From: Phyllobates terribilis
Lineage: Eukaryota
Assembly (NCBI RefSeq): GCF_046119375.1
Contig: NW_027362771.1
Location: 82,026,001-82,090,000, forward strand
Length of the DNA stretch: 64,000 nucleotides
Direction of reading: 5' to 3'
Shown: positions 1-64,000 of the stretch, piece after piece
Layout: each line of letters opens with the position of its first letter
Position numbering within the stretch: the stretch's first letter is position 1
The notes under the pieces: model-generated
What the model saw: the letters and a program-made list of their open reading frames with translations, nothing else
Told to the model about the DNA's origin: nothing
Database searches by the model: none
Position numbers and translations under genes: made by a program

Positions 1-676
1 AAGCATATTTTTTACGCTTCTCCCTGGCGGGAAAATCGCATGCGGATATTACATGCGGTTTTCCCGCCAGGTAGAAGCGTTTGTGAGGCGTCTTTGCATG
101 CATTTCCGCATGCGGGTTATCAAGCACTTCTCCAAGCATCACTTGGAAAAGTGCTTGACAACTTGTTCAGAATGGTAAAAAATAAAAAAATAAACTTTAT
201 ACTCACCTTCTGATGCATTCTCTGCCCCGTCCGGAGGCTTGAGCGGCTCACGCTGTTGTGTGCAGGACCTGCGGTGACGTCATTGAGTCATGTGGTGGGT
301 CACATGACTCAATGACGTGGCAGGTCCTTCAGACAACAGCGCGACGGAGGGAAAACATCAGAAGATAAGTATAAACTTTATTTTATTCTTTTTTTTACAG
401 GTTCTTTGGTACCCAGGTCTGGATGAGAGTCTCCTCTCATCCAGACTTGGGTACCATCCGCACATTGATTCCGCTGCGCTTCCGCAAAATTAATGAACAT
501 GCTGCGGATTTTTGACCGTAGCATATACGCTGCGGAAAAATCCGCAGCATGGGCATTGACATTGCGGAATGCCATTGGGGACCATGGGGTGCGGATATAC
601 ATGCGTTTTTCAAGCGTTTACGCTGCGGAAATTCCGCAGCATATACGCTTGAAAAATGCTACGTGGGCACACAGCC
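1..676. mobile_element. Palindromic PIF/Harbinger-like MITE (left end outside window)
   Basis: Ends ...ACGTGGGCACACAGCC followed by TAA (677-679); internal hairpin 264-327 (GACGTCATTGAGTCATGTG / CACATGACTCAATGACGT) at the axis of symmetry; GGC terminus with TWA target is Harbinger-like. Confidence 0.65.
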
Positions 677-679
677 TAA

Positions 680-2643
680 AAGCTTTTTTTTAGAAATTTT
701 CCATTTTTTCAACATTTATTTACAAAACCCATTTTTTTAGGGACCACATCATCTTTGAAGTGACTTTGAGGGGATATATGACAAAAAAAAAGTGACACCA
801 TTTAAAAAACTGCACCCCTCAAGGTGCTCAAAACCACATTCAAGAATTATATTAACCCTTTAGATGCTTCACAGGAATTAAAACAATGTGGAAGGAAAAA
901 ATTTAAATGTTACTTTTTCATGAAAAAATGTTTTTAGCCCCAAATTTTTCATTTTCACAAGGGTAGCAGGAGAAAATGGACAATACAGTTTGTTGTGCAA
1001 TTTCTTCTGAAAATGGCAATACTCCATATGTGGTGGAAAACTACTATTTGGGACATGGCAGGGCTCGGAAGGGAAGGAGCACCATTTGACTTTTGAAGTG
1101 CAAAATTGTCTAGGCTAGATTAAGGACACAATGTGGTGTTTGCAGAGCCTCTGATGTGCCTAAACAGTGGAAAACCCCCACAAGTGACCCCATTTTGGAA
1201 ACTACACCCCTAAACGAATTTATCTAGAGGTTTGTTGAGCATCTTGAAGACACAGGTGCTTCACAGAATTTTATAACTTTGAGCTGTGAAAATGGAAAAA
1301 TAAATTTTTCCCATAAAAATTTAACTTTAGCCTCAAATATTTCATTTTCACAAAGGTAAGAGGAGAAAATAGACCATTCAATTTGTTGCGCAATTTATTC
1401 TGAGTAAAATAATACTCTATATGTGATGGAAAACTACTACTTGGGGGCATGGCAGGGCTTGGAAGGGAAGTAGCACCATTTAACTTTTGGGGTACAAACT
1501 TGTCTGGAATAGATAGTGGACACAATGTCGCGCTTGCTTAAGGCCCTGATGTGCCTAAACAATGGAACCCCCAAGTGACCCCATTTTGAAAACTCTACCC
1601 CTCAAAGAATTTATCTAGAGGTGTGGTGAGCATCTTGAACTCACAGATGCTTCACAGAATTTTAAAACATTGGACCATAAAACTTAAAAATGACGTTTTT
1701 TCCCAAAAAAATGTTGTTTTAGCCCCAAAAAAATTTCACAAAGATAACAGGAGGAAATGGGCCTCATACTTCATTGTGCAATTTCTCCTGAGTACAAAAA
1801 TATTCCATATGTACTCAGAAACTCTTGTTTGGGCAAAAGGCAGAGCTTGGAAGGGAAGGAGCACTATTTGATTTTTGGAGTGAAAAAATGTCTGAAAAAG
1901 ATTGTGGACACCATGTCTCATTTGGAGAGCCACCAAGGTCCCAGAACAGCAGAAAAACCACACAAGTGACCCCATTTAGGAAACTACACCTCTCGAAGAA
2001 TGCCTCTAGGGGTGTAGTGAGAATTTCACAGAATCTTATAATATTGGGTTGTGAAAATGAAAAGTTAGATTTTTTCCCCACTAAAATGTTGTTGTTAAGC
2101 TTTTAATTTTCAAAATAATAGGAGACATTGAGCAGCAAATTTAGTTGTTCATTTTCTCCTGAGTATGGCAGTGCCCCATATGTGGTCAAAAACTACTTTT
2201 TAGGAACAGTGCAAAGCTCAGAGGATCATATCGGACACAGATTTGCCTGCAATGGTTTGTGGGTGCCATGTCACATTGTCAGAGATTCTGAGGTATCAGG
2301 ATAGGAGTACCCACCATATGTGACCCCATTTTACAAACTACATCTCTTAATTAAATAATCTAGGTTGCTGCTGTGAGCATTTTGACACCACAATGTGTTT
2401 CACAAAATTTTATACCATTGAGTGGTAAAGAAATAAAAATAACATTTTTACCACTAAAATGTTGTTTTAGCCCTAGATTTTACATTTCCACAAGAGGAAA
2501 TAGGTAAAAATGACCACATAATTTGCTACACAATTTATTGTGAATGTTGCAAAACCCCATATGTACAGTACTGTTTGGCCACATGGGGAGACTCAGGAGA
2601 GAAGGAATGCTATTTAACTCTCGGAGAAAATTTTTTAGTAGAA
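680..2643. repeat. ~391-bp degenerate tandem units in the interior of a TTAA (piggyBac-like) non-autonomous element
   Basis: AAGTGACCCCATTTT..AAACTACACCCC motif recurs at 790, 1182, 1573, 1964 and about 2318. Confidence 0.75.
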
Positions 2644-2645
2644 TA

Positions 2646-3818
2646 CAGGTGCATCTCACTAAATTAGAATATCATCAAAAAGTTAATTTATTTCAGTTCT
2701 TCAATACAAAAAGTGAAACTCATGTATTAAATAGAGTCATTACAAACAGAGTGATCTATTTCAAGTGTTTATTTCTGTTAATGTTGATGATTATGGCTTA
2801 CAGCCAATGAAAACACAAAAGTCATTATCTCAGTAAATTAGAATACTTTATAACAAACAACTTGAAAAATGTTTTTAAAATCTGAAATGTTGGCCTACTG
2901 AAATGTATGTGCAGTAAATGCACTCAATACTTGGTCGGAGCTCCTTTTGCATCAATTACTGCATCAATGCGGCGTGGCATGGAGGCGATCAACCTGTGGC
3001 ACTGCTGATGTGTTATGGAAGCCCAGGTTGCTTTGATAGCAGCCTTCAGCTCGTCTGCATTGTTGGGTCTGGTGTCTCTCATCTTCCTCTTGACAATACC
3101 CAATAGATTCTCTATGGGGTTAAGGTCAGGCGAGTTTGCTTGCCAATCAAGCACAGTGATACTGCTGTTTTTAAACCAGGTATTGGTACTTTTGGCAGTG
3201 TGGACAGGTGCCAAGTCCAGCTGGAGAATGAAATTTGCATCTCCACAAAGCTTGTCGGCAGAGGGAAGCATGAAGTGCTCTAAAATTTCCTGGTAGACGA
3301 CTGCGCTGACTTTGGTCTTGATAAAACACAGTGGACCTACACCAGCAGATGACATGGCTCCCCAAACCATCACTGATTGTGGAAACTTCACAATAGACCT
3401 CAAGCAGCTTGGATTGTGTGCCTATTCACTCTTCCTCCAGACTTTGGGATCTTGATTTCCAAATGAAAATTGGAACTCTGGGACCTTGTGGACTGTGTCA
3501 ATGACTGCCTTCTGGACATCTGTCAAGTCAGCAGTCTTTCCCATGATTGTGGAGCCTACTGAAACAGACTAAGGGACCTTTTTAAAAGGCTTAGGAAGCC
3601 TTTGCAGGTGTTTTTGTTAATTATTTTAATTTACTGAGATAATGACTTTTGTGTTTTCATTGGCTGTAAGCCATAATCATCAACATTAACAGAAATAAAC
3701 ACTTGAAATAGATTTGTTTGTAATGGCTCTATATAATATATGAGTTTCACTTTTTAGAATTGAATAACTGAACTAAATTAACTTTTTGATGATATTCTAA
3801 TTTTGTGAGATGCACCTG
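2646..3818 (-). mobile_element. Tc1-family DNA transposon, internally deleted (1173 bp)
   Basis: TA|CAGGTGCATCTC...GAGATGCACCTG|TA; ~205-bp TIRs; only the C-terminal transposase remains. Confidence 0.95.
2924..3403 (-). pseudogene. Tc1 transposase C-terminal (DDE) fragment
   Basis: VMVWGAMS, QLD(QQD), SPDLNPIEN and IDAKGAPTKY motifs; N-terminal half deleted. Confidence 0.92.
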
Positions 3819-3820
3819 TA

Positions 3821-4388
3821 GTTTGAAGACTCCCCATACAGAGCCCCTAAGTGCCAGAAGACCAGAATCTCCCTCAATTAACCTCAGTTGGGAAATTACA
3901 CCCCTCTGGGAATTTATATACAGGTGTAGTTATGATTTTGACTCCATGGGCATTTTCCAGAAACGACCAGCAGTGGATTTTGCTAAGTGAAAATGCAAAT
4001 ATGCCATTGTAATGCCAGTAGATGTAGATAATAGTGCCCAGTATGTAGTAGTGCCCATACATTGTACCCAGCTTGCGCTTCTGGAGACACCCTGTAAATT
4101 AAGTGGACTCTCCTCATTATAGAAATGCCAAACATGTGGACGCTAACTGCGATTTGGGCACACTGTGGGGCTCTGGAGGAGTGGGTATTTGGATTTGGGA
4201 GTACAAATTTTGCTGGATTTCTTTTGGTGGGAGCCACGCCACTTTCCCAGAACCTTTGTGGACCCTATATTTCTGTTAAGAGATGACAAACCTGAGTGGG
4301 GACTTGTTTTTTGTGGGTTGAGTAGAAGCTTTTATTGGTGGCATTTTGGGGTACAGAATATTTTGGATCAATTAGCATTTATCCTGTG
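3821..4388. mobile_element. Continuation of the TTAA/piggyBac-like element between the Tc1 and hAT insertions
   Basis: Same motif family (GGAAATTACACCCCTC, TTTTGTGGG..GAG) as 680-2643; sequence resumes at 11374 after the hAT TSD. Confidence 0.55.
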
Positions 4389-4588
4389 CTCTACGCCAGG
4401 GGCTGGCTGGCAAATTTTAGCCTGGGGGGCAAGCACACAATTGTGGCTCATGTGTCGTGGCTCATCAGTATCATATTTACCTCTGGCTGCTTCATAAATT
4501 AAGGTAACAAGGCTTTAAAAAAACAAAAACTGGTGTGTTATTGGGATGGTACACACCTATGCAATTACAGATAGTTTGTTGTCTGTAA

Positions 4589-5068
4589 AGCTATGTTCAC
4601 ACATTGTGTTTTTTTATGCTTTTTTTATTTACATTTTCTGCTGCATTTTACAGTACCAGCAAAATCTATGAGATTCCAGAAATCTCATGCACACATCTTG
4701 GTTTTTGTTTCACCAGTATTTTGTTCTTTGCATGTTTTTTTGCACAATAGAGCATGTCACTTCTTTCAGTGTTTTTTCAGATTCTTGCATTTTTCACCCA
4801 TTGGAAGTAATGGGTGGTGAAAAAATGCTGAAAAAACGCACCAAAAAATGCAGGTATCAGGTTTTGCGGCGTTTTTTGTGCCAAAACTGGATGAAATAAA
4901 ATGAGATTTTTTTTTTCACTGAGCATTATGTACATGCATAAGGAGACAAAAGAACAGTGAAAAAATGCAGCAAAAAAACAAACAAAATCCTGAACAACCC
5001 TTCCTGGCAAGAGATTAAGTTTGTGCTGCAGAAAAAAAACGCTTAAAGCACCTTGTCTGAACATAGCC
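4589..5068. mobile_element. Harbinger-like MITE
   Basis: Termini AGCTATGTTCACAC...GTCTGAACATAGCC; same family as 26848-27785. Confidence 0.65.
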
Positions 5069-5764
5069 CAACAGCGCAGGACTTGAACAAAAAAACCTTT
5101 TCTGTAGGTATGCAGAGGCACCTAGGAGGGGCTGTAGGAAACCTGCTTACATGCATTTAAAGGTGATGGGCAGTGTGGGTGTGTGCTCACCATGTCAGTG
5201 TGGGTGTGCGCTCACCATGTCAGTGCGTGTGAGCGCTCACCATGTCAGTGCGTGTGGGCTTTCATCCCCCTCTCCCGTTTGCAGTTCCCATTCACTGCAC
5301 TCAAGAATCACATAGTAGCGGGTGTTTGATGAAGAGAGGTGAGAGGGATGATGGTGCACCTGCACTGACCATGTGCACAGCGCCAGAGATTAAATTCAAA
5401 CAGCGCTCGCTCTGGGCAAGTGAGCTTTGTCAATCGAGCTAAGAAGAGGTGCACAGCAAGGTGATTGACTGGGTGAAATAGTGCACTGAGCCCTTGGCCA
5501 TGCAAAGGGTGCACCGAGGAGCACTCATTTACATTTAAAAAAGAACCTAAAAAGTGAAATCTATACAGCAGGTTTTATAGGGGCTATGTACCCTGTAGGA
5601 ATGTATAAGTAGCTTAAATTGTGTTTTGATGGTGGTAGATTTCCTTTAAGCAGGGTATATGTTTTTTTTTAAGTGTAGTAAAGCATGGTACGCTGTGCTT
5701 TTCTACACTTCTAAAATGTATTAAAATTAATACATGTACTCAGTGTAAAGGTAGTGAATGTAAG

Positions 5765-7055
5765 TGTAGCGCCCCGTGGGTTCGGCCGCTACAGGGGTAT
5801 TGCACCTCTGCCAGAGGTGTGCTATTCCACTCCCAGGTAAGGATGGAGTATGAACCAGGGCTCAGTTAGCTGCATACAGCACACACACCCCATTTCCGAG
5901 GGACAGCTCAACGGTGCTCCCACTAGACAGAAGTGCAGGCACGACCGACTATGTCCCTGTCTGGAGTGGGGAGGGGGGGTGGAACACCCAGTGCTGTAGG
6001 GGCAGATAGGGGTTGGTTCCTGAGCGTAGGAAGGAGCCCATTGGTTGCTGGTCACCTGGGCTCATGGTCAGAGGGAGGTATAAAAGGGGGGCACCATCTT
6101 AGCTCTGGGAGAAGAAGAGAGGAAAAGGGTCTGTCCAGAGAGGAGAGGACAGGGAGTAGAGGCTCTGTAGGAGCTCTACTCCAGGAGGGCCTAGTGAGAG
6201 GCCGAGGAGGAGGTGAAGGGGAGCTGTGGTGTCACCTCAGCTCAGCTCCACGAGAAGGGAGGAGAAGAAGGAACAGGAAAGAAGAAGGAGAGACAGAGAA
6301 ACAGAAGGGCTCAGGAACAAGAAGGAAGAAGGGACCCTAAGAACCCACGAGAATACAGGGTGAAGGGTCAGGCAGATTAAAGGTGCTGGATCCCAAGTTG
6401 GTGGAGGAGAAACTACCCTCAGCCAAAGACCGGACGTCGTGACCATTTATTGGTGCGACACCTCATCAAACCTGCTAGGAAGGCACCATATAGGACAGCG
6501 GAGGACGGGGCCCACGTTTAACCGCACGAGTCCGCGGCAGCTGGACAAAAGTGGGTCACTGGTGAGGCAGGCCAGAGAAAGGATTGAAGGGGGTCCTGAG
6601 CCATACTCTTGAGCTGCCTGGGAGTTGACCGAGCCCCTCACCTGGTGGACGCAGCACTGCTCGGGCGGTCATTCCCTGCAGAAGTGACTTGGATATTAAC
6701 CGTGAGTAAAGACCCTGGACTGCAGTACGTTGCCTGTGTGCTTTTTCGCTCCTCCGGCACTACCGGTACTGGGACTCTCACCACCATCACTCCCACCATC
6801 CACTACACTGCCCTGGCGCCGCACTCTTCCCGTGGGGAGTCACACCATCCCAACTGCATACATCATCGGCCTCAGCGGTCTGCCCTGCAGCGGCGGTTCC
6901 TAATAACCGCAATCCACGGGTGGCGTAGTCGGACCTTATCTAAAAGACTGCCACTGGTCTGACCACCCTGAGCCACGGGACCGGGTCGCCACTATTACCC
7001 CCATCGTCTCCCTATTGCCCGGTTCCGAGTGCCCCACGGCCCAGGGGGCGAGTCA
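5765..7055 (+). mobile_element. Solo LTR (1291 bp), same family as the LTRs of the CSD element
   Basis: TGTAGCGCCCC...GGGGGCGAGTCA; 4-bp TSD TAAG; TATA (GGTATAAAAG, ~6078) and AGTAAA (~6705); homologous to 7821-9097 and 27790-29062. Confidence 0.92.
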
Positions 7056-7289
7056 TAAGTATAGCAAAGAAAAATCTGAAACTATTCATTGACAGCTTAA
7101 GAAGAGATCTATGATAATGTAAAATTTTTCATTAACTGTGACTTTACAGTCTCAGATTTTTTCTTTCCTATGCATTAATGAAATGCGATGTTTAAATTTG
7201 GGGACATATAGTTATAAAAATATAAGTATAGGTCTACTGCATCTGACCATTGTAGAATGAATCTGCAAAGTGGTAGCTCTGAATAACCT

Positions 7290-7820
7290 GTCATGTATGA
7301 CATATGATGTCTGTATATACAGTATAGGATATATGTCATATTATCCTGTATATGCACCTGATGTCTGTGCACATAGTATACCGTATACAGGATAATATAT
7401 GACTAGAATAAGATAAAGTGTGAGACACACATCAGACATTACACCAGCTGCATATTATCCTGTATATAACATCTGATGTCAGTGTATATAGGATATATGT
7501 CAGTATATATTATAGTATGACTGCACACATCAGATATTACACCAATCACATATTATCCTGTATATTAGGTCAGATGTTTGTACACATCCAGTACACAGGA
7601 TCACTGGTGGACACAGACAAAAGAGGGTCCCTGTTCAGGAGCAGTATATTGGTCTTTTACAGTCCAGTAGCTCATCATAATGCATAATTCTGCATTTTTG
7701 AGGTGGAAATGGGCCTCCTTGCCTCTTGGGCCCCTGTGCGACTGCACAGGTTGCACCAATGATATGTCCGCCCCAGCACAGGATAATATGTGACTGCTAT
7801 ATGATACACATTGATACAGA
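7290..7820. repeat. AT-rich degenerate tandem repeat (ACATCAGATG / TATTATCCTGTATA motifs); resumes at 9573-9714 and 10752-10900
   Basis: Recurring motifs interrupted by two LTR insertions. Confidence 0.55.
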
Positions 7821-9568
7821 TGTAGCGCCCCGAGGGTTCGGTCGCTACAGAGGTATTGCACCTCAACCAGAGGTGTGATATCCCACTCCCGGGTAAGGAT
7901 GGTGTGTGGACCAGGACTCAGTTAGCTGCATGCATCACACACACCCCATTTCCAGGGGACAGCTCAACGGTGCTCCCATTAGTACAGTAATGCAGGCACG
8001 ACAGATCATGTCCCTGGCTGGAGGGGGGAGGACAACCCAGTGATGTAGGAGCAGGAGGGGACGGTTTCTGGGCATAGGTAGGAGCCCATTGGTTGCAAGT
8101 CACCTGGGCTCATACACAGAGAGGGAGGTATAAGAGGTGGGCACCATCTTAGAACAGAGAGGAGAGAGAGTTCAGTCATGCAGAGAAGAAGTGCAGTCTG
8201 TGAGGAGAGGCTCTGCAGGAGCTCTGCTCCAGGGCCAGGCCTAGAGTAGAGGCCGGGGCCCGAGAGAAGAGAGGAGAACAGAAAGGAAAGAAAGAAGGAA
8301 CAGAACACCAAGAGAGGCCCAGAGACATGAAGGCAGAAGGAACCCTAAGGACCCAGGAGATTACGGGTGACGGGTTGGTAGAACAGGGTACCGGATCCCA
8401 AGTTGGTGGAGGTGACTAATCATTAACCAAGAACCGGTGGTCGAGATCATTTACTGGTGCGACCCCTCACTACACCTACTAGGAAGGCACACCACATAGG
8501 GTCAGGGAAGTGGACACCCAGTCCTCCCAGGAGAAGACCCGAGGCAGCTGGACAGAAGTAGTGTCACTGGTGGATCACGGCTGACGAAAGGAGAGAAGGG
8601 AGTCTTGTGCCACACTCCGGAATTGCCTGGGGGTTGATCGAGCCCCCTGCCTGGTGGACGCAGCACGGCTCAGGCGGTCCTACCTGTGCACAAGTGACCT
8701 GGATGTGAACTGTGAGTAAAGAACCTGAACTGCAACACCTTGTCTCTGTGCTTCCTCACCGTGTACAGCACTACTAGTACTGGGACGCCCCGCACCACAA
8801 CCACCATCATCGTTCTACACTGCCCTGAGGCTATACTCCTCCCGTGGGGAGTTGTACTACACTCTGCTGCACCCACAACACCAGCCTCAGCGGTCTGCCC
8901 TGCAGCGGCGCTTCATCCTGACCGCAATCCACGGGTGGCGTAGTCGGACATTTAATCATAAAAAACACATAAATAGACTGCCACTGGTTTGACCACCCTG
9001 AGCCACGGGACCGGGTCGCCGCCACGGTGACTACAACCCTCAGCATCCACAAAAAGGCCCGGCTCCGGGCTCCCCACGCAGCCCAGGGGGCGCGTCAACT
9101 TTGGCGTAGTCGGCAGGATTGTGACCAACCCGCCACAAACGGGTATTGCGTGCCTGAAAAAGACTGTACACTTACTTGAAAAAGAGGTTTCCCGCCATCA
9201 GGAGCCGTTTCCCGCCATCTTCAGTCGTTTCCCGCCATCTTCAGCCGTTTTCCCGCCATCGGACGCCATCTTCGGGACGCCGCGCGGGAAGAAGAGGGGC
9301 GTGGATGTAAAAAACGCGCAAAGTTCGAAGCCCCGCCTCATGCGCTGACGCCGCACAAGGTCCTGGAAGGAGCCCAGCGAGCGCTGACGTCAGTAGCGCG
9401 CGACGCCAGGTCCTCAACGCAGACCATCGTCAGCGGAGCCGCGGCCTACAGAAGACGATCGTCGGAAGGTAGGCCACGGTTAACCAGGATCGCCACGGTG
9501 ACTACAAACCCCAGCATCCCACAAAAGGCCCGGTTCCGGGTTCCCCACGTGGCCCAGGGGGCGCGTCA
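7821..9568 (+). mobile_element. Deleted LTR retroelement: full 5' LTR (7821-9097), PBS, leader, and only the last ~78 bp of the 3' LTR (9491-9568)
   Basis: TGTAGCG start; GGGGGCGCGTCA ends at 9097 and 9568; 4-bp TSD CAGA on both sides; PBS at 9102-9120. Confidence 0.9.
9102..9120 (+). promoter_or_regulatory. Primer-binding site, tRNA-Ser
   Basis: TGGCGTAGTCGGCAGGATT, 4 nt after the LTR end; complementary to the vertebrate tRNA-Ser 3' end ...AATCCTGCCGACTACGCCA (recalled, not searched). Confidence 0.88.
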
Positions 9569-9718
9569 CAGACATCAGATGTTATAATACATATTGTCAT
9601 CTATATGTGTGTGTACATATAACAATGTGTATACTGTATTACATCTGATGTCTGTAGTCACAGTATCTCGTCTACCAGGACTGTATGTACTGTGCTGTGC
9701 ACTGACATTAGATGGTAT

Positions 9719-10747
9719 TGTGTCACCCAGGGGGAATATAGGGGACTCGGTACCCGGTCCTTTTACCTTGTTTAGGAGATCACGGCAGTCGGCTCCCGGG
9801 CCCGTACTCTGGGTCTCTCTTTAAAAAGGGGTTTTAGTGTACAGTTTGTCTCGTGACGCCACCTGTGGTTTCCGGTAATGGTTACCGGCGCTGCTGCAGA
9901 CCTCCGGGGAGTGATGGGATGGCAGCTGGGATGTTTCTGCTCCCCACAGGTGGAGCGGGCCCCCGGGGCAGTGTAGGTGCAGATGGTGGTGATGCTGGGG
10001 CTTGTGGTGCAGGAGAGATGGCGCAGCAGGAGTAACTGACAGAGACAGGGGATTCACTTCAGTACCTTTACTGGTGCGGATGTCAGGTACGGTCCAGGGT
10101 ACTCGGTAGGAAGGGTGTACTTCAGGACTTCTCCCCAGTGAGCGGGTATAAGGCCTCCTGGTCCATGTCTCCCTCTCTCTAAGCTCCTGGCCAGCCTGCA
10201 ACTGGGCCTAGCTTCTGTGTCGTGCTGTTCCTTCACCTGTCGCTTGGTAGTAGGACTTTTTTCTGGCAACCACTATCCCTGGACGCCGGGGCCTTCATGG
10301 TTCCTAGTCCTGTTAAGGGTTTAGCTTCAGGTCGACCAGGGACTTGTAGTCCTCCTGGTATGCCGGTGATCCCTACTGGGTATAAAGGACCCTGTAGGCG
10401 CGGACCCGGTGTCCAGTTCGTGTCTTGGGGTGAGCCTATGATGCTTCTCTGCCCCCTCAACTCCTCTCTCCTCTCCTCTTTGCCTCCGGCCACACTCGGG
10501 GCCCTCAAAACAGAAGCAGCAGACGTGCTGCATCTTCACTGCTCTCAGTGGCAGCACACTCGCTCTCAGACTGAGACTGAACTGCCTGGCTCCACCCTCC
10601 ATATATATATATATCCCTAACGGGCTCCCTCTGGTGGTATGAGGTGGAAGGGTGGAGGTGTTTGTTTGTAACGAGGGCCTCTTGTGGAGAAGTCCATCCA
10701 TGCACCCTTTTGGGTCCTGTGGTACCTGTGAACAGCAGGGTGCCACA
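9719..10747 (-). mobile_element. Solo LTR of a second family (1029 bp)
   Basis: TGTGTCACCC...GGGTGCCACA inverted termini; 4-bp TSD GTAT; (TA)n TATA region ~10602-10615 and AGTAAA ~10067-10072 on the minus strand. Confidence 0.88.
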
Positions 10748-11373
10748 GTATCATGGTTTATGCACTGGACTGATCCAGTATCAGTTACAGGATGTTATAA
10801 TAGCTGCCTGTGTATATATAATCTGTAGTCCTGTAGCTGCAGGATCAGTCCTGTGCAGGTTCTGTATATGCATGTCTGCAGTGACTGTATTATCTGGGGC
10901 AGTTTGAACCCTCATACAGATCTGAGCTGATGATCGCACCCTGCAGCCCGACCTCCGACCTGCATGAAGGTGCAAACTGCTATAATAAAACCCCCCTGAT
11001 CCTCCCTCAGCAGAGCGGCCATAAAGTTCAGGATGCGACCCTGGACTTGTGAGGGGTTATCATGGCACAGCCCCCTCCTCTCTGTACAAACTGTGTAAAT
11101 CTCCTGCCTTTCTCACATCACGGAGCCCAGACTTACCAGGATCCAGAGATCATGTCTGACCTTCCCCACTGCTCACAGGAAGGTCAGCATGAGGTGAGCA
11201 GTGTCTGCTCTGTGCTGCAGTCCACCAGCCGGCACATGTACACATTAACATACATTGCAGGCTGCAGCCTCTAAATCAGCAGATGGCTGTGCGGCCCTGA
11301 ACAACTGCTTTGGGACCGGCATGGGAGGCATATGCCCCCCTGCTTCAATGGCCAGTCCGCCCCTGCTCTATGC

Positions 11374-11927
11374 TGAGCCCTTACATCAGGGTTTCCATCT
11401 AAATCTACAAAATATGTGATTCTGATGAAACCGAGAGGGATCCATTCACTAATGAGGCAGCAGAGATACTCTGTACTCTGTGTGGCTTCTGTTCGGTGGT
11501 ATCTGGCTTTTAAGAGGTGTACAAAACTGTGACCGACCGCGCTTTTATGCACGCCTAAAATTTAGTAACGGCCGGATCATAGGCCAGACAGAATCCACAT
11601 CTCTTTTTAGGTTTGGCTGCTATCACACACTGAACAAACCTTTTTTTGTTTTCACAAAAACAAGTTTTTGCATCGCCAAATTTTGAGAGCTATAATTTCT
11701 CTGTATTTCTGCCTACAGAGTCATATGAGGGCTTATTTTTTGTGGGACGAGTTGACGTTTTTATTGGTAACATTTTTGGGCACATAATATTTTTTGATCA
11801 CTTACTATTTTGATTTTTGGGAGGCAGAATGAACAATAACTAGCAACTCGGAGATTGTATTTTTTTTTAAAGAAAATTTATGCCGTTCACCGTATGGTAA
11901 AAGTGAAAAGGCAGCTTTATTCTTCGG
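11374..11927. mobile_element. Further piece of the TTAA/piggyBac-like element
   Basis: Lies between two hAT insertions; continues across TSD GTCAGAAT into 19871. Confidence 0.55.
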
Positions 11928-13120
11928 GTCAGAATTAGTGATGAGCGAATATGTTTGAAATACGATCTACAAACTTAAATTCGACACGAATATGGCACAT
12001 TCGGATTCGTGATCGGAAAGGCAAGCATTTTTACTTCAATTCTGGAAAATCGGTAACGTTCAGCAAATAAGTGCGGGAAAATGACTGCGGGGTAACTACA
12101 GTTTTTTAACAGTTTGGCTAGCATAGTGCTTATGTATGATGAGCGGGGGGACATGTGTGATGGATGAGTGGAGCGGCTGGTGATAGCTCAGAAGAGGTCA
12201 GAGGAGCCGCACGCTTGTAATCTTTTTTTTTCTTCCTGTAACTTTAAGTGAGGAAAGCACGGCTAGCCAATCACAGCGCAGGAAGCATCCACACTATCCA
12301 GACACAAGGGCTTCTGACATTGGCTGCTGAAATCACTTCATCTCTATATAAAGAGCGGCCATGTTCCCTCAGCGCCATTTTATGCATGGTGATAGACGCT
12401 GCTGCTGAGTGTGCTCCTGTTTAATTAGAGATATTAGCTAGGTAGACAGGCGATTGTTTTGAAGTCAGATAGTTTAGATAAGTACTCTGCTCTGTACCTG
12501 TGAAATCGACCTTGCAGAACTTTTTTCTTGTGCAATTACCCAGGTTCAGACAAAAACAGCTGGGCCCATGGCATAGAACTGTGTTGTGCACGGCTTGTAT
12601 TGTTCTCTATGCACCAGTATCACTTCAATCTACTTTTTTCACTTGCTAATGTGATACAGCAAGCAAGCCCTAGCAGCCCACCTGTTCATTTAGTGGGGTT
12701 GAACTTGAGCTGTATGCAGACTCAGCCGAGCTCCTGAGTGCAGAGCACAAAACTTTTTTTTCATTTGCTAATGTGATAGTGCAAGCTATAGCAGCCCACT
12801 TTGTCATTTTTTGTGGGTGAAATTCAGCTGTATACACAGTAAAAAATATATATTTTTTTCTGTTGCTAGCCAGACTACAAAACTGCAAGACTACACAACT
12901 TTAAGATAGGTTTTCACCAAGACAGCACTGAGGCACACAGAGTGCATCGCAGCTCTACACTTCCAACTTCATCAATGCCAAAATATTAGCAGCCGCAGTA
13001 GTGTAAGTGGCAGAAGCAATTTCTGTGAGTCCTTTCACACAGTTTTAGATCAGCTTGTGCAACAGCACAACAGAGTACAAGTCTGACACGTGGTGAATGA
13101 CTGGAGAGGGTGGTGCACTA

Positions 13121-13720
13121 CTGATTGAGTCTCCATCTGCAAGTTGGCTGTAGTGGAAGAGACGTCGGTTCCCATTATACTACTTCTACTCTACTGTAAT
13201 TGATGATACTTTGGTGGTTTTAGGCCCTAATATTTTAAAATGTGAACACTCCTGATTGAGTCTCCATCTACTGGGTTGGCTGTAGTGGAAGAGGTATCGG
13301 TCCCCATTATACTATTTCTACTCTAATGAAATTGATGCCACTTTGTTGGTGTCTGCCACTAATTTTTTGAAATGTGGAGAATCCTGATTCTGTCTCCATC
13401 TATTGGGTTGGCTGTAGTGGAAGAGGTGTCGTTCCTAATTCTACAATTTCTATTATGCTGAATTTGATGCCACTTTGCTGGTGTCTGCCACAAATTTTTG
13501 TAAATGTGGAGAATCTTGATTGGGTCTCCATTTACTGGGTTGGCCGTAGTGGAAGAAGTGTCTGTCTCCTTTATACTACTTCTAATCTACTGAAATTAAT
13601 GCCACTTCGGTGGTGTCAGGCCCTAATTTTTTTAATGTGAATACTCCTGATTGGGTCTCCATTTGCTGGGTTGGCTGTAGTGGAAGAGGTTTTGGTCTCC
13701 ATTATAATAATTATAATAAA
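13121..13720. repeat. ~132-bp tandem repeat, about 4.7 copies (orphan unit near 14140)
   Basis: CTGATT..GTCTCCATC..GGGTTGGCTGTAGTGGAAGAG at 13121, 13252, 13384, 13516, 13647. Confidence 0.85.
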
Positions 13721-14419
13721 CTCAAAATTGTTTTTCAATAAACAACCATCAGCCATCCCATCTGCTGATTCTTCCTCCTCCACTGCTACCGTGCCAATTT
13801 TTGTCATGCAGATCTCCGACCGCAGAACCTCCGGTTGCACACCTGTTCCAGTCAGGCTGAGTGAGAGCCTGTCAGCTGTAACGGAAGCGGACATGCCTGC
13901 TGTGTTTCTTACACTGAGCATACCACATGTTTCTCAATCTATCGTAACATCTCCGCCTGCATCTCACTCATGGTCCAGCAGTTTGTCCGTTTCACCATAC
14001 TCCGCCCTCTCTCAGCACTGCAGCCAGCCCTCGGTCCTCCAGTTGTGGTCACATAAAAGATTGTTTCCTCCTGCACTCCACTATCTCCAATCTGTTGGCC
14101 ATGGAAATGGTGGTCTTAGGCTTTTTAAATGTGAACACTCCTGGTTGCGTCTCCATCTGCTGGGTTGGCTGTAGTGGAAGAGTTATCAGTCACCATTATG
14201 CTAGTTCTACGCTAGTGAAATTAATTCTTTGGTGCAGATACTGTTGTTGCAGGGGTACACATGATATAATCTAAATTGGTTTTCTTAGTACCGTGGTATA
14301 TAAAGCAGGCTATATTTCATCTTTTAATTCTTTAGTGCTGATATTGTTCTCCATACAGGGGTACACATTAGTAATGAGAGAGCACTAAATGTGTTCAACT
14401 CAGCGGTTTCTCAAAACCT

Positions 14420-14790
14420 ACCCAGATCTGCCAGAGCTGCTTGTAAAAGTACAACGCGTGTGTGCCCACTTCAGAAAGTCAGCAACGGCTTCAGCAGCGT
14501 TTGCAGCTTCCAGCTGTTGTGCGATGTAACCACATGTTGGAAATCAACGTTGCAGATGTTGGGAAGGATTTGTGAGCAGCAGAGGGCAGTTGTTGAGTAC
14601 CAGCTTCAACATGCCCGTTGGAATCCTGGTCAGCCTCCGCACATAAGAGCATGGATGTCAGATGTCTGTGCCATCCTCCAAAAGTTTAAGGACTCCACCA
14701 AGATTGTGAGCGGTAATAACACCATAATTTTCATCACCATCCCACTTCTCTGTCTACTGAAACGCTCGCTGCTCATACTGTAGTTAAAGA
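14420..14790 (+). pseudogene. hAT transposase fragment
   Basis: LLCDVTTCWKSTLQMLGRICEQQRAVVEYQL matches LVCDVPTRWNFTLHMLQRICEQKRAVVEYQL of the 59232-62576 transposase. Confidence 0.85.
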
Positions 14791-15591
14791 GGAGACATTG
14801 CAGGCGGAGCAAGGAACTATACAGCCCAGCCTCATTTCAATGCGGATTGGGTGATAATGAGGAGAAGAATGAGAAGGATAACATGGACAGTCGTTCTCTT
14901 GGTTAGGACAGGGAAGTCTTGGCTCTCTTGGAAATCTTGACACCCCTCTTTCAGTCTGTGGGAAGCTGTATGAGTTTCACTTAATGACTATCTTTAGTGG
15001 CCTAAACCGTGGCTTTGGTTATGCAAGTTATTTCTCAAAACGCATTGCACATCAGGCCATTGCCAACTCTTTAGTCATGAAATTCAAGGCGGAAAGAAAG
15101 ATCTTTGTGTGTCGAAGCACCACCGAGAAGTGTGAGCTGATGTTGGACGGGCTGCCATTGCTTATGGAACAAGCTGCACTAGAGGACTTCCTGGGAGAAA
15201 TGACAGGCGGAGGAGATATGGTTTCCCTCTATACCAGTCCTTTCACTGAGCTAAAGAATATGGCTAAGGTGAAATACAACTGTCACCGAGAAGCAGTGTA
15301 AGACTGAAGAACATTGGGCCCACAAGAGGATTTGATTCTGAGGGACCACCTTTCTCCCCCGCTCAAGAGCCCCATAGCAACAGCAAGGTTTGCACTATGA
15401 ACTCTCCTGAAGGAGAAGCCAGGGCCCATCGGACGAGTTTCCGGTTTTCTGGTGGGCCCGTCCAACCCTGCCGAGAAGCAGCCCGGGCTAAGAAAAGTCT
15501 GTGTGACGGTTCCCGGACACTCTATGGCTGCTTTTTTTACTGTGGACTGGCTCCAGCAATTTATAAGATTGCAATCTGTAAGATCCCTTTC

Positions 15592-15980
15592 ACTGGCTCC
15601 CAAGTGCCCAGGGTATCCAGTTGAAACTACTAACACTGACCTATGAAGCCATCCATAACCTTTCTTCTCCATACATCTCTGAACTAATCTCCCAATATAT
15701 TCCCTTACGTAGTCTCCGGTCCTCCCAAGACCTCCTTCTCTCCTCCACACTTGTTTCCCACCCAATCGCCTCCAAGACTTCTGCCAAATATCCCCCATCC
15801 TCTGCCTTAACACCTCCGATTAGCCACCACATTCGGATCCTCCAGACAGAACCTGAAAACCCATCTCTTTAAGACAGCCTACGGCCTGCCATTGCTTTCA
15901 CTGCCCCCGCAACACCACCATAGCTAATGCAACTCCACAACCTACTGTCTCCTTCCCCACCATCCTGTAGAATATAAGGT
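15592..15980 (+). mobile_element. L2/CR1-clade LINE 3' fragment
   Basis: WLP..IQLKLLTLTYEAIHNLSSPYISELISQYIPLRSLRSS resembles the L2 ORF2 C-terminus; paralogous to 19130-19330. Confidence 0.8.
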
Positions 15981-16339
15981 CGCAAGTGCAGGGTCTAAAA
16001 GACTTAAGATGCAATATGGCACCTTGGCAAAAGCCCAGTTATGTCCTCCCTCTGATATCTAACAATAACAAACAGGTCATACTGGAGAAACTTGCACCTA
16101 CTGCCACTCAGTGTCTTCAGCTCCTTTTTGAGAAACTAATGTTTGGGCAACCAGTCTACCAAATAAAATTCCTGAGGTACGGAATTTGTAGATGGCTTCG
16201 CTTCTGATACTGGGTGCAAATACCAAACCGTTGGGTGCCATTCACTGGATATTCCTGGCTGATTGGAGACAAGCTCGTTCCCACAGAAAAGTACCAGCAA
16301 GCTAAGGAGATCGTGGCCTCTATCATCTTGAAGGAGTTT

Positions 16340-16830
16340 TCTCGTTGTCTAGTAGTCTGGTTTTTATACTAAAGATACTGCCCATTTTTATAGCTTTAAG
16401 TGAGCACACAAAGACCATGGATTCTGCAGCAGCACATCCAGGCTAGGATAGTGGCGGAGAAATTGCTGTACCATCAGGTTGAGGATGCGAGCCATGCAAG
16501 GCACGTGTGTGAGGTTTCCTCGACATAGGGCAACCACCAGGTTTGTACTTTTATCGCATAAGGCCTTCCCATGCTTCAGGTTTAGTGGAGACAGCCATTG
16601 CTCACACTTGGCCTGGAGAGCTGTCCACAACTCTTCAGCTGTATGACTGCCATCTCCAATGCATATTAATTTTAAGACTGCCTGATTGCGGTGAGCCCTG
16701 GCTGAGCAGTACGAAGGTGGGGGGGATTCTCTCTGCACTGTTGGAACGTGTGTCTCATTAAGGCAGAGGTTGATGGCGCAGGTGGAGGCCCTAGAGGAGG
16801 TGGAGGAGTCAAGCACTGGAGGAAGTCTTA
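16340..16830 (-). pseudogene. hAT transposase fragment, opposite orientation to 14420-14790
   Basis: QAVLKLICIGDGSHTAEELW...LCDKSTNLVVALCRGNLTHVPCMARILNL (degenerate CDNG and CxxH region). Confidence 0.85.
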
Positions 16831-16887
16831 GGTACAGAAGTTTGGCCTTGGGGATTCCAACACTTGATGTCTAGTGACACCTTGGTG

Positions 16888-17270
16888 TCTAGTGGTTTCG
16901 TTCTTCATCCCCTGGTGTGTAGTTGTTTAGTTCTCCAACCCTAGCTGTTTAGTGGGTTAGTTTTTCAATCCCTGTTGTCTTATTTTAATTCTCCAACCCC
17001 TGTTTTCTATTAGTTTAGTTCTCCATGCTCTAGTGTGTATTTGTTTCATTCTCCAACCTTAGCTGTTTAGTAGTTTAGTTCTCCAACCCCTGTTGTCTAT
17101 TAGTTTGGTTCTCCATCTTCTGGTGTCTAGTGGTTTAGTTCTCCATCCCCTGGTGTGTAGTAGTTTAGTTCTCCAACCTTAGCTGTTTAGTAGTTTAGTT
17201 CTCAAACCCCTGTTGTATATTAGTTTAGCTCTCCATGTTCTGGTGTGTATTTATTTCGTTCTCCAACCCA
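16888..17270. repeat. 30-bp minisatellite, about 13 copies
   Basis: TAGTTTAGTTCTCCAACCCCTGTTGTCTAT-like units at 30-bp spacing. Confidence 0.85.
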
Positions 17271-17649
17271 TCCATGCCCACCCCCAGGGGTTAACGTAGG
17301 GTGACGAGGGTTTGGATTCTTCTTGGACCCTACTTCGTCTCGGCCCAGATCAACTGAAAAAAATGTTGGGCATTGCTTCACATGCTTTCCCCTTGTTGAG
17401 TCTGTGAAGCTTTGGATCAGACTTCTGATGCCCCGAAATAGAATGTGTGAACAGCTCTGCAGATTCGCCCATCTGTGCTTCCTCACAGTCAGTTGGGCTG
17501 TTGGAGAGTTGTGACGCAGGTGAAAACAAGGGTAATTGGGGTGGCACCTCTGAGGACTGTACTGTGTGTGATGTTAAGGTGGAGGAAGAGGAGTAGGGTG
17601 CATTGATGCAGTGCTTGTCATCTACTGGAGCACATGTTTTTCCTGGCCC

Positions 17650-19630
17650 TCATCTACAAGGCATACCGCTGTGCGACTGCCAAAGAATGGGAGTGGAGTC
17701 CAGTAACAGAAGGTTTCAAAATGCTGCACAATTGCTCACGGCAGCAAAACAAACCTACTTCTCATCTCTCATATCATATGTGTCTCACAACCCTAAACAG
17801 CTATTCAGTACTTTCAAGTCTCTCCTTTGTCCACCAGCTCCCCATCCCTCTCCTCTCATCTCCGCTGAAGACTTAGCCTTATTCTTCAAGCAGACGATTG
17901 ACAATGTAGGGCAAAGCTTTTGCTTAAAGTCCCAACATACCCTTCTCATAACTACTCAACTCTCCTCCTCCAAAACCAGATTCTCCACCATCACGGAAGA
18001 TCATCTTTACTCTCCAAATCTCACCACCTGTGAACTTGACCCATTACCATCCCACCTCATTCGAAACCGTACCGCAGTCTTCATCCCAAGCCTAACCCTT
18101 CTCTGCTACCTGTCACTAACAACTGGTGTCTTCCCCTCATGATTCAAACATACCTCAATCACACCCATCCTCAAAAAGCCCTGCCTTGACCCATCCTATG
18201 TCTAGCTATCGCCCCATCTCACTTCTCCCCTATGCCTCCAAACTACTAGATCAACACGTCCATTTTGAACTGTCCTCCCACCTCTCTTCCTGCTCTCTCT
18301 TTGACCGCTTACAATCTGGCTTCCAACTGCACCATTCCACTGAAACTGCCATGACTAAAGTCACCAACGACCTACTAACTGCTAAATCCAAGCAAGACTA
18401 CTCTGTCCTCCTCCTCCTAGACCTGTCATCTGCCTTCGACACAGTAGACCATTCCCTTTTACTACAGACTCTCATCTCTCGGCATCACAGACTTGGCCCT
18501 ATCTTGGATCTTTTCATACCTAATCAACAGGACATTCAGTGTTTCCCACTCACACACCATCTCCTCTTCTCACCGCCTATATGTCAGTGTCCCCCAAGGT
18601 TCAGTTCTAGGACCCCTGCTCTACTCCATCTACACCTTCATCCTGGCACAGCTCATAGTCTCACGGCTTTCAGTATCACCTCTATGCTGATGACACACAG
18701 AACTACCTCTCTGGTCCTGATATCACCTCCTTACTAACCAAAATCCCACAATGTGTGTACTTTATTTCATCTTTTTTCTCTGTTAGATTTGTAAAACTTA
18801 ACATGGATAAAACCAAATGCATCATCTTTCCACCATCTCATTCATCCCCCTCAACTGACCTATCCATCAAAGTGAATTGCTGCCCACTCTCCCCAGTACC
18901 GCAAGCTTGACTTTAATCTGTCCTTCAAACGTCACATCCAAGCACTTTCTACTTACTGCTGACTCCAACTCCAAAATATCTCGGGGATCCGCACATTTCT
19001 CAACTGTGAATCTAGAAAAACACCAGTGCATGTCTCTCGCACCCCTACAATCTATCCTAAACTGTGCTGGCCGATTAATCCACCTGTCACCCAGCTATTC
19101 CCAGGCTTCTCCCCTCTGTCCATCCCTGCACTGGCTCCCTATTGCCCAGAGACTCCAGTTGAAAAGCCTAACTTTGGCATACCAAGCCATCGAAAACCTG
19201 TCTCCTCCATACATGTGTGAACTAGTCTCCCTGTACTAGTTACTTGCACGCAACCTCCCATCCTTCCAAGATCTCCTTCTTTACTTCCCTCTTATCTCTT
19301 CTTGCCACAATCATATACAAGATTTGTCCCGTGCATCTCCCCTACTGCATATCTCTGTACCCCAACACATCAGACTCTAACCTACCTTCGAAACCTTGAA
19401 AAGGAAGCTGAAGACCCACTTCTTCTGACAAGTGTACAATTTGCGGTAACCCTCGCTCCAGCATACCGCTGCACAACTAGCTGTACACTGACCTACTGTA
19501 TCCTCACCCATCCTTTGTAGATTGTTCGTGCACCCTCGTGGGCAGGGTCCTCTCTCCTCTTGTAGCAGTCAGTGACCCCTTTTTACATGTAAAGTGCTGC
19601 GGAATAAATGTCGCTGTAATAATAATAATT
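17650..19630 (+). mobile_element. 5'-truncated L2-clade LINE with frameshifted reverse transcriptase
   Basis: [39 protein letters not shown] and YADD motifs spread over several frames; (TAA)n tail at ~19617-19630. Confidence 0.92.
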
Positions 19631-19870
19631 ATAGTACTTATACTCTGGGTCAATTGATGTCACTTTCCTGGTTTCTACCCCTAATTTGATGGTTTTGTCA
19701 GCTTTTGGGTCCATTTGAAAGTGTTGTGTATGCGTTTATTTTTGCCCCCCATTGAATCCAATGGCGTTCAGGAATGTTCGATGAATATTCGACTAATAAA
19801 ATTGGCGAATATTTGCAAATTCAGGGAACGTAACCGACTATTGAAATTTTCGCTCATCTCTAGTCAGAAT

Positions 19871-20904
19871 GATTACAGTGATGTCACATTTATATAATTT
19901 TTTTATGATTTGTCTCTTCTACAATAAAAACAATTTTATAGGAAAAATATTGTTTTTGAATCGCATTATTCTGAGAGCTATAACTTTTTTTTTTTTTTTT
20001 TACTGATGGAGCTATATTGTTTTTTTGATTACGTTTTCTTCCACTTTTTTCCAGCGGTATGATGAAAAACCTTAGTTCTTTGCCTCATTTTTAATTTTTT
20101 TACGGCGTTGTCTGTAGGGGTTAACTAGTCTGACAGTTTTATAGATCGGGTCATTCTGGATGCATCAATACCAAATATGTGTATTTTTTTTTGTTTATTT
20201 TTGTTTTTACATAAATATGTGTATTTATTGGTGTAATATTTTTTGTTCTTTATTTTGTGGGGGGAGTTGTTTTTTTTAATAATTTTTTCAATCTTCTTAA
20301 CATTTTTTTACTTAGTCCCTCTATGGAACTTTTATTACTTCGATCACTGGTCTCATGCATTGCAATACACCAGCACTTCTATGCATGAGACCTGTGATAT
20401 TACACCGGCAGATCGCCTGTTACACCCTGTCAATGGCTGTGTCTAACAGGTCACAGTACCTGGCACACCAAGAGGTCATTGTTCTACCTCTGGGTGCCAT
20501 GACAACCATCAGCTCCCCGTGATTTCATCTCATGGGTGCCGATGGGGCTGAGAGAGGGAGCTGTCGATCACGGCTTCTGGAGAGTTAATCAGCCCTGGCT
20601 GTTACGGCAGGAGCTCGGCTGTCAGTTGAGCTGAGCTACCGGCTGATATTTCAGCACTTCACGGCAATCGCATAATGTGATCAGTCAGGTTGACTGACCG
20701 ACTGCAGCAATCAGAGAGTGGGGACCACTGAAATGGGTCCCTACATCTCTAGCCATGCTGGTCAGCTGTCAGTGATCACTGTCGGCACGGCGCTGTCACT
20801 GTGTGTTTTCACACAGTGACAGCTTAAAGACAAGACATAAATAGCACGTCATGATGCGTCACCCGCTCATGACATGCTGTACACATCATTGGTCGTTAAG
20901 GGGG
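19871..20904. mobile_element. Terminal part of the TTAA/piggyBac-like non-autonomous element
   Basis: Ends ...GTCGTTAAGGGGG|TTAA, i.e. a TTAA|CCC terminus typical of piggyBac. Confidence 0.6.
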
Positions 20905-21948
20905 TTAATGAATGAAAAAGAAGATAACGAATGCCATACAATAAAAAATTCCAAACCCATTACATAAAATAAAAGGAACTAAACCAGAAATCGAACATTC
21001 ACCTTTTGTGAATAGAACCCAGTGACTAGAGAAAAGAGAAACCAGGACAACTCTTAGATTCAATGAACCCCCCCCCCCCCCAAGAAAAAAGTCCAACATC
21101 CCAAATTTTACACGCATTTTTAAGACCTGGTCCTCATACCCCATCCTGTGATGTCACCTTGGTCTGGATTTTATGACTCGTCTTGCAGATATTATCTCTC
21201 CATCTCTAGGTTCTGATGTGTACTTTCAAAGATATGCAATTCCCAGACCTAATGGGAAAAAATAAACAGTCCACACAGGCATCTTTTCCATTGGATCTTA
21301 TTCCTTTCAATAAGATTACATTTTCCATGACACTTGGGGCTGGTGTAAAATGCACTAGTGAAACAATAATTGTTGCAGCCGAGTGTTTCCAAGTGGACTG
21401 AATTTTTTTTATGACCGGATCAGCCTGGGAGCTGTGCAGCCTTCCTGATGAAGTGCAGAGGCTGCCAGTGGTCAATGAATCTTGGCATTGATACAGTTAC
21501 ATGGGTGTATGTTTGCCAGTATTATTGGACATATTTTGTGTCACTGAAGAAAGTAGTAAAATAGACTATTTTACATTTAAGTGCTGAACTCAAGTGAGAA
21601 TCACTATGCTCAATCGTCACTGTTGGTGCTATATTTACTTGCAATAATTGTGCAATATTTTCCTGTTGAGGACTGTGTAGTGCGACACACCACTGCTAAG
21701 TGACTTTTTCCTCTGCGTCATTTCTGTACAATTGCTGGTGATTGCCTGCTTGACATCAATATCAATTTTGGGAAATGTCCACATATTCTCTTCTCCTATA
21801 AAGAAAGTTTTGGACAGTTGCATAGATACTGTATACCAATGGAGGAATAGGGTAAGCCACTAACATAGCGTCAGTTCGAGATTAGAGGCATTCCCTTGGT
21901 ATATCTGTACAAACGAGGATCTAAAAGCTATTTACTTTAGTCGTTTAA

Positions 21949-22390
21949 AGGGAATCAGTCACTGGGTTTTTGCTATCCCATCTATGAGCAGCATGATTTT
22001 GGGGCACAGACCCCGATTCCTGTGATGTGTTACTTACTGGGCTGCTTGCTGTAGGTTTGAAAAATCAAAGTTTTTTCTGCTACAGATCTACCAGCACTCG
22101 GAATGCTGAGCGCTATATAACCCCGCCCACACTACTGATTGGCAGCTTTTTGTGTACACTGTGCATAGGCAGAAAAGCTGCCAATCAGTGGTAGAGGCGG
22201 GGTTAAACAGAGCTTATGAATATGGAGGACTTGATGGCATCAGTTTTACTAATCTCCTGTTAATAAAACAGTGATTTTATCAAAACTACAGCAAGCAGCC
22301 CAGTAAGTGACACATCGCTGGAATCAGTGTCTCTTTCTCTACATTATGCTACTCTTAGATTATGTGGCAAAAATCTAGCGACATATTCCT
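21949..22390. mobile_element. T2/Kolobok-type palindromic MITE
   Basis: TTAA|AGGGAATCAGTC...GACATATTCCT|TTTA with long internal inverted symmetry. Confidence 0.75.
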
Positions 22391-23641
22391 TTTACGTAAA
22401 AACAAGTAATGCGTTGAGGAGTCGGCTTTTGGGAAGTTAATAATTTCTTTATCATATGACTATTTTATCAATTCCCGTCTCAACCGGTTGCATTAAATTA
22501 CATTTCTGTAGATCAGACCATCTCTGCTATAGGAATTTATTAAAACCATATTGTCTTATAGATCACAGGGAGAATGCACTAATCAATGGCGTAACCACAA
22601 ATAACAATAGCTGTAAACTCTTCAATTGCCCGTGTTGTGCCTGATCCCAGAATATATTACTTTCAAAGTTTCAATTTACAGCAGCTATAAAACAGAAAAA
22701 ATGCATTACGTTATTGAAGAGCCACATGTAAGTGCTGGCAGGGTGTCATGATTACTTAGTCACAGACCCATTCTACTCCTCCTGACTCTGCCCGAGGCGC
22801 AATTGGGGAGTACCCTGCTAAGCAGGGTCTGCTCTGTATTATCTGTACTAACTGCTTAAGTGCTGGAACTCACATTGGCCCATTGTAGTGTGTGGAGCAG
22901 GATATCACCTCAATGAGGAGTTAAATTGATGCTAAAGATGGGATCCAGGTTAGACAACTCCTGGGACTAGGAGGAACCATCCTATTTTGGCACAGAACGT
23001 CTAATAACACTGTATTTGGATGTTTGTGCAATGAGGTGACTGGAATTAAGTTCTGAGGCTAAATAGGAGTTAGATCAGACATGCAGAAGACTTCAGTAAC
23101 AATGGTTTATGAATGTTTTTGTTCAAATTTGAAAATGATATGACATTCAAATCCAAGAATGTTCTCCCTGACTGCTTAGTAGGCATGGATGTAGCCCGTA
23201 CTGAAGGTGAAGCCCAAACTACATTTATGGAGAAGAATAGCAGCAGTTTGAATCATAGCTATGCTTACTGGCCTATTGGGAATGTATGTATAAATTGAGG
23301 TTTATTGCTGAAGTAGAGTTATCCAAGAAACATTGCCTTACCGGTCAACAAAAGGGAACAAGTCATGTTTAAAAAAATGCTGTTAACCTGCAGATGTGGG
23401 GTTATTCTGAAGGTTAATAGCGTTCTAAAGCTGCCCAGCGCTGGCAGTGAGAGCCCCACTGCCAGGAAGAAGTGAACTTCCTCTCGGCAGTCTCCTGATT
23501 CGTTCCTTTTTGGTGGCTCTTCATGGTGATAACCGGGTGAGAATGAACCCTTTTTTGCTATGTACTGTTATGCTAGGCTGTTGGGTGATTTTATATCACT
23601 TTATGACCCATACTAAAGGATCTTGTGTGTATTTTCATTAA

Positions 23642-24014
23642 AGGGGTATTCCCATCTCCAAGATCCAATCCCCATATCAAGTAGGTGTAATAATAATAAT
23701 ATTAGCAAATACCTCCAATTAGAAATGCAGTATAGTTTTTCAGATTCACTGTGTCTCTTTCCTCATGTGCAGGGCATTGCAGGACCTTAGGAATCCATAG
23801 TTACAACCACTAGCAACTAGCTAACTAACTGTCACTATATCAGTGGTTGTAACCATGGATACCTAAGGTCCTGGAATGCCCTGCACATGAGGAAAGAGAC
23901 ATGGCGAATCAGAAAAACTATACTACACTTCTAATTGGAGATATTTGCTAATATTATTATTATTATTACACCTACTACATACTGGGATAGGATCTTGGAG
24001 GTGGGAATACCCCT
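23642..24014. mobile_element. T2/Kolobok-type MITE, near-perfect palindrome
   Basis: TTAA|AGGGGTATTCCCATCTCCAAGATCC...GGATCTTGGAGGTGGGAATACCCCT|TTAA. Confidence 0.9.
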
Positions 24015-26276
24015 TTAATTGTGTTCCTGTGACTGAGCTCAGATCCTTTTAATGGTATTATTAAAAGTTAATTTTTAGTTTTAGTTTACATATTCTCTCT
24101 CTGCTACTTTGCGATTCCAAACAAGTCAGAATCCTGATGGTGAATATGTACTAAAAAGCGCACTGAAAATATAAATAATAAGCACTAGAAGTTGTGGATA
24201 ATGTATAAAGCGCAATTCAGAGTCCTGATGGTGTACACTGATAAAAAAAAAAAAGTGTGGTATACAGAAATAGCACCCAAGTATTCTAAATATAAGTTGT
24301 GCATAATGTATACAGCACAATTTCAAAACTGCCATAGTCCTGATGGTGAACACTGACAATCGTGGTATACAGACTTGACACTCAAGCACGTATAAATAAT
24401 AAGTACTATAAATTGTACATAATGTATATAGCGCGATGTCAAATCTGCCAGACACCTGATGGTGGACACTGAGAAAAAAGCACAGTATACAAAGTTGGCA
24501 CCTAAGCACTAAAAGTGATAAGCACTATACGTTGTGTATAGTTTGTACAGCGCAATTCCTTTCCAAGATGCCAGAGTCCTTATCCTGGATGCTGACACAG
24601 AGGTGCGGTATACAAAACCAGCACCTATATACGGTGCAACATTAGTACTGACACATTAGTGTCATAATAATAAGCACCAAATATTGTGTCCATTATACAT
24701 ACCGCGGCTCCAGATGAGTATGCCGGACTCCTGATGTTGGACACTAGCCGAAAAGGCACAATATACACAGCATAATCGAGCACTAGACATCAGGTTCCAA
24801 AACAGGGGCAATGGAAACTGTACCATTTGTAAAGTATAATAGAAAATTTGCAAGCCAGAGCGCTTTGTATCTATCATTATTTTGGATCAGTATTTCATCA
24901 GTATTTCTATGCCAAAGCCAGGAATGTCTCCAAAACACAGATCAGGTATTTTTCAATTATAGTTTTTCTCTGTAAGTTCCACCCCTGGTTTAGGCATACA
25001 AATACTGATGCAAAATACTGATCAAATACTGACGTGAGACCTTACTGGTAGGATCCTTGTGGGATAAAGTAATGTATATTCATATCTATACAGCACCTGT
25101 TGCTGGATCAGTGATTTGTTGTAGTAGGATGCAGAGCAATGGACATCATGAGTACAATTCATAACGTGTGACCAGTCAAGTCACCGATTAGGACCACCCA
25201 TTGGACTTCTAGGCATAGAAAGGGATTTAAATGAAATAGAAGATAGGCTTTTCCAGCAAAACTATTTATCATTTTTTTCAGCTCCACTTGCTCTTTACAA
25301 TGCTGACCACATAGAGGATGAACAAATTCTCAGATTCCATTTTACCCCTTTAAGCCTCATCATAAAATAAAATGTTATTTCATTTGGACAAATGTTCTAT
25401 AAAAATGATTTTGCTCATATTCACATGCAAATAAGGTGTTTTTCAAATGTCACTGATTTGCCGGCATAAACCATCAGTCCTGAATTCCAATACAATGACA
25501 GTTGTGCTCTCTGTATTAGAATAAACATATAGTTGCCAAGCAATCATCCAGCTTTCAATGAATTATTTGCCATTTCTTGGTCAGTTCGGATGTAAAACAC
25601 TTTTGGCAGCCAATGTGAAAAATGCTTGCATAAGATGCGTTCTGACTTCAGATCATTAACAGATCGTTTTCGGGAAATAAAATAGAGCCACGAACTTCCC
25701 AACGGAGCTAAGAAATTCCTCTGGGGACCAATCTACTGCAGCAAGCGAAGGCTGAAAAGATAAAAATCAAGCATATGTTATGGAGTCATTAGCTTGGCTA
25801 ATATATTCAACGTGGTTCATGTGTGATTGGACATTCAGTTTTTATAACCTGGAAAGAGTATACTCTGTGTTAACCCATTATTGATTTATGCTCAAAAGTA
25901 AAACCACATGTAATAATCATAAACAATTTAACAAAAGAATTTTGTTTTGGCCAGAATATATGTTTGTACAGTCCAGGACATGAGGAAGCGGCACATGACA
26001 TAAGTGATTGAACCATAGCAGTCTTCGACCCTCTAAAACAAGAAAAGGTCTGGGATGAGGAATATATGGATATTTAAATTTTATGGTCAATTGGAAAAAA
26101 TAGGTTCCTTCACAAATCAACTGCGAAATTGATGTAGGGAAAATTGCCAAGCGTCATTAGACTAATAGTTATATAAACTCCATGTAGATATCACTAAATT
26201 ATTCTCTCCGTTTTATCTAATTTATGTTAATTCACAGACTTTACTATGCAACTAAAATTGTAAAATATGAAAAGAC

Positions 26277-26665
26277 TAGTGATGGGCGGACCCATTATAC
26301 TGGAAAGAATGTTTTCTAACATTTTTTTCCAGGAAAATCTGTTTTATCTTCCGTTTGGTAAGTTTTATTGTCAGTCCGTAAAAGTGGCGTAATACTCTCA
26401 GAACATTGTTCCCAGCAGTGACCTGGGAGACAGAGATGCTTCTAGGCATCTTACCCATGCTCTTTCCGTTCCTTTTGAGCATTTTTTCCATCCATTTCAG
26501 CGATTTTACTGCCCCCCAGGACCTCCCAGGAGGGACTGCTGGAGAAATGCTTAAGTTTCCCATTGACTTCCACTGTACTCATTACTCAAATCAAGCTCCC
26601 GAGCAGACCGACATACTCAATTCAAGTAACGAGCACACAAGCATTTTTGTGCTCACTCATTACTA
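26277..26665. mobile_element. Old hAT MITE
   Basis: TAGTGATGGGCG start and degenerate CACTCATTACTA end; no TSD preserved. Confidence 0.5.
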
Positions 26666-26847
26666 CTAATAATGTGTGGAGGGTTATCCAAAAAATCCCT
26701 ATGTTGAGAAAATGGAAACGCCAAGTTAATTGTGTATAGCCATTGAAAGAAACTACTTTACAGTGGCATGTAAAAGTTTGGGCAGCCCTAGTCAAAATTA
26801 CTGTTATTGTGAACAGTTAAGCAAGTTGAAGATACAATCATCTCCAA

Positions 26848-27785
26848 AGCCATGTTCACACATGTTGTGTTTTTTTCTGCAGCTAAATCTGCTGCAAATC
26901 TGCTGACAACTTTTATCTGGCAGGAAACCAGCTGCATCAAAACTGCAGTTTTGATGCGTCTTTTATGCGTTTTTGCAAAAATTTTTTCACTGTCCTTCTG
27001 TCTCTATTTAAGCATTGTAAGGTGGCTAATGGTCGTGTAGTCGATGGGAGATATGTGTCACAGAGATGGCTGGTCTCTGTGATGTAACCTGGAGTATTTT
27101 TCTAGTTCATGTAAGCACTAAGAGGATCGTTTGGTGCACCTGGGAGCCGGGTTACGGGTAGTTTGAGAGATGGGCGAGTCCAACAACCCACATACCTCAC
27201 CTCTAGGTGTGGTTACCGGCCTATATAATAGAGGCTGTTGTTTGGCACATGCCTGTGTGTTTGGAGGGAGAAGGCCTTCTGTGTGCCTGAGTGAGCAGAG
27301 ACCTGATAAGGACATTTACTTTGTTTGCTTGATCTAAAGGCTATCCGCTTTTCTGTTTGGCTTCTGGGTTTAAGAAGCAATAAACCGTCATGAACTTTTA
27401 AAGGAACAAGCCTCCTGTTTTCCTCCCGTCACACCCAAGTGAGTAAAACCCCTTCAGCATTTACATAAATTTCCGTGAAAAAAAAAAGAAGGCCATTCTA
27501 TTTTGCCATCAAAAACGCTGCAAAAATGCAGCAAAAAACGCAGGTGCGTTTTTTTGCTGCATTTTTTTCACCATCCATTACTTCCTTTGGATGAAAAAAC
27601 GCTGAAAGAAGTGACATGCTCTGTTTTCCAAAAACGCATGCAAGGCTGAAAATACACAGCAAACAAAAAGCAACACGTGTGAACAGAGAATTCTGGTTTC
27701 TCATAGACTTTGCTGGTACTGCAAGACGCAGCTGAAAATTTGCATAAAAATCTGCTGCAAAATACGCAGCAAAATACAACGTGTG
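26848..27785. mobile_element. Harbinger-like MITE with a damaged right end
   Basis: AGCCATGTTCACAC start; 27500-27785 is the reverse complement of the 4589-type arm. Confidence 0.65.
27016..27465 (+). mobile_element. Possible short solo LTR (~450 bp)
   Basis: TGTAA...TTACA termini, CTATATAA and AATAAA inside; no TSD visible. Confidence 0.4.
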
Positions 27786-27789
27786 TTGT

Positions 27790-29062
27790 TGACGCGCCCC
27801 TGGGCCTGCTGTGTCGCGCGGCATCGCGCGCACGGGGGCTTACCCGGTGCCGGATCAGATGGGGGTAGTAGTCTTGTGGCGGTGACCCGGTCCGTGCCTA
27901 GGGAGTCAAACTGAGCGGCAGTATTTAGCAGTAGATGTTAGAATGTTCGACTACGCCACCCGTGGATTGCGGTCACGGGACCGCCGCTGCACGGCAGTCC
28001 GCCGAGGCCGGTGTTGTTTGTGCAGCTGAGAATGAGATGACTCCCCACGGGAGGAGTATGGCCTCAGGGCAGATCTGTTAGAGATGATGATGGGAGTGAT
28101 GGTGCGGGTGTCCCAGTGCTGAGGGTGCAGGTGTGACGGCAGGAACACAGAGGCGGGAAGTGCAGTTTCAAAAGCTTTACTCACAGTTCTTTATCAGATC
28201 CTTGTGCACAGTAGGACCACCCGAGCCGTGCTGCGTCCACCAGGTCAGGGACTCGGCCAACTCCCAGGCGATTCCAGAGCGTGGTCCAGAGCTCCCCTCT
28301 CTTCCTTCCTACTGGCCGTCCTCACCAGGGACCCACCTATGTCCGGCTTCCTCGGGCCTTATGGGGCAAAACCTCTCTCCGGCTTTCCTGACCCTATGTG
28401 GCGTGCCTTCCTGGTGGATGTGGCGAGGGGTCGTGCCAAAGCTTGACCACGACCTCCGGTTCCTGGCTAAGGATGATTGACCTCCACCAGTTTGGGATCC
28501 GGTACCCTTCTCTGCCAACCCTTCACCCGTTTTAGTTCACTCGTGGGATCTCAGGGTTCCTTCTGCTTGCGTCTCTGGGCCTTTCCTTGTGTTCCTCTTC
28601 TTCCTTCCCTCTCTATGCTTCAGGCCTGGCTCTGGAGCTGGGCCCAGACGGAGCCACAGCTCCCCCTCAGCCCTCTCTGGCTGAGCTCCTTTCTCCACTC
28701 CTCCAGGCTGAACAGACCCTGTCTAAAGATGGTGCCCACCTTATATACTCCCTCTGACACCCGAGCCCAGGTGACTAGCACCCAATGGGCTCCTACCTAT
28801 GCCCAGAGTCCCTCCCCTATCTGCTCCTATACTACTGGGATGTTCCTCCCCCCCCCCCACTCCAGCCAGGGACAGACGCTGTCGTACCTGCACATCTATC
28901 TGGTGGGAGTACCGTTGTTCTGTCCCCCGGAAATGGGGTGAGTGTAGTGTATGCAGCTATCTGAGCTCTGTCCCACACTCCATCCTTACCCGGGAGTGGA
29001 ATACCACACCTCTGGTTTGAGGTGCAATACTCCTGTAGCAGCCGAGTCCTCGGGGTGCTACA
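27790..29062 (-). repeat. 3' LTR (1273 bp)
   Basis: Direct repeat of 31385-32660; preceded on the minus strand by the PPT. Confidence 0.95.
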
Positions 29063-29071
29063 TTCCCCCCT
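29063..29071 (-). promoter_or_regulatory. Polypurine tract
   Basis: AGGGGGGAA directly abutting the TGTAG start of the 3' LTR. Confidence 0.85.
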
Positions 29072-29592
29072 GGTAAACCACAGCATGCCCTCGGGCTGGA
29101 AAAGAGCATAACATTATAAAACATACAAAATTTTTTTTTTTAAAGTACACACTAACATATAAAACATTATAAAAAACATTATCAGAAAATATAACATAAC
29201 AGGTAACTTCTTATATTATAATCTTAGCAGCATAAACTTTCAATATAAAACTCCTTCATATAAAACGTTCTTGTTCTTCCGGCCACGGTGCAACTTGTGA
29301 CCGGGTAAAGTGCAACAGTCACTAATAGAAAAAAAACAGTTCCTTATAAAACCAGTAGGGGGCGCCTGAAGAAGCGCAACTATTTACAGGGTATGGCCGC
29401 TCTCAGTCCTTGGCCAGTGGGAATAGGAGAACGGCTGCTCACAGTCCTCAGCCTGATTGGGGATAGGGGCACACAGGAAACAGTTCCTTTAAACAGTTCC
29501 ACACTAGTCCCAACGGGGACCACACTTCACTTAGCATATCGAATACCCATACGGGTAACTTATTTACAGTACTTTGCTTATGCTACTCCCCT

Positions 29593-30735
29593 TTAGTAGC
29601 GATGTCCTCCCCTTGTCCCCTCCTGAGGGTAGTCTTCAGACCTGTCCGGGTCCTCTTGATCTTCCTCATCCTGTATCTCCTCCTCCGTCAACCGGTGCAC
29701 GTGAAGGGCGTATGGTCCTTTGGCACACTGGTGCCGGGTGAAGGTGACCTCATCACCTGAGTAAAGGTCACGTCCTCGGTGTCCCTCCGGCAGGTGAGAC
29801 TCGACATCCCTGCGGGTGACAAAGACGTCGCCGGGGGTTCGGTGATCCCGGATAAAGCCCCAGCCATTCTCCAGCTGAAACTTTATCACAGTCCCAGTGG
29901 CGTGGGGACCGTGGGCCGTACGGGGGTTTCGTCGGGCCCGGCGTTTCTGCTCCGCGCTTTGGACCTGCAGCCGTTCCTCGCGGATCCGCCTCTCTCGCCG
30001 TTCTCTCCCAAAGACCTCTAACTGCTGACGGCAGCATTCCTCACGCCGGGCTGCGTCCGCCCGGGTCTCCTGGGTGAACCCCATGAGGTTTTCACCGGTG
30101 GGATCCCATGCAAATTGGGCCTCCTCCAGCGGGAGCGGAACAATTTTGGCGGGTGCCGGAGCCGGGATCAGAGGCTCACACAGAGGCCATTCCTTCCGGA
30201 GTCGGGGGTTGACGTACTCCGGTGGCCAAACGAAAGGCAGCCCGTCCGGGCTAGTATGCTGTGCGAACAGATCTTCACCCAGGGGTGGCACGGTGGAGGT
30301 AGAGGGCGCTGTAGGGGCAGCGGCGCCCGGGGGCGCTCGGCCTTGCGACCAGGCCGGGGGCACTTCCTCTTTTGCCGCGCTCAGGGTCCAGGGGCGTGGC
30401 GTAACAGAGGGCGCGACCGCGGCTCCTGCCGCTTGAGGCCTAGTTGGTAGCAGCGGCGGTGCGGCAACGAGCGCGGTGAGTGGAACTTCGGGCTCTGCGA
30501 CGGGGAGCTGGGGCAGGCTTACGGCTACTGGGCTCGGGGTGATGACGTCCCCATTACCTGCTTCCATCCCTGCGGCTCCCTCCGCGGCGTCGTCTCCGGC
30601 CTTCGTCCCTCCTGCACCATCCTCAGGGGCAGACATGCTCCACGATGCGGGTGGCGTCCTCTGCTGGCGGGTTCCAGCCTGCTGGACCATCTCCCTTCTC
30701 CACTCGGCCAGTGCTTCCTGCTGTACCTGGGCCAT
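29593..30735 (-). CDS. 380-aa protein: Pro/Ala-rich region, charged helical segment, cold-shock domain (aa ~279-349), acidic tail
   Basis: GTVIKFQLENGWGFI (RNP1-like), DVFVT (RNP2-like) and LYSGDEVTF...GPYALHV match the CSD/Y-box/Lin28 fold pattern; strong Kozak context (AAGATGG). Confidence 0.85.
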   Translation of the reverse strand: MAQVQQEALAEWRREMVQQAGTRQQRTPPASWSMSAPEDGAGGTKAGDDAAEGAAGMEAGNGDVITPSPVAVSLPQLPVAEPEVPLTALVAAPPLLPTRPQAAGAAVAPSVTPRPWTLSAAKEEVPPAWSQGRAPPGAAAPTAPSTSTVPPLGEDLFAQHTSPDGLPFVWPPEYVNPRLRKEWPLCEPLIPAPAPAKIVPLPLEEAQFAWDPTGENLMGFTQETRADAARREECCRQQLEVFGRERRERRIREERLQVQSAEQKRRARRNPRTAHGPHATGTVIKFQLENGWGFIRDHRTPGDVFVTRRDVESHLPEGHRGRDLYSGDEVTFTRHQCAKGPYALHVHRLTEEEIQDEEDQEDPDRSEDYPQEGTRGGHRY

Positions 30736-31127
30736 CTTCGGGCCAGGGCTTCCAGCGCGGTCTGTGCACGCTCCCGATCTCTGGGGAGCTGTGCCAGGAT
30801 CTCCACCAGGCCTTCTGGGGTGGCAGCCTGCAACAGGTTCCGGACCACAGGGTCAGTGCTGCTCGACTCTTCCTCCATCTCCGGGTGCGATCTGTCCAGA
30901 CTGCTCCAGGCCGCACCCATCTTCTCTGTTTTGTTCTCTATCCGCCCCCCTTGAGGGTGGTCCCGGGGCAACTTGGTGACAGTCAGTTCCAGGGGCAGCC
31001 CCCTCACGCTGATGGACATCTCTATCATTGCAGTCTCTGCTGGTGGGGGCGGTTTCCGCTTTTGGCGCCATTCTTGGACCTGGCCCACGATGGGAGGTGG
31101 CCTCTTGCCACCCTCTGGCACGCCCAT
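30525..31127 (-). CDS. Upstream ORF of the LTR element (200 aa from the first ATG); likely the frameshifted N-terminus of the CSD protein
   Basis: The track ORF at 31358 starts at GTG; the first ATG is at 31127 in good context (ATTATGG); overlaps the CSD ORF by 211 nt. Confidence 0.45.
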   Translation of the reverse strand: MGVPEGGKRPPPIVGQVQEWRQKRKPPPPAETAMIEMSISVRGLPLELTVTKLPRDHPQGGRIENKTEKMGAAWSSLDRSHPEMEEESSSTDPVVRNLLQAATPEGLVEILAQLPRDRERAQTALEALARRWPRYSRKHWPSGEGRWSSRLEPASRGRHPHRGACLPLRMVQEGRRPETTPRREPQGWKQVMGTSSPRAQ

Positions 31128-31360
31128 AATGGAGTCCGCTCTGCCAGGGCGGGAAATCGTCTCAGATGGCGGGAATCGTCTCCTTATGGCGGGAAACTCC
31201 GTGGATGGCGGGAAAAGGCTGCAGATGGCGGGCAAACGGCGGGAAACGACCCGAGATGGCGTCCGATGGCAGGAACCCTCTGGAATTGGCGGGAGACTCC
31301 TTTTTACGGTAAATGTGAACTTTTCTTCAGGCACGCAGTACCCGGTGGTTGCGGGCACGT

Positions 31361-31379
31361 AATCCTGCCGACTACGCCA
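31361..31379 (-). promoter_or_regulatory. Primer-binding site, tRNA-Ser
   Basis: TGGCGTAGTCGGCAGGATT, 5 nt inside the 5' LTR end; identical to 9102-9120. Confidence 0.88.
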
Positions 31380-31384
31380 AAAGT

Positions 31385-32660
31385 TGACGCGCCCCTGGGC
31401 CTGCTGTGTCGCGCGGCATCGCGCGCACGGGGGCTTACCCGGAGCCGGATCAGATGGGGGTAGTAGTCTTGTGGCAGTGACCCGGTCCGTGCCCAGGGAG
31501 TCAAACTGAGCGGCAGTATTTAGCAGTAGATGTTAGAATGTTCGACTATGCCACCCGTGGATTGCGGTCACGGGACCGCCGCTGCACGGCAGTCCGCCGA
31601 GGCCGGTGTTGTTTGTGCAGCTGAGAATGAGATGACTCCCCACGGGAGGAGTATGGCCTCAGGGCAGATCTGTTAGAGATGATGATGGGAGTGATGGTGC
31701 GGGTGTCCCAGTGCTGAGGGTGCAGGTGTGACAGCAGGAACACAGAGGCGGGAAGTGCAGTTTCAAAAGCTTTACTCACAGTTCTTTATCAGATCCTTGT
31801 GCACAGTAGGACCACCCGAGCCGTGCTGCGTCCACCAGGTCAGGGACTCGGCCAACTCCCAGGCGATTCCAGAGCGTGGTCCAGAGCTCCCCTCTCTTCC
31901 TTCCTACTGGCCGTCCTCACCAGGGACCCACCTATGTCCGGCTTCCTCGGGCCTTATGGGGCAAAACCTCTCTCCGGCTTTCCTGACCCTATGTGGCATG
32001 CCTTCCTGGTGGATGTGGCGAGGGGTCGTGCCAAAGCTTGACCACGACCTCCGGTTCCTGGCTAAGGATGATTGACCTCCACCAGTTTGGGATCCGGTAC
32101 CCTTCTCTGCCAACCCTTCACCCATTTTAGTTCACTCGTGGGATCTCAGGGTTCCTTCTGCTTGCGTCTCTGGGCCTTTCCTTGTGTTCCTCTTCTTCCT
32201 TCCCTCTCAATGCTTCAGGCCTGGCTCTGGAGCTGGGCCCAGACGGAGCCACAGCTCCCCCTCAGCCCTCTCTGGCTGAGCTCCTTTCTCCACTCCTCCA
32301 GGCTGAACAGACCCTGTCTAAAGATGGTGCCCACCTTATATACTCCCTCTGACACCCGAGCCCAGGTGACTAGCACCCAATGGGCTCCTACCTATGCCCA
32401 GAGTCCCTCCCCTATCTGCTCCTACACTACTGGGATGTTCCTCCCCCCCCCCCCCCACTCCAGCCAGGGACAGACGCTGTCGTACCTGCACATCTATCTG
32501 GTGGGAGTACCGTTGTTCTGTCCCCCGGAAATGGGGTGAGTGTAGTGCATGCAGCTATCTGAGCTCTGTCCCACACTCCATCCTTACCCGGGAGTGGAAT
32601 ACCACACCTCTGGTTTGAGGTGCAATACTCCTGTAGCAGCCGAGTCCTCGGGGTGCTACA
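31385..32660 (-). repeat. 5' LTR (1276 bp)
   Basis: TATATAA at 32336-32342 and AGTAAA at 31771-31776 on the minus strand; followed by the PBS. Confidence 0.95.
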
Positions 32661-33030
32661 TTGTAAAGGCCTAAAGTTAAAAATGACACATTTCCTTTAT
32701 ATTTAAGGCAAAAAAGAAATATTTTTTCATCTTTTACAATTTAAAAATTACAAAAAGCAAACTGGGCCGATTAAAAAGTTTGGGCATCCTGTATAGTTAG
32801 TACAGGGCAGCACCCCCTTTTGAAAGTATCACAGCTTGTAAACACTTTCTGTAGCCATCCAAGTGTCTTTCAATTCTTATTTGAGGGATTTTCATCCATT
32901 CTTCGTTGGAAAATTCTTCTATTTTTGTGAGATTCCTGGGTCGTCTTGCATGCACTGCTATTTTGAGGTCTAGCCACAGATTTTTAAATGAAGCTCCGAT
33001 CAGGGGACTGTGAGAGCCATTGTAAACCCT

Positions 33031-33668
33031 TCATCTTTTGAGGTAGTTTACTGTGGATTTTGATATGTGTTTAGGATCATTAGCCATTTCAAGAAGCCAT
33101 CCTCTTTTCAACTTCAGCTTTTTTACAGATGGTGTTATGTCTGCATCAAGAATTAGTTGAAATTTCATTGAATCCATTCTTCCCTCTACCCATGAAATGC
33201 TCCCTGTGCCATTGGCTGAAACACAACCCCAAAGCATGATTGATCCACTCCCATGCTTAATTGTTGGCGAGATGTTCTTTTCCTGAAATACTGCGCCCTT
33301 TTTTCTCCACACATACCTTTGATCATTGTGGCCAGAGAGTTCTATTTTAACCTCAGTACTTGTTTCCAAAATGCATCAGACTTGTATAGATGTTCTTTTG
33401 CATACTTCTGATGCTGAATTTTATGGTGAGGACACAGGAGAGGTTTTCTTATGATAACTCTTTCATGAAGGCCATATTTGTGCAGGTGTCTCTGAACAGT
33501 AGAACAATGTACCACAACTCCAGAGTCTGCTAAATCTTTCTGAAGGTCTTTTACAGTAAAGCAGGTGTTCTGATTTGCCTCTCTAACAATGCTGTGAGCA
33601 GATTCACTGAAATTTAGCTTGGTCTTCCAGACCTTATCTTGACCTACACTGTTCTTGTTAACTGCCAT
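33031..33668 (-). pseudogene. Degenerate Tc1 transposase
   Basis: HCSTVQRHLHKYGL, RKPLL, KHGSGSIMLWGC and NDPKH motifs in broken frames. Confidence 0.88.
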
Positions 33669-34099
33669 TTCTTAATTACATTTCAAACTGAGGAAAGGGC
33701 AAATTGAAAACACTTTGCTATCTTGCTATGGCTTTCTCCTGCTTTGTGGGCCTCACTATTTTCATTTTCAGAGTGCTAGGCTGCTGCTTAGAAGAACCCA
33801 TGGCTGCTGTTTTTTGGCACAAGGTTAGAGGAGGCTGGGTTTTTATAAAGCTAGGAAATTTGCATCACTTTGCCTTTCCTAATAATGATAGTGAACAAGC
33901 CATAACCCTAACAAGCTAATATATATATTCATTTATTTATTTATTTTTTGTGCCTAAAATTCAAAGGAAATGTGTCATCTTTAACTTTAGGCCTTTTGGA
34001 GATCATTTCATGTTTAACTTGCTTAACCGTTCACAATAACAGTAATTGTGACCAGGGGTGCCCAAACTTTTACATGCCACTGTATACTGAAGTGTTCTT

Positions 34100-34760
34100 C
34101 AAATGAAGTTTCAGTTACTACAGACTTCCAACTTGTATAGTGTCTGACCATGGTGTACAATTGTTTCCAAGTTCTGGAGGGTGCGCTTCAAGAATTTAAC
34201 GATTCTCTTAAACTCTCCTCTGCTTATCACCCCAAAACTAATGGGTAAACTGAGAGAATCAACCAGTCTATGGAGCACTATCTATTCAGTTTCTGAGTCT
34301 TCTGAAAAATCTCCCTTTGTCACAGTAAATGGTAAAGAGCCTTGTCTCTCTATGCCACTTAGTTCAAAAAGACAACTTTCTGCTGTGAACAGTGTATCTC
34401 AGCACATTCATAACATCTGGACTGACATGCAATCCAATTTAGCAGCAGTTGTAGCTATAGCAAAGAAGAGTGCTGATAAACACCATCAACCTGTTCCCAA
34501 TATCTCTGCATGATGATAAGGTATGAATTTCCACCAAAAATATCCATTTGAAGACTTATTGCAAGAAGCTGGCTCCTAAGTTCAATTCTAGGCTCTTCAG
34601 CAAATCACTCCAGTTATTTTATGAGTTCAATTGCCTTCCTTGTTGAAAATTCCCAATGTTTTTCATATCTTCATGCTATGTACTCTGGTCTTCAACAGAT
34701 TATCTCCTACTGTCAAGGCAGTTTCTTTTTCTGATTGAGACATGGAGTATGACATCAACC
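34100..34760 (+). pseudogene. Gypsy (Ty3) integrase C-terminal relic
   Basis: HPKTNG*TERINQSMEHYL, SPF, HNIWTDMQSNL..AKKSADKH and KLAPKF-like segments. Confidence 0.7.
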
Positions 34761-35304
34761 AAATTCTGGACTGTAAGATGGTTTGTGAGAATCACTTCTA
34801 CTTTATAGACTGAAATACAGTCCTGAAGAGAGATGCTGACACCAAGCCCTAGGTTTAGTTATGAAGAGGTGTCAGCCAGACAACCTCATTACTAAACCTG
34901 TATGTAAAGAGTTAAATAAACACAAACACCGAAAATACACCACTTTAATTGAAATAAAACAGACACATCCTTTAATCATTTAAATTAACCCAATATACTC
35001 ACCCTAAGTTCCGACGGTAATCCAAGGGGTAAAGAAATGTCTCCGGTTTCTTTTTTCAAATATCTTTATTTAGCTCCAAAAAGCATTCATTGCTGTACAA
35101 AAAGGCATAATAAAATGCATGCAAAAACGCCCCAAAAACGCATGTTTTTTGCACAGCGTTTTTGCTGCCAGAAATATCTGCAATCAAATGCTCAACGTGT
35201 GCACATACCCTTAAGTTCAGATTGAACTCTTCCCTTTGTGTTGTATAACAAATCATAAAGAGTATACATATTTTCCAAAGACTTAATTATGTTTAAGTTA
35301 TATA

Positions 35305-36934
35305 CAGTACAGACCAAAAGTTTGGACACACCTTCTCATTTAAAGATTTTTCTGCATTTTCATGACTTTGAAAATTGTACATTCACACTGAAGGCATCAA
35401 AACTATGAATTAACACATGTGGAATTATATACTTAACAAGAAAGTGTGAAACAACTGAAAATATGTTTTATATGCTAGGTTCTTCAAAGTAGCCACCTTT
35501 TGCTTTGATGACTGCTTTGCATACTCTTGGCATTCTCTTGATGAGCTTCAAGAGGTAGTCACCGGAAATGGTCTTCCAACAATCTTGAAGGAGTTCCCAG
35601 AGATGCTTAGCACTTGTTGGCCCTTTTGCCTTCACTCTACGGTCCAGCTCACCCCAAACCATCACGATTGGGTTCAGGTCTGGTGACTGTGGAGGCCAGT
35701 TCATCTGGCGTAGCACCCCATCACTCTCCTTCTTGGTCAAATAGCCCTTACACAGCCTGGAGGTGTGTTTGGGGTCATTGTCCTGTTGAAAAATAAATGA
35801 TGGTCTAACTAAACGCAAACCGGATGGAATAGCATGCCGCTGCAAGATGCTGTGGTAGCCATGCAGGTTCAGTATGCCTTCAATTTTTAATAAATCCCCA
35901 ACAGTGTCACCAGCAAAGCACCCCCACACCATCACACCTCCTCCTCCATGCTTCACGGTGGGAACCAGGCATGTAGAGTCCATCCTTTCACCTTTTCTGC
36001 GTCGCACAAAGACACGGTGGTTGGAACCAAAGATCTCAAATTTGGACTCATCAGACCAAAGCACAGATTTCCACTGGTCTAATGTCCATTTCTTGTGTTC
36101 TTTAGCCCAAACAAGTCTCTTCTGCTTGTTGCCTGTCCTTAGCAATGGTTTCCTAGCAGCTATTTTACCATGAAGGCCTGCTGCACAAAGTCTCCTCTTA
36201 ACAGTTGTTGTAGAGATGTGTCTGCTGCTAGAACTCTGTGTGGCATTGACCTGGTCACTAATCTGAGCTGCTGTTAACCTGCGATTTCTGAGGCTGGTGA
36301 CTCGGATAAACTTATCCTCAGAAGCAGAGGTGACTCTTGGTCTTCCTTTCCTGGGACGGTCCTCATGTGAGCCAGTTTCTTTGTAGCGCTTGATGGTTTT
36401 TGCAAATGGACTTGGGGACACTTTCAAAGTTTTCCCAATTTTTCGCACTGACTGACCTTCATTTCTTAAAGTAATGATGGCCACTCGTTTTTCTTTACTT
36501 AGCTGCTTATTTCTTGCCATAATACAAATTCTAACAGTGTATTCAGTAGGACTATCAGCTGGTTATCCACCAGACTTCTGCACAACACAACTGATGGTCC
36601 CAACCCCATTTATAAGGCAAGAAATCCCACTTATTAAACCTGACAGGGCACACCTGTGAAGTGAAAACCATTTCCGGTGACTACCACTTGAAGCTCATCA
36701 AGAGAATGCCAAGAGTGTGCAAAGCAGTCATCAAAGCAAAAGGTGGCTACTTTGAAAAACCTAGAATATAAGACATATTTTCAGCTGTTTCACACTTTTT
36801 TGTTAAGTATATAATTCCACATGTGTTAATTCATAGTTTTGATGCCTTCAGTGTGAATGTACAATTTTCATAGTCATGAAAATACAGAAAAATCTTTAAA
36901 TGAAAAGTTATGTCCAAACTTTTGGTCTGTACTG
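35305..36934 (-). mobile_element. Tc1/mariner DD38E (Intruder-type) element, copy 1 (1630 bp)
   Basis: TA|CAGTACAGACCAAAAGTTTGG...|TA; 268-bp TIRs; full-length ORF. Confidence 0.95.
35468..36520 (-). CDS. 350-aa DD38E transposase with catalytic Glu replaced by Val (probably inactive)
   Basis: WSDESKF, QQDND, then SPDLNPIVMVW (copy 2 has PIEMVW); GRPR hook present. Confidence 0.9.
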   Translation of the reverse strand: MARNKQLSKEKRVAIITLRNEGQSVRKIGKTLKVSPSPFAKTIKRYKETGSHEDRPRKGRPRVTSASEDKFIRVTSLRNRRLTAAQISDQVNATQSSSSRHISTTTVKRRLCAAGLHGKIAARKPLLRTGNKQKRLVWAKEHKKWTLDQWKSVLWSDESKFEIFGSNHRVFVRRRKGERMDSTCLVPTVKHGGGGVMVWGCFAGDTVGDLLKIEGILNLHGYHSILQRHAIPSGLRLVRPSFIFQQDNDPKHTSRLCKGYLTKKESDGVLRQMNWPPQSPDLNPIVMVWGELDRRVKAKGPTSAKHLWELLQDCWKTISGDYLLKLIKRMPRVCKAVIKAKGGYFEEPSI

Positions 36935-37666
36935 TACACCAAAAATGAAATATACGTCTTTGAGATTTTAGATGTCATCTGGATCCAGATTCTTCTCTAC
37001 CGCACATCAATGATCTAAGAGGTCACCTTCCTTTGCCAAGAGTTTTGTTTTGGCTTCTTATGCAGTCTTTTCTCTGCTAGACATGCACATTAGTAGTGCC
37101 TCTATTAAAAAGTGCAACAATAGTGTATAGGCTTTTGTATACAAAGAATTGCTGCTCCTCAGAGCAGGTAATAATTCGCATGCAAACAAAATGTCCTTGG
37201 CACATCTGAATATACAAAGAGATGAGGCTCATGTTAAAATAAGTGCTTTGTGCTTTTAATCTCAGTAGTGGTTGCCAGAATTATTGCATAGCTGAGTCTC
37301 CTTCTGTTCTTATTGATAGAATGAACGCAATAATCCTTCTGTCATAGTCCATGTCTTTATTCCCTAGTCTTTGTACATCACCCACCGGAGCAGAATATGG
37401 CAAGACTAAATAGAACTATCTCACTTCAAAAAATATTTTTAGCTACTGTATCATCAATCAAATCTTCAGCCCTCTTCTGCATAAGTTACATTTGAGAAGT
37501 TTGCTTTCTTCTTGCTCTTGAATAATTTACACAGTATATTTTGATTAATTGCAGATAGGCACTCTTGGGATAAATCAATTCAATATATCTTGAGAAAAGT
37601 TGTCAGCTGCATTTGGAGCCCAAAACATTGATCTAAAACATGTATCACTTTGGAACCAACATTTTA

Positions 37667-39352
37667 CAGTGCATCGTGAAAGTGTTTGGCCCCCTTGAAC
37701 TTTTCTACCTTTTGCCACATTTCTGGCTTCAAAGGGTTGATTGTGACTTGTAGGATTGCTACTTCCAATAGTCCTCTTTTTCTCTGAAGAGGCAATTTGC
37801 ATATGGCTTCAAACATAAAGATATAAAATTAAATTTTTTTTGTGAAGAATCAACAACAAGTGGGACACAATTGTGAAGTGGAACGAAATTTATTGGATAT
37901 TTTAAACTATTTTAACAAATTAAAAAGTGTAAAGTGGGGCGTGCACTATTATACGGCCCCCTTGAGTTAATCCTTTGTAGTGCCACCTTTTGCTGCGATT
38001 ACAGCTGCAAGTCGCTTGGGGTATGTCTCTATCAGGTTTGCACATCGAGAGGCTGAAATTCTTGCCCATTCTTCCTTGCAAAACAGCTCGAGCTCATTGA
38101 GGCTGGATGGAGGGCGTTTGTGAACAGCAGTTTTCAGCTCTTTCCACAGATTCTCGATTGGATTCGGGTCTGGACTTTGACTTGGCCATTCTAACACCTG
38201 GATACGTTTATTTTTGAACCATTCCATTGTAGATTTTGCTTTATATTTGGGATCATTGTCTTGTTGGAAGATAAATCTCCGTCCCAGTCTCAGGTCTTTT
38301 GCAGACTCCAACAGATTTTCTTCCAGAATGGTCCTGTATTTGGCTCCGTCCATCTTCCCATCAATTTTAACCATCTTCCCTGTCCATGATGCTGCCACCA
38401 CCATGTTTGACAGTGGGGATGGTGTTTTGAGGGTGATGAGCTGTGTTGCGTTTACACCAAACATATCGTTTTGCATTGTGGCCAAAAAGTTCGATTTTGG
38501 ATTCATCTGACCAGAGCACCTTATTCCACATGTTTGGTGTGTCTCCCAGGTGGCTTGTGGCAAACTTCAAACGAGACTTTTTATGGATATCTTTGAGAAA
38601 TGGCTTTCTTCTTGACACTCTTCCATAAAGGCCAGATTTGTGCAGTGTATGACTGATTGTTGACCTATGGACAGACTCTCCCACCTCAGCTGTAGATCTC
38701 TGCAGTTCATCCAGAGTGATCATGGGCCTTTTGGCTGCATCTCTGATCAGTCTTCTCCTTGTTCGAAATGAAAGTTTAGAGGGACGGCCTGGTCTTGGTA
38801 GATTTGCAGTGGCCTGATACTCCTTCCATTTCAATATGATCACTTGCACAGTGCTCCTTGAGATGTTTAAAACTTGGGAATTCTTTTTGTATCCAAATCC
38901 GGTTTTAAACTTCGCTACAACAGTATCTCGGACCTGCCTGGTGTGTTCCTTGGTCTTCATGATGCTCTCGGCACTTGAAACAGAACCCTGAGACTATCAC
39001 AGAGCAGGTGCATTGATACGGAGACTTGATTACACACAGGTGGATTCTATTTATCATTACCAGTTATTTAGGACAACATTGGATCATTCAGAGATCCTCA
39101 CTGAACTTCTGGAGTGAGTTTGCTGCACTGAAAGTAAAGGGGCCGAATAATATTGCACGCCCCACTTTTCAGTTTTTAATTTGTTAAAAAAGTTTAAAAT
39201 ATCCAATATATTTCGTTCCACTTCACGATTGTGTCCCACTTGTTGTTGATTCTGCCCCAAAAAATTATAATTTTATATCTTTATGTTTGAAGCCAGAAAT
39301 GTGGCAAAAGGTAGAAAAGTTCAAGGGGGCCAAATACTTTCACAATGCACTG
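37667..39352 (-). mobile_element. Passport-like Tc1 (DD34E) element
   Basis: TA|CAGTGCATCGTGAAAG...CACAATGCACTG|TA; MKTKEHTRQVRD N-terminus resembles Passport (from memory). Confidence 0.92.
37967..38960 (-). pseudogene. DD34E transposase, frameshifted by a short deletion after KHGGGSIM
   Basis: Two overlapping ORFs (38367-38960 and 37967-38563); 34 residues between the QQD Asp and the PIE Glu. Confidence 0.92.
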
Positions 39353-39600
39353 TATGTGTCCTATATCTAATATTTTAAACCTCTAATGCAGCTCAAAGAC
39401 ATGTGGATAAATGTCAACCATGGATTGTGATAAAGTAGACATATGGAGATTAGTAGTAGAATCTTAGCCTGCTGGGCCCCCAATACTGCAAAGTTTTGAA
39501 GGCCATTTTGGTAGCCTGATAGGATGGAGCATATATCTACAATCCCAGCTGAACTTGAGTAGTTATAGGGTTAGTGGTCACAACCCTAGTGTTTCGGTAA

Positions 39601-40035
39601 GGCTGGGTTCAGACAGACGTAGATTCTCACATCCAAAAGAATGGGCCTATTATGCAAATGACAAATTGATCAAACTCTAATCAGAGTGGCAGCATAGTGT
39701 GCCCCAATTCTCTCGGATGAGTGAATCAGAGCACACTGTGAGAAGATGAAGCACAAAATTTCTCCATCTTCTCCATTGTGTCAGTGCGTGGAAATCGGAC
39801 TGCACTAAGGTGTCATTCAAGTCCAGTCCGATGATTTCCATACACTTATTTACTTGCATGGCTGACTCCGATTTGATTATCAGATCAAACTCGGACATGT
39901 TGTGATTTTTTTCCTCAAACTGGCCCAGTCGGAGGAAAAAATCAGACATGTTCACAGCCCCATAGAATAACATTGGTCTGAATGCAATCCAATGTTTTGT
40001 CAGATCGCACTCGGACAGAAAATATTGTAGTGTGC
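39601..40035. mobile_element. Truncated Harbinger-like MITE
   Basis: TAA|GGCTGGGTTCAGAC start, TCGGA/TCCGA-rich interior; right end not found. Confidence 0.45.
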
Positions 40036-40273
40036 CTAACAAGAAGTTATCACATAGGTGATAGGTGATGATAACTACTAGATCAGTAGGGGCCGACCAT
40101 TTAGACCCCACAGATTACCAGGAAGAGGCAATTTTTCCCCTATTTGAATGAAGTGACCATGCACATACTCAACCGCCACTCTTTTCATTCTCTATACGTC
40201 TGACAGAGCTAGCCGAGTACAGCGCTTGGCTACCTCCGGTAGTCCTATGGCGACTGAATGGAGGAGTGGTTAA

Positions 40274-40548
40274 TAGTGATGAGCGAGCGTGCTCGTTTAA
40301 CCCTTTTGCCAAACACGCTCGGGTGCTTTCCATGTATCTTCGGCGTGCTTGTATATTAAATTCGAGTCCCAGCGTCTGCATGATTTATGACTGCTAGTCA
40401 GCCTCAACAATTGCAGAGATTGCCTGTTTGTTAGGGAATCCTTACATGTATTGAGGCTGACTAACAGTCATAAACCATGCAGACGCAGGGACTCCAACTT
40501 AATATATGAGCACGCCAAAGATACTCGGAAAGCACCCTAGCGTGCTGG
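40274..40548. mobile_element. Truncated palindromic hAT MITE within a T2-like MITE (~40040-40620)
   Basis: TAGTGATGAGCGAGCG start and inverted internal symmetry; flanks CTAGATC..GG / CCGATCTAG. Confidence 0.55.
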
Positions 40549-40842
40549 ATCTTGGTGGGTGTTTCAACATACATCCCACCACCGATCTAGAAGTTATTAT
40601 CTCTCCTGTGAAATATCATATGAATGTTGTTTGTCCATGTGATCACAGGAACTCAAAACTAGATACATTTTTTGAGTTTCCCATTAAAATTCCTTACAAT
40701 TAGTTTGAAATTTTGGATAGTGTTTCTTATTGTTGTGAAGGGACAAGTGAAAGGCATTTAGCTTAAGTCCTTTTACATCTAGATGTAAAAAAGGGTAAAG
40801 CAAATTGCAGCAAACCAAGACATGTCCAAAGGTACTCATAAG

Positions 40843-43800
40843 TAGTGTTGAGCGATACCTTCCGATACCAGATCGGATTGGATCGGACCGATACCCAAAA
40901 AATATCGGATATCGCCGATTCCGATACCGGAAACCAATGCAAGTCAATGGGACACAAATATCGGAATAAAAATTAACCCTTTCTTTCCTTGTAGGTTAAT
41001 TCTACATGAAGGAAAACAACTAAGAATAATGTAGAATGTATTACATGTAAAGCCGGCAATTCAGCAGCGGCATACACGGGTACCCGACAATTTAGAACAG
41101 AAAGAATAGAACATCACACATAGATTAGATAGATAGAAACATGTCAGTCACATATATATGAAGTACAGTGACAGTGTTGCTTACTGTACTTGTCATTTAG
41201 TGTAAAGGATTTATTAAAAAAAATAACAGTGTTTTCATGCACCGTCTCTTTAAAAAAGCCGGCCGGCAATTCAGCAGCGGTACCCAACAATTTATAACAG
41301 AAAGAATAGAGCATCACACATAGATTAGATACATAGAAACATGTCAGTCACATATATAAGAAGTACAGTGATAGTGTTGATTACTGTACTTGTCATTTAG
41401 TGTTAAAATAAAGGATTTATTAAAAAAAAAATTGGCGTGGGGTTCCCCGTAATTTTAGTCTCTAACGGAGGTTAAGCGGGCGGCTGGGGCAGATATTTGA
41501 AGCCTGGCAAGGGGGTAATACCCACGGAGCTTCCCAGGCTACTAATATCAGCCCCCAGCTGAATACCTAGCCTTTACTAGCTATTAAAATGGGGGACCCC
41601 AAAAAAAATGACGTAGGGTCCCCCCTATTTTAATAGCTAGCAAAGGCTAGGCAGACAGCTGGGGGCTGATATTAATAGCCCAGGAAGGGTGCCATGAATA
41701 TTGGCCCCCTCCCAGGCTAGAAACACCAGCCGTCATCCGCCCCAGAAATGGCGCATCCATAGGATGTGCCAATTCTGGCACTTAGCCTCGCTCTTCCCAC
41801 TGCCCTGTAGCAGTGGCAGTGGGGTAATAGAGTTGGGGTTGATGTCAGCTTATAATGCCAGCTGACATAAAGCCCAGGTTAGTAATGGAGAGGCGTCTAT
41901 AAGACACCCCCATTACTAACCCCATAGTCAAAGTTAAAAAAAAAACACAAACACCCAGAATAAAGTCCTTTAATTGAAATAAAGACACAATTCTTTATTG
42001 TTCTAAATTAAACTATACTTACCATCACGCCCATTCCAGCTGAAGCCAACGATCTCCTGCAATAAAAGTAAAATAATAAAGCAACCTCATCCTTACCTTT
42101 CCATGGTTCCCACGACGGCTCCAGCTCTGCTACATTCACATGACAGGCTGGACCGCAGCAGAAAGCAGCCATCCAGCTTGCCATGCCGCTGAGACTGAGA
42201 AGCGCAGGCATGCTTGCGCTCCTCAGTGTCTGGCTGTGATGGCATAAAGATGAGCCGAGGTCATGTCCAATGAACTCAGCTCACCTCATGCACGTCACTG
42301 ACAGCGTGGGAAAATTCTCCTGCGCTTGCAGTGAGTGTGAGAGAATTCTCCTGCTGAAGCGCTGAGCGCAGGAGAATTTTCCCACGCTGTCAGTGACGTG
42401 CATGAGGTAAGCTCATGTCCAATGAACTCAGCTCACCTCATGCACGTCACTGACAGCGTGGGAGAATTCTCCTGCACTCAGCGCTTGAGCAGGAGAATTC
42501 TCCCACGCTGGGATGGCATTGAGATGACAGGCTGGATCACAGCTGAGCGCTGCCATCCAGCATGCCATCCTTCATAGACACTGCAGAGCGCAAGCATGCC
42601 TGCGCTTCTCAATGTCTGCGGCATGGCAAGCTGGATGGCAGCTTTCTGCAGCGATCCAGCCTGTCATGTTAATGTAGCAGAGCTGAAGCTGTCGTGGGAA
42701 CCATGGAAAGGTAAGGATGATGTTGCTTCATTATTTTTCTTTTATTGCAGGAGATCGTTGGCTTCAGCTGGAATGGGCGTGATGGTAAGTATGGTTTAAT
42801 TTAGAACAATAAAGAATTGTGTCTTTATTTCAATTAAAGGACTTTATTCTGTGTGTTGTGTTTTTTTAAATACTTTACTAGAAATTCATCGCGGTCATGT
42901 CTAATTTTGGCATGACCCCATGAATTTCGGGCTTATGGCCAGCTGATAATACCTAGCTGGCCCTAACCCCTTTATTACCCAGTGAGCCACCACACCAGGG
43001 CCCTGGATGAGCTGGATACAGTGCCAGAAGATGGCGCTTCTATGAACGCGCCATTTTCCGTGGTGGCTGCGGACTGCAATTTGCAGCGGGGGGGCCAAGA
43101 AAGCTTGGGCCTCCCTGCGCTGCAGATTCCAGCCCCCAGCTTCCTAGTTGTACCTGGCTGGACACAAAAATAGGGCGAAGCCCCACGTATTTTTTTTTAA
43201 ATTATTTCATGAAATTCATGAAATAATTAAGAAAAAAATTGCTTCCCTATATTGTTGTGTCCGGCCAGGTACGAATAGGCAGCTGGTGGTTGGGGTCAGC
43301 CCGTTCCTGGATGCTGTACCTGGCTGGCATACAAAATTATGGCGAAGCCCACGTCAAAATTTTTGGGAAAACTTTATTAAAAAATAATAAAAAAAAATAA
43401 TAATTTAGGGACTGCATCTTTATTAACCCCCCCACGTGGAGGGGTTAATAAAGATGTAGTCCCTAAATGTGTTTTTTTTTTTTAAATGTTATTGAATTTT
43501 TCACCAAAAATTTGACGTGGCCTTCGCCATATTTTAGTGTCCAGCCAGGTACCGCAGGCAGGAACGGGCTGCCCCCAACCCCCAGATGCCTATTTGTACC
43601 TGTCTGGAAACAAAACTACAGGGATGCCCTTTCTTTAATTATTTCATGAATTTCATGAAATAATTTTAAAAAAATTGCCGTGGGGCTTCGCCCTATTTTG
43701 TGTCCAGCCAGGTACAGCAGGCAGGAATGGGCTGCCCCCAACCACCAGCTGCCTATTTGTACCTGGCGGGACACAACAATATAGGGAAGCCCTTTTTTTA

Positions 43801-45726
43801 AAAAATTATTTCATGAATTTCATGAAATAATTAAAAAAAAAAATATGTGGGGCTTCGCCCTATTTTTGTGTCCAGCCAGGTACATCTAGGCAGCTGGGGG
43901 CTGGAATCCGCAGCGCAGGGAGGCCCAAGCTTTCTGCCCCCCACCCGCTGCAAATTGCAGTCCGCAGCCACCCCAGAAAATGGCAAGTTCATAGAAGCGC
44001 CATCTTCTGGTGCTGTACCCAGCTCATCCAGGGCCCTGGTGCGGTGGCTCACTGGGTAATAAAGGGGTTAGGGCCAGCTTGGCATCATCAGCTGGCCCTA
44101 AGCCCGAAATTCATGGGGTCACGCCAATATTAGACATGACCGCCATGAATTTCTAGTAAAGTATTTAAAAAAATCACAACACCCAGAATAAAGTCCTTTA
44201 ATTGAAATAAACACACATTGTTTTTAATGTTCTAAATTAAACCATACTTACTACCATCACGCCCATTCCAGCTGAAGCCAATGTCTTCTGCAATAAAAGT
44301 AAAATAATAAAGCAACCTCATCCTTACCTTTCCATGGTTCCCACGATTGCTTCAGCTCTGCTACATTGACATGACAGGCTGGACCGCAGCAGAACGCTGC
44401 CATCCAGCTTGCCATGCCGCACACGCTGTCAGTGACGTGCATGAGGTGAGCCGAGTTCATTGGACATGACCTCGGCTCATCTTTATGCCGTCACAGCGAG
44501 ACACTGAGGAGCGCAAGCATGCCTACGCTTCTCAGTGTGTGCGGCATGGCAAGCTGGATGGCAGCGTTCTGTTGCGATCCTGCCTGTCATATCAATGTAG
44601 CAGAGCTGAAGCTGTCGTGGGAACCATGGAAAGGTAAGGATGATGTTGCTTTATTATTTTACTTTTATTGCAGAAGACATTGGCTTCAGCTGGAATGGCC
44701 GTGATGGTAAGTATGGTTTAATTTAGAACATTAAAAAATTGTGTGTTTATTTCAATTAAAGGACTTTATTCTGGGTGTTTGTGTTTTTTTTTTTAACTTT
44801 GACTATGGGGTTAGTAATGGGGGTGTCTTATAGACGCTTCTCCATTACTAACCTGAGCTTGATGTCAGCTGGCATTATAAGCTGACATCAACCCCAGCCC
44901 TATTACCCCACTGCCACCGCTACAGGGCAGTGGGAAGAGCAAGGCTAAGTGCCAAAATTGGCGCATCCTATGGATGCGCCATTTCTGGGGCGGCTGACGG
45001 CTGGTGTTTCTAGCCTGGGAGGGGGCCAATATTCATGGCACCCTTCCTGGGCTATTAATATCAGCCCCCAGCTGTCTGCCTAGCCTTTGCTAGCTATTAA
45101 AATAGGGGGGACCCCACGTCATTTTTTGGGGGGGTCCCCCATTTTAATAGCTAGTAAAGGCTAGGTATTCAGCTGGGGGCTGATATTAGTAACCTGGGAA
45201 GCTCCGTGGGTATTACCCCCTTCCCAGGCTTCAAACATCTGCCCCAGCTGTCTGCTTAGCCTCCTCTAGAGACTAAAATTACGGGGAACCCCACGCCAAT
45301 TTTTTTTTAATAAATCCTTTATTTTAACACTAAATGACAAGTACAGTAATCAACACTATCACTGTACTTATTATATATGTGACCGACATGTTTCTATCTA
45401 TCTAATCTATGTGTGATGCTCTATTCTTTCTATACTAAATTGTCGGGTACCGCTGCTGAATTGCTGGCCGGCTTTTTTAAAGAGACGGTGCATGAAAACA
45501 CTATTATTTTTTTTAATAAATCCTTTAACACTAAATGACAAGTACAGTAAGCTGAGCTCTGCCATCCAGCTTGTCATCCTTCAGAGACACTGCAGAGCGC
45601 AGGCATTATGGGAACTTCCGATTCCGGTATTCGATATTCTAAAAGTATCGGAACTCAGTATCGGAACTCCGATACCGCGAATATCGGTCGATACCCGATA
45701 TTTCAGTATCGGAATGCTCAACACTA
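40843..45726. mobile_element. Non-autonomous hAT element (4884 bp) carrying a giant palindrome
   Basis: TIRs TAGTGTTGAGC / GCTCAACACTA; perfect 8-bp TSD CTCATAAG; clustered CCGATAC subterminal motifs. Confidence 0.95.
41179..45552. repeat. 4.4-kb imperfect palindrome centred at 43435/43436
   Basis: Axis CCACGTGG flanked by TTTAGGGACTGCATCTTTATTAACCCC / GGGGTTAATAAAGATGTAGTCCCTAAA; arms of about 2257 and 2117 bp match out to GCTTACTGTAC / GTACAGTAAGC. Confidence 0.93.
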
Positions 45727-46073
45727 CTCATAAGTAAACATATCTGCAAACTTTTTCTGAAGACAACCAGTTACAAGAAAAAAAGGCTAGTTAAAGGGAT
45801 TGGATATTTTTTGTTTCTTTTAACAAGTGTGTTGGGGACTTAATCTTGTTACACTTACTAATACATAAGTATGATTGGTTCTGCACTGTTTGTGCAGCTT
45901 TCATCACAGACTGCTTTGCACTCCTCAAAATGGCAGTTGATGGAGGTGCATGTGACTAGACCTATCAATTAGCCTCTAGTGATGGGCAAGCACTAAAATG
46001 CTGGGGTGCTCGATGGTCTGGTCGAGCAAATTGGAATACTCGGGTGCTCGACCCGAGCAACGAGCCCAATGTA

Positions 46074-47702
46074 CAGTACAGACCAAAAGTTTGGACATCC
46101 TTCTCATTTAAAGATTTTTCTGTATTTTCATGACTATGAAAAGTGTACATTCACACTGAAGGCATCAAAACTATGAATTAACACATGTGGAATTATATAC
46201 TTAACAAGAAAGTGTGAAACAACTGAAAATATGTTTTATATGCTAGGTTCTTCAAAGTAGCCACCTTTTGCTTTGATGACTGCTTTGCACACTCTTGGCA
46301 TTCTCTTGATGAGCTTCAAGAGGTAGTCACCGGAAATGGTCTTCCAACAATCTTCAAGGAGTTCCCAGAGATGTTTAACACTTGTTGGCCCTTTTGCCTT
46401 CACTCTGCGGTCAAGCTCACCCCAAACCATCTCGATTGGGATCAGGTCTGGTGACTGTGGAGGCCAGGTCATCTTGCGTAGCACCCCATCACTCTCCTGC
46501 TTGGTCAAATAGCCCTTACACAGCCTGGAGGTGTGTTTGAGGTCATTGTCCTGTTGAAAAATACATGATGGTCCAACTAAACGCAAACCGGATGGAATGG
46601 CACGCCGCTGCAAGATTCTGTGGTAGCCATACTGGTTCAGTATGCCTTCAATTTTGAATAAATCCCCAACAGTGTCATCAGCAAAGCACCCCCACACCAT
46701 CACATCTCCTCCTCCATGCTTCACGGTAAGAACCAGGCATGTAGAGTCCATCCGTTCACCTTTTCTGCATCGCACAAAGACACGGTGGTTGTAACCAAAG
46801 ATCTCAAATTTGGACTCATCAGACCAAAGCACAGATTTCCACTGGTCTAATGTCCATTCCTTGTGTTCTTTAGCCCAAACAAGTCTCTTCTGCTTGTTGC
46901 CTGTCCTTAGCAGTGGTTTCCTAGCAGCTATTTTACCATGAAGGCCTGCAGCACAAAGTCTCCTCTTAACAGTTGTTGTAGAGATGTGTCTGCTGCTTGA
47001 ACTCTGTGTGGCATTGACCTGGTCTCTAATCTGAGCTTCTGTTAACCTGCGATTTATGAGGCTGGTGACTCGGATAAACTTATCCTCAGAAGCAGAGGTG
47101 ACTCTTGGTCTTCCTTTCCTGGTGTGGTCCTCATGTGAGCCAGTTTCTTTGTAGCGCTTGATGGTTTTTGCAACTGCACTTGGGGACACTTTCAAAGTTT
47201 GCCCAATTTTTCGCACTGACTGACCTTCATTTCTTAAAGTAATGATGGCCACTCGTTTTTCTTTACTTAGTTGCTTTTTTCTTGCCATAATACAAATTCT
47301 AACAGTCTATTCAGTAGGATTATCAGCTGTGTATCCACCTGACTTCTGCACAACACAACTGATGGTCCCAACCCCATTTATAAGGCAAGAAATCCCACTT
47401 ATTAAACCTGACAGGGCACACCTGTGAAGTGAAAACCATTTCCGGTGACTACCTCTTGAAGCTCATCAAGAGAATGCCAAGAGTGTGCAAAGCAGTCATC
47501 AAAGCAAAAGGTGGCTACTTTGAAGAACCTAGAATATAAGACATATTTTCAGTAGTTTCACACTTTTTTGTTAAGTATATAATTCCACATGTGTTAATTC
47601 ATAGTTTTGATGCCTTCAGTGTGAATGTACAATTTTCATAGTCATGAAAATACAGAAAAATCTTTAAATGAGAAGGTGTGTCCAAACTTTTGGTCTGTAC
47701 TG
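46074..47702 (-). mobile_element. DD38E (Intruder-type) element, copy 2 (1629 bp), inserted in a hAT subterminal region
   Basis: TA TSD; the empty site CCCAATGTAAGTCTATGGG is seen in the paralog near 50240. Confidence 0.95.
46236..47288 (-). CDS. 350-aa DD38E transposase, uninterrupted ORF with intact D-D-E triad
   Basis: WSDESKF; QQDNDL...SPDLIPIEMVW with 38 residues between the second Asp and the Glu. Confidence 0.92.
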   Translation of the reverse strand: MARKKQLSKEKRVAIITLRNEGQSVRKIGQTLKVSPSAVAKTIKRYKETGSHEDHTRKGRPRVTSASEDKFIRVTSLINRRLTEAQIRDQVNATQSSSSRHISTTTVKRRLCAAGLHGKIAARKPLLRTGNKQKRLVWAKEHKEWTLDQWKSVLWSDESKFEIFGYNHRVFVRCRKGERMDSTCLVLTVKHGGGDVMVWGCFADDTVGDLFKIEGILNQYGYHRILQRRAIPSGLRLVGPSCIFQQDNDLKHTSRLCKGYLTKQESDGVLRKMTWPPQSPDLIPIEMVWGELDRRVKAKGPTSVKHLWELLEDCWKTISGDYLLKLIKRMPRVCKAVIKAKGGYFEEPSI

Positions 47703-49723
47703 TAAGTCTATGGGAAACTGGAGCATTTTTCAGGCGTCTCCCCCTGGCGGTCTGCAGAGGGCCTAAAAATTGCCCAAATCGATGGGAACAGTGCTCAAAT
47801 GACATGGGAATAGCATGGGGAAGACCCCTGGAAGCATTTCTGACTCAAAGATCACTGATGTCAACAACGTTGTTAGAGGTATTACGCCACTTTTACGGAC
47901 TCACAATAAAACATACAAAAAATAATCCAAAATGCATTTTCCTGGGAAATATGTTAAGGAACATCCTTTTCAGGGTAATGACTTGTATATAAGGCAAAAT
48001 AAATAACCAAAACCAAAATTACTCCTCCACACCTTGGGCTATGTTCACACGTAGCATTTTTGATGCGTTTTTGCACTTTTGCATTGCTTTCAACCAAGAC
48101 TAATGCATTCACTGGGAAATGTGATTTTAACATTTTACAACCTTATCTGGCCTTTTAGGCTCGTGGAGGCGGAAGCTTTTCACAACCTCAAGCCGGCGGC
48201 GGCCGGGTGTCCATACTCAGTCCCCAGCCGCTACTATTTGTCTCAGTGTCGTCTCCACCTTCCACAAGCACGGGTCCCACAACATTACCAGTGACCTCCC
48301 CAGTGAACTTACTGGGAAGGACCGCCTACCCACAAACACGTGGTCAAGTGAATGTGACCAGGGACTGTGCGGAGCCAGTCCACAGCTTTTTTTGCTGAGT
48401 TGTATTTCACCACAGCCATATTTTTGGACTTCGGAAGGAAATCATATCTACTTCAGCTGTCATTTCTCCTAGGAAATCCTCTAAAGCATCTTTCACTTGA
48501 AATGTGGCCTTTTAGGCTCATGGTGGCGGAAGCTTTTCACAACCTAATGCCGGTGGCGGCCGGGTGTCCATACTCGGTCTCCAGCCGCCACTATTTCTCC
48601 CGGTATCGTCTCCGCCTTCCACAAGCACGGGTCCCACAACATTACCCGTGCCCTCCCCAGTGCACTTACTGGGAAGGACCGCCTAATCACAAACACGTGG
48701 ACAGGTGAATGTGGCCATGGACGGTACAGAGCCAGTCCACAGCTTTTTTTGCTGACAGTTGTATTTCACCACAGCCATATTCTTTAGCTTTATGAAAGGA
48801 CTGGCATAGAGGGAAACCGTATCTTCTCTGCGTGTGATTTCTCCTAGGAAGTCCTCTAATGCAGCTTGTTGCAGAAGCAATGGCAGTCCATCCAACATAA
48901 GCTCGCACTTGTCGGTGTTGCTTCGACACACAAACCTCTTTATTTGCACCTTTAATTTCATGACTGCAGAGTTGGGCAATGGCCTGATCTGCAATGCGGT
49001 TTGAGAAATAACATGCATAAGCACGTCCAATCCACATTAAAAAAGCAGCCATAGAGTGTCCGGGAACCTTCCCACACACTTTTCTTAGCCAGGGCTTCTT
49101 TTCGGCTGGGCTGTACGGGCCCACCAGAGAACCAGAGACTCCTCTGGTGTGCCCTAGCTTCTCCTTCAGGATTGTTCATAGTGCCAAGGTGAGACCATGA
49201 TGATGATAGAGGCCACCATCTGCTTAGTTTTCCGTTACTTGGAATTCAAGCGCAAGTATGCAGCCAGCCACCCATCCACCCACAGGCCGCAATACTAAAC
49301 TGCCAGATTTCTGGGCAGCTGCTTGCACTTTAAATTTGGCCTTTTAGGCTCGTGGAGGTGGAAGCTTTTCACAACCTCATGTCGGCGGCAGCCGGGTGTC
49401 CATACTTTGTCCTCAGCCGCCACTATTTCCCCCGGTATCGCCTCGGCCTTCTACAAGCTCGGGTCCCTGAACATTACTGCTGGTACTTTTCTGTGGGAAT
49501 CTGCTTGCCTCCTACCAGCCTGGAATATTTCCAGTAAACTATGGTACGACGCAATGGTATTAGCACTGCCCCCAGTAGCAAAGCCATCCCCAATTTCCTT
49601 CTCAGGAATTTTATTTGGTAGACTGAGTGGCTGCCCAAATACATTAGTTTCTCACAAAGGAGCAGAAGATAGAGTGGCAGTAGGTTCAAGTTTCTCCAGC
49701 CTGTTAGATATTAGAGGGTGAAC

Positions 49724-49967
49724 GGCAGCACATTGGATCAGTGGTTAGCACTGAAGCCTTGCAGCCTATGGCTGCTTTTTTACTGAGGTGGAAACGCACA
49801 CAAAAACGGGGAGAACATACAAAATCATTGCAGATGTTGTCCTTGCTGGGATTTGAACCCAGGATCCCACCTGGGTTCAAATCCCAGCAAGGACAACATC
49901 TGCAACGATTTTCTATGTTCTCCCCGTGTTTGCGTGCGTTTCCACCTCAGTAAAAAAGCAGACATAG
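49724..49967 (+). mobile_element. tRNA-derived V-SINE-like fragment with a fold-back duplication
   Basis: Same head as 53281; 49766-49863 is the reverse complement of 49870-49967. Confidence 0.7.
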
Positions 49968-52900
49968 AGTGTCCGGGAACCTTCCCACACACTTTTCTTA
50001 GCCAGGACTGCTTCTTGGCAGGGTTGGACGGTCCCACCAGAGAATCCTCTGGTGTGCCCTGGCTTCTACATCAGAAGAGTTCATGATAGCGCTAACTTTG
50101 CAGTTGCTATGGGGCTCTTGAGCGGGGAAGAAAAGTGAGCCCTCAGAATTAGTGATGAGCGAGCACTAAAATGCTCGGGTACTCATTGCTCGGGTGGAGA
50201 AAATTGTAATACTCGGGTACTTGACCCGAGCAACGAGCCCAATGTAAGTCTATGGGAAACTCGAGCATTTTTCAGGCGACTCCCCCCGGCGGTCTGCAGA
50301 GGGCCTAAAAATTGCCCAAATCGATGGGAACAGTGCTCAAATGACATGGGAACAGCATGGGGAAGACCCCTGGAAGCATCTCTGACTCCCAGATCACTGC
50401 TGTCAGCAACGTGGTCAGAGTATTACGCCACTTTTATGGACTCACAATAAAACATACAAAAATGAAACCAAAATGGATTTTCCTGGGAAATATGTTAAGG
50501 AACATCCTTTCCAGGGTAATGACTTCTATATAAGGCAAAATAAATGACCAAAAACAAAACTACTCCTTCACAACTTGGGTTATTTTCACACGTAGCGTTT
50601 TTGATGCGTTTTTGCACTTTTGAATTGCTTTCAACCAAGACAAATGCATTCACCAGGAAATGTCATTTTAACATTTTACAACCTTATCTGGCCATGTGGT
50701 GTGTGGCAAATCATCAGACACATGCATACAGTGCTGAAAAGACATGGGAACAGCATGGGGAAGACCTCTGGAAGCATCTCTGACTCCCAGGTCACTGCCT
50801 AAAAGTGTGCCCATCATAAGTGATCCTTGGCGCATGCGAAGATGCCTCCCGCCATGCACCTGTCATTGCAGACTTGCAACAATCACCGTCCAAGTCCTTG
50901 TCCCACTGCAACGTTCAGTTGTCCCTACCCCGTTCCTTGGAATGCAAGCGCAAGTATGCCGGGAGCCACCCACCCCCCACAGGCTGCAATACTATACTGC
51001 CTAATTTTTGACAGCTGCTTGCACTTGAAATGTGGCCTTTTAGGCTCGTGGAGGCGGAAGCTTTTCACAACCTCATGCCGGCGGCGGCTGGGTGTCCATA
51101 CTCGGTCACCAGCCGCCACTATATTTCCAAGTATCGCCTCCACCTTCCACAAGCACGGGTCCCACAACATTACCCGTGCCCTCCCCAGTGCACTTACTGG
51201 GAAGGACCGCCTAACCACAAACACGTGGACAGGTGAATGTGGCCAGGGATGGTACGGAGCCCGTCCACAACTTTTTTTGCTAAGAGTTGTATTTAGCTCG
51301 GTGAAAGGACTGACATAGTGGGAAACTGTATGTACCTGCGTGTCATTTCTGCTAGGAAGTCCTGTAATTGAGCTTGTTGCAGAAGCAATGGCAGCCCATC
51401 CAACATCAGCTCGCCCTTGTCGGTGGAGCTTTGACACACACACATCTTTCTTTGCGCATTTAATTTCTTGAATACAGAGTTGGACAATGGCCTGATCTGT
51501 AATGCGTTTTGAGAAATAACATGCATAAGCATGGCCGATCCACATTAAAAAAGCAGCCATAGAGTGTCCGGGAACCTTCCCCCACACTTTTATTAGCCAG
51601 GGCTGCTTTTCGGCAGGGTTGGACCGGCCCACCAGAGAACCTGAGACTCCTCCGGCGGGCCCTAGCTTCTCCTTCAGAAGAGTTCATAGTGTTGAGGTGA
51701 GGCCATGATGATGATAGAGGCCACCATTTGCTTAGTTTTCAGTTACTTGGAATGCAAGTGCAAGTATGCAGCCAGCCACCCACCCACCCACAGGATGCAA
51801 CACTAAACTGCCAGATTTCTGGGCAGCTCTTGCACTTGAAATATGGCCTTTTAAGCTCGTGGAGGTGGAAGCTTTTCACAACCTCATGCCGGCGGCGGCC
51901 GGGTGTCCATACTCGGTCCCCAGCAGCCACTATATTTCCCGGTATCGCCTCCGCCTTCCACAAGCACGGGTCCCACACCATTACCTGTGCCCTCCCCAGT
52001 GCACTTACTGGGAAGGACCGCCTAACCACAAACACGTGGACATGTGAATGTGACCAGGAACGGTACAGAGCCAGTCCACAACTTTTTTTGCTAAGAGTTG
52101 TATTTAGCTCGGTGAAAGGACTGGCATAGAGGGAAACCGTATGTACCCTTGGTGTCATTTCTCCCAGGAAGTCCTCTAATGCAGCTTGTTGCAGAAGCAA
52201 TGGCAGCCCGTCCAACATCAACTCGCACTTGTCGGAGGTGCTTTGACACACACACACACATCTTTCTTTGCGCATTTAATTTCTTGAATAGAGAGTTGGA
52301 CAATGGCCTGATCTGTAATGCGGTTTAAGAAATAACATGCATAAGCATGGCCGATCCACATTAAAAAGCAGCCATAGAGTGTCCAGGAACCTTCCGCCAT
52401 ACTTTTCTTAGCCAGGGCTGCTTCTCGGCAGGGTTGAACGGGCCCACCAGAGAACCAGAGACTCCTCCGGTGGGCCCTGGCTTCTCCTTCAGGAGAGTTC
52501 ATAGTGCCAAGGTGAGGCCATGATGATGATAGAGGCAACCATCTGCTTAGTTTTATGTTACTTGGTATGCAAGTGCAAGTATGCAGCCAGACATCCCACC
52601 CACCCACAGGCCGCAACACTAAACTGCCAGCTTTATGGGCAGTTCTTTGCACTTGAAATATGGCCTTTTAAGCTCGTGGAGGCGGAAGCTTTTCACAACC
52701 TCATGCCGGCGGCAGCCGGGTGTCCATACTCGGTCCCCAGCAGTCACTATATTTCCCGGTATTGCCTCCGCCTTCCACAAGCACGGGTCCCACAACATTA
52801 CCTGTGCCCTCCCCAGTGCACTTACTGGGAAGGACCGCCTAACCACAAACACGTGGACATGTGAATGTGACCAGGAACGGTACGGAGCCAGTCCACAACT

Positions 52901-53280
52901 TTGTTTGCTAAGAATTGTATTTAGCTCGGTGAAAGGACTGGCATAGAGGGAAACCGTATGTACCCTTGGTGTCATTTCTCCCAGGAAGTCCTCTAAAGCT
53001 GCTTGCACTTGAAATGTGGCCTGAACATTACTGCTGGTACTTTTCTGTGGGAATTTGCTTGCATCCTACCAGCCGGGAATATTTCCAGCAAACTATGGTA
53101 CAACGCCATGGTATTAGCACTGTCCACAGTACCAGTAGCGAAGCCATTCCCAATTTCCTTCTCAGGAATTTTATTTGGTAGACTGACTGGCTGCCTAAAT
53201 ACATTTTCTCACAAAGGAGCTGAAGATAGAGTGGCAGTAGATGCAAGTTTCTCCAGCCTGTTAGATATTAGAGGGTGAAC

Positions 53281-53408
53281 GGCAGCACATTGGATCAGTG
53301 GTTAGCACTGAAGCCTTGCAGCGCTGGGATCCTGGGTTCAAATCCCAGCAAGGACAACATCTGCAAGGACTTTGTATGTACTCCCCGTGTTTGCGTGTGT
53401 TTCCTCAT
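53281..53408 (+). mobile_element. tRNA-derived SINE (V-SINE-like) 5' portion
   Basis: A-box-like TGGATCAGTGGTTAGC, B-box GGTTCAAATCC (53335-53345), V-domain-like TCCCCGTGTTTGCGTG. Confidence 0.72.
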
Positions 53409-54337
53409 CAGTAAAAAAGCAGCCATAGAGTGTCCGAGAACCTGCTTCTCGGCAGGGTTGGACAGTCCCACCAGAGAATCCTCTGTTGTGCCTTGGCTTC
53501 TACCTCAGGAGAGTTCATTATAGCGCTAACTTTGCTGCTGCTATGGGGCTCTTGAGCGGGTAAGAAAGGTTAGCCCTCAGAATCAAATCCTCTGGTGGGC
53601 ACAATGTTTTTCATTCTGAAACAGCTTCTCAGTGGGAGTTGTATTTCACCACAGCCATATTCTTTAGCTCGGTGAAAGGACTGGCATAGATGGAAACCGT
53701 ATCTACCCCAGCTGTCATTTCTCCGTCACCAGGTTCAGCAGTGAGAGCCACAGATCAGGCTGCTGTGTTTCAGCTTTCAACAACTCTGCTGCGCTGGGCG
53801 GTTTGTCAATTAAGCATTAAGCATGTTATCTTGAGCACAGCCTGTTGCCGCTTGGCCAAGGCAGTGCTGTCAGCTTGTGACTGATGTGGTCATTTCGGAG
53901 ATGGAGGAGGAGGTGCATGAGCTGAACAATGTGATTACATTGAGGTTAGATTGGTGACGCTGTGTTTTATACTAAAGAAAGATCCTATTGTTTTGTTTTT
54001 TTTACGTTCTTTTTAAGACAAATGCATTCACCGGGAAATGTCATTTTAACATTTTACAACCTTATCTGGCAATGTGGTGTGTTACACATAATCAGACACA
54101 TCCTTTTTATTTATGATGGAGGGACTCTGAATGTCATAAAGCCTATTTTTATAGGGACATCAGACGGCCCTTACTATTCTTAAAAGGCCAGCAGTCGGCC
54201 CTAGCTATTGTTAGAGAGCCATCAGCCGGCTATGCTTTGTTGTTCCCATTATTAACAAGTGGTCTCCTATACTGTTATTGCGTATCCAGTGACTGCAAGG
54301 GCTGCCAAAAATGTGGACGCAACCCAATAAGAAATTA

Positions 54338-55735
54338 AAGAATTTAAAGACACACAGAGTAGGGCCACAGTAACAAGGTACGACATGTTCCAATTAGAAA
54401 GGAGAGGGTCTGCTATACAGTTATAGGGTATGCAGTGAGTCCAACAGCTGACCAAATTTAGGAAAAACCCCACTAACAATTTAAAGACACATAGCGCAGG
54501 GCCACAGTAATGAGTACGATATGTTTCCATTAGAAAGGAGAGCGTCTGCTATACAGTTATACGGTATGCAGTGAGTCCAACGGCTGACCAAATTTAAGAA
54601 AAACCCCACTAAGAATTTAAAGACACATTGAGCAGGACCACTGTAAGAAATACAACATGCTCCCATTAGAAAGGAGAGAGTCTTCTATATAGTTATAGGG
54701 TATGCAGTGAGTCCAACAGCTGACCAAATTTTGGAAAAACCCCACTAAGAATTTAAAGACACAGAGCAGGGCCACAGTAACGAATACGACATGTTCCAAT
54801 TAGAAAGGAGAGGGTCTGCTATACAGTTATACGGTATGCAGTGAGTCCAACGGCTGACCAAATTTAGGAAAAACCCCACTAAGAATTTAAAGACACATAG
54901 AGCAGGGCCACTGTAACAAGTACGACATGTTTCCATTAGAAAGGAGAGGGTTTGCTATACAGTTATAGGGTATGCAGTTAGTCCAACGGCTGATCAAATT
55001 TAGGAAAAACCCCACTAAGAATTTAAAGACACATAGAGCAGGGACACAGTAATGAGTACGACATGTTCCCATTACAAAGGAGAGGGTTTGCTATACAGTT
55101 ATAGGGTATGCAGTTAGTCCAACGGCTGACCAAATTTAGGAAAAACCCCACTAAGAATTTAAAAACACATAGAGCAGGGCCACTGTAATGAGTACGACAT
55201 GTTTCCATTAGAAATGAGAGGGTCTGCTATACAGTTATAGGGTATGCAGTGAGTCCAACTGCTGACCAAATTTAGGAAAAACCCCACTAAGAATTTAAAG
55301 ACACATAGAGCAGGGCCACAGTAACGAGTATGACATGTTCTCATTAGAAAGGAGAGAGCTTGCTATATAGTTATAGTGTATGCAGTGAGTCTAACAGCTG
55401 ACCAAATTTAGGAAAAACCCCACTAAGAATTTAAAGACACCGAGCAGGGCCACAGTAACGAGTACGATATGTTCCCATGAGAAAGGAGAGAGTCTGCTAT
55501 ACATTTATAGGGTATGCAGTGAGTCCAATGGCTTACCAAATTTAGGAAAAACCCCACTAACAATTTAAAGACACATAGAGCAGGGCTACAGTAACGAGTA
55601 CGACATTTTCCCATTATAAAGAAGAGGGTCTGCTATACATTTATAGGGTATGCAGTGAGTCCAACGGATGACCAAATTTAAGAAAAACCCCACTAATAAT
55701 TTAAAGACACATAGAGCAGTGCCACAGTAACAACA
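54338..55735. repeat. 136-bp tandem repeat, about 10 copies
   Basis: AAATTTAGGAAAAACCCCACTAAGAATTTAAAGACAC recurs about every 136 bp; short ORFs in the track repeat with the same period. Confidence 0.93.
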
Positions 55736-56189
55736 AATTCCCAATAGAAAGGAAAGGGTCTCCAATAGTGTTGGCCAATGCAGTGAATGCAAGGGCTACC
55801 AAAAATTAGGAGGCACTTCAATGCCCCTTGGAAGAGAAGTACAATGCATCGTAAAAAAATGTTCCCATTAGAAAGGAGCGGGTCTCCTATACTTGTAATG
55901 CTCATGCACTAAGTGTATGGGCTGACAAACATTTACCCCTGGGGGGTATACACGAACATACTGTATAAAAAATTTTTTTTATGGTCATCATAAACACCCT
56001 TTAAAAAAATTATGTGGGTGTTGCATCACGGACCATGGTCACCTTAGTGATATGATGGTGGAGGATGAGGATGAGGAGAAAGAGGAGGACAAGAGCAAAT
56101 AGCCAATATCAGGAAGCATATACCCATGTGTGGGTGTGAAAAGGTGCATGGGAATGCACCTCCCAAAAAGACACTGGATTTGAGTTTAT

Positions 56190-57099
56190 GTTACGCAGCT
56201 ATCATTCGGTGGTGTTGAGAAGTCTGGCCCAATCCAGCCCTTGTTCATATTTATAAGAGTCAGCCTGTCAGCATTTTCAGTTGACAGGCAGATGTGCTAG
56301 TCAGTTATAATTCCACCAGCGGCACTAAAAACTTGCTCTGATAAAACGCTAGTGACAGGGCAGGCCAGGACCTCCAAGGCGTAGAGAGCCAGTTTATTCC
56401 ACGTATCCACCTTGGATACCCAATAATTATAAGGCACAGAGGAATCACGGAGTGAGGACGTTGGTACGGTCAGCAAGGTACTCCCTCAGCATCTTCCCAA
56501 ACTTTGCACTCTTTGTGAGAGTACCCCACGCCTCAGGGCTTGTGCGATGGGAGGGGCTGAGAAAATTCTCCCAGAACTTTGACAGTGTTCCCCTGCCTCT
56601 GCTGGATTGGAGTTGTGTCTCTCTCGCATGTAGTCCTTGGTTGTCCAACGAACTGTGACCTTTGCCGCCAGCGTTTTCTGATGGGAATTTTTTTAAAAGT
56701 TCCGCAACAAGGGCCTTCGGGTACTGCCCCATTTTTGTAGACCTGTCCGCCTCAGGAATAAGAGATATAAAGTTCTCCTTGTAGCATGGGTCTAGAAGTG
56801 TCACCAACCAGTAATGACTGTCACCCAAAATTTTGAGAACGCAAAGGTCATGGGAAAGGCAGCGTAACATAAACTCAGCCATGCGTGCCAGACTACTATC
56901 AGGCAAGACTTCCATGACCTCACCAAGAGGATGACTGACCATGCTCTCCTCCTCCTCCTCCTCTCTGTCCTCTGGCCATCCACGCTGAACAGACGATATG
57001 ATAGCTGTGCAAGTAGTACCGTCTATAGTGCATGAAACTAGCTCCTGTCCTTCCTCCTCCTCCTCCTCTTCTTCATTGTCACCCAATCCACGTTGGGAT
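56190..57099 (-). pseudogene. C-terminal part of a hAT transposase, cut at 57099 by insertion of a related hAT
   Basis: YWLVTLLDPCYK, MLREYLAD and dimerisation-domain remnants; collinear with 61655-62560. Confidence 0.9.
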
Positions 57100-57316
57100 T
57101 AGTGTTGAGCGAACATGCTCGACACTGCTCGGTACTCTCCCGAGCATCACGCTACTCGGGATGTTCGGCGAGCACCGAGCATTTCCGGGTTACTCGGGCG
57201 GGAGCTCGGGTCTCCGCCCTGCATGTTTGGCGCTCTTTACAGAGCCAATGAACATGCAGGGATTGCCAGCCAGTCACTGTAATGCCGCAGCCATATTGTT
57301 TGTGGGCATTACAGTG

Positions 57317-57372
57317 ATTGGCTGGCCGCATAGCGTCACCTCGAGTATTTAAAACCGGGCGCCGCCATCTTG
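57317..57372 (+). promoter_or_regulatory. Putative transposase promoter
   Basis: ATTGG (reverse CCAAT) 57317, TATTTAAAA 57346, YY1-like GCCGCCATCTTG 57361; a similar arrangement occurs at ~12320-12380 in the other hAT. Confidence 0.4.
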
Positions 57373-57756
57373 GACACAGTCGCTCCGGATCAGACAGTGT
57401 AGGGACAGCGCTGCTGATTTAGGGAGAGATATATCTTGCAAAATAGTTAGTGTAGGGTCTGTAAAGGCTGCCAGATCAAACAAACAGTCCTTCTCAGGAC
57501 TAATATCCATCCCAGGTATATCAGGCAGGCAGGCAGGCAGGCTGTATAGGAGACGCAGTGGTTATACCAGCAAACGCTGCATTACAGTCCTGTGTGCTGC
57601 TCCTGTTGCTGAAATTGCTGGACTTAGCTCCAGGTCCCGGGGGCCAGGAAAAATCCTTTTTTTTTATCTAAATCCTCTTTTTTTTTTCCTCCTTCACAAT
57701 GTACAAATACCCATCTTATTAACCTTTTGGTGCCCCCCCCCCCCCCAAAAAAAAAG

Positions 57757-59165
57757 TGTGCCTCTGATTTTTCAGACACAAATATATCTGTTGAAAATAG
57801 TCTGGTGTAGGCCAGAGAAATAGAAGTGTGGTTTTGCAGTTCTATGGGCCATTTGTATCTAAAAAAACAGTTTGAGTGTGTCGCTCACTGTTCAGCCGCA
57901 AATATATATATATTTTAAAAAGCCTGGTATACACCAGTAAATTATTACTGTGGTTTTGATGTTCCACGGTAAAACATCTCTATTATCCTGTTTTTGGCAT
58001 TTTTTGCTGTATAAAAATAATAATAGTGTCTCCCTGATTTTTCAGACACAAATATATCTGTTGAAAATAGTCTGGTGTAGGCCAGAGAGACAGAAGTGTG
58101 CTTTTGCTGTTCCACGGTAAAAAATCTCTATTATCCTGCTTTTTGCATTTTTTGCTGTTAAAAAAAGAAATAGTGTCTCCCTGATTTTTCAGACACAAAT
58201 ATATCTGTTGAAAATAGTCTGGTGTAGGCCCGAGAAATACAAGTGTGGTTTTGCAGTTCCACGGTACAAACCTCTGTATTATCCACTTTTGGGCCATTTG
58301 TATCTAAAAAAACAGTTTGAGTGTGTCGCTCACTGTTCAGCCGCAAATATATATATATTTTAAAAAGCCTGGTATACACCAGTAAATTATTACTGTGGTT
58401 TTGATGTTCCACGGTAAAACATCTCTATTATCCTGTTTTTGGCATTTTTTGCTGTATAAAAATAATAATAGTGTCTCCCTGATTTTTCAGACACAAATAT
58501 ATCTGTTGAAAATAGTCTGGTGTAGGCCAGAGAGACAGAAGTGTGCTTTTGCTGTTCCACGGTAAAAAATCTCTATTATCCTGCTTTTTGCATTTTTTGC
58601 TGTAAAAAAAAAAAAAAAAATAGTGTCTCCCTGATTTTTCAGACACAAATATATCTGTTGAAAATAGTCTGGTGAAGGCCCGAGAAATACAAGTGTGGTT
58701 TTGCAGTTCCACGGTACAAACCTCTGTATTATCCACTTTTGGGCCATTTGTATCTAAAAAAAACAGTTTGAGTGTGTCGCTCACTGTTCAGCTGCAAATA
58801 TATATATATTTTAAAAAGCCTGGTATACACCAGTAAATTATAACTGTGGTTTTGCTGTTCCACGGTAAAAAATCTCTATTATTCAGGTTTTGGTAGTTTT
58901 TTCCGTAAAGAAAAACAGTAGTGTCTCCTGACTGTTGTGACACAAAAATATATCTGTTGAAAATAGTCTTGTGTAGGCCTGACATCCCAGTGTGGTTTCG
59001 CAGTTCCACGGGTCAAATCGCTGTACTATCCAGTTTTGGGCCTTTGGTATCTAAAAAAAAAGCAGTTTGAGTGTGTCACTCACTGTTCAGCCGCAAATAT
59101 CTCTATTTAAAAAAGTGTGGTATATCCCAGTAAACAATAACTGTGGTTTTCCTCTTCCACGGTTC
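57757..59165. repeat. Higher-order tandem repeat: 445-bp unit made of three ~148-bp related subunits
   Basis: Identical ORFs recur at a 445-bp offset (57983/58428); TTTTTCAGACACAAATATATCTGTTGAAAATAGTCTGG recurs within units. Confidence 0.88.
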
Positions 59166-59231
59166 TAATCTACTCTTTATTACCCTTTTTCCATTGATAG
59201 TGCAAGTGTAAGCTATTTTACTTCATTTACA

Positions 59232-62200
59232 ATGGGCAAGGCGCGTGGCAAGGGACGTGGAAGTGGACGTTCTGGTGATGGTTCGTGCAGAGGACGGGGC
59301 CGTGGCCAAGGTGAAAATGTGCCACAACCAACAGACACATCTTCTCACTCCCACTTCTTGACCGAATTACTAGGGAAGCACAGAACAACACCAGTATTGA
59401 GAACTGATCAGTGTGAACAGGTTATTAATTGGATAGCAGACAATACTTCCAGTTACCTGGGCACCACCACCTCCGGTCTGTCTTCCACACGGTCAACTCT
59501 TAGTAGCCGTGAGTCTCGACCGCATACTCCTCCTCACCCTGATGCTCCTTCCTCCCACCATGCCGAGTGTCGTCAGACAGCAAGTGATCCCACACTTGGA
59601 CACTCTGAAGAGCTGTTCACTGGTCCATTTCCATATTTGGGCCCCTCGCCTGATACGCTTGAAGTGGTGGAAGAGGAGATCCCATGTTGCGATGCCCAAA
59701 TATTTGAACAGCCACGGCCACAGGAAGTCGACGTTGGCAATCTGTCACAAGAGGTGGACGATGACGAGACACAATTGCCAGGAAGTGAGGAGGAGGATCG
59801 TGGTGCGCAAGTGGAAGAGGAGGAGGTGGTGGATGATCTAGTAACTGACCCAACATGGAAGGAGGACATGCAGAGTGAGGCCAGCAGCACACAGGGGGAG
59901 GGAGGCAGAAGCAGTGTGGTGGCCGCAGACAGAAGGCAGGCAACCGTTCCCCGTAACACCAACACGAGGGACGTTGCCAGTACAAGCGGTAGGTCTTCCA
60001 TGGTCTGGAATTTTTTGAAAGACTCTGCTGATAACCCCAAAAAGGCCATATGTTCCACCTGCCATGCCAGCATCAGCAGGGGTGACAAAACTACCAGCCT
60101 GACCACCACCAGCATGATCAGGCACATGGCAGCAAAGCACCCGACTTTGTGGGGCGAAACCCAGGGTCCACGACCAGTGTCAGCGGGTGTCACCACTGCT
60201 TCTTCCACTGTTGTGCGTGCAATAGAACCCCCTGTTGTGTGTGCAAGGCAATCCCCTGTCCATACTGCATGTAAAGATGCCCACTCCTCTCAGTCTTCAC
60301 TTGTTATGGCAGTTTCTCAAGAAACAGCATCAACGTCCACGTCCACGTCCCACCGCAGCGTTCAATTGTCCATATCCCAGACCTTTGAACGAAAGTGGAA
60401 ATTCGCAGCTAACGCCCCACAGGCCACAGTCCTAAATTCGCACATTTCACGACTGCTTGCATTGGAAATGCTGCCTTTTAGGCTGGTGGAGACGGAATCC
60501 TTCCGCAATCTTATGGCGGTGGCCGTCCCTCGGTACTCGGTCCCCAGCTGACACTATTTTGCCCGGTGTGCCATCCCCGCACTACACAAGCACGTGTCCC
60601 AAAGCATCTGCCGTGCCCTCAAAAACGCAGTTACTGGGAGAGTCCACCTGACAACGGACACGTGGACAAGTGCTTGTGGCCAGGGACGGTACATCTCTCT
60701 GACGGCACACTGGGTAAACATAGTGGAAGCCGGGACCCAGTCGGACCTTGGGACGGAACACATCCTCACCACACCGAGGATTGCGGGCCCTATGTCAGTC
60801 AGAGTTGCCCCCACAGTGTACAGCTCCTGCGCATCCTCCTCCTCCTCCTCCTCCTCATGTTCAGCCTCCATCTCAGATATCACCACATCAGTTACAAGCT
60901 GGAAGCATTGCAGTACTGCCTCCGCCAAGTGGCAACAGGCTGTGCTGAAACTCATAAGCTTAGGTGATAAACCTCACACTGCTTGTGAGTTGTGGACAGC
61001 TGTGAAAGAGCAGGCAGATCTGTGACTGAGACCGCTGAACCTACATCCCGGCATGGTCGTGTGTGACAATGGCCGTAACCTGGTGGCGGCTCTGAGGCGA
61101 GGTGAGATCACACACGTACCATGCCTGGCTCATGTGCTTAACCTCGTGGTTCAGCGGTTTCTTAAATCGTACCCCGAGTTGCCAGATCTGCTCGTGAAAG
61201 TACGCCGCCTGTCAGCTCATTTTCGCAAGTCGGCTACAGCTTCCGCCACCCTTGCTGTGTTGCAGCAGCGTTTGCAGCTTCCGGCACACCGACTGGTGTG
61301 TGATGTCCCCACACGTTGGAACTTTACCCTCCACATGTTGCAAAGGATTTGTGAGCAGAAGAGAGCAGTTGTGGAGTACCAGCTGCAACAAGGCCGTCGA
61401 TATTCAGGTCACACTCCACACATAAAACCTCAGGAGTGGACCTGGATGTCTGACATATGTACCATCCTGACAAACTTTGAGGAGGCCACCAAGATGGTGA
61501 GTGGCGATGATGCCATCATTAGTGTCAGCATCCCACTTGTCTGTCTTTTGCAACGCTCTCTGCAGAGAATTAAAGAGGAGGCATTGCAGCCAGAGTATAA
61601 TGAGATGGATCAAGAAGCCGTAGCGGGCGATTACACACAGCCCAGCCTCATCTCATCCCAACGTGCATTGGGGGACAATGAGGGAGAGGAGGAGGAGGAG
61701 GCGGAAGAACAGGAGCTGCTATCATGCGTTGTAGACGGTAGTACCTGTGCAAGTGTCATACTGTCGGTTCAGCATGGGTGGCCTGAGGACAGGGGGGAGG
61801 AGGAAGAGGAGGAGGAGGAGAGCATGGTCAGTCGTCATCTTGGTGAGGACACGGAAATCTTGCCCATTACCAGTCTGGCACGCATGGCTGATTTTATGTT
61901 ACGCTGCCGTAACTGTGACCCTCGCGTTGTCAAAATGGTGGGTGACAGTCATTACTGGTTGGTGACACTTGTAGACCCCCGCTACAAGGAGAACTTTCAC
62001 TCTCTTATTCCTGAGGTGGAGAGGTCTACAAAAATGGGGCAATACCTGAAGGCCCTTGCTGCAGAACTCTAAAAAAAATTCCCATCTGAACACGCTAGCG
62101 GTAGAGGTCACAGTTCGTTGCCCAACCAAGGCGTACAGGCGAGAGAGATGCAACTCCAATCCAGCAGAGGCAGGGGAACCCTGTCAACGTTCTGGGACAG

Positions 62201-62576
62201 TTTTCTGACACCCGCCCAGCTTACAGGCCCTGAGGCGCGGGGTACTCTCACAAGGAGTGGAAAGTTTCAAAAGATGGTGAGGGAGTACCTTGCCGATCGT
62301 ACCAGCGTCCTCCGTGATTCCTCTGTGCCTTTTAATTATTGGGTATCCAAGCTGGACACTTGGAATGAACTCGCTCTGTACGCCTTGGAGGTCCTGGCCT
62401 GCCCTGCCGCTAGCGTGTTATCGGAGCGTGTTTTTAGTGCCGCTGGGGGAATTATAACTGATAAGCGCACTCGCCTATCAACTGACAATGCTGACAAGCT
62501 GACCCTTATCAAAATGAACAAGGGCTGGATTGGGCCAGACTTCTCATCACCACCAAATGACAGCAGAGTAACATAA
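59232..62576 (+). pseudogene. hAT transposase (BED finger, DDE, dimerisation domain), 1114 codons with three in-frame stops
   Basis: VWNF..CSTC..RHMAAKH (BED), TTDTWT, VCDNG, CLAH, RWN, SVLSERVFS; four track ORFs share one frame, stops at 60549, 61023 and 62070. Confidence 0.95.
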
Positions 62577-62721
62577 AGTCAAATCCACTGTGTTATTTCG
62601 GGAGGTGTATTCACATGCACCGCTTCACACCCACACATGGGTATACGCTTCCTCGTTTCGGCTATTTAATCTTCTTCTCCTTATCCTCAACCTCCACCAC
62701 CACTATACCACCAGGGTGCCA

Positions 62722-63373
62722 GCATTGCAAGTTCCTCCGTCCTAATTTTTGGCAGCTTTTGCTGGGAAAGCATAAGCAAATACCATGGGACACCCACTCC
62801 CCAATAATGGGACTTATGTTTGTAATATGCTGTACTGCATGGCTCTTGTAAGGGGCATTGCAAGTTGCTCCGTCCTAATTTTTGGCAACTTTTGCTGGGA
62901 AAGCATAAGCAAATACTATGGGAGACCCACTCCCCAATAATGGGACTTATGTTTGGAATATGCTGTACTGCATGGCTCTTGTAAGGGGCATTGCAAGTTG
63001 CTCCGTCCTAATTTTTGGCAGCTTTTGCTGGGAAAGCATAAGCAAATACTATGGGAGACCCACTCCCCAATAATGGAACTTATGTTTGGAATATGCTGTA
63101 CTGCATGGCTCTTGTAAGGGGCATTGCAAGTTGCTCCGTCCTAATTTTTGGCAGCTTTTGCTGGGAAAGCATAAGCAAATACTATGGGAGACGCACTCCC
63201 CAATAATGGGACTTATGTTTGTAATATGCTGTACTGCATGGCTCTTGTAAGGGGCATTGCAAGTTGCTCCGTCCTAATTTTTGGCAGCTTTTGCTTGCAA
63301 GGCATAAGCAAATACTATGGGACACCCACTCCCCAATAATGGGACTTATGTTTGTAATATGCTGTACTGCATG
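62722..63373. repeat. 133-bp tandem repeat, about 4.9 copies
   Basis: GCATTGCAAGTT at 62722, 62855, 62988, 63121, 63254. Confidence 0.95.
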
Positions 63374-63682
63374 TGACGCGCCCCCTGGGCCGTGTGTACA
63401 CGTGTGTGGGATACCCGGTGCCGGGTCTCTGGGGTCTGTAGTCTCCGTGGCGGTGACCCGGTCCCGTGGCTCAGGCTGGTCAAACCAGTGGCAATCTTTC
63501 TTAGGTTTTGAGGTTAATTGTCCGACTGCGCCACCCGTGGATTGCGGTCAGGGAGTACCACCGCTGCGAGGCAGACCGCTGAGGCTGGTGTTGTGTGCGC
63601 AGCATAAAATGGGATAACTCCCCTCGGGAGGAGTATAGCCTCAGGGCAGTGAGTGTGGATGATGGGGGTGATGGTGCACGAG
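63374..63682 (-). mobile_element. 3' end (U5) of an LTR of the CSD-element family, interrupted by a hAT insertion
   Basis: TGACGCGCCCCCTGGG start, GCGCCACCCGTGGATTGCGGTC; expected TSD CATG. Confidence 0.88.
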
Positions 63683-64000
63683 TAGTGTTGAGCATTCCGA
63701 TACTGAAATATTGGGTATCGGCCGATATTCGCGGTATCGGAATTCCGATACTTAATTTCGATACTTTTACAATATCGAATACCGGAATCGGAAGTTCCCA
63801 TAATGCCTGCGCTCTGCAGTGTCTCTGAAGTATGACAAGCTGGATGGCAGCGCTCAGCTGAGATCCAGCCTGTCATCAGAATGCCATCCCAGCGTGGGAG
63901 AATTCTCCTGATTGTTTAAAAGCCGGCGGGCGGTAAAAAGCCGCCGGCTTTTAAACAATCACACAGCCCCATACTGCTTCCCCGCAGCCTCCCACCCCGA
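63683..64000. mobile_element. Another copy of the 40843-45726 hAT family, opposite orientation, running off the window
   Basis: TAGTGTTGAGCATTCCGATACTGAAATA is the reverse complement of the 45726 end. Confidence 0.9.

Follow-up and report, generated by a model that had tools for sequence, protein, structure and literature searches.

What is known of how retroelements choose, open and hold their primer tRNAs comes mostly from HIV, ASLV, Ty1, Ty3 and gypsy; the extra pairings that have been proposed are disputed. In FIV, a U5 loop pairs with the tRNA 5' end. The T-box antiterminator carries a UGGN word that pairs with the NCCA end of a tRNA beside a helix that allows stacking. As described for Drosophila gypsy, the element has two 11-nt sites for tRNA-Lys2, and priming occurs at the 5' PBS only (PMC1635307). 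The Ty1 5' leader is reported to form a pseudoknot near the PBS that is required for reverse transcription (PMC3681743), and additional leader-tRNA pairings are discussed for HIV-1 (PAS and A-rich loop) and ASLV (U5-T loop), where primer switching needs changes beyond the PBS (PMC3185550, PMC13191261). Gypsy12_DR-related elements are given as the source of the mammalian PNMA genes, and tRNA is not mentioned in the accessible text of that account (PMC3789554).

The window analyzed here is a 64,000-nucleotide stretch of the Phyllobates terribilis genome (NW_027362771.1, positions 82,026,001 to 82,090,000), where a first-pass annotation had noticed a tRNA-Ser PBS-like motif inside U5 of two LTR families. 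All six locations were confirmed: TGGCGTAGTCG(G) occurs in family 1 at 6921 and 8936 (+) and 27958 (-), with one-mismatch versions at 31553 and 63533 (-), and TGGCGTCACGA occurs in family 2 at 9861 (-). The distance from motif start to LTR 3' end is 135, 162, 169, 169, 160 and 143 nt (in the order 6921, 8936, 27958, 31553, 63533, 9861), and the family 1 motif indeed repeats the start of the element's own PBS, which lies at 9102 (+) and 31379 (-). The motif, hereafter site P, is the complement of the tRNA 3'-terminal 11-14 nt (CCA, discriminator and acceptor strand). The window copies are listed below together with site A and the helices of a predicted pseudoknot.

5765..7055, +: family 1 solo LTR with TG...CA ends and the 4-bp target duplication TAAG
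6829..6920, +: predicted pseudoknot helix partners in this LTR (Q 6829-6835 against context 6914-6920)
6921..6932, +: site P of the solo LTR, complementary to the 3'-terminal 12 nt of tRNA-Ser(AGA/TGA)
6988..6998, +: site A of the solo LTR, complementary to tRNA-Ser(AGA/TGA) nt 1-11 with two imperfect positions
7821..9568, +: family 1 element with an internal deletion, target duplication CAGA
8825..8935, +: predicted five-helix pseudoknotted domain, adjoining site P at 8936
8825-8831/8884-8890, +: helix Ha of this domain
8835-8839/8848-8852, +: helix Hb
Q 8841-8847 with context 8929-8935, +: helix Q:context
8866-8869/8903-8906, +: helix Hc
8908-8925, +: hairpin H0
8936..8947, +: site P, 12 nt, its first base directly 3' of the Q:context helix
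8990..9097, +: predicted long U5 hairpin, base at the LTR end and site A in the apical loop
9021..9034, +: site A, pairing with tRNA nt 1-6 and 7-11 around a 3-nt bulge
9102..9119, +: true PBS, 18 nt, for tRNA-Ser(AGA/TGA)
9719..10747, -: family 2 solo LTR, target duplication GTAT
9851..9861, -: family 2 site P, complementary to tRNA-Ser(CGA) over its last 11 nt at the 3' end; predicted helix of Q 9944-9950 with context 9862-9868
9779..9788, -: family 2 site A, complementary to the 5' end of tRNA-Ser(CGA)
27790..32660, -: family 1 element with two LTRs, target duplication TTGT on +
27948..27958, -: site P in its 3' LTR (A 27868-27880, Q 28045-28051)
31543..31553, -: site P in its 5' LTR (A 31463-31475, Q 31640-31646)
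31362..31379, -: its true PBS
63374..63677, -: family 1 LTR 3' fragment (P 63523-63533 with one mismatch, A 63438-63451)

The 7821..9568 element consists of a 5' LTR (7821-9097), the PBS, a short leader and the final ~80 nt of the 3' LTR. The 27790..32660 element has LTRs at 27790-29062 and 31385-32660 that are 99% identical, an internal region of ~2.3 kb and a purine tract (~29063-29071) preceding the 3' LTR; its P at 31543..31553 differs by a single G-to-A change, at a CpG. Four insertions in the window have 4-bp target duplications and the PBS lies 4-11 nt past the LTR, both hallmarks of Ty3/gypsy LTR retrotransposons, and Pfam searches of ORFs from L061 (family 2) and L072 (family 1) give the pol order protease-RT-RNase H-integrase, the protease match being weak (E 1.5e-4, below cut-off). 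The two LTR families had been called unrelated, which is wrong: they share a U5 architecture and their Pol segments are 65-79% identical, and on this sequence evidence both are Ty3/gypsy elements related to each other. The Gmr1 clade, described as having integrase upstream of RT (PMC3601003), was ruled out as an assignment, as integrase is not upstream of RT in the pol of L061 and L072. The clade of the two families numbers at least 82,000 insertions with a PBS in this genome.

The window-only motif search is weak (11 matches at 2 mismatches versus 3.55 expected), so the case for the motif rests on genome-wide counts. Co-variation of the motif with the true PBS, proposed earlier as a check, holds across the genome: 13,885 copies are concordant for the Ser(AGA/TGA) type and 3,758 for the Ser(CGA) type, versus 4 discordant (1 + 3), although copies are not independent events. 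Two of these four are chimeras joined at GGCGTCAC microhomology, and no amplified discordant P/PBS family was found among the genome-wide copies. Among 30 loci chosen by PBS alone, 28 carry a cognate P (at most one mismatch) at a distance of 144-178 nt, and in 26 PBS-picked copies pairwise identity is 0.94 for the motif versus 0.38-0.45 for the linker. Conservation of P falls beyond base 11, the end of the acceptor stem, and its positions 15-16 agree with the tRNA in 0-10%. The first-pass annotation had also considered that family 2 might use a PBS unrelated to its motif; two of 30 family 2 loci (L004, L030) are 5' LTRs, and their PBSs start with TGGC(G/T)TCACGAACAG. Host tRNA-Ser genes with matching ends were found for CGA (L078), TGA (L155) and AGA (L193), and the attribution of the family 2 motif to another tRNA-Ser isoacceptor is thereby borne out by the CGA gene. 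Ser(GCT) tRNA genes are also present in the host; a search for a third tRNA type in the CCACnGG context gave one match, and the motif listed for it differs from the AGA type by one base. Co-variation with the PBS and conservation above the flanking linker together argue strongly for the conserved, tRNA-specific function suggested at first.

Some PBSs extend beyond 18 nt into more tRNA sequence, which shows tRNA-Ser to be the physical primer, and elements of 3-3.7 kb without an RT match retain the U5 module, as expected for a cis-acting replication signal. The trees require only two tRNA-type changes; two trees differ in the grouping of tRNA types, likely through recombination, and a single AGA-type origin is not rejected (p-AU 0.096). 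We estimate at least one, and probably two, independent primer switches.

A second U5 site, A, new in this analysis, is complementary in sequence to the tRNA 5' end (nt 1 to ~11) and switches with the PBS. Its statistics are alignment-based, a regex anchor for A having missed 35 of 118 junctions. For 36 of 37 subfamily representatives, the best loop duplex with cognate tRNA nt 1-20 begins at nt 1; the cognate tRNA-Ser outscores the other tRNA-Ser in 32 of the 37. Opposite tRNA nt 7-10, Ser(CGA) elements have C (16/17), A or G (16/17), C or T (17/17) and C (16/17), bases that pair with the tRNA and, in that register, not with P or the PBS. In the largest lineage the match is imperfect, with a bulge of 0-5 nt or a mismatch; an A-C mismatch falls at tRNA nt 4 in one CGA clade, and in the window's own subfamily the non-cognate tRNA is the slightly better partner of A over nt 1-20 (-21.7 vs -19.8). 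The hairpin predicted around site A carries it in its apical loop and has its base next to the PBS. By energy alone this downstream U5 hairpin is weak (median z -0.85, 2/37 below -2), only 19 of 37 A loops reach z < -2 against shuffles, and the single-sequence whole-U5 folds listed are mutually inconsistent.

The CCACnGG context of the motif, noted earlier as common to both families, is present in both, but its CCAC part is not invariant and CAACGGG is common. We predict, as a further new feature, that this context forms one strand of a five-helix pseudoknotted RNA placed flush against P. Across the model, 98.0% of 1,139 cells are paired, with both-side changes in 14 of 28 pairs; none of 500 shuffles scored as high, and slid controls reached 36-58%. 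The 7-bp match of Q with the context exists in three compensated versions and is perfect in 96 of 118 junctions. Judged by covariation, the core would be an H-type pseudoknot with a 5-bp stem, and a 7-bp second stem (99.3% paired, 2 compensated pairs), its first loop being a single variable nucleotide (T 19, A 13, G 9; n=41). Two further pairings were considered and rejected: i) continuation of the Q helix over P (70% paired, zero compensatory change), and ii) a local hairpin opposing P (anti-P), noticed by eye in a single lineage and not general (z < -2 in 3/76 and 0/42). An Rfam search of the module returned no relevant family and no T-box match.

With moderate confidence, we propose that the primer tRNA first binds P and A through the two strands of its acceptor stem and is then passed to the longer PBS, which would make U5 a candidate primer-selection and loading module on the genomic RNA. 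The tRNA CCA end would find its partner in the UGGC left free in P. Opening of the acceptor stem would place its 3' strand on P and its 5' strand on A, and extension at P would be hampered by the helix that lies against the tRNA 3' end. The 3' end would then move on to the 18-nt PBS, predicted to be ~8 kcal/mol more stable, while A keeps hold of the 5' strand. Rough energies in kcal/mol for the AGA/CGA types are -4/-6 for P, -6/-8 for A, -13/-15 for P+A, -14/-16 for the PBS and -21/-24 for PBS+A, estimates that leave out the geometry of pseudoknot and loops as well as tRNA modifications and chaperones. A more elaborate version, which we hold tentatively and think doubtful, is a riboswitch-like capture device, in which the pseudoknot platform would stack on the P-bound CCA end, admit only uncharged tRNA, exchange both acceptor strands with P and A, block extension at P and pass the primer to the PBS. 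It would amount to an RNA-encoded primer loader, sharing the work of retroviral nucleocapsid and synthetase. As for T-box-like sensing of the 3' end, it is the geometry alone that is consistent, with a helix abutting the predicted CCA position.

The same energies bear on an arrangement with two tRNAs, which we regard as unlikely: the primer would occupy the PBS, its freed 5' strand lying along A, while a second tRNA would stay at P against the pseudoknot, aiding packaging or dimers or restraining reverse transcription. Of the predicted states PBS+A is the most stable, and in it P stays unoccupied; P by itself is predicted to bind at -4 to -6 kcal/mol, and tRNA-bridged dimers have been proposed in accounts of Ty3 (PMC5371799, PMC11381356). 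Binding by P alone is nevertheless weak, and its match ends at the acceptor stem, which suits a transient better than a lasting site.

Somewhat less likely again is an intramolecular switch, with A pairing either P or the PBS to keep the PBS open or masked and the tRNA binding at the PBS only. In its favour, P bases 5-10 co-vary with the core of A, to which they are complementary, and isolated P:A and PBS:A duplexes come to -8 to -11 kcal/mol. Against it, in-register pairing is limited to ~6 bp, what the conserved 5' half of A matches is tRNA nt 7-11 and, for one subfamily, also the D arm, not P or the PBS, and the invariant TGGC of P has no compensated RNA partner in the Q-extension and anti-P hairpin tests.

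We consider it highly improbable that the module is a neutral relic, an old duplication of LTR end plus PBS or a read-through antisense tRNA kept matched by occasional tRNA-templated conversion. Primer read-through is present in real copies, L082 is a fresh duplication of LTR end plus PBS, and in one LTR of L085 an 18-nt PBS has replaced P by conversion; the interval from P start to A end (81-107 nt, median 92) is also close to the 85 nt of the tRNA. Yet no antisense-tRNA likeness exists between P and A (0/37 above z 2) while both ends are kept, and conversion is far too rare and would yield matches of 18 nt, not 11-14. As an account of how the module originated, the relic scenario may hold.

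Routine alternative priming or plus-strand transfer at P, a function suggested in the first-pass annotation, is even less probable. A CA lies 4-5 nt upstream of P, as at the true LTR end, and L082, L085, L086 and L087 reflect occasional confusion of P and PBS during copying. Priming or transfer at P appears only as a rare error: a full PBS stands directly at P, in the CCACnGG context, in only 3 copies genome-wide versus 17,643 normal ones, the L085 3' LTR is full length (a search over 10 kb found no 3' LTR for L086 or L087), and the bases upstream of P are accounted for by the Q helix. These counts come from integrated copies, which cannot reveal priming at P that gives non-integrating DNA. 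An alternative LTR end at this CA is at most rare, none of the 3 full-PBS copies having a demonstrated short 3' LTR.

Least probable of all is that P acts at the DNA level as a docking site for PBS-binding repressors, or as target or decoy of 3' tRNA fragments, of use in solo LTRs, functions also proposed earlier. Such factors would follow PBS type and P is in every LTR copy, but the co-varying site A and the compensated helices are left unexplained, as they also are by primer binding in solo LTRs. P in addition lacks most of PBS positions 11-17, where the seed of an 18-nt 3' tRNA fragment would pair, and a second repressor site has no evident benefit to the element.

The evidence for the module comes from closely related genomes. 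Homologues are named from toad, frog and fish, an IMG/VR search for the module gave 0 matches, and two metagenome matches were chance, in unrelated coding DNA. The module is covered by contigs from sequencing runs of organisms A-D; among the rows listed, positions 8930-8944 have the highest depth or close to it, depth not being copy number. The proposed hand-over from P and A to the PBS gains its interest from what is in effect a natural swap experiment, where P, A and PBS change with the tRNA across tens of thousands of copies beside a compensated predicted pseudoknot. The module is ~300 nt and tractable in vitro, its two natural versions and two host tRNAs serving as reciprocal controls.

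Compared with the T-box, the UGGC of P would likewise pair with the CCA end beside a stackable helix, whereas P is predicted to pair over 11-14 nt and open the acceptor stem, and there is no specifier loop and no Rfam T-box match. As in the account of Drosophila gypsy, a Ty3/gypsy element has a second 11-nt site for its own primer, but the gypsy site is near the genome 3' end and targets the anticodon and T stems, whereas here P is in U5 and matches the same CCA end as the PBS, with A matching the tRNA 5' end (PMC1635307). Yeast Ty3, with its bipartite PBS, and Ty1, with its extended PBS, are similarly described as using several template segments to assist annealing, as is predicted here; their segments bind the T and D arms and supplement a short PBS of 8-10 nt, whereas the PBS here has the full 18 nt and the extra sites are predicted to duplicate it and take the 5' acceptor strand (PMC5371799, PMC11381356). 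With P matching the same 3' end and both P and A in U5, these sites do not make up a bipartite PBS of the Ty3/gypsy type, a comparison that covers U5 and the PBS. The predicted pseudoknot resembles that of Ty1 in lying in the leader near the PBS, but the accessible Ty1 account describes no tRNA 3'-end site abutting it such as is predicted here, the likeness having been checked through Rfam only (PMC3681743). The Gag of the clade concerned gives a weak Pfam match to PNMA (PF14893; 27.6 bits in L072 and 22.9 in L061, cut-off 25) and may resemble that of the Gypsy12_DR-related source of mammalian PNMA genes (PMC3789554). Finally, the extra pairings described for HIV-1 and ASLV involve the T arm or anticodon loop, whereas here they would involve the acceptor strands, the match of P stopping at base 11-14 and A pairing from tRNA nt 1, unlike the T-arm pairing of PAS; their requirement for changes outside the PBS is paralleled here by the co-switching of P, A and PBS (PMC3185550, PMC13191261).

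Two related families of LTR elements carry in U5 a genuine cis-acting RNA module that is strongly conserved. Four insertions that belong to this group were delimited in the window:

5765-7055, insertion with TG...CA ends and a 4-bp target duplication
7821-9568, insertion with TG...CA ends and a 4-bp target duplication
9719-10747, insertion with TG...CA ends and a 4-bp target duplication
27790-32660, insertion with TG...CA ends and a 4-bp target duplication

Longer copies in the 10.6-Gb host genome encode a PNMA-like Gag followed by protease, RT, RNase H and integrase in the Ty3/gypsy order (clade definitions follow PMC3601003 and PMC3789554), and the closest named homologues of their Pol are frog proteins. 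All six PBS-like motifs claimed for the window by the first-pass annotation were recovered at their places. Its view of families 1 and 2 as unrelated is refuted, since their Pol segments are 65-79% identical and their U5 regions can be aligned along the whole length. The module is retained even in short elements that have no RT match. Self-comparison of the window also reveals nested inverted-repeat elements and several tandem arrays (35300-47704, 41052-45552, 48145-53724, 54241-55935, 57747-59185 and 62722-63373). Elsewhere in the genome, ten family 2 LTR ends with an identical flank, ~300-380 kb apart (C2:874-877 Mb; L009-L011, L018-L024), represent a large tandem segmental duplication.

Host genes used as references were found for tRNA-Ser(CGA) (locus L078), Ser(TGA) (L155) and Ser(AGA) (L193), the last two having a common acceptor stem. 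The family 1 PBS is an 18-nt complement of the tRNA-Ser AGA/TGA 3' end. The family 2 motif, suspected earlier to match another tRNA-Ser isoacceptor, indeed corresponds to tRNA-Ser(CGA), and the family 2 PBS is the complement of the 3' end of the same tRNA; the two PBS types are identical at 12 of 18 bases. Several PBSs extend beyond 18 nt with additional tRNA sequence, which identifies tRNA-Ser as the primer. At five loci (L075, L079, L082, L083, L084), found with a search pattern that favours such run-on copies, the PBS goes on for another 15-35 nt of tRNA-Ser sequence beyond its normal 18 nt; in two of them, L079 and L084, the LTR end then reappears in inverted form, as would be expected if the plus strand had run through the primer and folded back on itself. 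A tRNA-Ser 5' pattern has 667 genome matches; the first 100 listed include one CGA-type acceptor, 36 of the AGA/TGA type and 63 of the GCT type, the latter sitting in a ~1.3-kb tandem array on contig C9.

The U5 motif P, which matches the PBS of its own element, co-varies with the true PBS, as the first-pass annotation had suggested checking. Using exact patterns, the CCACnGG context and a spacing of 148-178 nt, we found 13,885 genomic copies with AGA-type P and PBS, 3,758 with CGA-type P and PBS, and only four discordant ones (one AGA-P/CGA-PBS and three CGA-P/AGA-PBS, two of the four being chimeras), while reversed-pattern controls gave 0 matches. In the chimeras L090 and L091, GGCGTCAC microhomology links a Ser(CGA) PBS to an LTR end and PBS from a Ser(AGA) family. 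The 17,647 exact-pattern copies make up only 21% of the 82,224 Ser-type PBS matches, as mutated copies and those with the CAACGGG context escape the patterns. Of the 30 PBS matches that come first on contig C1, a sample drawn without reference to P, 28 carry a cognate P with no more than one mismatch; in one of the others the homologous stretch shows three mismatches, and in the other the P region is replaced. Pairwise identity among the 26 AGA-type copies of this sample is 0.94 for P bases 1-11 and 0.91 for the 7 bases before P, but falls to 0.45 over bases 12-18 and to 0.38 in the linker. P is thus more conserved than the flanking linker, and the fall after base 11 indicates that it ends at the acceptor stem. 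The CGA-type P frequently extends to 13-14 nt, and tRNA agreement at positions 15-16 is 0-10% (118 junctions). At a base where family 2 P carries A, the tRNA has U in its 3' strand and G in its 5' strand, which makes P a copy of the PBS rather than of the tRNA 5' end.

A second site, A, located ~60-90 nt upstream of the PBS, is complementary to the tRNA 5' end. For 37 subfamily representatives (20 AGA and 17 CGA, hand-chosen from clusters and later loci), the best loop duplex with cognate tRNA nt 1-20 begins at nt 1 in 36; the cognate duplex is better than that with the other tRNA-Ser in 32 and with Ser(GCT) in 34, and z is below -2 against shuffled loops in 19. The CGA-type A resembles GCCAC(C/T)GTGAC and gives 10-11 bp. 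In one AGA lineage the match is unbroken over 12 bp, with G-U variants; in the large AGA lineage A consists of two blocks separated by a 0-5 nt bulge. Bases opposite tRNA nt 7-10 fit the tRNA, and neither P nor the PBS. At the sequence level, U5 contains two tRNA-complementary sites that switch together with the PBS. At L083, L166 and L169, A is predicted to pair on into the D arm of the tRNA (nt 11-20) over 9-10 bp, L169 showing a G-U variant.

The concordant copies are only partly independent of one another. The Gag tree (38 of 91 junctions, the others lacking a 150-residue Gag segment) requires two changes of tRNA type, forced by its starred branches. A second tree, built on 47 stretches of upstream LTR, also requires two but does not reject an AGA type that arose only once; there was at least one primer switch, and probably there were two. 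In one family 1 subfamily (window 9021-9034), A fits both tRNAs and is close to a CGA-type A in which three added bases make the AGA-type core, leaving a 3-nt bulge that is possibly a scar of a primer switch.

A pseudoknot and an A-bearing hairpin are predicted next to these sites. The 7 nt directly before P pair with a partner, Q, ~88-98 nt upstream, perfectly in 96 of 118 junctions, in the versions CCACGGG/CCCGTGG (45), CCACAGG/CCTGTGG (34) and CAACGGG/CCCGTTG (17). Q is predicted to fill all but one base of an 8-nt loop that is closed by a 5-bp stem, and such hairpin loop pairing is the geometry of an H-type pseudoknot; two further predicted helices cross this fold, and the Q helix ends at the base immediately before P. 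Five helices were defined by eye on 41 aligned representatives; their pairing is 98.0%, with both-side changes in 14 of 28 pairs, a score reached by 0 of 500 shuffles (slid controls, 36-58%). Tests of this kind are inflated by relatedness and by drawing the structure from the same sequences. No relevant family for the module was found in Rfam. Single-sequence folds mostly give a long hairpin, extending from ~110 nt upstream to the LTR end, with A in its apical loop. The inner helix of this hairpin is recovered by the alignment fold, and its outer helix, with the partner chosen as the best match, has 6-7 of 7 positions paired in 113 of 114 anchored junctions (four were not anchored) and occurs in family 2 as the swapped version CCCTGGG/CCCAGGG; by energy alone the hairpin is unexceptional (median z -0.85). 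In the family 2 loci L030, L133 and L147 the LTR end and the PBS are separated by up to 11 nt, and this pyrimidine spacer is predicted to pair with an upstream purine run, lengthening the hairpin to the PBS.

The conserved function proposed in the first-pass annotation is thus supported in the form of an RNA module, for which we infer, at somewhat better than even odds, that P and A capture the primer tRNA-Ser and then hand its 3' end to the PBS. The CCA of the tRNA would land on P, the acceptor strands would be swapped onto P and A, the helix abutting P would hinder extension there, and the 3' end would transfer to the PBS. Rough energies for 36 representatives (L088 was excluded as discordant) make this route downhill, from -13/-15 kcal/mol (AGA/CGA type) for P plus A to -21/-24 for PBS plus A. 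Such loading, which is directly testable in vitro, would account for a P that remains shorter than the PBS and for the failure of any discordant family to spread despite the bases shared by the two PBS types. By the same energies neither P nor A is a strong site on its own. A reading in which a second tRNA stays bound at P is unlikely. Slightly less probable is an intramolecular switch, and no compensated partner for the TGGC of P was found in the RNA. The span from P to A is near the length of a tRNA, and the module may have originated when read-through copied the primer; that P is nothing but a relic of this kind is improbable, as the middle between P and A bears no trace of a primer copy. 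Still less credible is alternative priming at P: a full PBS directly after CCACnGG occurs in just three copies, and judging by this count the two sites are confused rarely and not routinely. Cases include deletions running from P to PBS (L086, L087), an 18-nt full PBS replacing P in register in the 5' LTR only, with a normal P in the 3' LTR (L085/L158), and a duplication bounded by P and PBS (L082:1230-1560), in which an LTR end and 18-nt PBS are followed by a jump back just past P and a second U5 end and PBS. A DNA-level or small-RNA site at P is the least plausible reading of all.

The T-box and FIV offer comparisons for the loading module. A combination of a U5 PBS copy, a 5'-strand site and an abutting pseudoknot was not found in the literature covered, which includes few subscription journals or Repbase reports. 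Extra template-primer pairings are already established in retroelements (PMC1635307, PMC5371799, PMC11381356, PMC3185550, PMC13191261). Ty3 and Ty1 have split primer sites (PMC5371799, PMC11381356), and a leader pseudoknot is required for reverse transcription of Ty1 (PMC3681743). The HIV-1 PAS and ASLV U5 bind the T arm of the primer, and primer switching requires changes outside the PBS (PMC3185550, PMC13191261). In gypsy, a second site, 11 nt long and located at the genome 3' end, pairs with the anticodon and T stems (PMC1635307), whereas P and A lie in U5. With primer loading through P and A as the mechanism we infer, the U5 module is a new variant of such extended primer-template interactions.

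What the first reader, a model, noticed from the sequence alone, without database searches (positions are those of the whole stretch)
27790..32660. Young pol-less LTR retroelement whose only recognisable gene is a cold-shock-domain protein
Seen: all cis signals are intact (two ~1.27-kb LTRs about 99% identical, TG..CA ends, TTGT TSD, 19-nt tRNA-Ser PBS, PPT). The 2.3-kb interior has no RT, RNase H, integrase, protease or CCHC knuckle, yet holds an uninterrupted 380-aa ORF with a CSD (GTVIKF..GWGFI..DVFV..GDEVTF..GPYALHV, 29689-29901). Established: CSDs are single-stranded nucleic-acid binders/chaperones; in amphibian oocytes the Y-box protein FRGY2 masks mRNA and Lin28 uses a CSD on pre-let-7. 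Inference: a non-autonomous family mobilised in trans that carries its own RNA-binding accessory, e.g. a nucleocapsid substitute, a germline mRNP-masking mimic, or protection from small-RNA silencing. I do not know of a described LTR family with this architecture. Four other insertions of the LTR family in the window (5765, 7821, 63374, plus this one's twin LTR) indicate a successful family.
Basis: partly seen in the sequence, partly recalled or inferred. Interest (0 to 1): 0.92.

Follow-up and report, generated by a model that had tools for sequence, protein, structure and literature searches.

The report
Frog retrotransposon carrying cold-shock protein
A jumping gene with about 20,000 copies in this frog genome has none of the usual copying enzymes, appears to borrow them from a partner element, and keeps one gene of its own, an RNA-binding cold-shock protein as tightly conserved as the partner's copying enzyme.

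Summary
The element (27790-32660, minus strand) has 99% identical LTRs, a 4-bp TSD, PBS, PPT, no gag or pol, and a true cold-shock domain (PF00313). One correction: the "380-aa ORF" is the 3' piece of a gene of about 510-630 aa, frameshifted in this copy and open in 18 of 23 sampled sisters. The genome holds 21,666 CSD-motif copies and 21,542 RT-motif copies of an intact Ty3/Gypsy helper sharing U5, PBS, leader, PPT and target-site bias. dN/dS is 0.049 on the CSD, 0.053 on helper RT and 0.93 on the leader. The domain is closest to YBX1/2, lacks RNP2 His, and recurs in two further LTR families here and in poison-frog and toad proteins. Most likely the protein binds its own RNA in cis and helps it survive and enter helper particles; that step is inferred, and expression was not shown. 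Ten literature searches found no description; Repbase and Dfam could not be checked. New variant of a known kind.

The parts
32661..32664 (.). target-site duplication TTGT, 5' side of the element
31385..32660 (-). 5' LTR, 1276 bp; TATA-like box 32335-32341, AGTAAA poly(A)-like signal 31770-31777; the last ~280 nt (U5) are shared with the autonomous helper at ~80%
   Evidence: U3/R/U5 borders inferred from these motifs
31544..31557 (-). second copy of the first ~11 nt of the PBS inside U5 (also 27949-27962 in the 3' LTR)
   Evidence: (58 of 60 junction loci); changes together with the PBS in family C
31361..31379 (-). primer-binding site, same as the helper's (tRNA-Ser type, recalled)
31128..31360 (-). 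untranslated leader with six CCCGCCR repeats (31167-31293), shared with the helper; candidate packaging region
   Evidence: (dN/dS 0.93)
30740..31127 (-). 5' part of the single ORF (ATG at 31127, MGVPEG...), up to the frameshift; includes the start of a conserved helical module
29593..30739 (-).
29695..29898 (-). cold-shock domain, Y-box type; RNP1 WGFI, RNP2 VFVT-RR (His lost)
29072..29592 (-). 3' untranslated region, A/T-rich
29063..29071 (-). polypurine tract AGGGGGGAA, same as the helper's
27790..29062 (-). 3' LTR, 1273 bp
27786..27789 (.). target-site duplication TTGT, 3' side
5765..7055 (+). related solo LTR (71% identical), TSD TAAG
7821..9568 (+). related internally deleted element: LTR, PBS, ~390 nt of leader, last 78 nt of the 3' LTR; TSD CAGA
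63374..63679 (-). related LTR fragment (U5 end only)

Best explanation
A satellite (non-autonomous) LTR retrotransposon that rides on an active Ty3/Gypsy helper. Shown: it shares the helper's U5 end, PBS, leader repeats and PPT, encodes no Gag or Pol, and encodes one protein of about 510-630 aa (helical module, disordered Pro/Ala linker, charged helix, Y-box-type CSD). Inferred: its RNA is packaged in helper Gag particles, then primed, copied and integrated by helper Pol. Inferred, the committed mechanism: the CSD protein binds mainly the RNA that encoded it (cis preference, as known for LINE-1 ORF1p; recalled), coats and stabilises it in germ cells as Y-box proteins do for stored mRNA, and so raises its share of helper particles; the helical module would supply oligomerisation or a contact to the particle. 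The pyrimidine-rich CCCGCCAUC repeats beside the PBS are a candidate binding site.
For: Trans-mobilisation: of 60 first-listed LTR-PBS junctions, 28 are gag+pol, 2 gag-only, 23 CSD, 4 N-terminus-only, 3 other; none has both pol and CSD within 4 kb; 0 of 8 helpers read to full length have a CSD. Shared region -280 to +60..+200 around the LTR end in 23 of 23 CSD copies. 4-bp TSD in 20 of 22; TG at -6/-5 of the target in 9 of 22 CSD copies and 17 of 31 others. One mosaic, L095: helper LTR/gag start (94%), then 310 nt of CSD-element 3' region (81%), then helper 3' end (92%), as expected from template switching in a shared particle (1 of 60). Protein matters: dN/dS 0.049 for the CSD (18 open-frame copies of 23; 2dlnL 339 against omega=1), 0.18 pre-CSD helix, 0.22 helical module, 0.93 leader, 3.5 and 5.1 in the shifted frames; helper RT 0.053 (22 copies), gag 0.31 (21 copies). 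With broken copies included (22 of 23), shared CSD variants are 65 synonymous to 9 non-synonymous on 53:154 sites. Selection this strong in a family of 21,666 copies is hard to keep unless the protein favours its own RNA (inference). Fold is a CSD barrel; best profile match YBX1/YBX2, 61 bits; YB-1 CSD binds CAUC (PMC7825780, PMC7226217, passages); CATC is 4.6 per 300 nt in the leader against 0.8 downstream.
Against: No binding, translation or particle data. The CSD has lost the RNP2 His and the Trp of YB-1's K-W-F (alignment; these contact RNA in YB-1 per PMC7226217), so CAUC specificity may be gone. The leader repeats are also in the helper, which has no CSD (mean 4.6 per copy), and I did not see them in the leaders of families C and E: they may simply be the signal for helper Gag. 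4 of 60 junctions are family members lacking the CSD, two with LTRs 99.8% identical (L062, L075), so recent insertion without a CSD occurs. Family E gives only weak selection (omega 0.44, 5 distinct copies, 2dlnL 4). The 60 junctions all come from the first 13 Mb of one contig.
Confidence: 0.45

Rival explanations
1. Counter-defence in trans: the protein shields element RNA (its own and the helper's) from piRNA/decay pathways or acts as a decoy for host Y-box proteins, so helper and satellite amplify as partners.
For: Helper and satellite are equally abundant (21,542 and 21,666) and equally young (LTR pairs 98-100% identical); both carry the same leader repeats; Gypsy RNA is high in ova of a related frog (PMC6278860, passages); altered RNA-binding face fits a decoy.
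Against: A diffusible benefit invites free-riders and should relax selection per copy; omega 0.049 is very low and unusually stable for an arms-race protein (inference). No small-RNA data examined.
Confidence: 0.25
2. DNA-level regulator: the CSD binds single-stranded DNA (LTR promoter or minus-strand cDNA) and boosts transcription or strand transfer of the element.
For: CSDs bind ssDNA as well as RNA, and YB-1 promotes strand annealing (PMC7825780, PMC7226217, passages); a second PBS-like site in U5 is conserved in 58 of 60 loci and could need a chaperone.
Against: The helper has the same U5 site and a CCHC nucleocapsid and no CSD. No localisation data.
Confidence: 0.13
3. Host-beneficial or 'addictive' gene: selection is on the frog, as reported for zebrafish BHIKHARI Gag.
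For: Bik-1/Bik-2 are young gag-only elements needed for development (PMC12067270, passages); Xenopus 1A11 and Xretpos are pol-less and peak at gastrula (PMC4585706, passages); related CSD proteins are annotated as genes in five frog species.
Against: Selection is spread over many amplifying subfamilies (63-93% protein identity), and 5 of 23 sampled copies plus the window copy are broken: the pattern of selection through transposition. No fixed orthologous locus was looked for.
Confidence: 0.1
4. Neutral passenger: a one-off captured host fragment that hitch-hikes.
For: The window copy is itself frameshifted.
Against: omega 0.049, shifted frames above 3; open frames of 594-716 codons with in-frame length changes in 18 of 23 copies; only about a third identical to YBX CSDs in the structure alignments, so the capture is old.
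Confidence: 0.02

Closest known systems
Xenopus 1A11 and Xretpos / lambda-olt 2-1 (PMC4585706, passages)
   Same: Frog LTR elements with one ORF and no pol; multicopy.
   Different: 1A11's 71-kDa ORF is described as Gag-like; tens of ORF copies against about 21,700 here; no cold-shock domain mentioned (0 occurrences). Their sequences were not compared here.
Zebrafish BHIKHARI-1/-2 (PMC12067270, passages)
   Same: Young non-autonomous LTR families keeping one functional ORF.
   Different: Their ORF is Gag and they are lokiretroviral; here the ORF has no Gag similarity or capsid fold and the helper is Ty3/Gypsy.
Non-autonomous LTR classes LARD, TRIM, TR-GAG, MaLR, VL30, ETn (recalled)
   Same: Cis signals shared with a helper; mobilised in trans.
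   Different: Those are non-coding or keep Gag-derived ORFs (recalled); none that I know keeps a captured host RNA-binding domain under purifying selection.
LTR retrotransposons with accessory ORFs (PMC6431247, passages)
   Same: Captured extra domains that may aid trafficking or counter host defence.
   Different: There the extra ORF sits beside gag-pol; here it is the only gene. 'Cold shock' occurs 0 times in that review.
Y-box proteins YBX1/YBX2 (FRGY2)
   Same: Closest profile match of the CSD, with the long beta3-beta4 loop; Pro/Ala-rich region upstream.
   Different: About 30-34% identity in the CSD; RNP2 His and the K-W-F Trp replaced; CSD is C-terminal with a ~30-aa tail; intronless, inside LTRs, thousands of copies.

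Membership tests
Non-autonomous LTR retrotransposon dependent on Ty3/Gypsy | Two LTRs with TG..CA ends, PBS, PPT, short TSD | tested here: met
   TSD in 20 of 22 sisters
Non-autonomous LTR retrotransposon dependent on Ty3/Gypsy | No pol | tested here: met
Non-autonomous LTR retrotransposon dependent on Ty3/Gypsy | Autonomous partner sharing cis signals | tested here: met
   gag + PR-RT-RH-IN element, best PDB match Ty3 Pol E 8e-100; shares U5, PBS, leader, PPT
Non-autonomous LTR retrotransposon dependent on Ty3/Gypsy | RNA packaged in helper particles | not testable with these tools
   only indirect: one mosaic (L095) and shared target bias
Non-autonomous LTR retrotransposon dependent on Ty3/Gypsy | PBS complementary to a host tRNA-Ser | tested here: inconclusive
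   identity recalled; the 3 of 37 sites examined were element PBS variants, not tRNA genes
Gag-only elements (BHIKHARI, 1A11, TR-GAG) | ORF homologous to Gag or folding as a capsid | tested here: not met
   no Pfam gag hit, blastp E>=1.6, hhalign probability 0.07, model mostly disordered with CSD-only matches (pTM 0.23, so a weak negative)
Gag-only elements (BHIKHARI, 1A11, TR-GAG) | CCHC zinc knuckle | tested here: not met
Cold-shock domain (PF00313) | Profile score above cut-off and five-stranded OB barrel | tested here: met
   34.1 bits > 27; pLDDT 85-94 over the barrel, Foldseek probability 1.00 to CspA and YBX
Cold-shock domain (PF00313) | RNP1 [YF]GFI and RNP2 ending in His (PMC7825780) | tested here: inconclusive
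   RNP1 is WGFI; RNP2 is VFVT, His absent in 11 of 12 aligned element CSDs
Cold-shock domain (PF00313) | Binds single-stranded nucleic acid | not testable with these tools
   needs an assay
Host YBX gene or recent YBX retrocopy | CSD nearly identical to YBX, followed by a long acidic/basic C-terminal domain | tested here: not met
   30-34% identity, ~30-aa tail; element CSDs group apart from the host CSDE1 and YBX-like retrocopies, support 86/85 only
A family already in Repbase or Dfam | Match to a curated entry | not testable with these tools
   neither library is held

The most novel reading that the evidence does not exclude
A whole class of satellite LTR elements in hyloid frogs, at least three LTR types with two PBS types, built around an anciently captured Y-box cold-shock domain. 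The protein mimics the oocyte mRNA-masking machinery, protects both satellite and helper RNA in the germ line, and so is one of the causes of the retrotransposon burst behind giant poison-frog genomes: a two-component retroelement in which the 'parasite' supplies the counter-defence gene.
Probability: 0.25. Interest if true: 0.88.

Novelty: new variant of a known kind. Interest (0 to 1): 0.72.

Why it matters
Non-autonomous LTR elements are expected to be non-coding or Gag-only. Here one keeps a host-derived RNA-binding domain as tightly as its helper keeps reverse transcriptase, and matches the helper copy for copy: about 21,700 copies, roughly 100 Mb or 1% of the genome if full-length (times 4.9 kb), solo LTRs not counted. 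It gives a concrete, small, foldable protein with which to test how satellite retroelements compete for helper particles and how transposons escape germ-line control in giant amphibian genomes, where much of the repeat content is unclassified (PMC12208295, passages). It also explains spurious 'Y-box-binding protein 2-A-like' and chimeric gene models in frog annotations.

Tried and rejected
Expression: no RNA holder listed. Contigs of 4 of 10 listed runs were laid: run X5 is far deeper on the element interior (about 700-29,000) than on most flanking bins (0-260), runs X1, X2, X7 are not; library types are not on record and contig depth cannot rank expression, so this is not used as evidence. 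ESM Atlas: no usable hit for the whole protein or for the helical module. Rfam: only two chance-level matches. ARAGORN: no tRNA in the window; the tRNA behind the PBS was not found. Host YBX exons were not recovered (1 match, the query itself), so the tree has only a decayed YBX-like retrocopy and CSDE1 retrocopies as host rows and cannot name the donor; 10 of 21 inner branches are open. The broader profile search found no element-type CSD outside hyloid frogs except one unnamed contig cluster, but was crowded (8000 candidates), a weak negative. No complex prediction (helper Gag with the helical module) was obtained. Whether families C and E have their own helpers was not sampled. No complement of the U5 PBS-like motif exists in the sense strand, so it is not an internal stem. 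Earlier findings of this scan: none. Rejected: host YBX/LIN28 retrocopy, Gag remnant, neutral capture, a 380-aa product.
Full report
OBSERVATION. The element lies on the minus strand at 27790-32660. The LTRs (1276 and 1273 bp) differ at 10 positions plus 3 gap columns, 0.8%; TTGT flanks both ends; PBS 31361-31379 and PPT 29063-29071 are in place, and no RT, protease, integrase or CCHC motif occurs in the six frames of the interior. Pfam gives one hit among the four longest frames: CSD, E 2.6e-8, above cut-off. An AlphaFold model of the domain is confident (pLDDT 85-94 over the barrel) and matches CspA and YBX1/2. A 99% identical sister has a single 511-aa frame from that ATG (L002). The three other LTR pieces in the window are older relatives at 71-77%.

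THE FAMILY. G000 is 10.57 Gb. The exact LTR-end-plus-PBS junction occurs 49,881 times, the reversed control 0 times. I fetched the first 60 of the 100 listed junctions, all from the first 13 Mb of contig C1. They split into 28 gag+pol, 2 gag-only, 23 CSD-bearing, 4 with the N-terminus but no CSD, 3 other. In 18 of the 23 the frame is open from the MGV start to the stop, with stop-to-stop lengths of 574-716 codons. LTR pairs of the 23 differ by 0-1.0%, four by nothing; 20 of 22 have a 4-bp TSD. Genome-wide motif counts agree with the sample: 21,666 for the CSD, 21,542 for the helper RT, controls 0 (motifs derived from the sample, so lower bounds).

THE HELPER. Eight gag-pol elements read to full length are 7.4-8.1 kb, LTRs about 1 kb at 98.2-100%, with a PNMA-like Gag ending in CCHC and Pol in the order PR-RT-RH-IN, closest to Ty3 among solved structures. 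None of the 8 has a CSD. They share with the CSD family only the last ~280 nt of the LTR, the PBS, 60-200 nt of leader and the PPT. Both prefer TG two bases outside the TSD (9 of 22; 17 of 31, the latter including two N-terminus-only copies). One sampled element is a helper/satellite/helper mosaic (L095). The CSD ORF has no similarity to helper Gag or Pol. I did not assign the Gypsy clade; the domain order excludes Gmr1 as described in PMC4131045 (section 6 read).

SELECTION. Codon models on the 18 open-frame copies (5 broken ones left out): leader 0.93, N-terminus 0.58, helical module 0.22, Pro/Ala region 0.58, pre-CSD helix 0.18, CSD 0.049, tail 0.35; CSD in shifted frames 3.5 and 5.1; helper RT 0.053, gag 0.31 (pairwise counts agree). 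Against omega=1, 2dlnL is 339 for the CSD and 0.2 for the leader (trees re-estimated per region, fast mode). Including broken copies (22 of 23), shared CSD variants are 65 synonymous to 9 non-synonymous. The near-neutral leader fixes the start at the MGV ATG, the first ATG after the LTR in 11 of 18 copies.

THE PROTEIN. The full-length model is mostly low-confidence (mean pLDDT 47, pTM 0.23): helices at 93-156 and 356-400, a long disordered linker, then the CSD; its only good structural matches are CSDs. Profiles of element CSDs rank YBX1/YBX2 first (53 and 61 bits), bacterial Csp next (44, 49), LIN28 (30, 27), CARHSP1 and CSDE1 last. RNP1 aromatics are kept; the RNP2 His is replaced and followed by Arg-Arg in most rows, and the K-W-F Trp is gone. 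Mapping these to YB-1 His87 and Trp65 uses numbering from PMC7226217 (passages) and my recall.

WIDER DISTRIBUTION. Named relatives are all predicted frog proteins: Phyllobates terribilis (70%), Ranitomeya variabilis and R. imitator, Anomaloglossus baeobatrachus, Bufo bufo ('Y-box-binding protein 2-A-like'), plus one unnamed contig cluster. Their genomic context could not be read. Within G000, 12 further CSD loci were read over 10 kb: 2 belong to an older relative of this family (B, 66% DNA identity; omega 0.20, 7 copies), 3 to family C (different PBS in the 2 where it is kept; 2,809 junctions, content not sampled), 4 to family E (unrelated 1-kb LTR at 97.5%, Arg-rich N-terminus, 2.6-kb pol-less interior; 591 junctions; omega 0.44, weak), and 3 lack an LTR pair, one of them with a PBS. 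The 17 element CSDs form one group apart from host rows, support 86/85, with a well-supported subgroup of 9 (100/99).

MECHANISM. Shown: satellite architecture, helper, recent mobility, protein-level constraint, CSD fold. Inferred: packaging in helper particles; cis-preferential RNA binding that stabilises satellite RNA and improves its access to particles (0.45); trans counter-defence (0.25); DNA-level chaperone or regulator (0.13); host benefit (0.10); passenger (0.02). The argument for cis action is evolutionary: with about 21,700 sources of a diffusible product, copies without the CSD should gain as much, yet they are 4 of 27 family members sampled. Against: two of those four are very young, the candidate leader site is shared with the CSD-less helper, and key YB-1 contact residues are changed. 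Expression was not shown.

LITERATURE. Ten full-text searches listed no paper describing a CSD in an LTR retrotransposon; I saw listings and abstract starts. Term searches within PMC6278860, 10.1101/2023.11.06.565769, PMC12208295, PMC4131045, PMC6431247, PMC4585706 and PMC12067270 gave 0 hits for 'cold shock' (passages only). PMC7825780 has 0 hits for 'transposon'. No supplements were read, bioRxiv supplements are closed, subscription journals, Repbase and Dfam are not held; a repeat-library entry may exist there.

VERDICT. A real, very abundant, young satellite LTR family whose only gene is a Y-box-type cold-shock protein under selection as strong as reverse transcriptase. It works like known non-autonomous LTR elements but fails the Gag-only membership tests. 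New variant of a known kind; interest 0.72.

Noticed in passing
window 31544-31557 and 27949-27962; L176, L178: U5 holds a second copy of the first ~11 nt of the PBS, 149-174 nt before the LTR end, in 58 of 60 helper and satellite loci; in family C both the PBS and this copy change together (TGGCGTCACGA). Possible second tRNA-binding site; unexplained.
   Followed up: partly
L095 (G000:C1:9101914-9108413): Helper/satellite/helper mosaic element with 99.4% identical LTRs.
   Followed up: partly
L181, L183-L185; G000:C55, C103, C138, C40: Family E: unrelated LTR, Arg-rich ORF with CSD; many near-identical copies cluster on a few unplaced contigs.
   Followed up: partly
L179, L180, L182: Three further divergent CSD ORFs without an LTR pair in 10 kb; L182 has a family-C-type PBS, L180 another PBS-like start.
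   Followed up: partly
G000:C1:734437889-734449260; C2:702794338-702806288; C11:349412859-349413050: Intronless CSDE1 retrocopies in tandem, probable host CSDE1 exons, and a decayed YBX-like retrocopy.
   Followed up: no
P0152, P0153, P0154, P0156, P0157, P0158, P0163: Public frog gene models fuse this element's CSD exon to unrelated host or Harbinger genes: annotation chimeras or exonisation.
   Followed up: no
window 35300-36936 and 46069-47704: Two 96% identical 1.6-kb copies with ~275-bp terminal inverted repeats; Tc1-like DNA transposon by shape.
   Followed up: no
window 54241-55935, 57747-59185, 62722-63373, 48145-53322: Tandem arrays (units about 136, 145, 133 and 810-830 bp) and nested repeats.
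   Followed up: no
L062, L066, L075, L105: Family members with the N-terminal ORF but no CSD; L062 and L075 have 99.8% identical LTRs: possible free-riders.
   Followed up: partly
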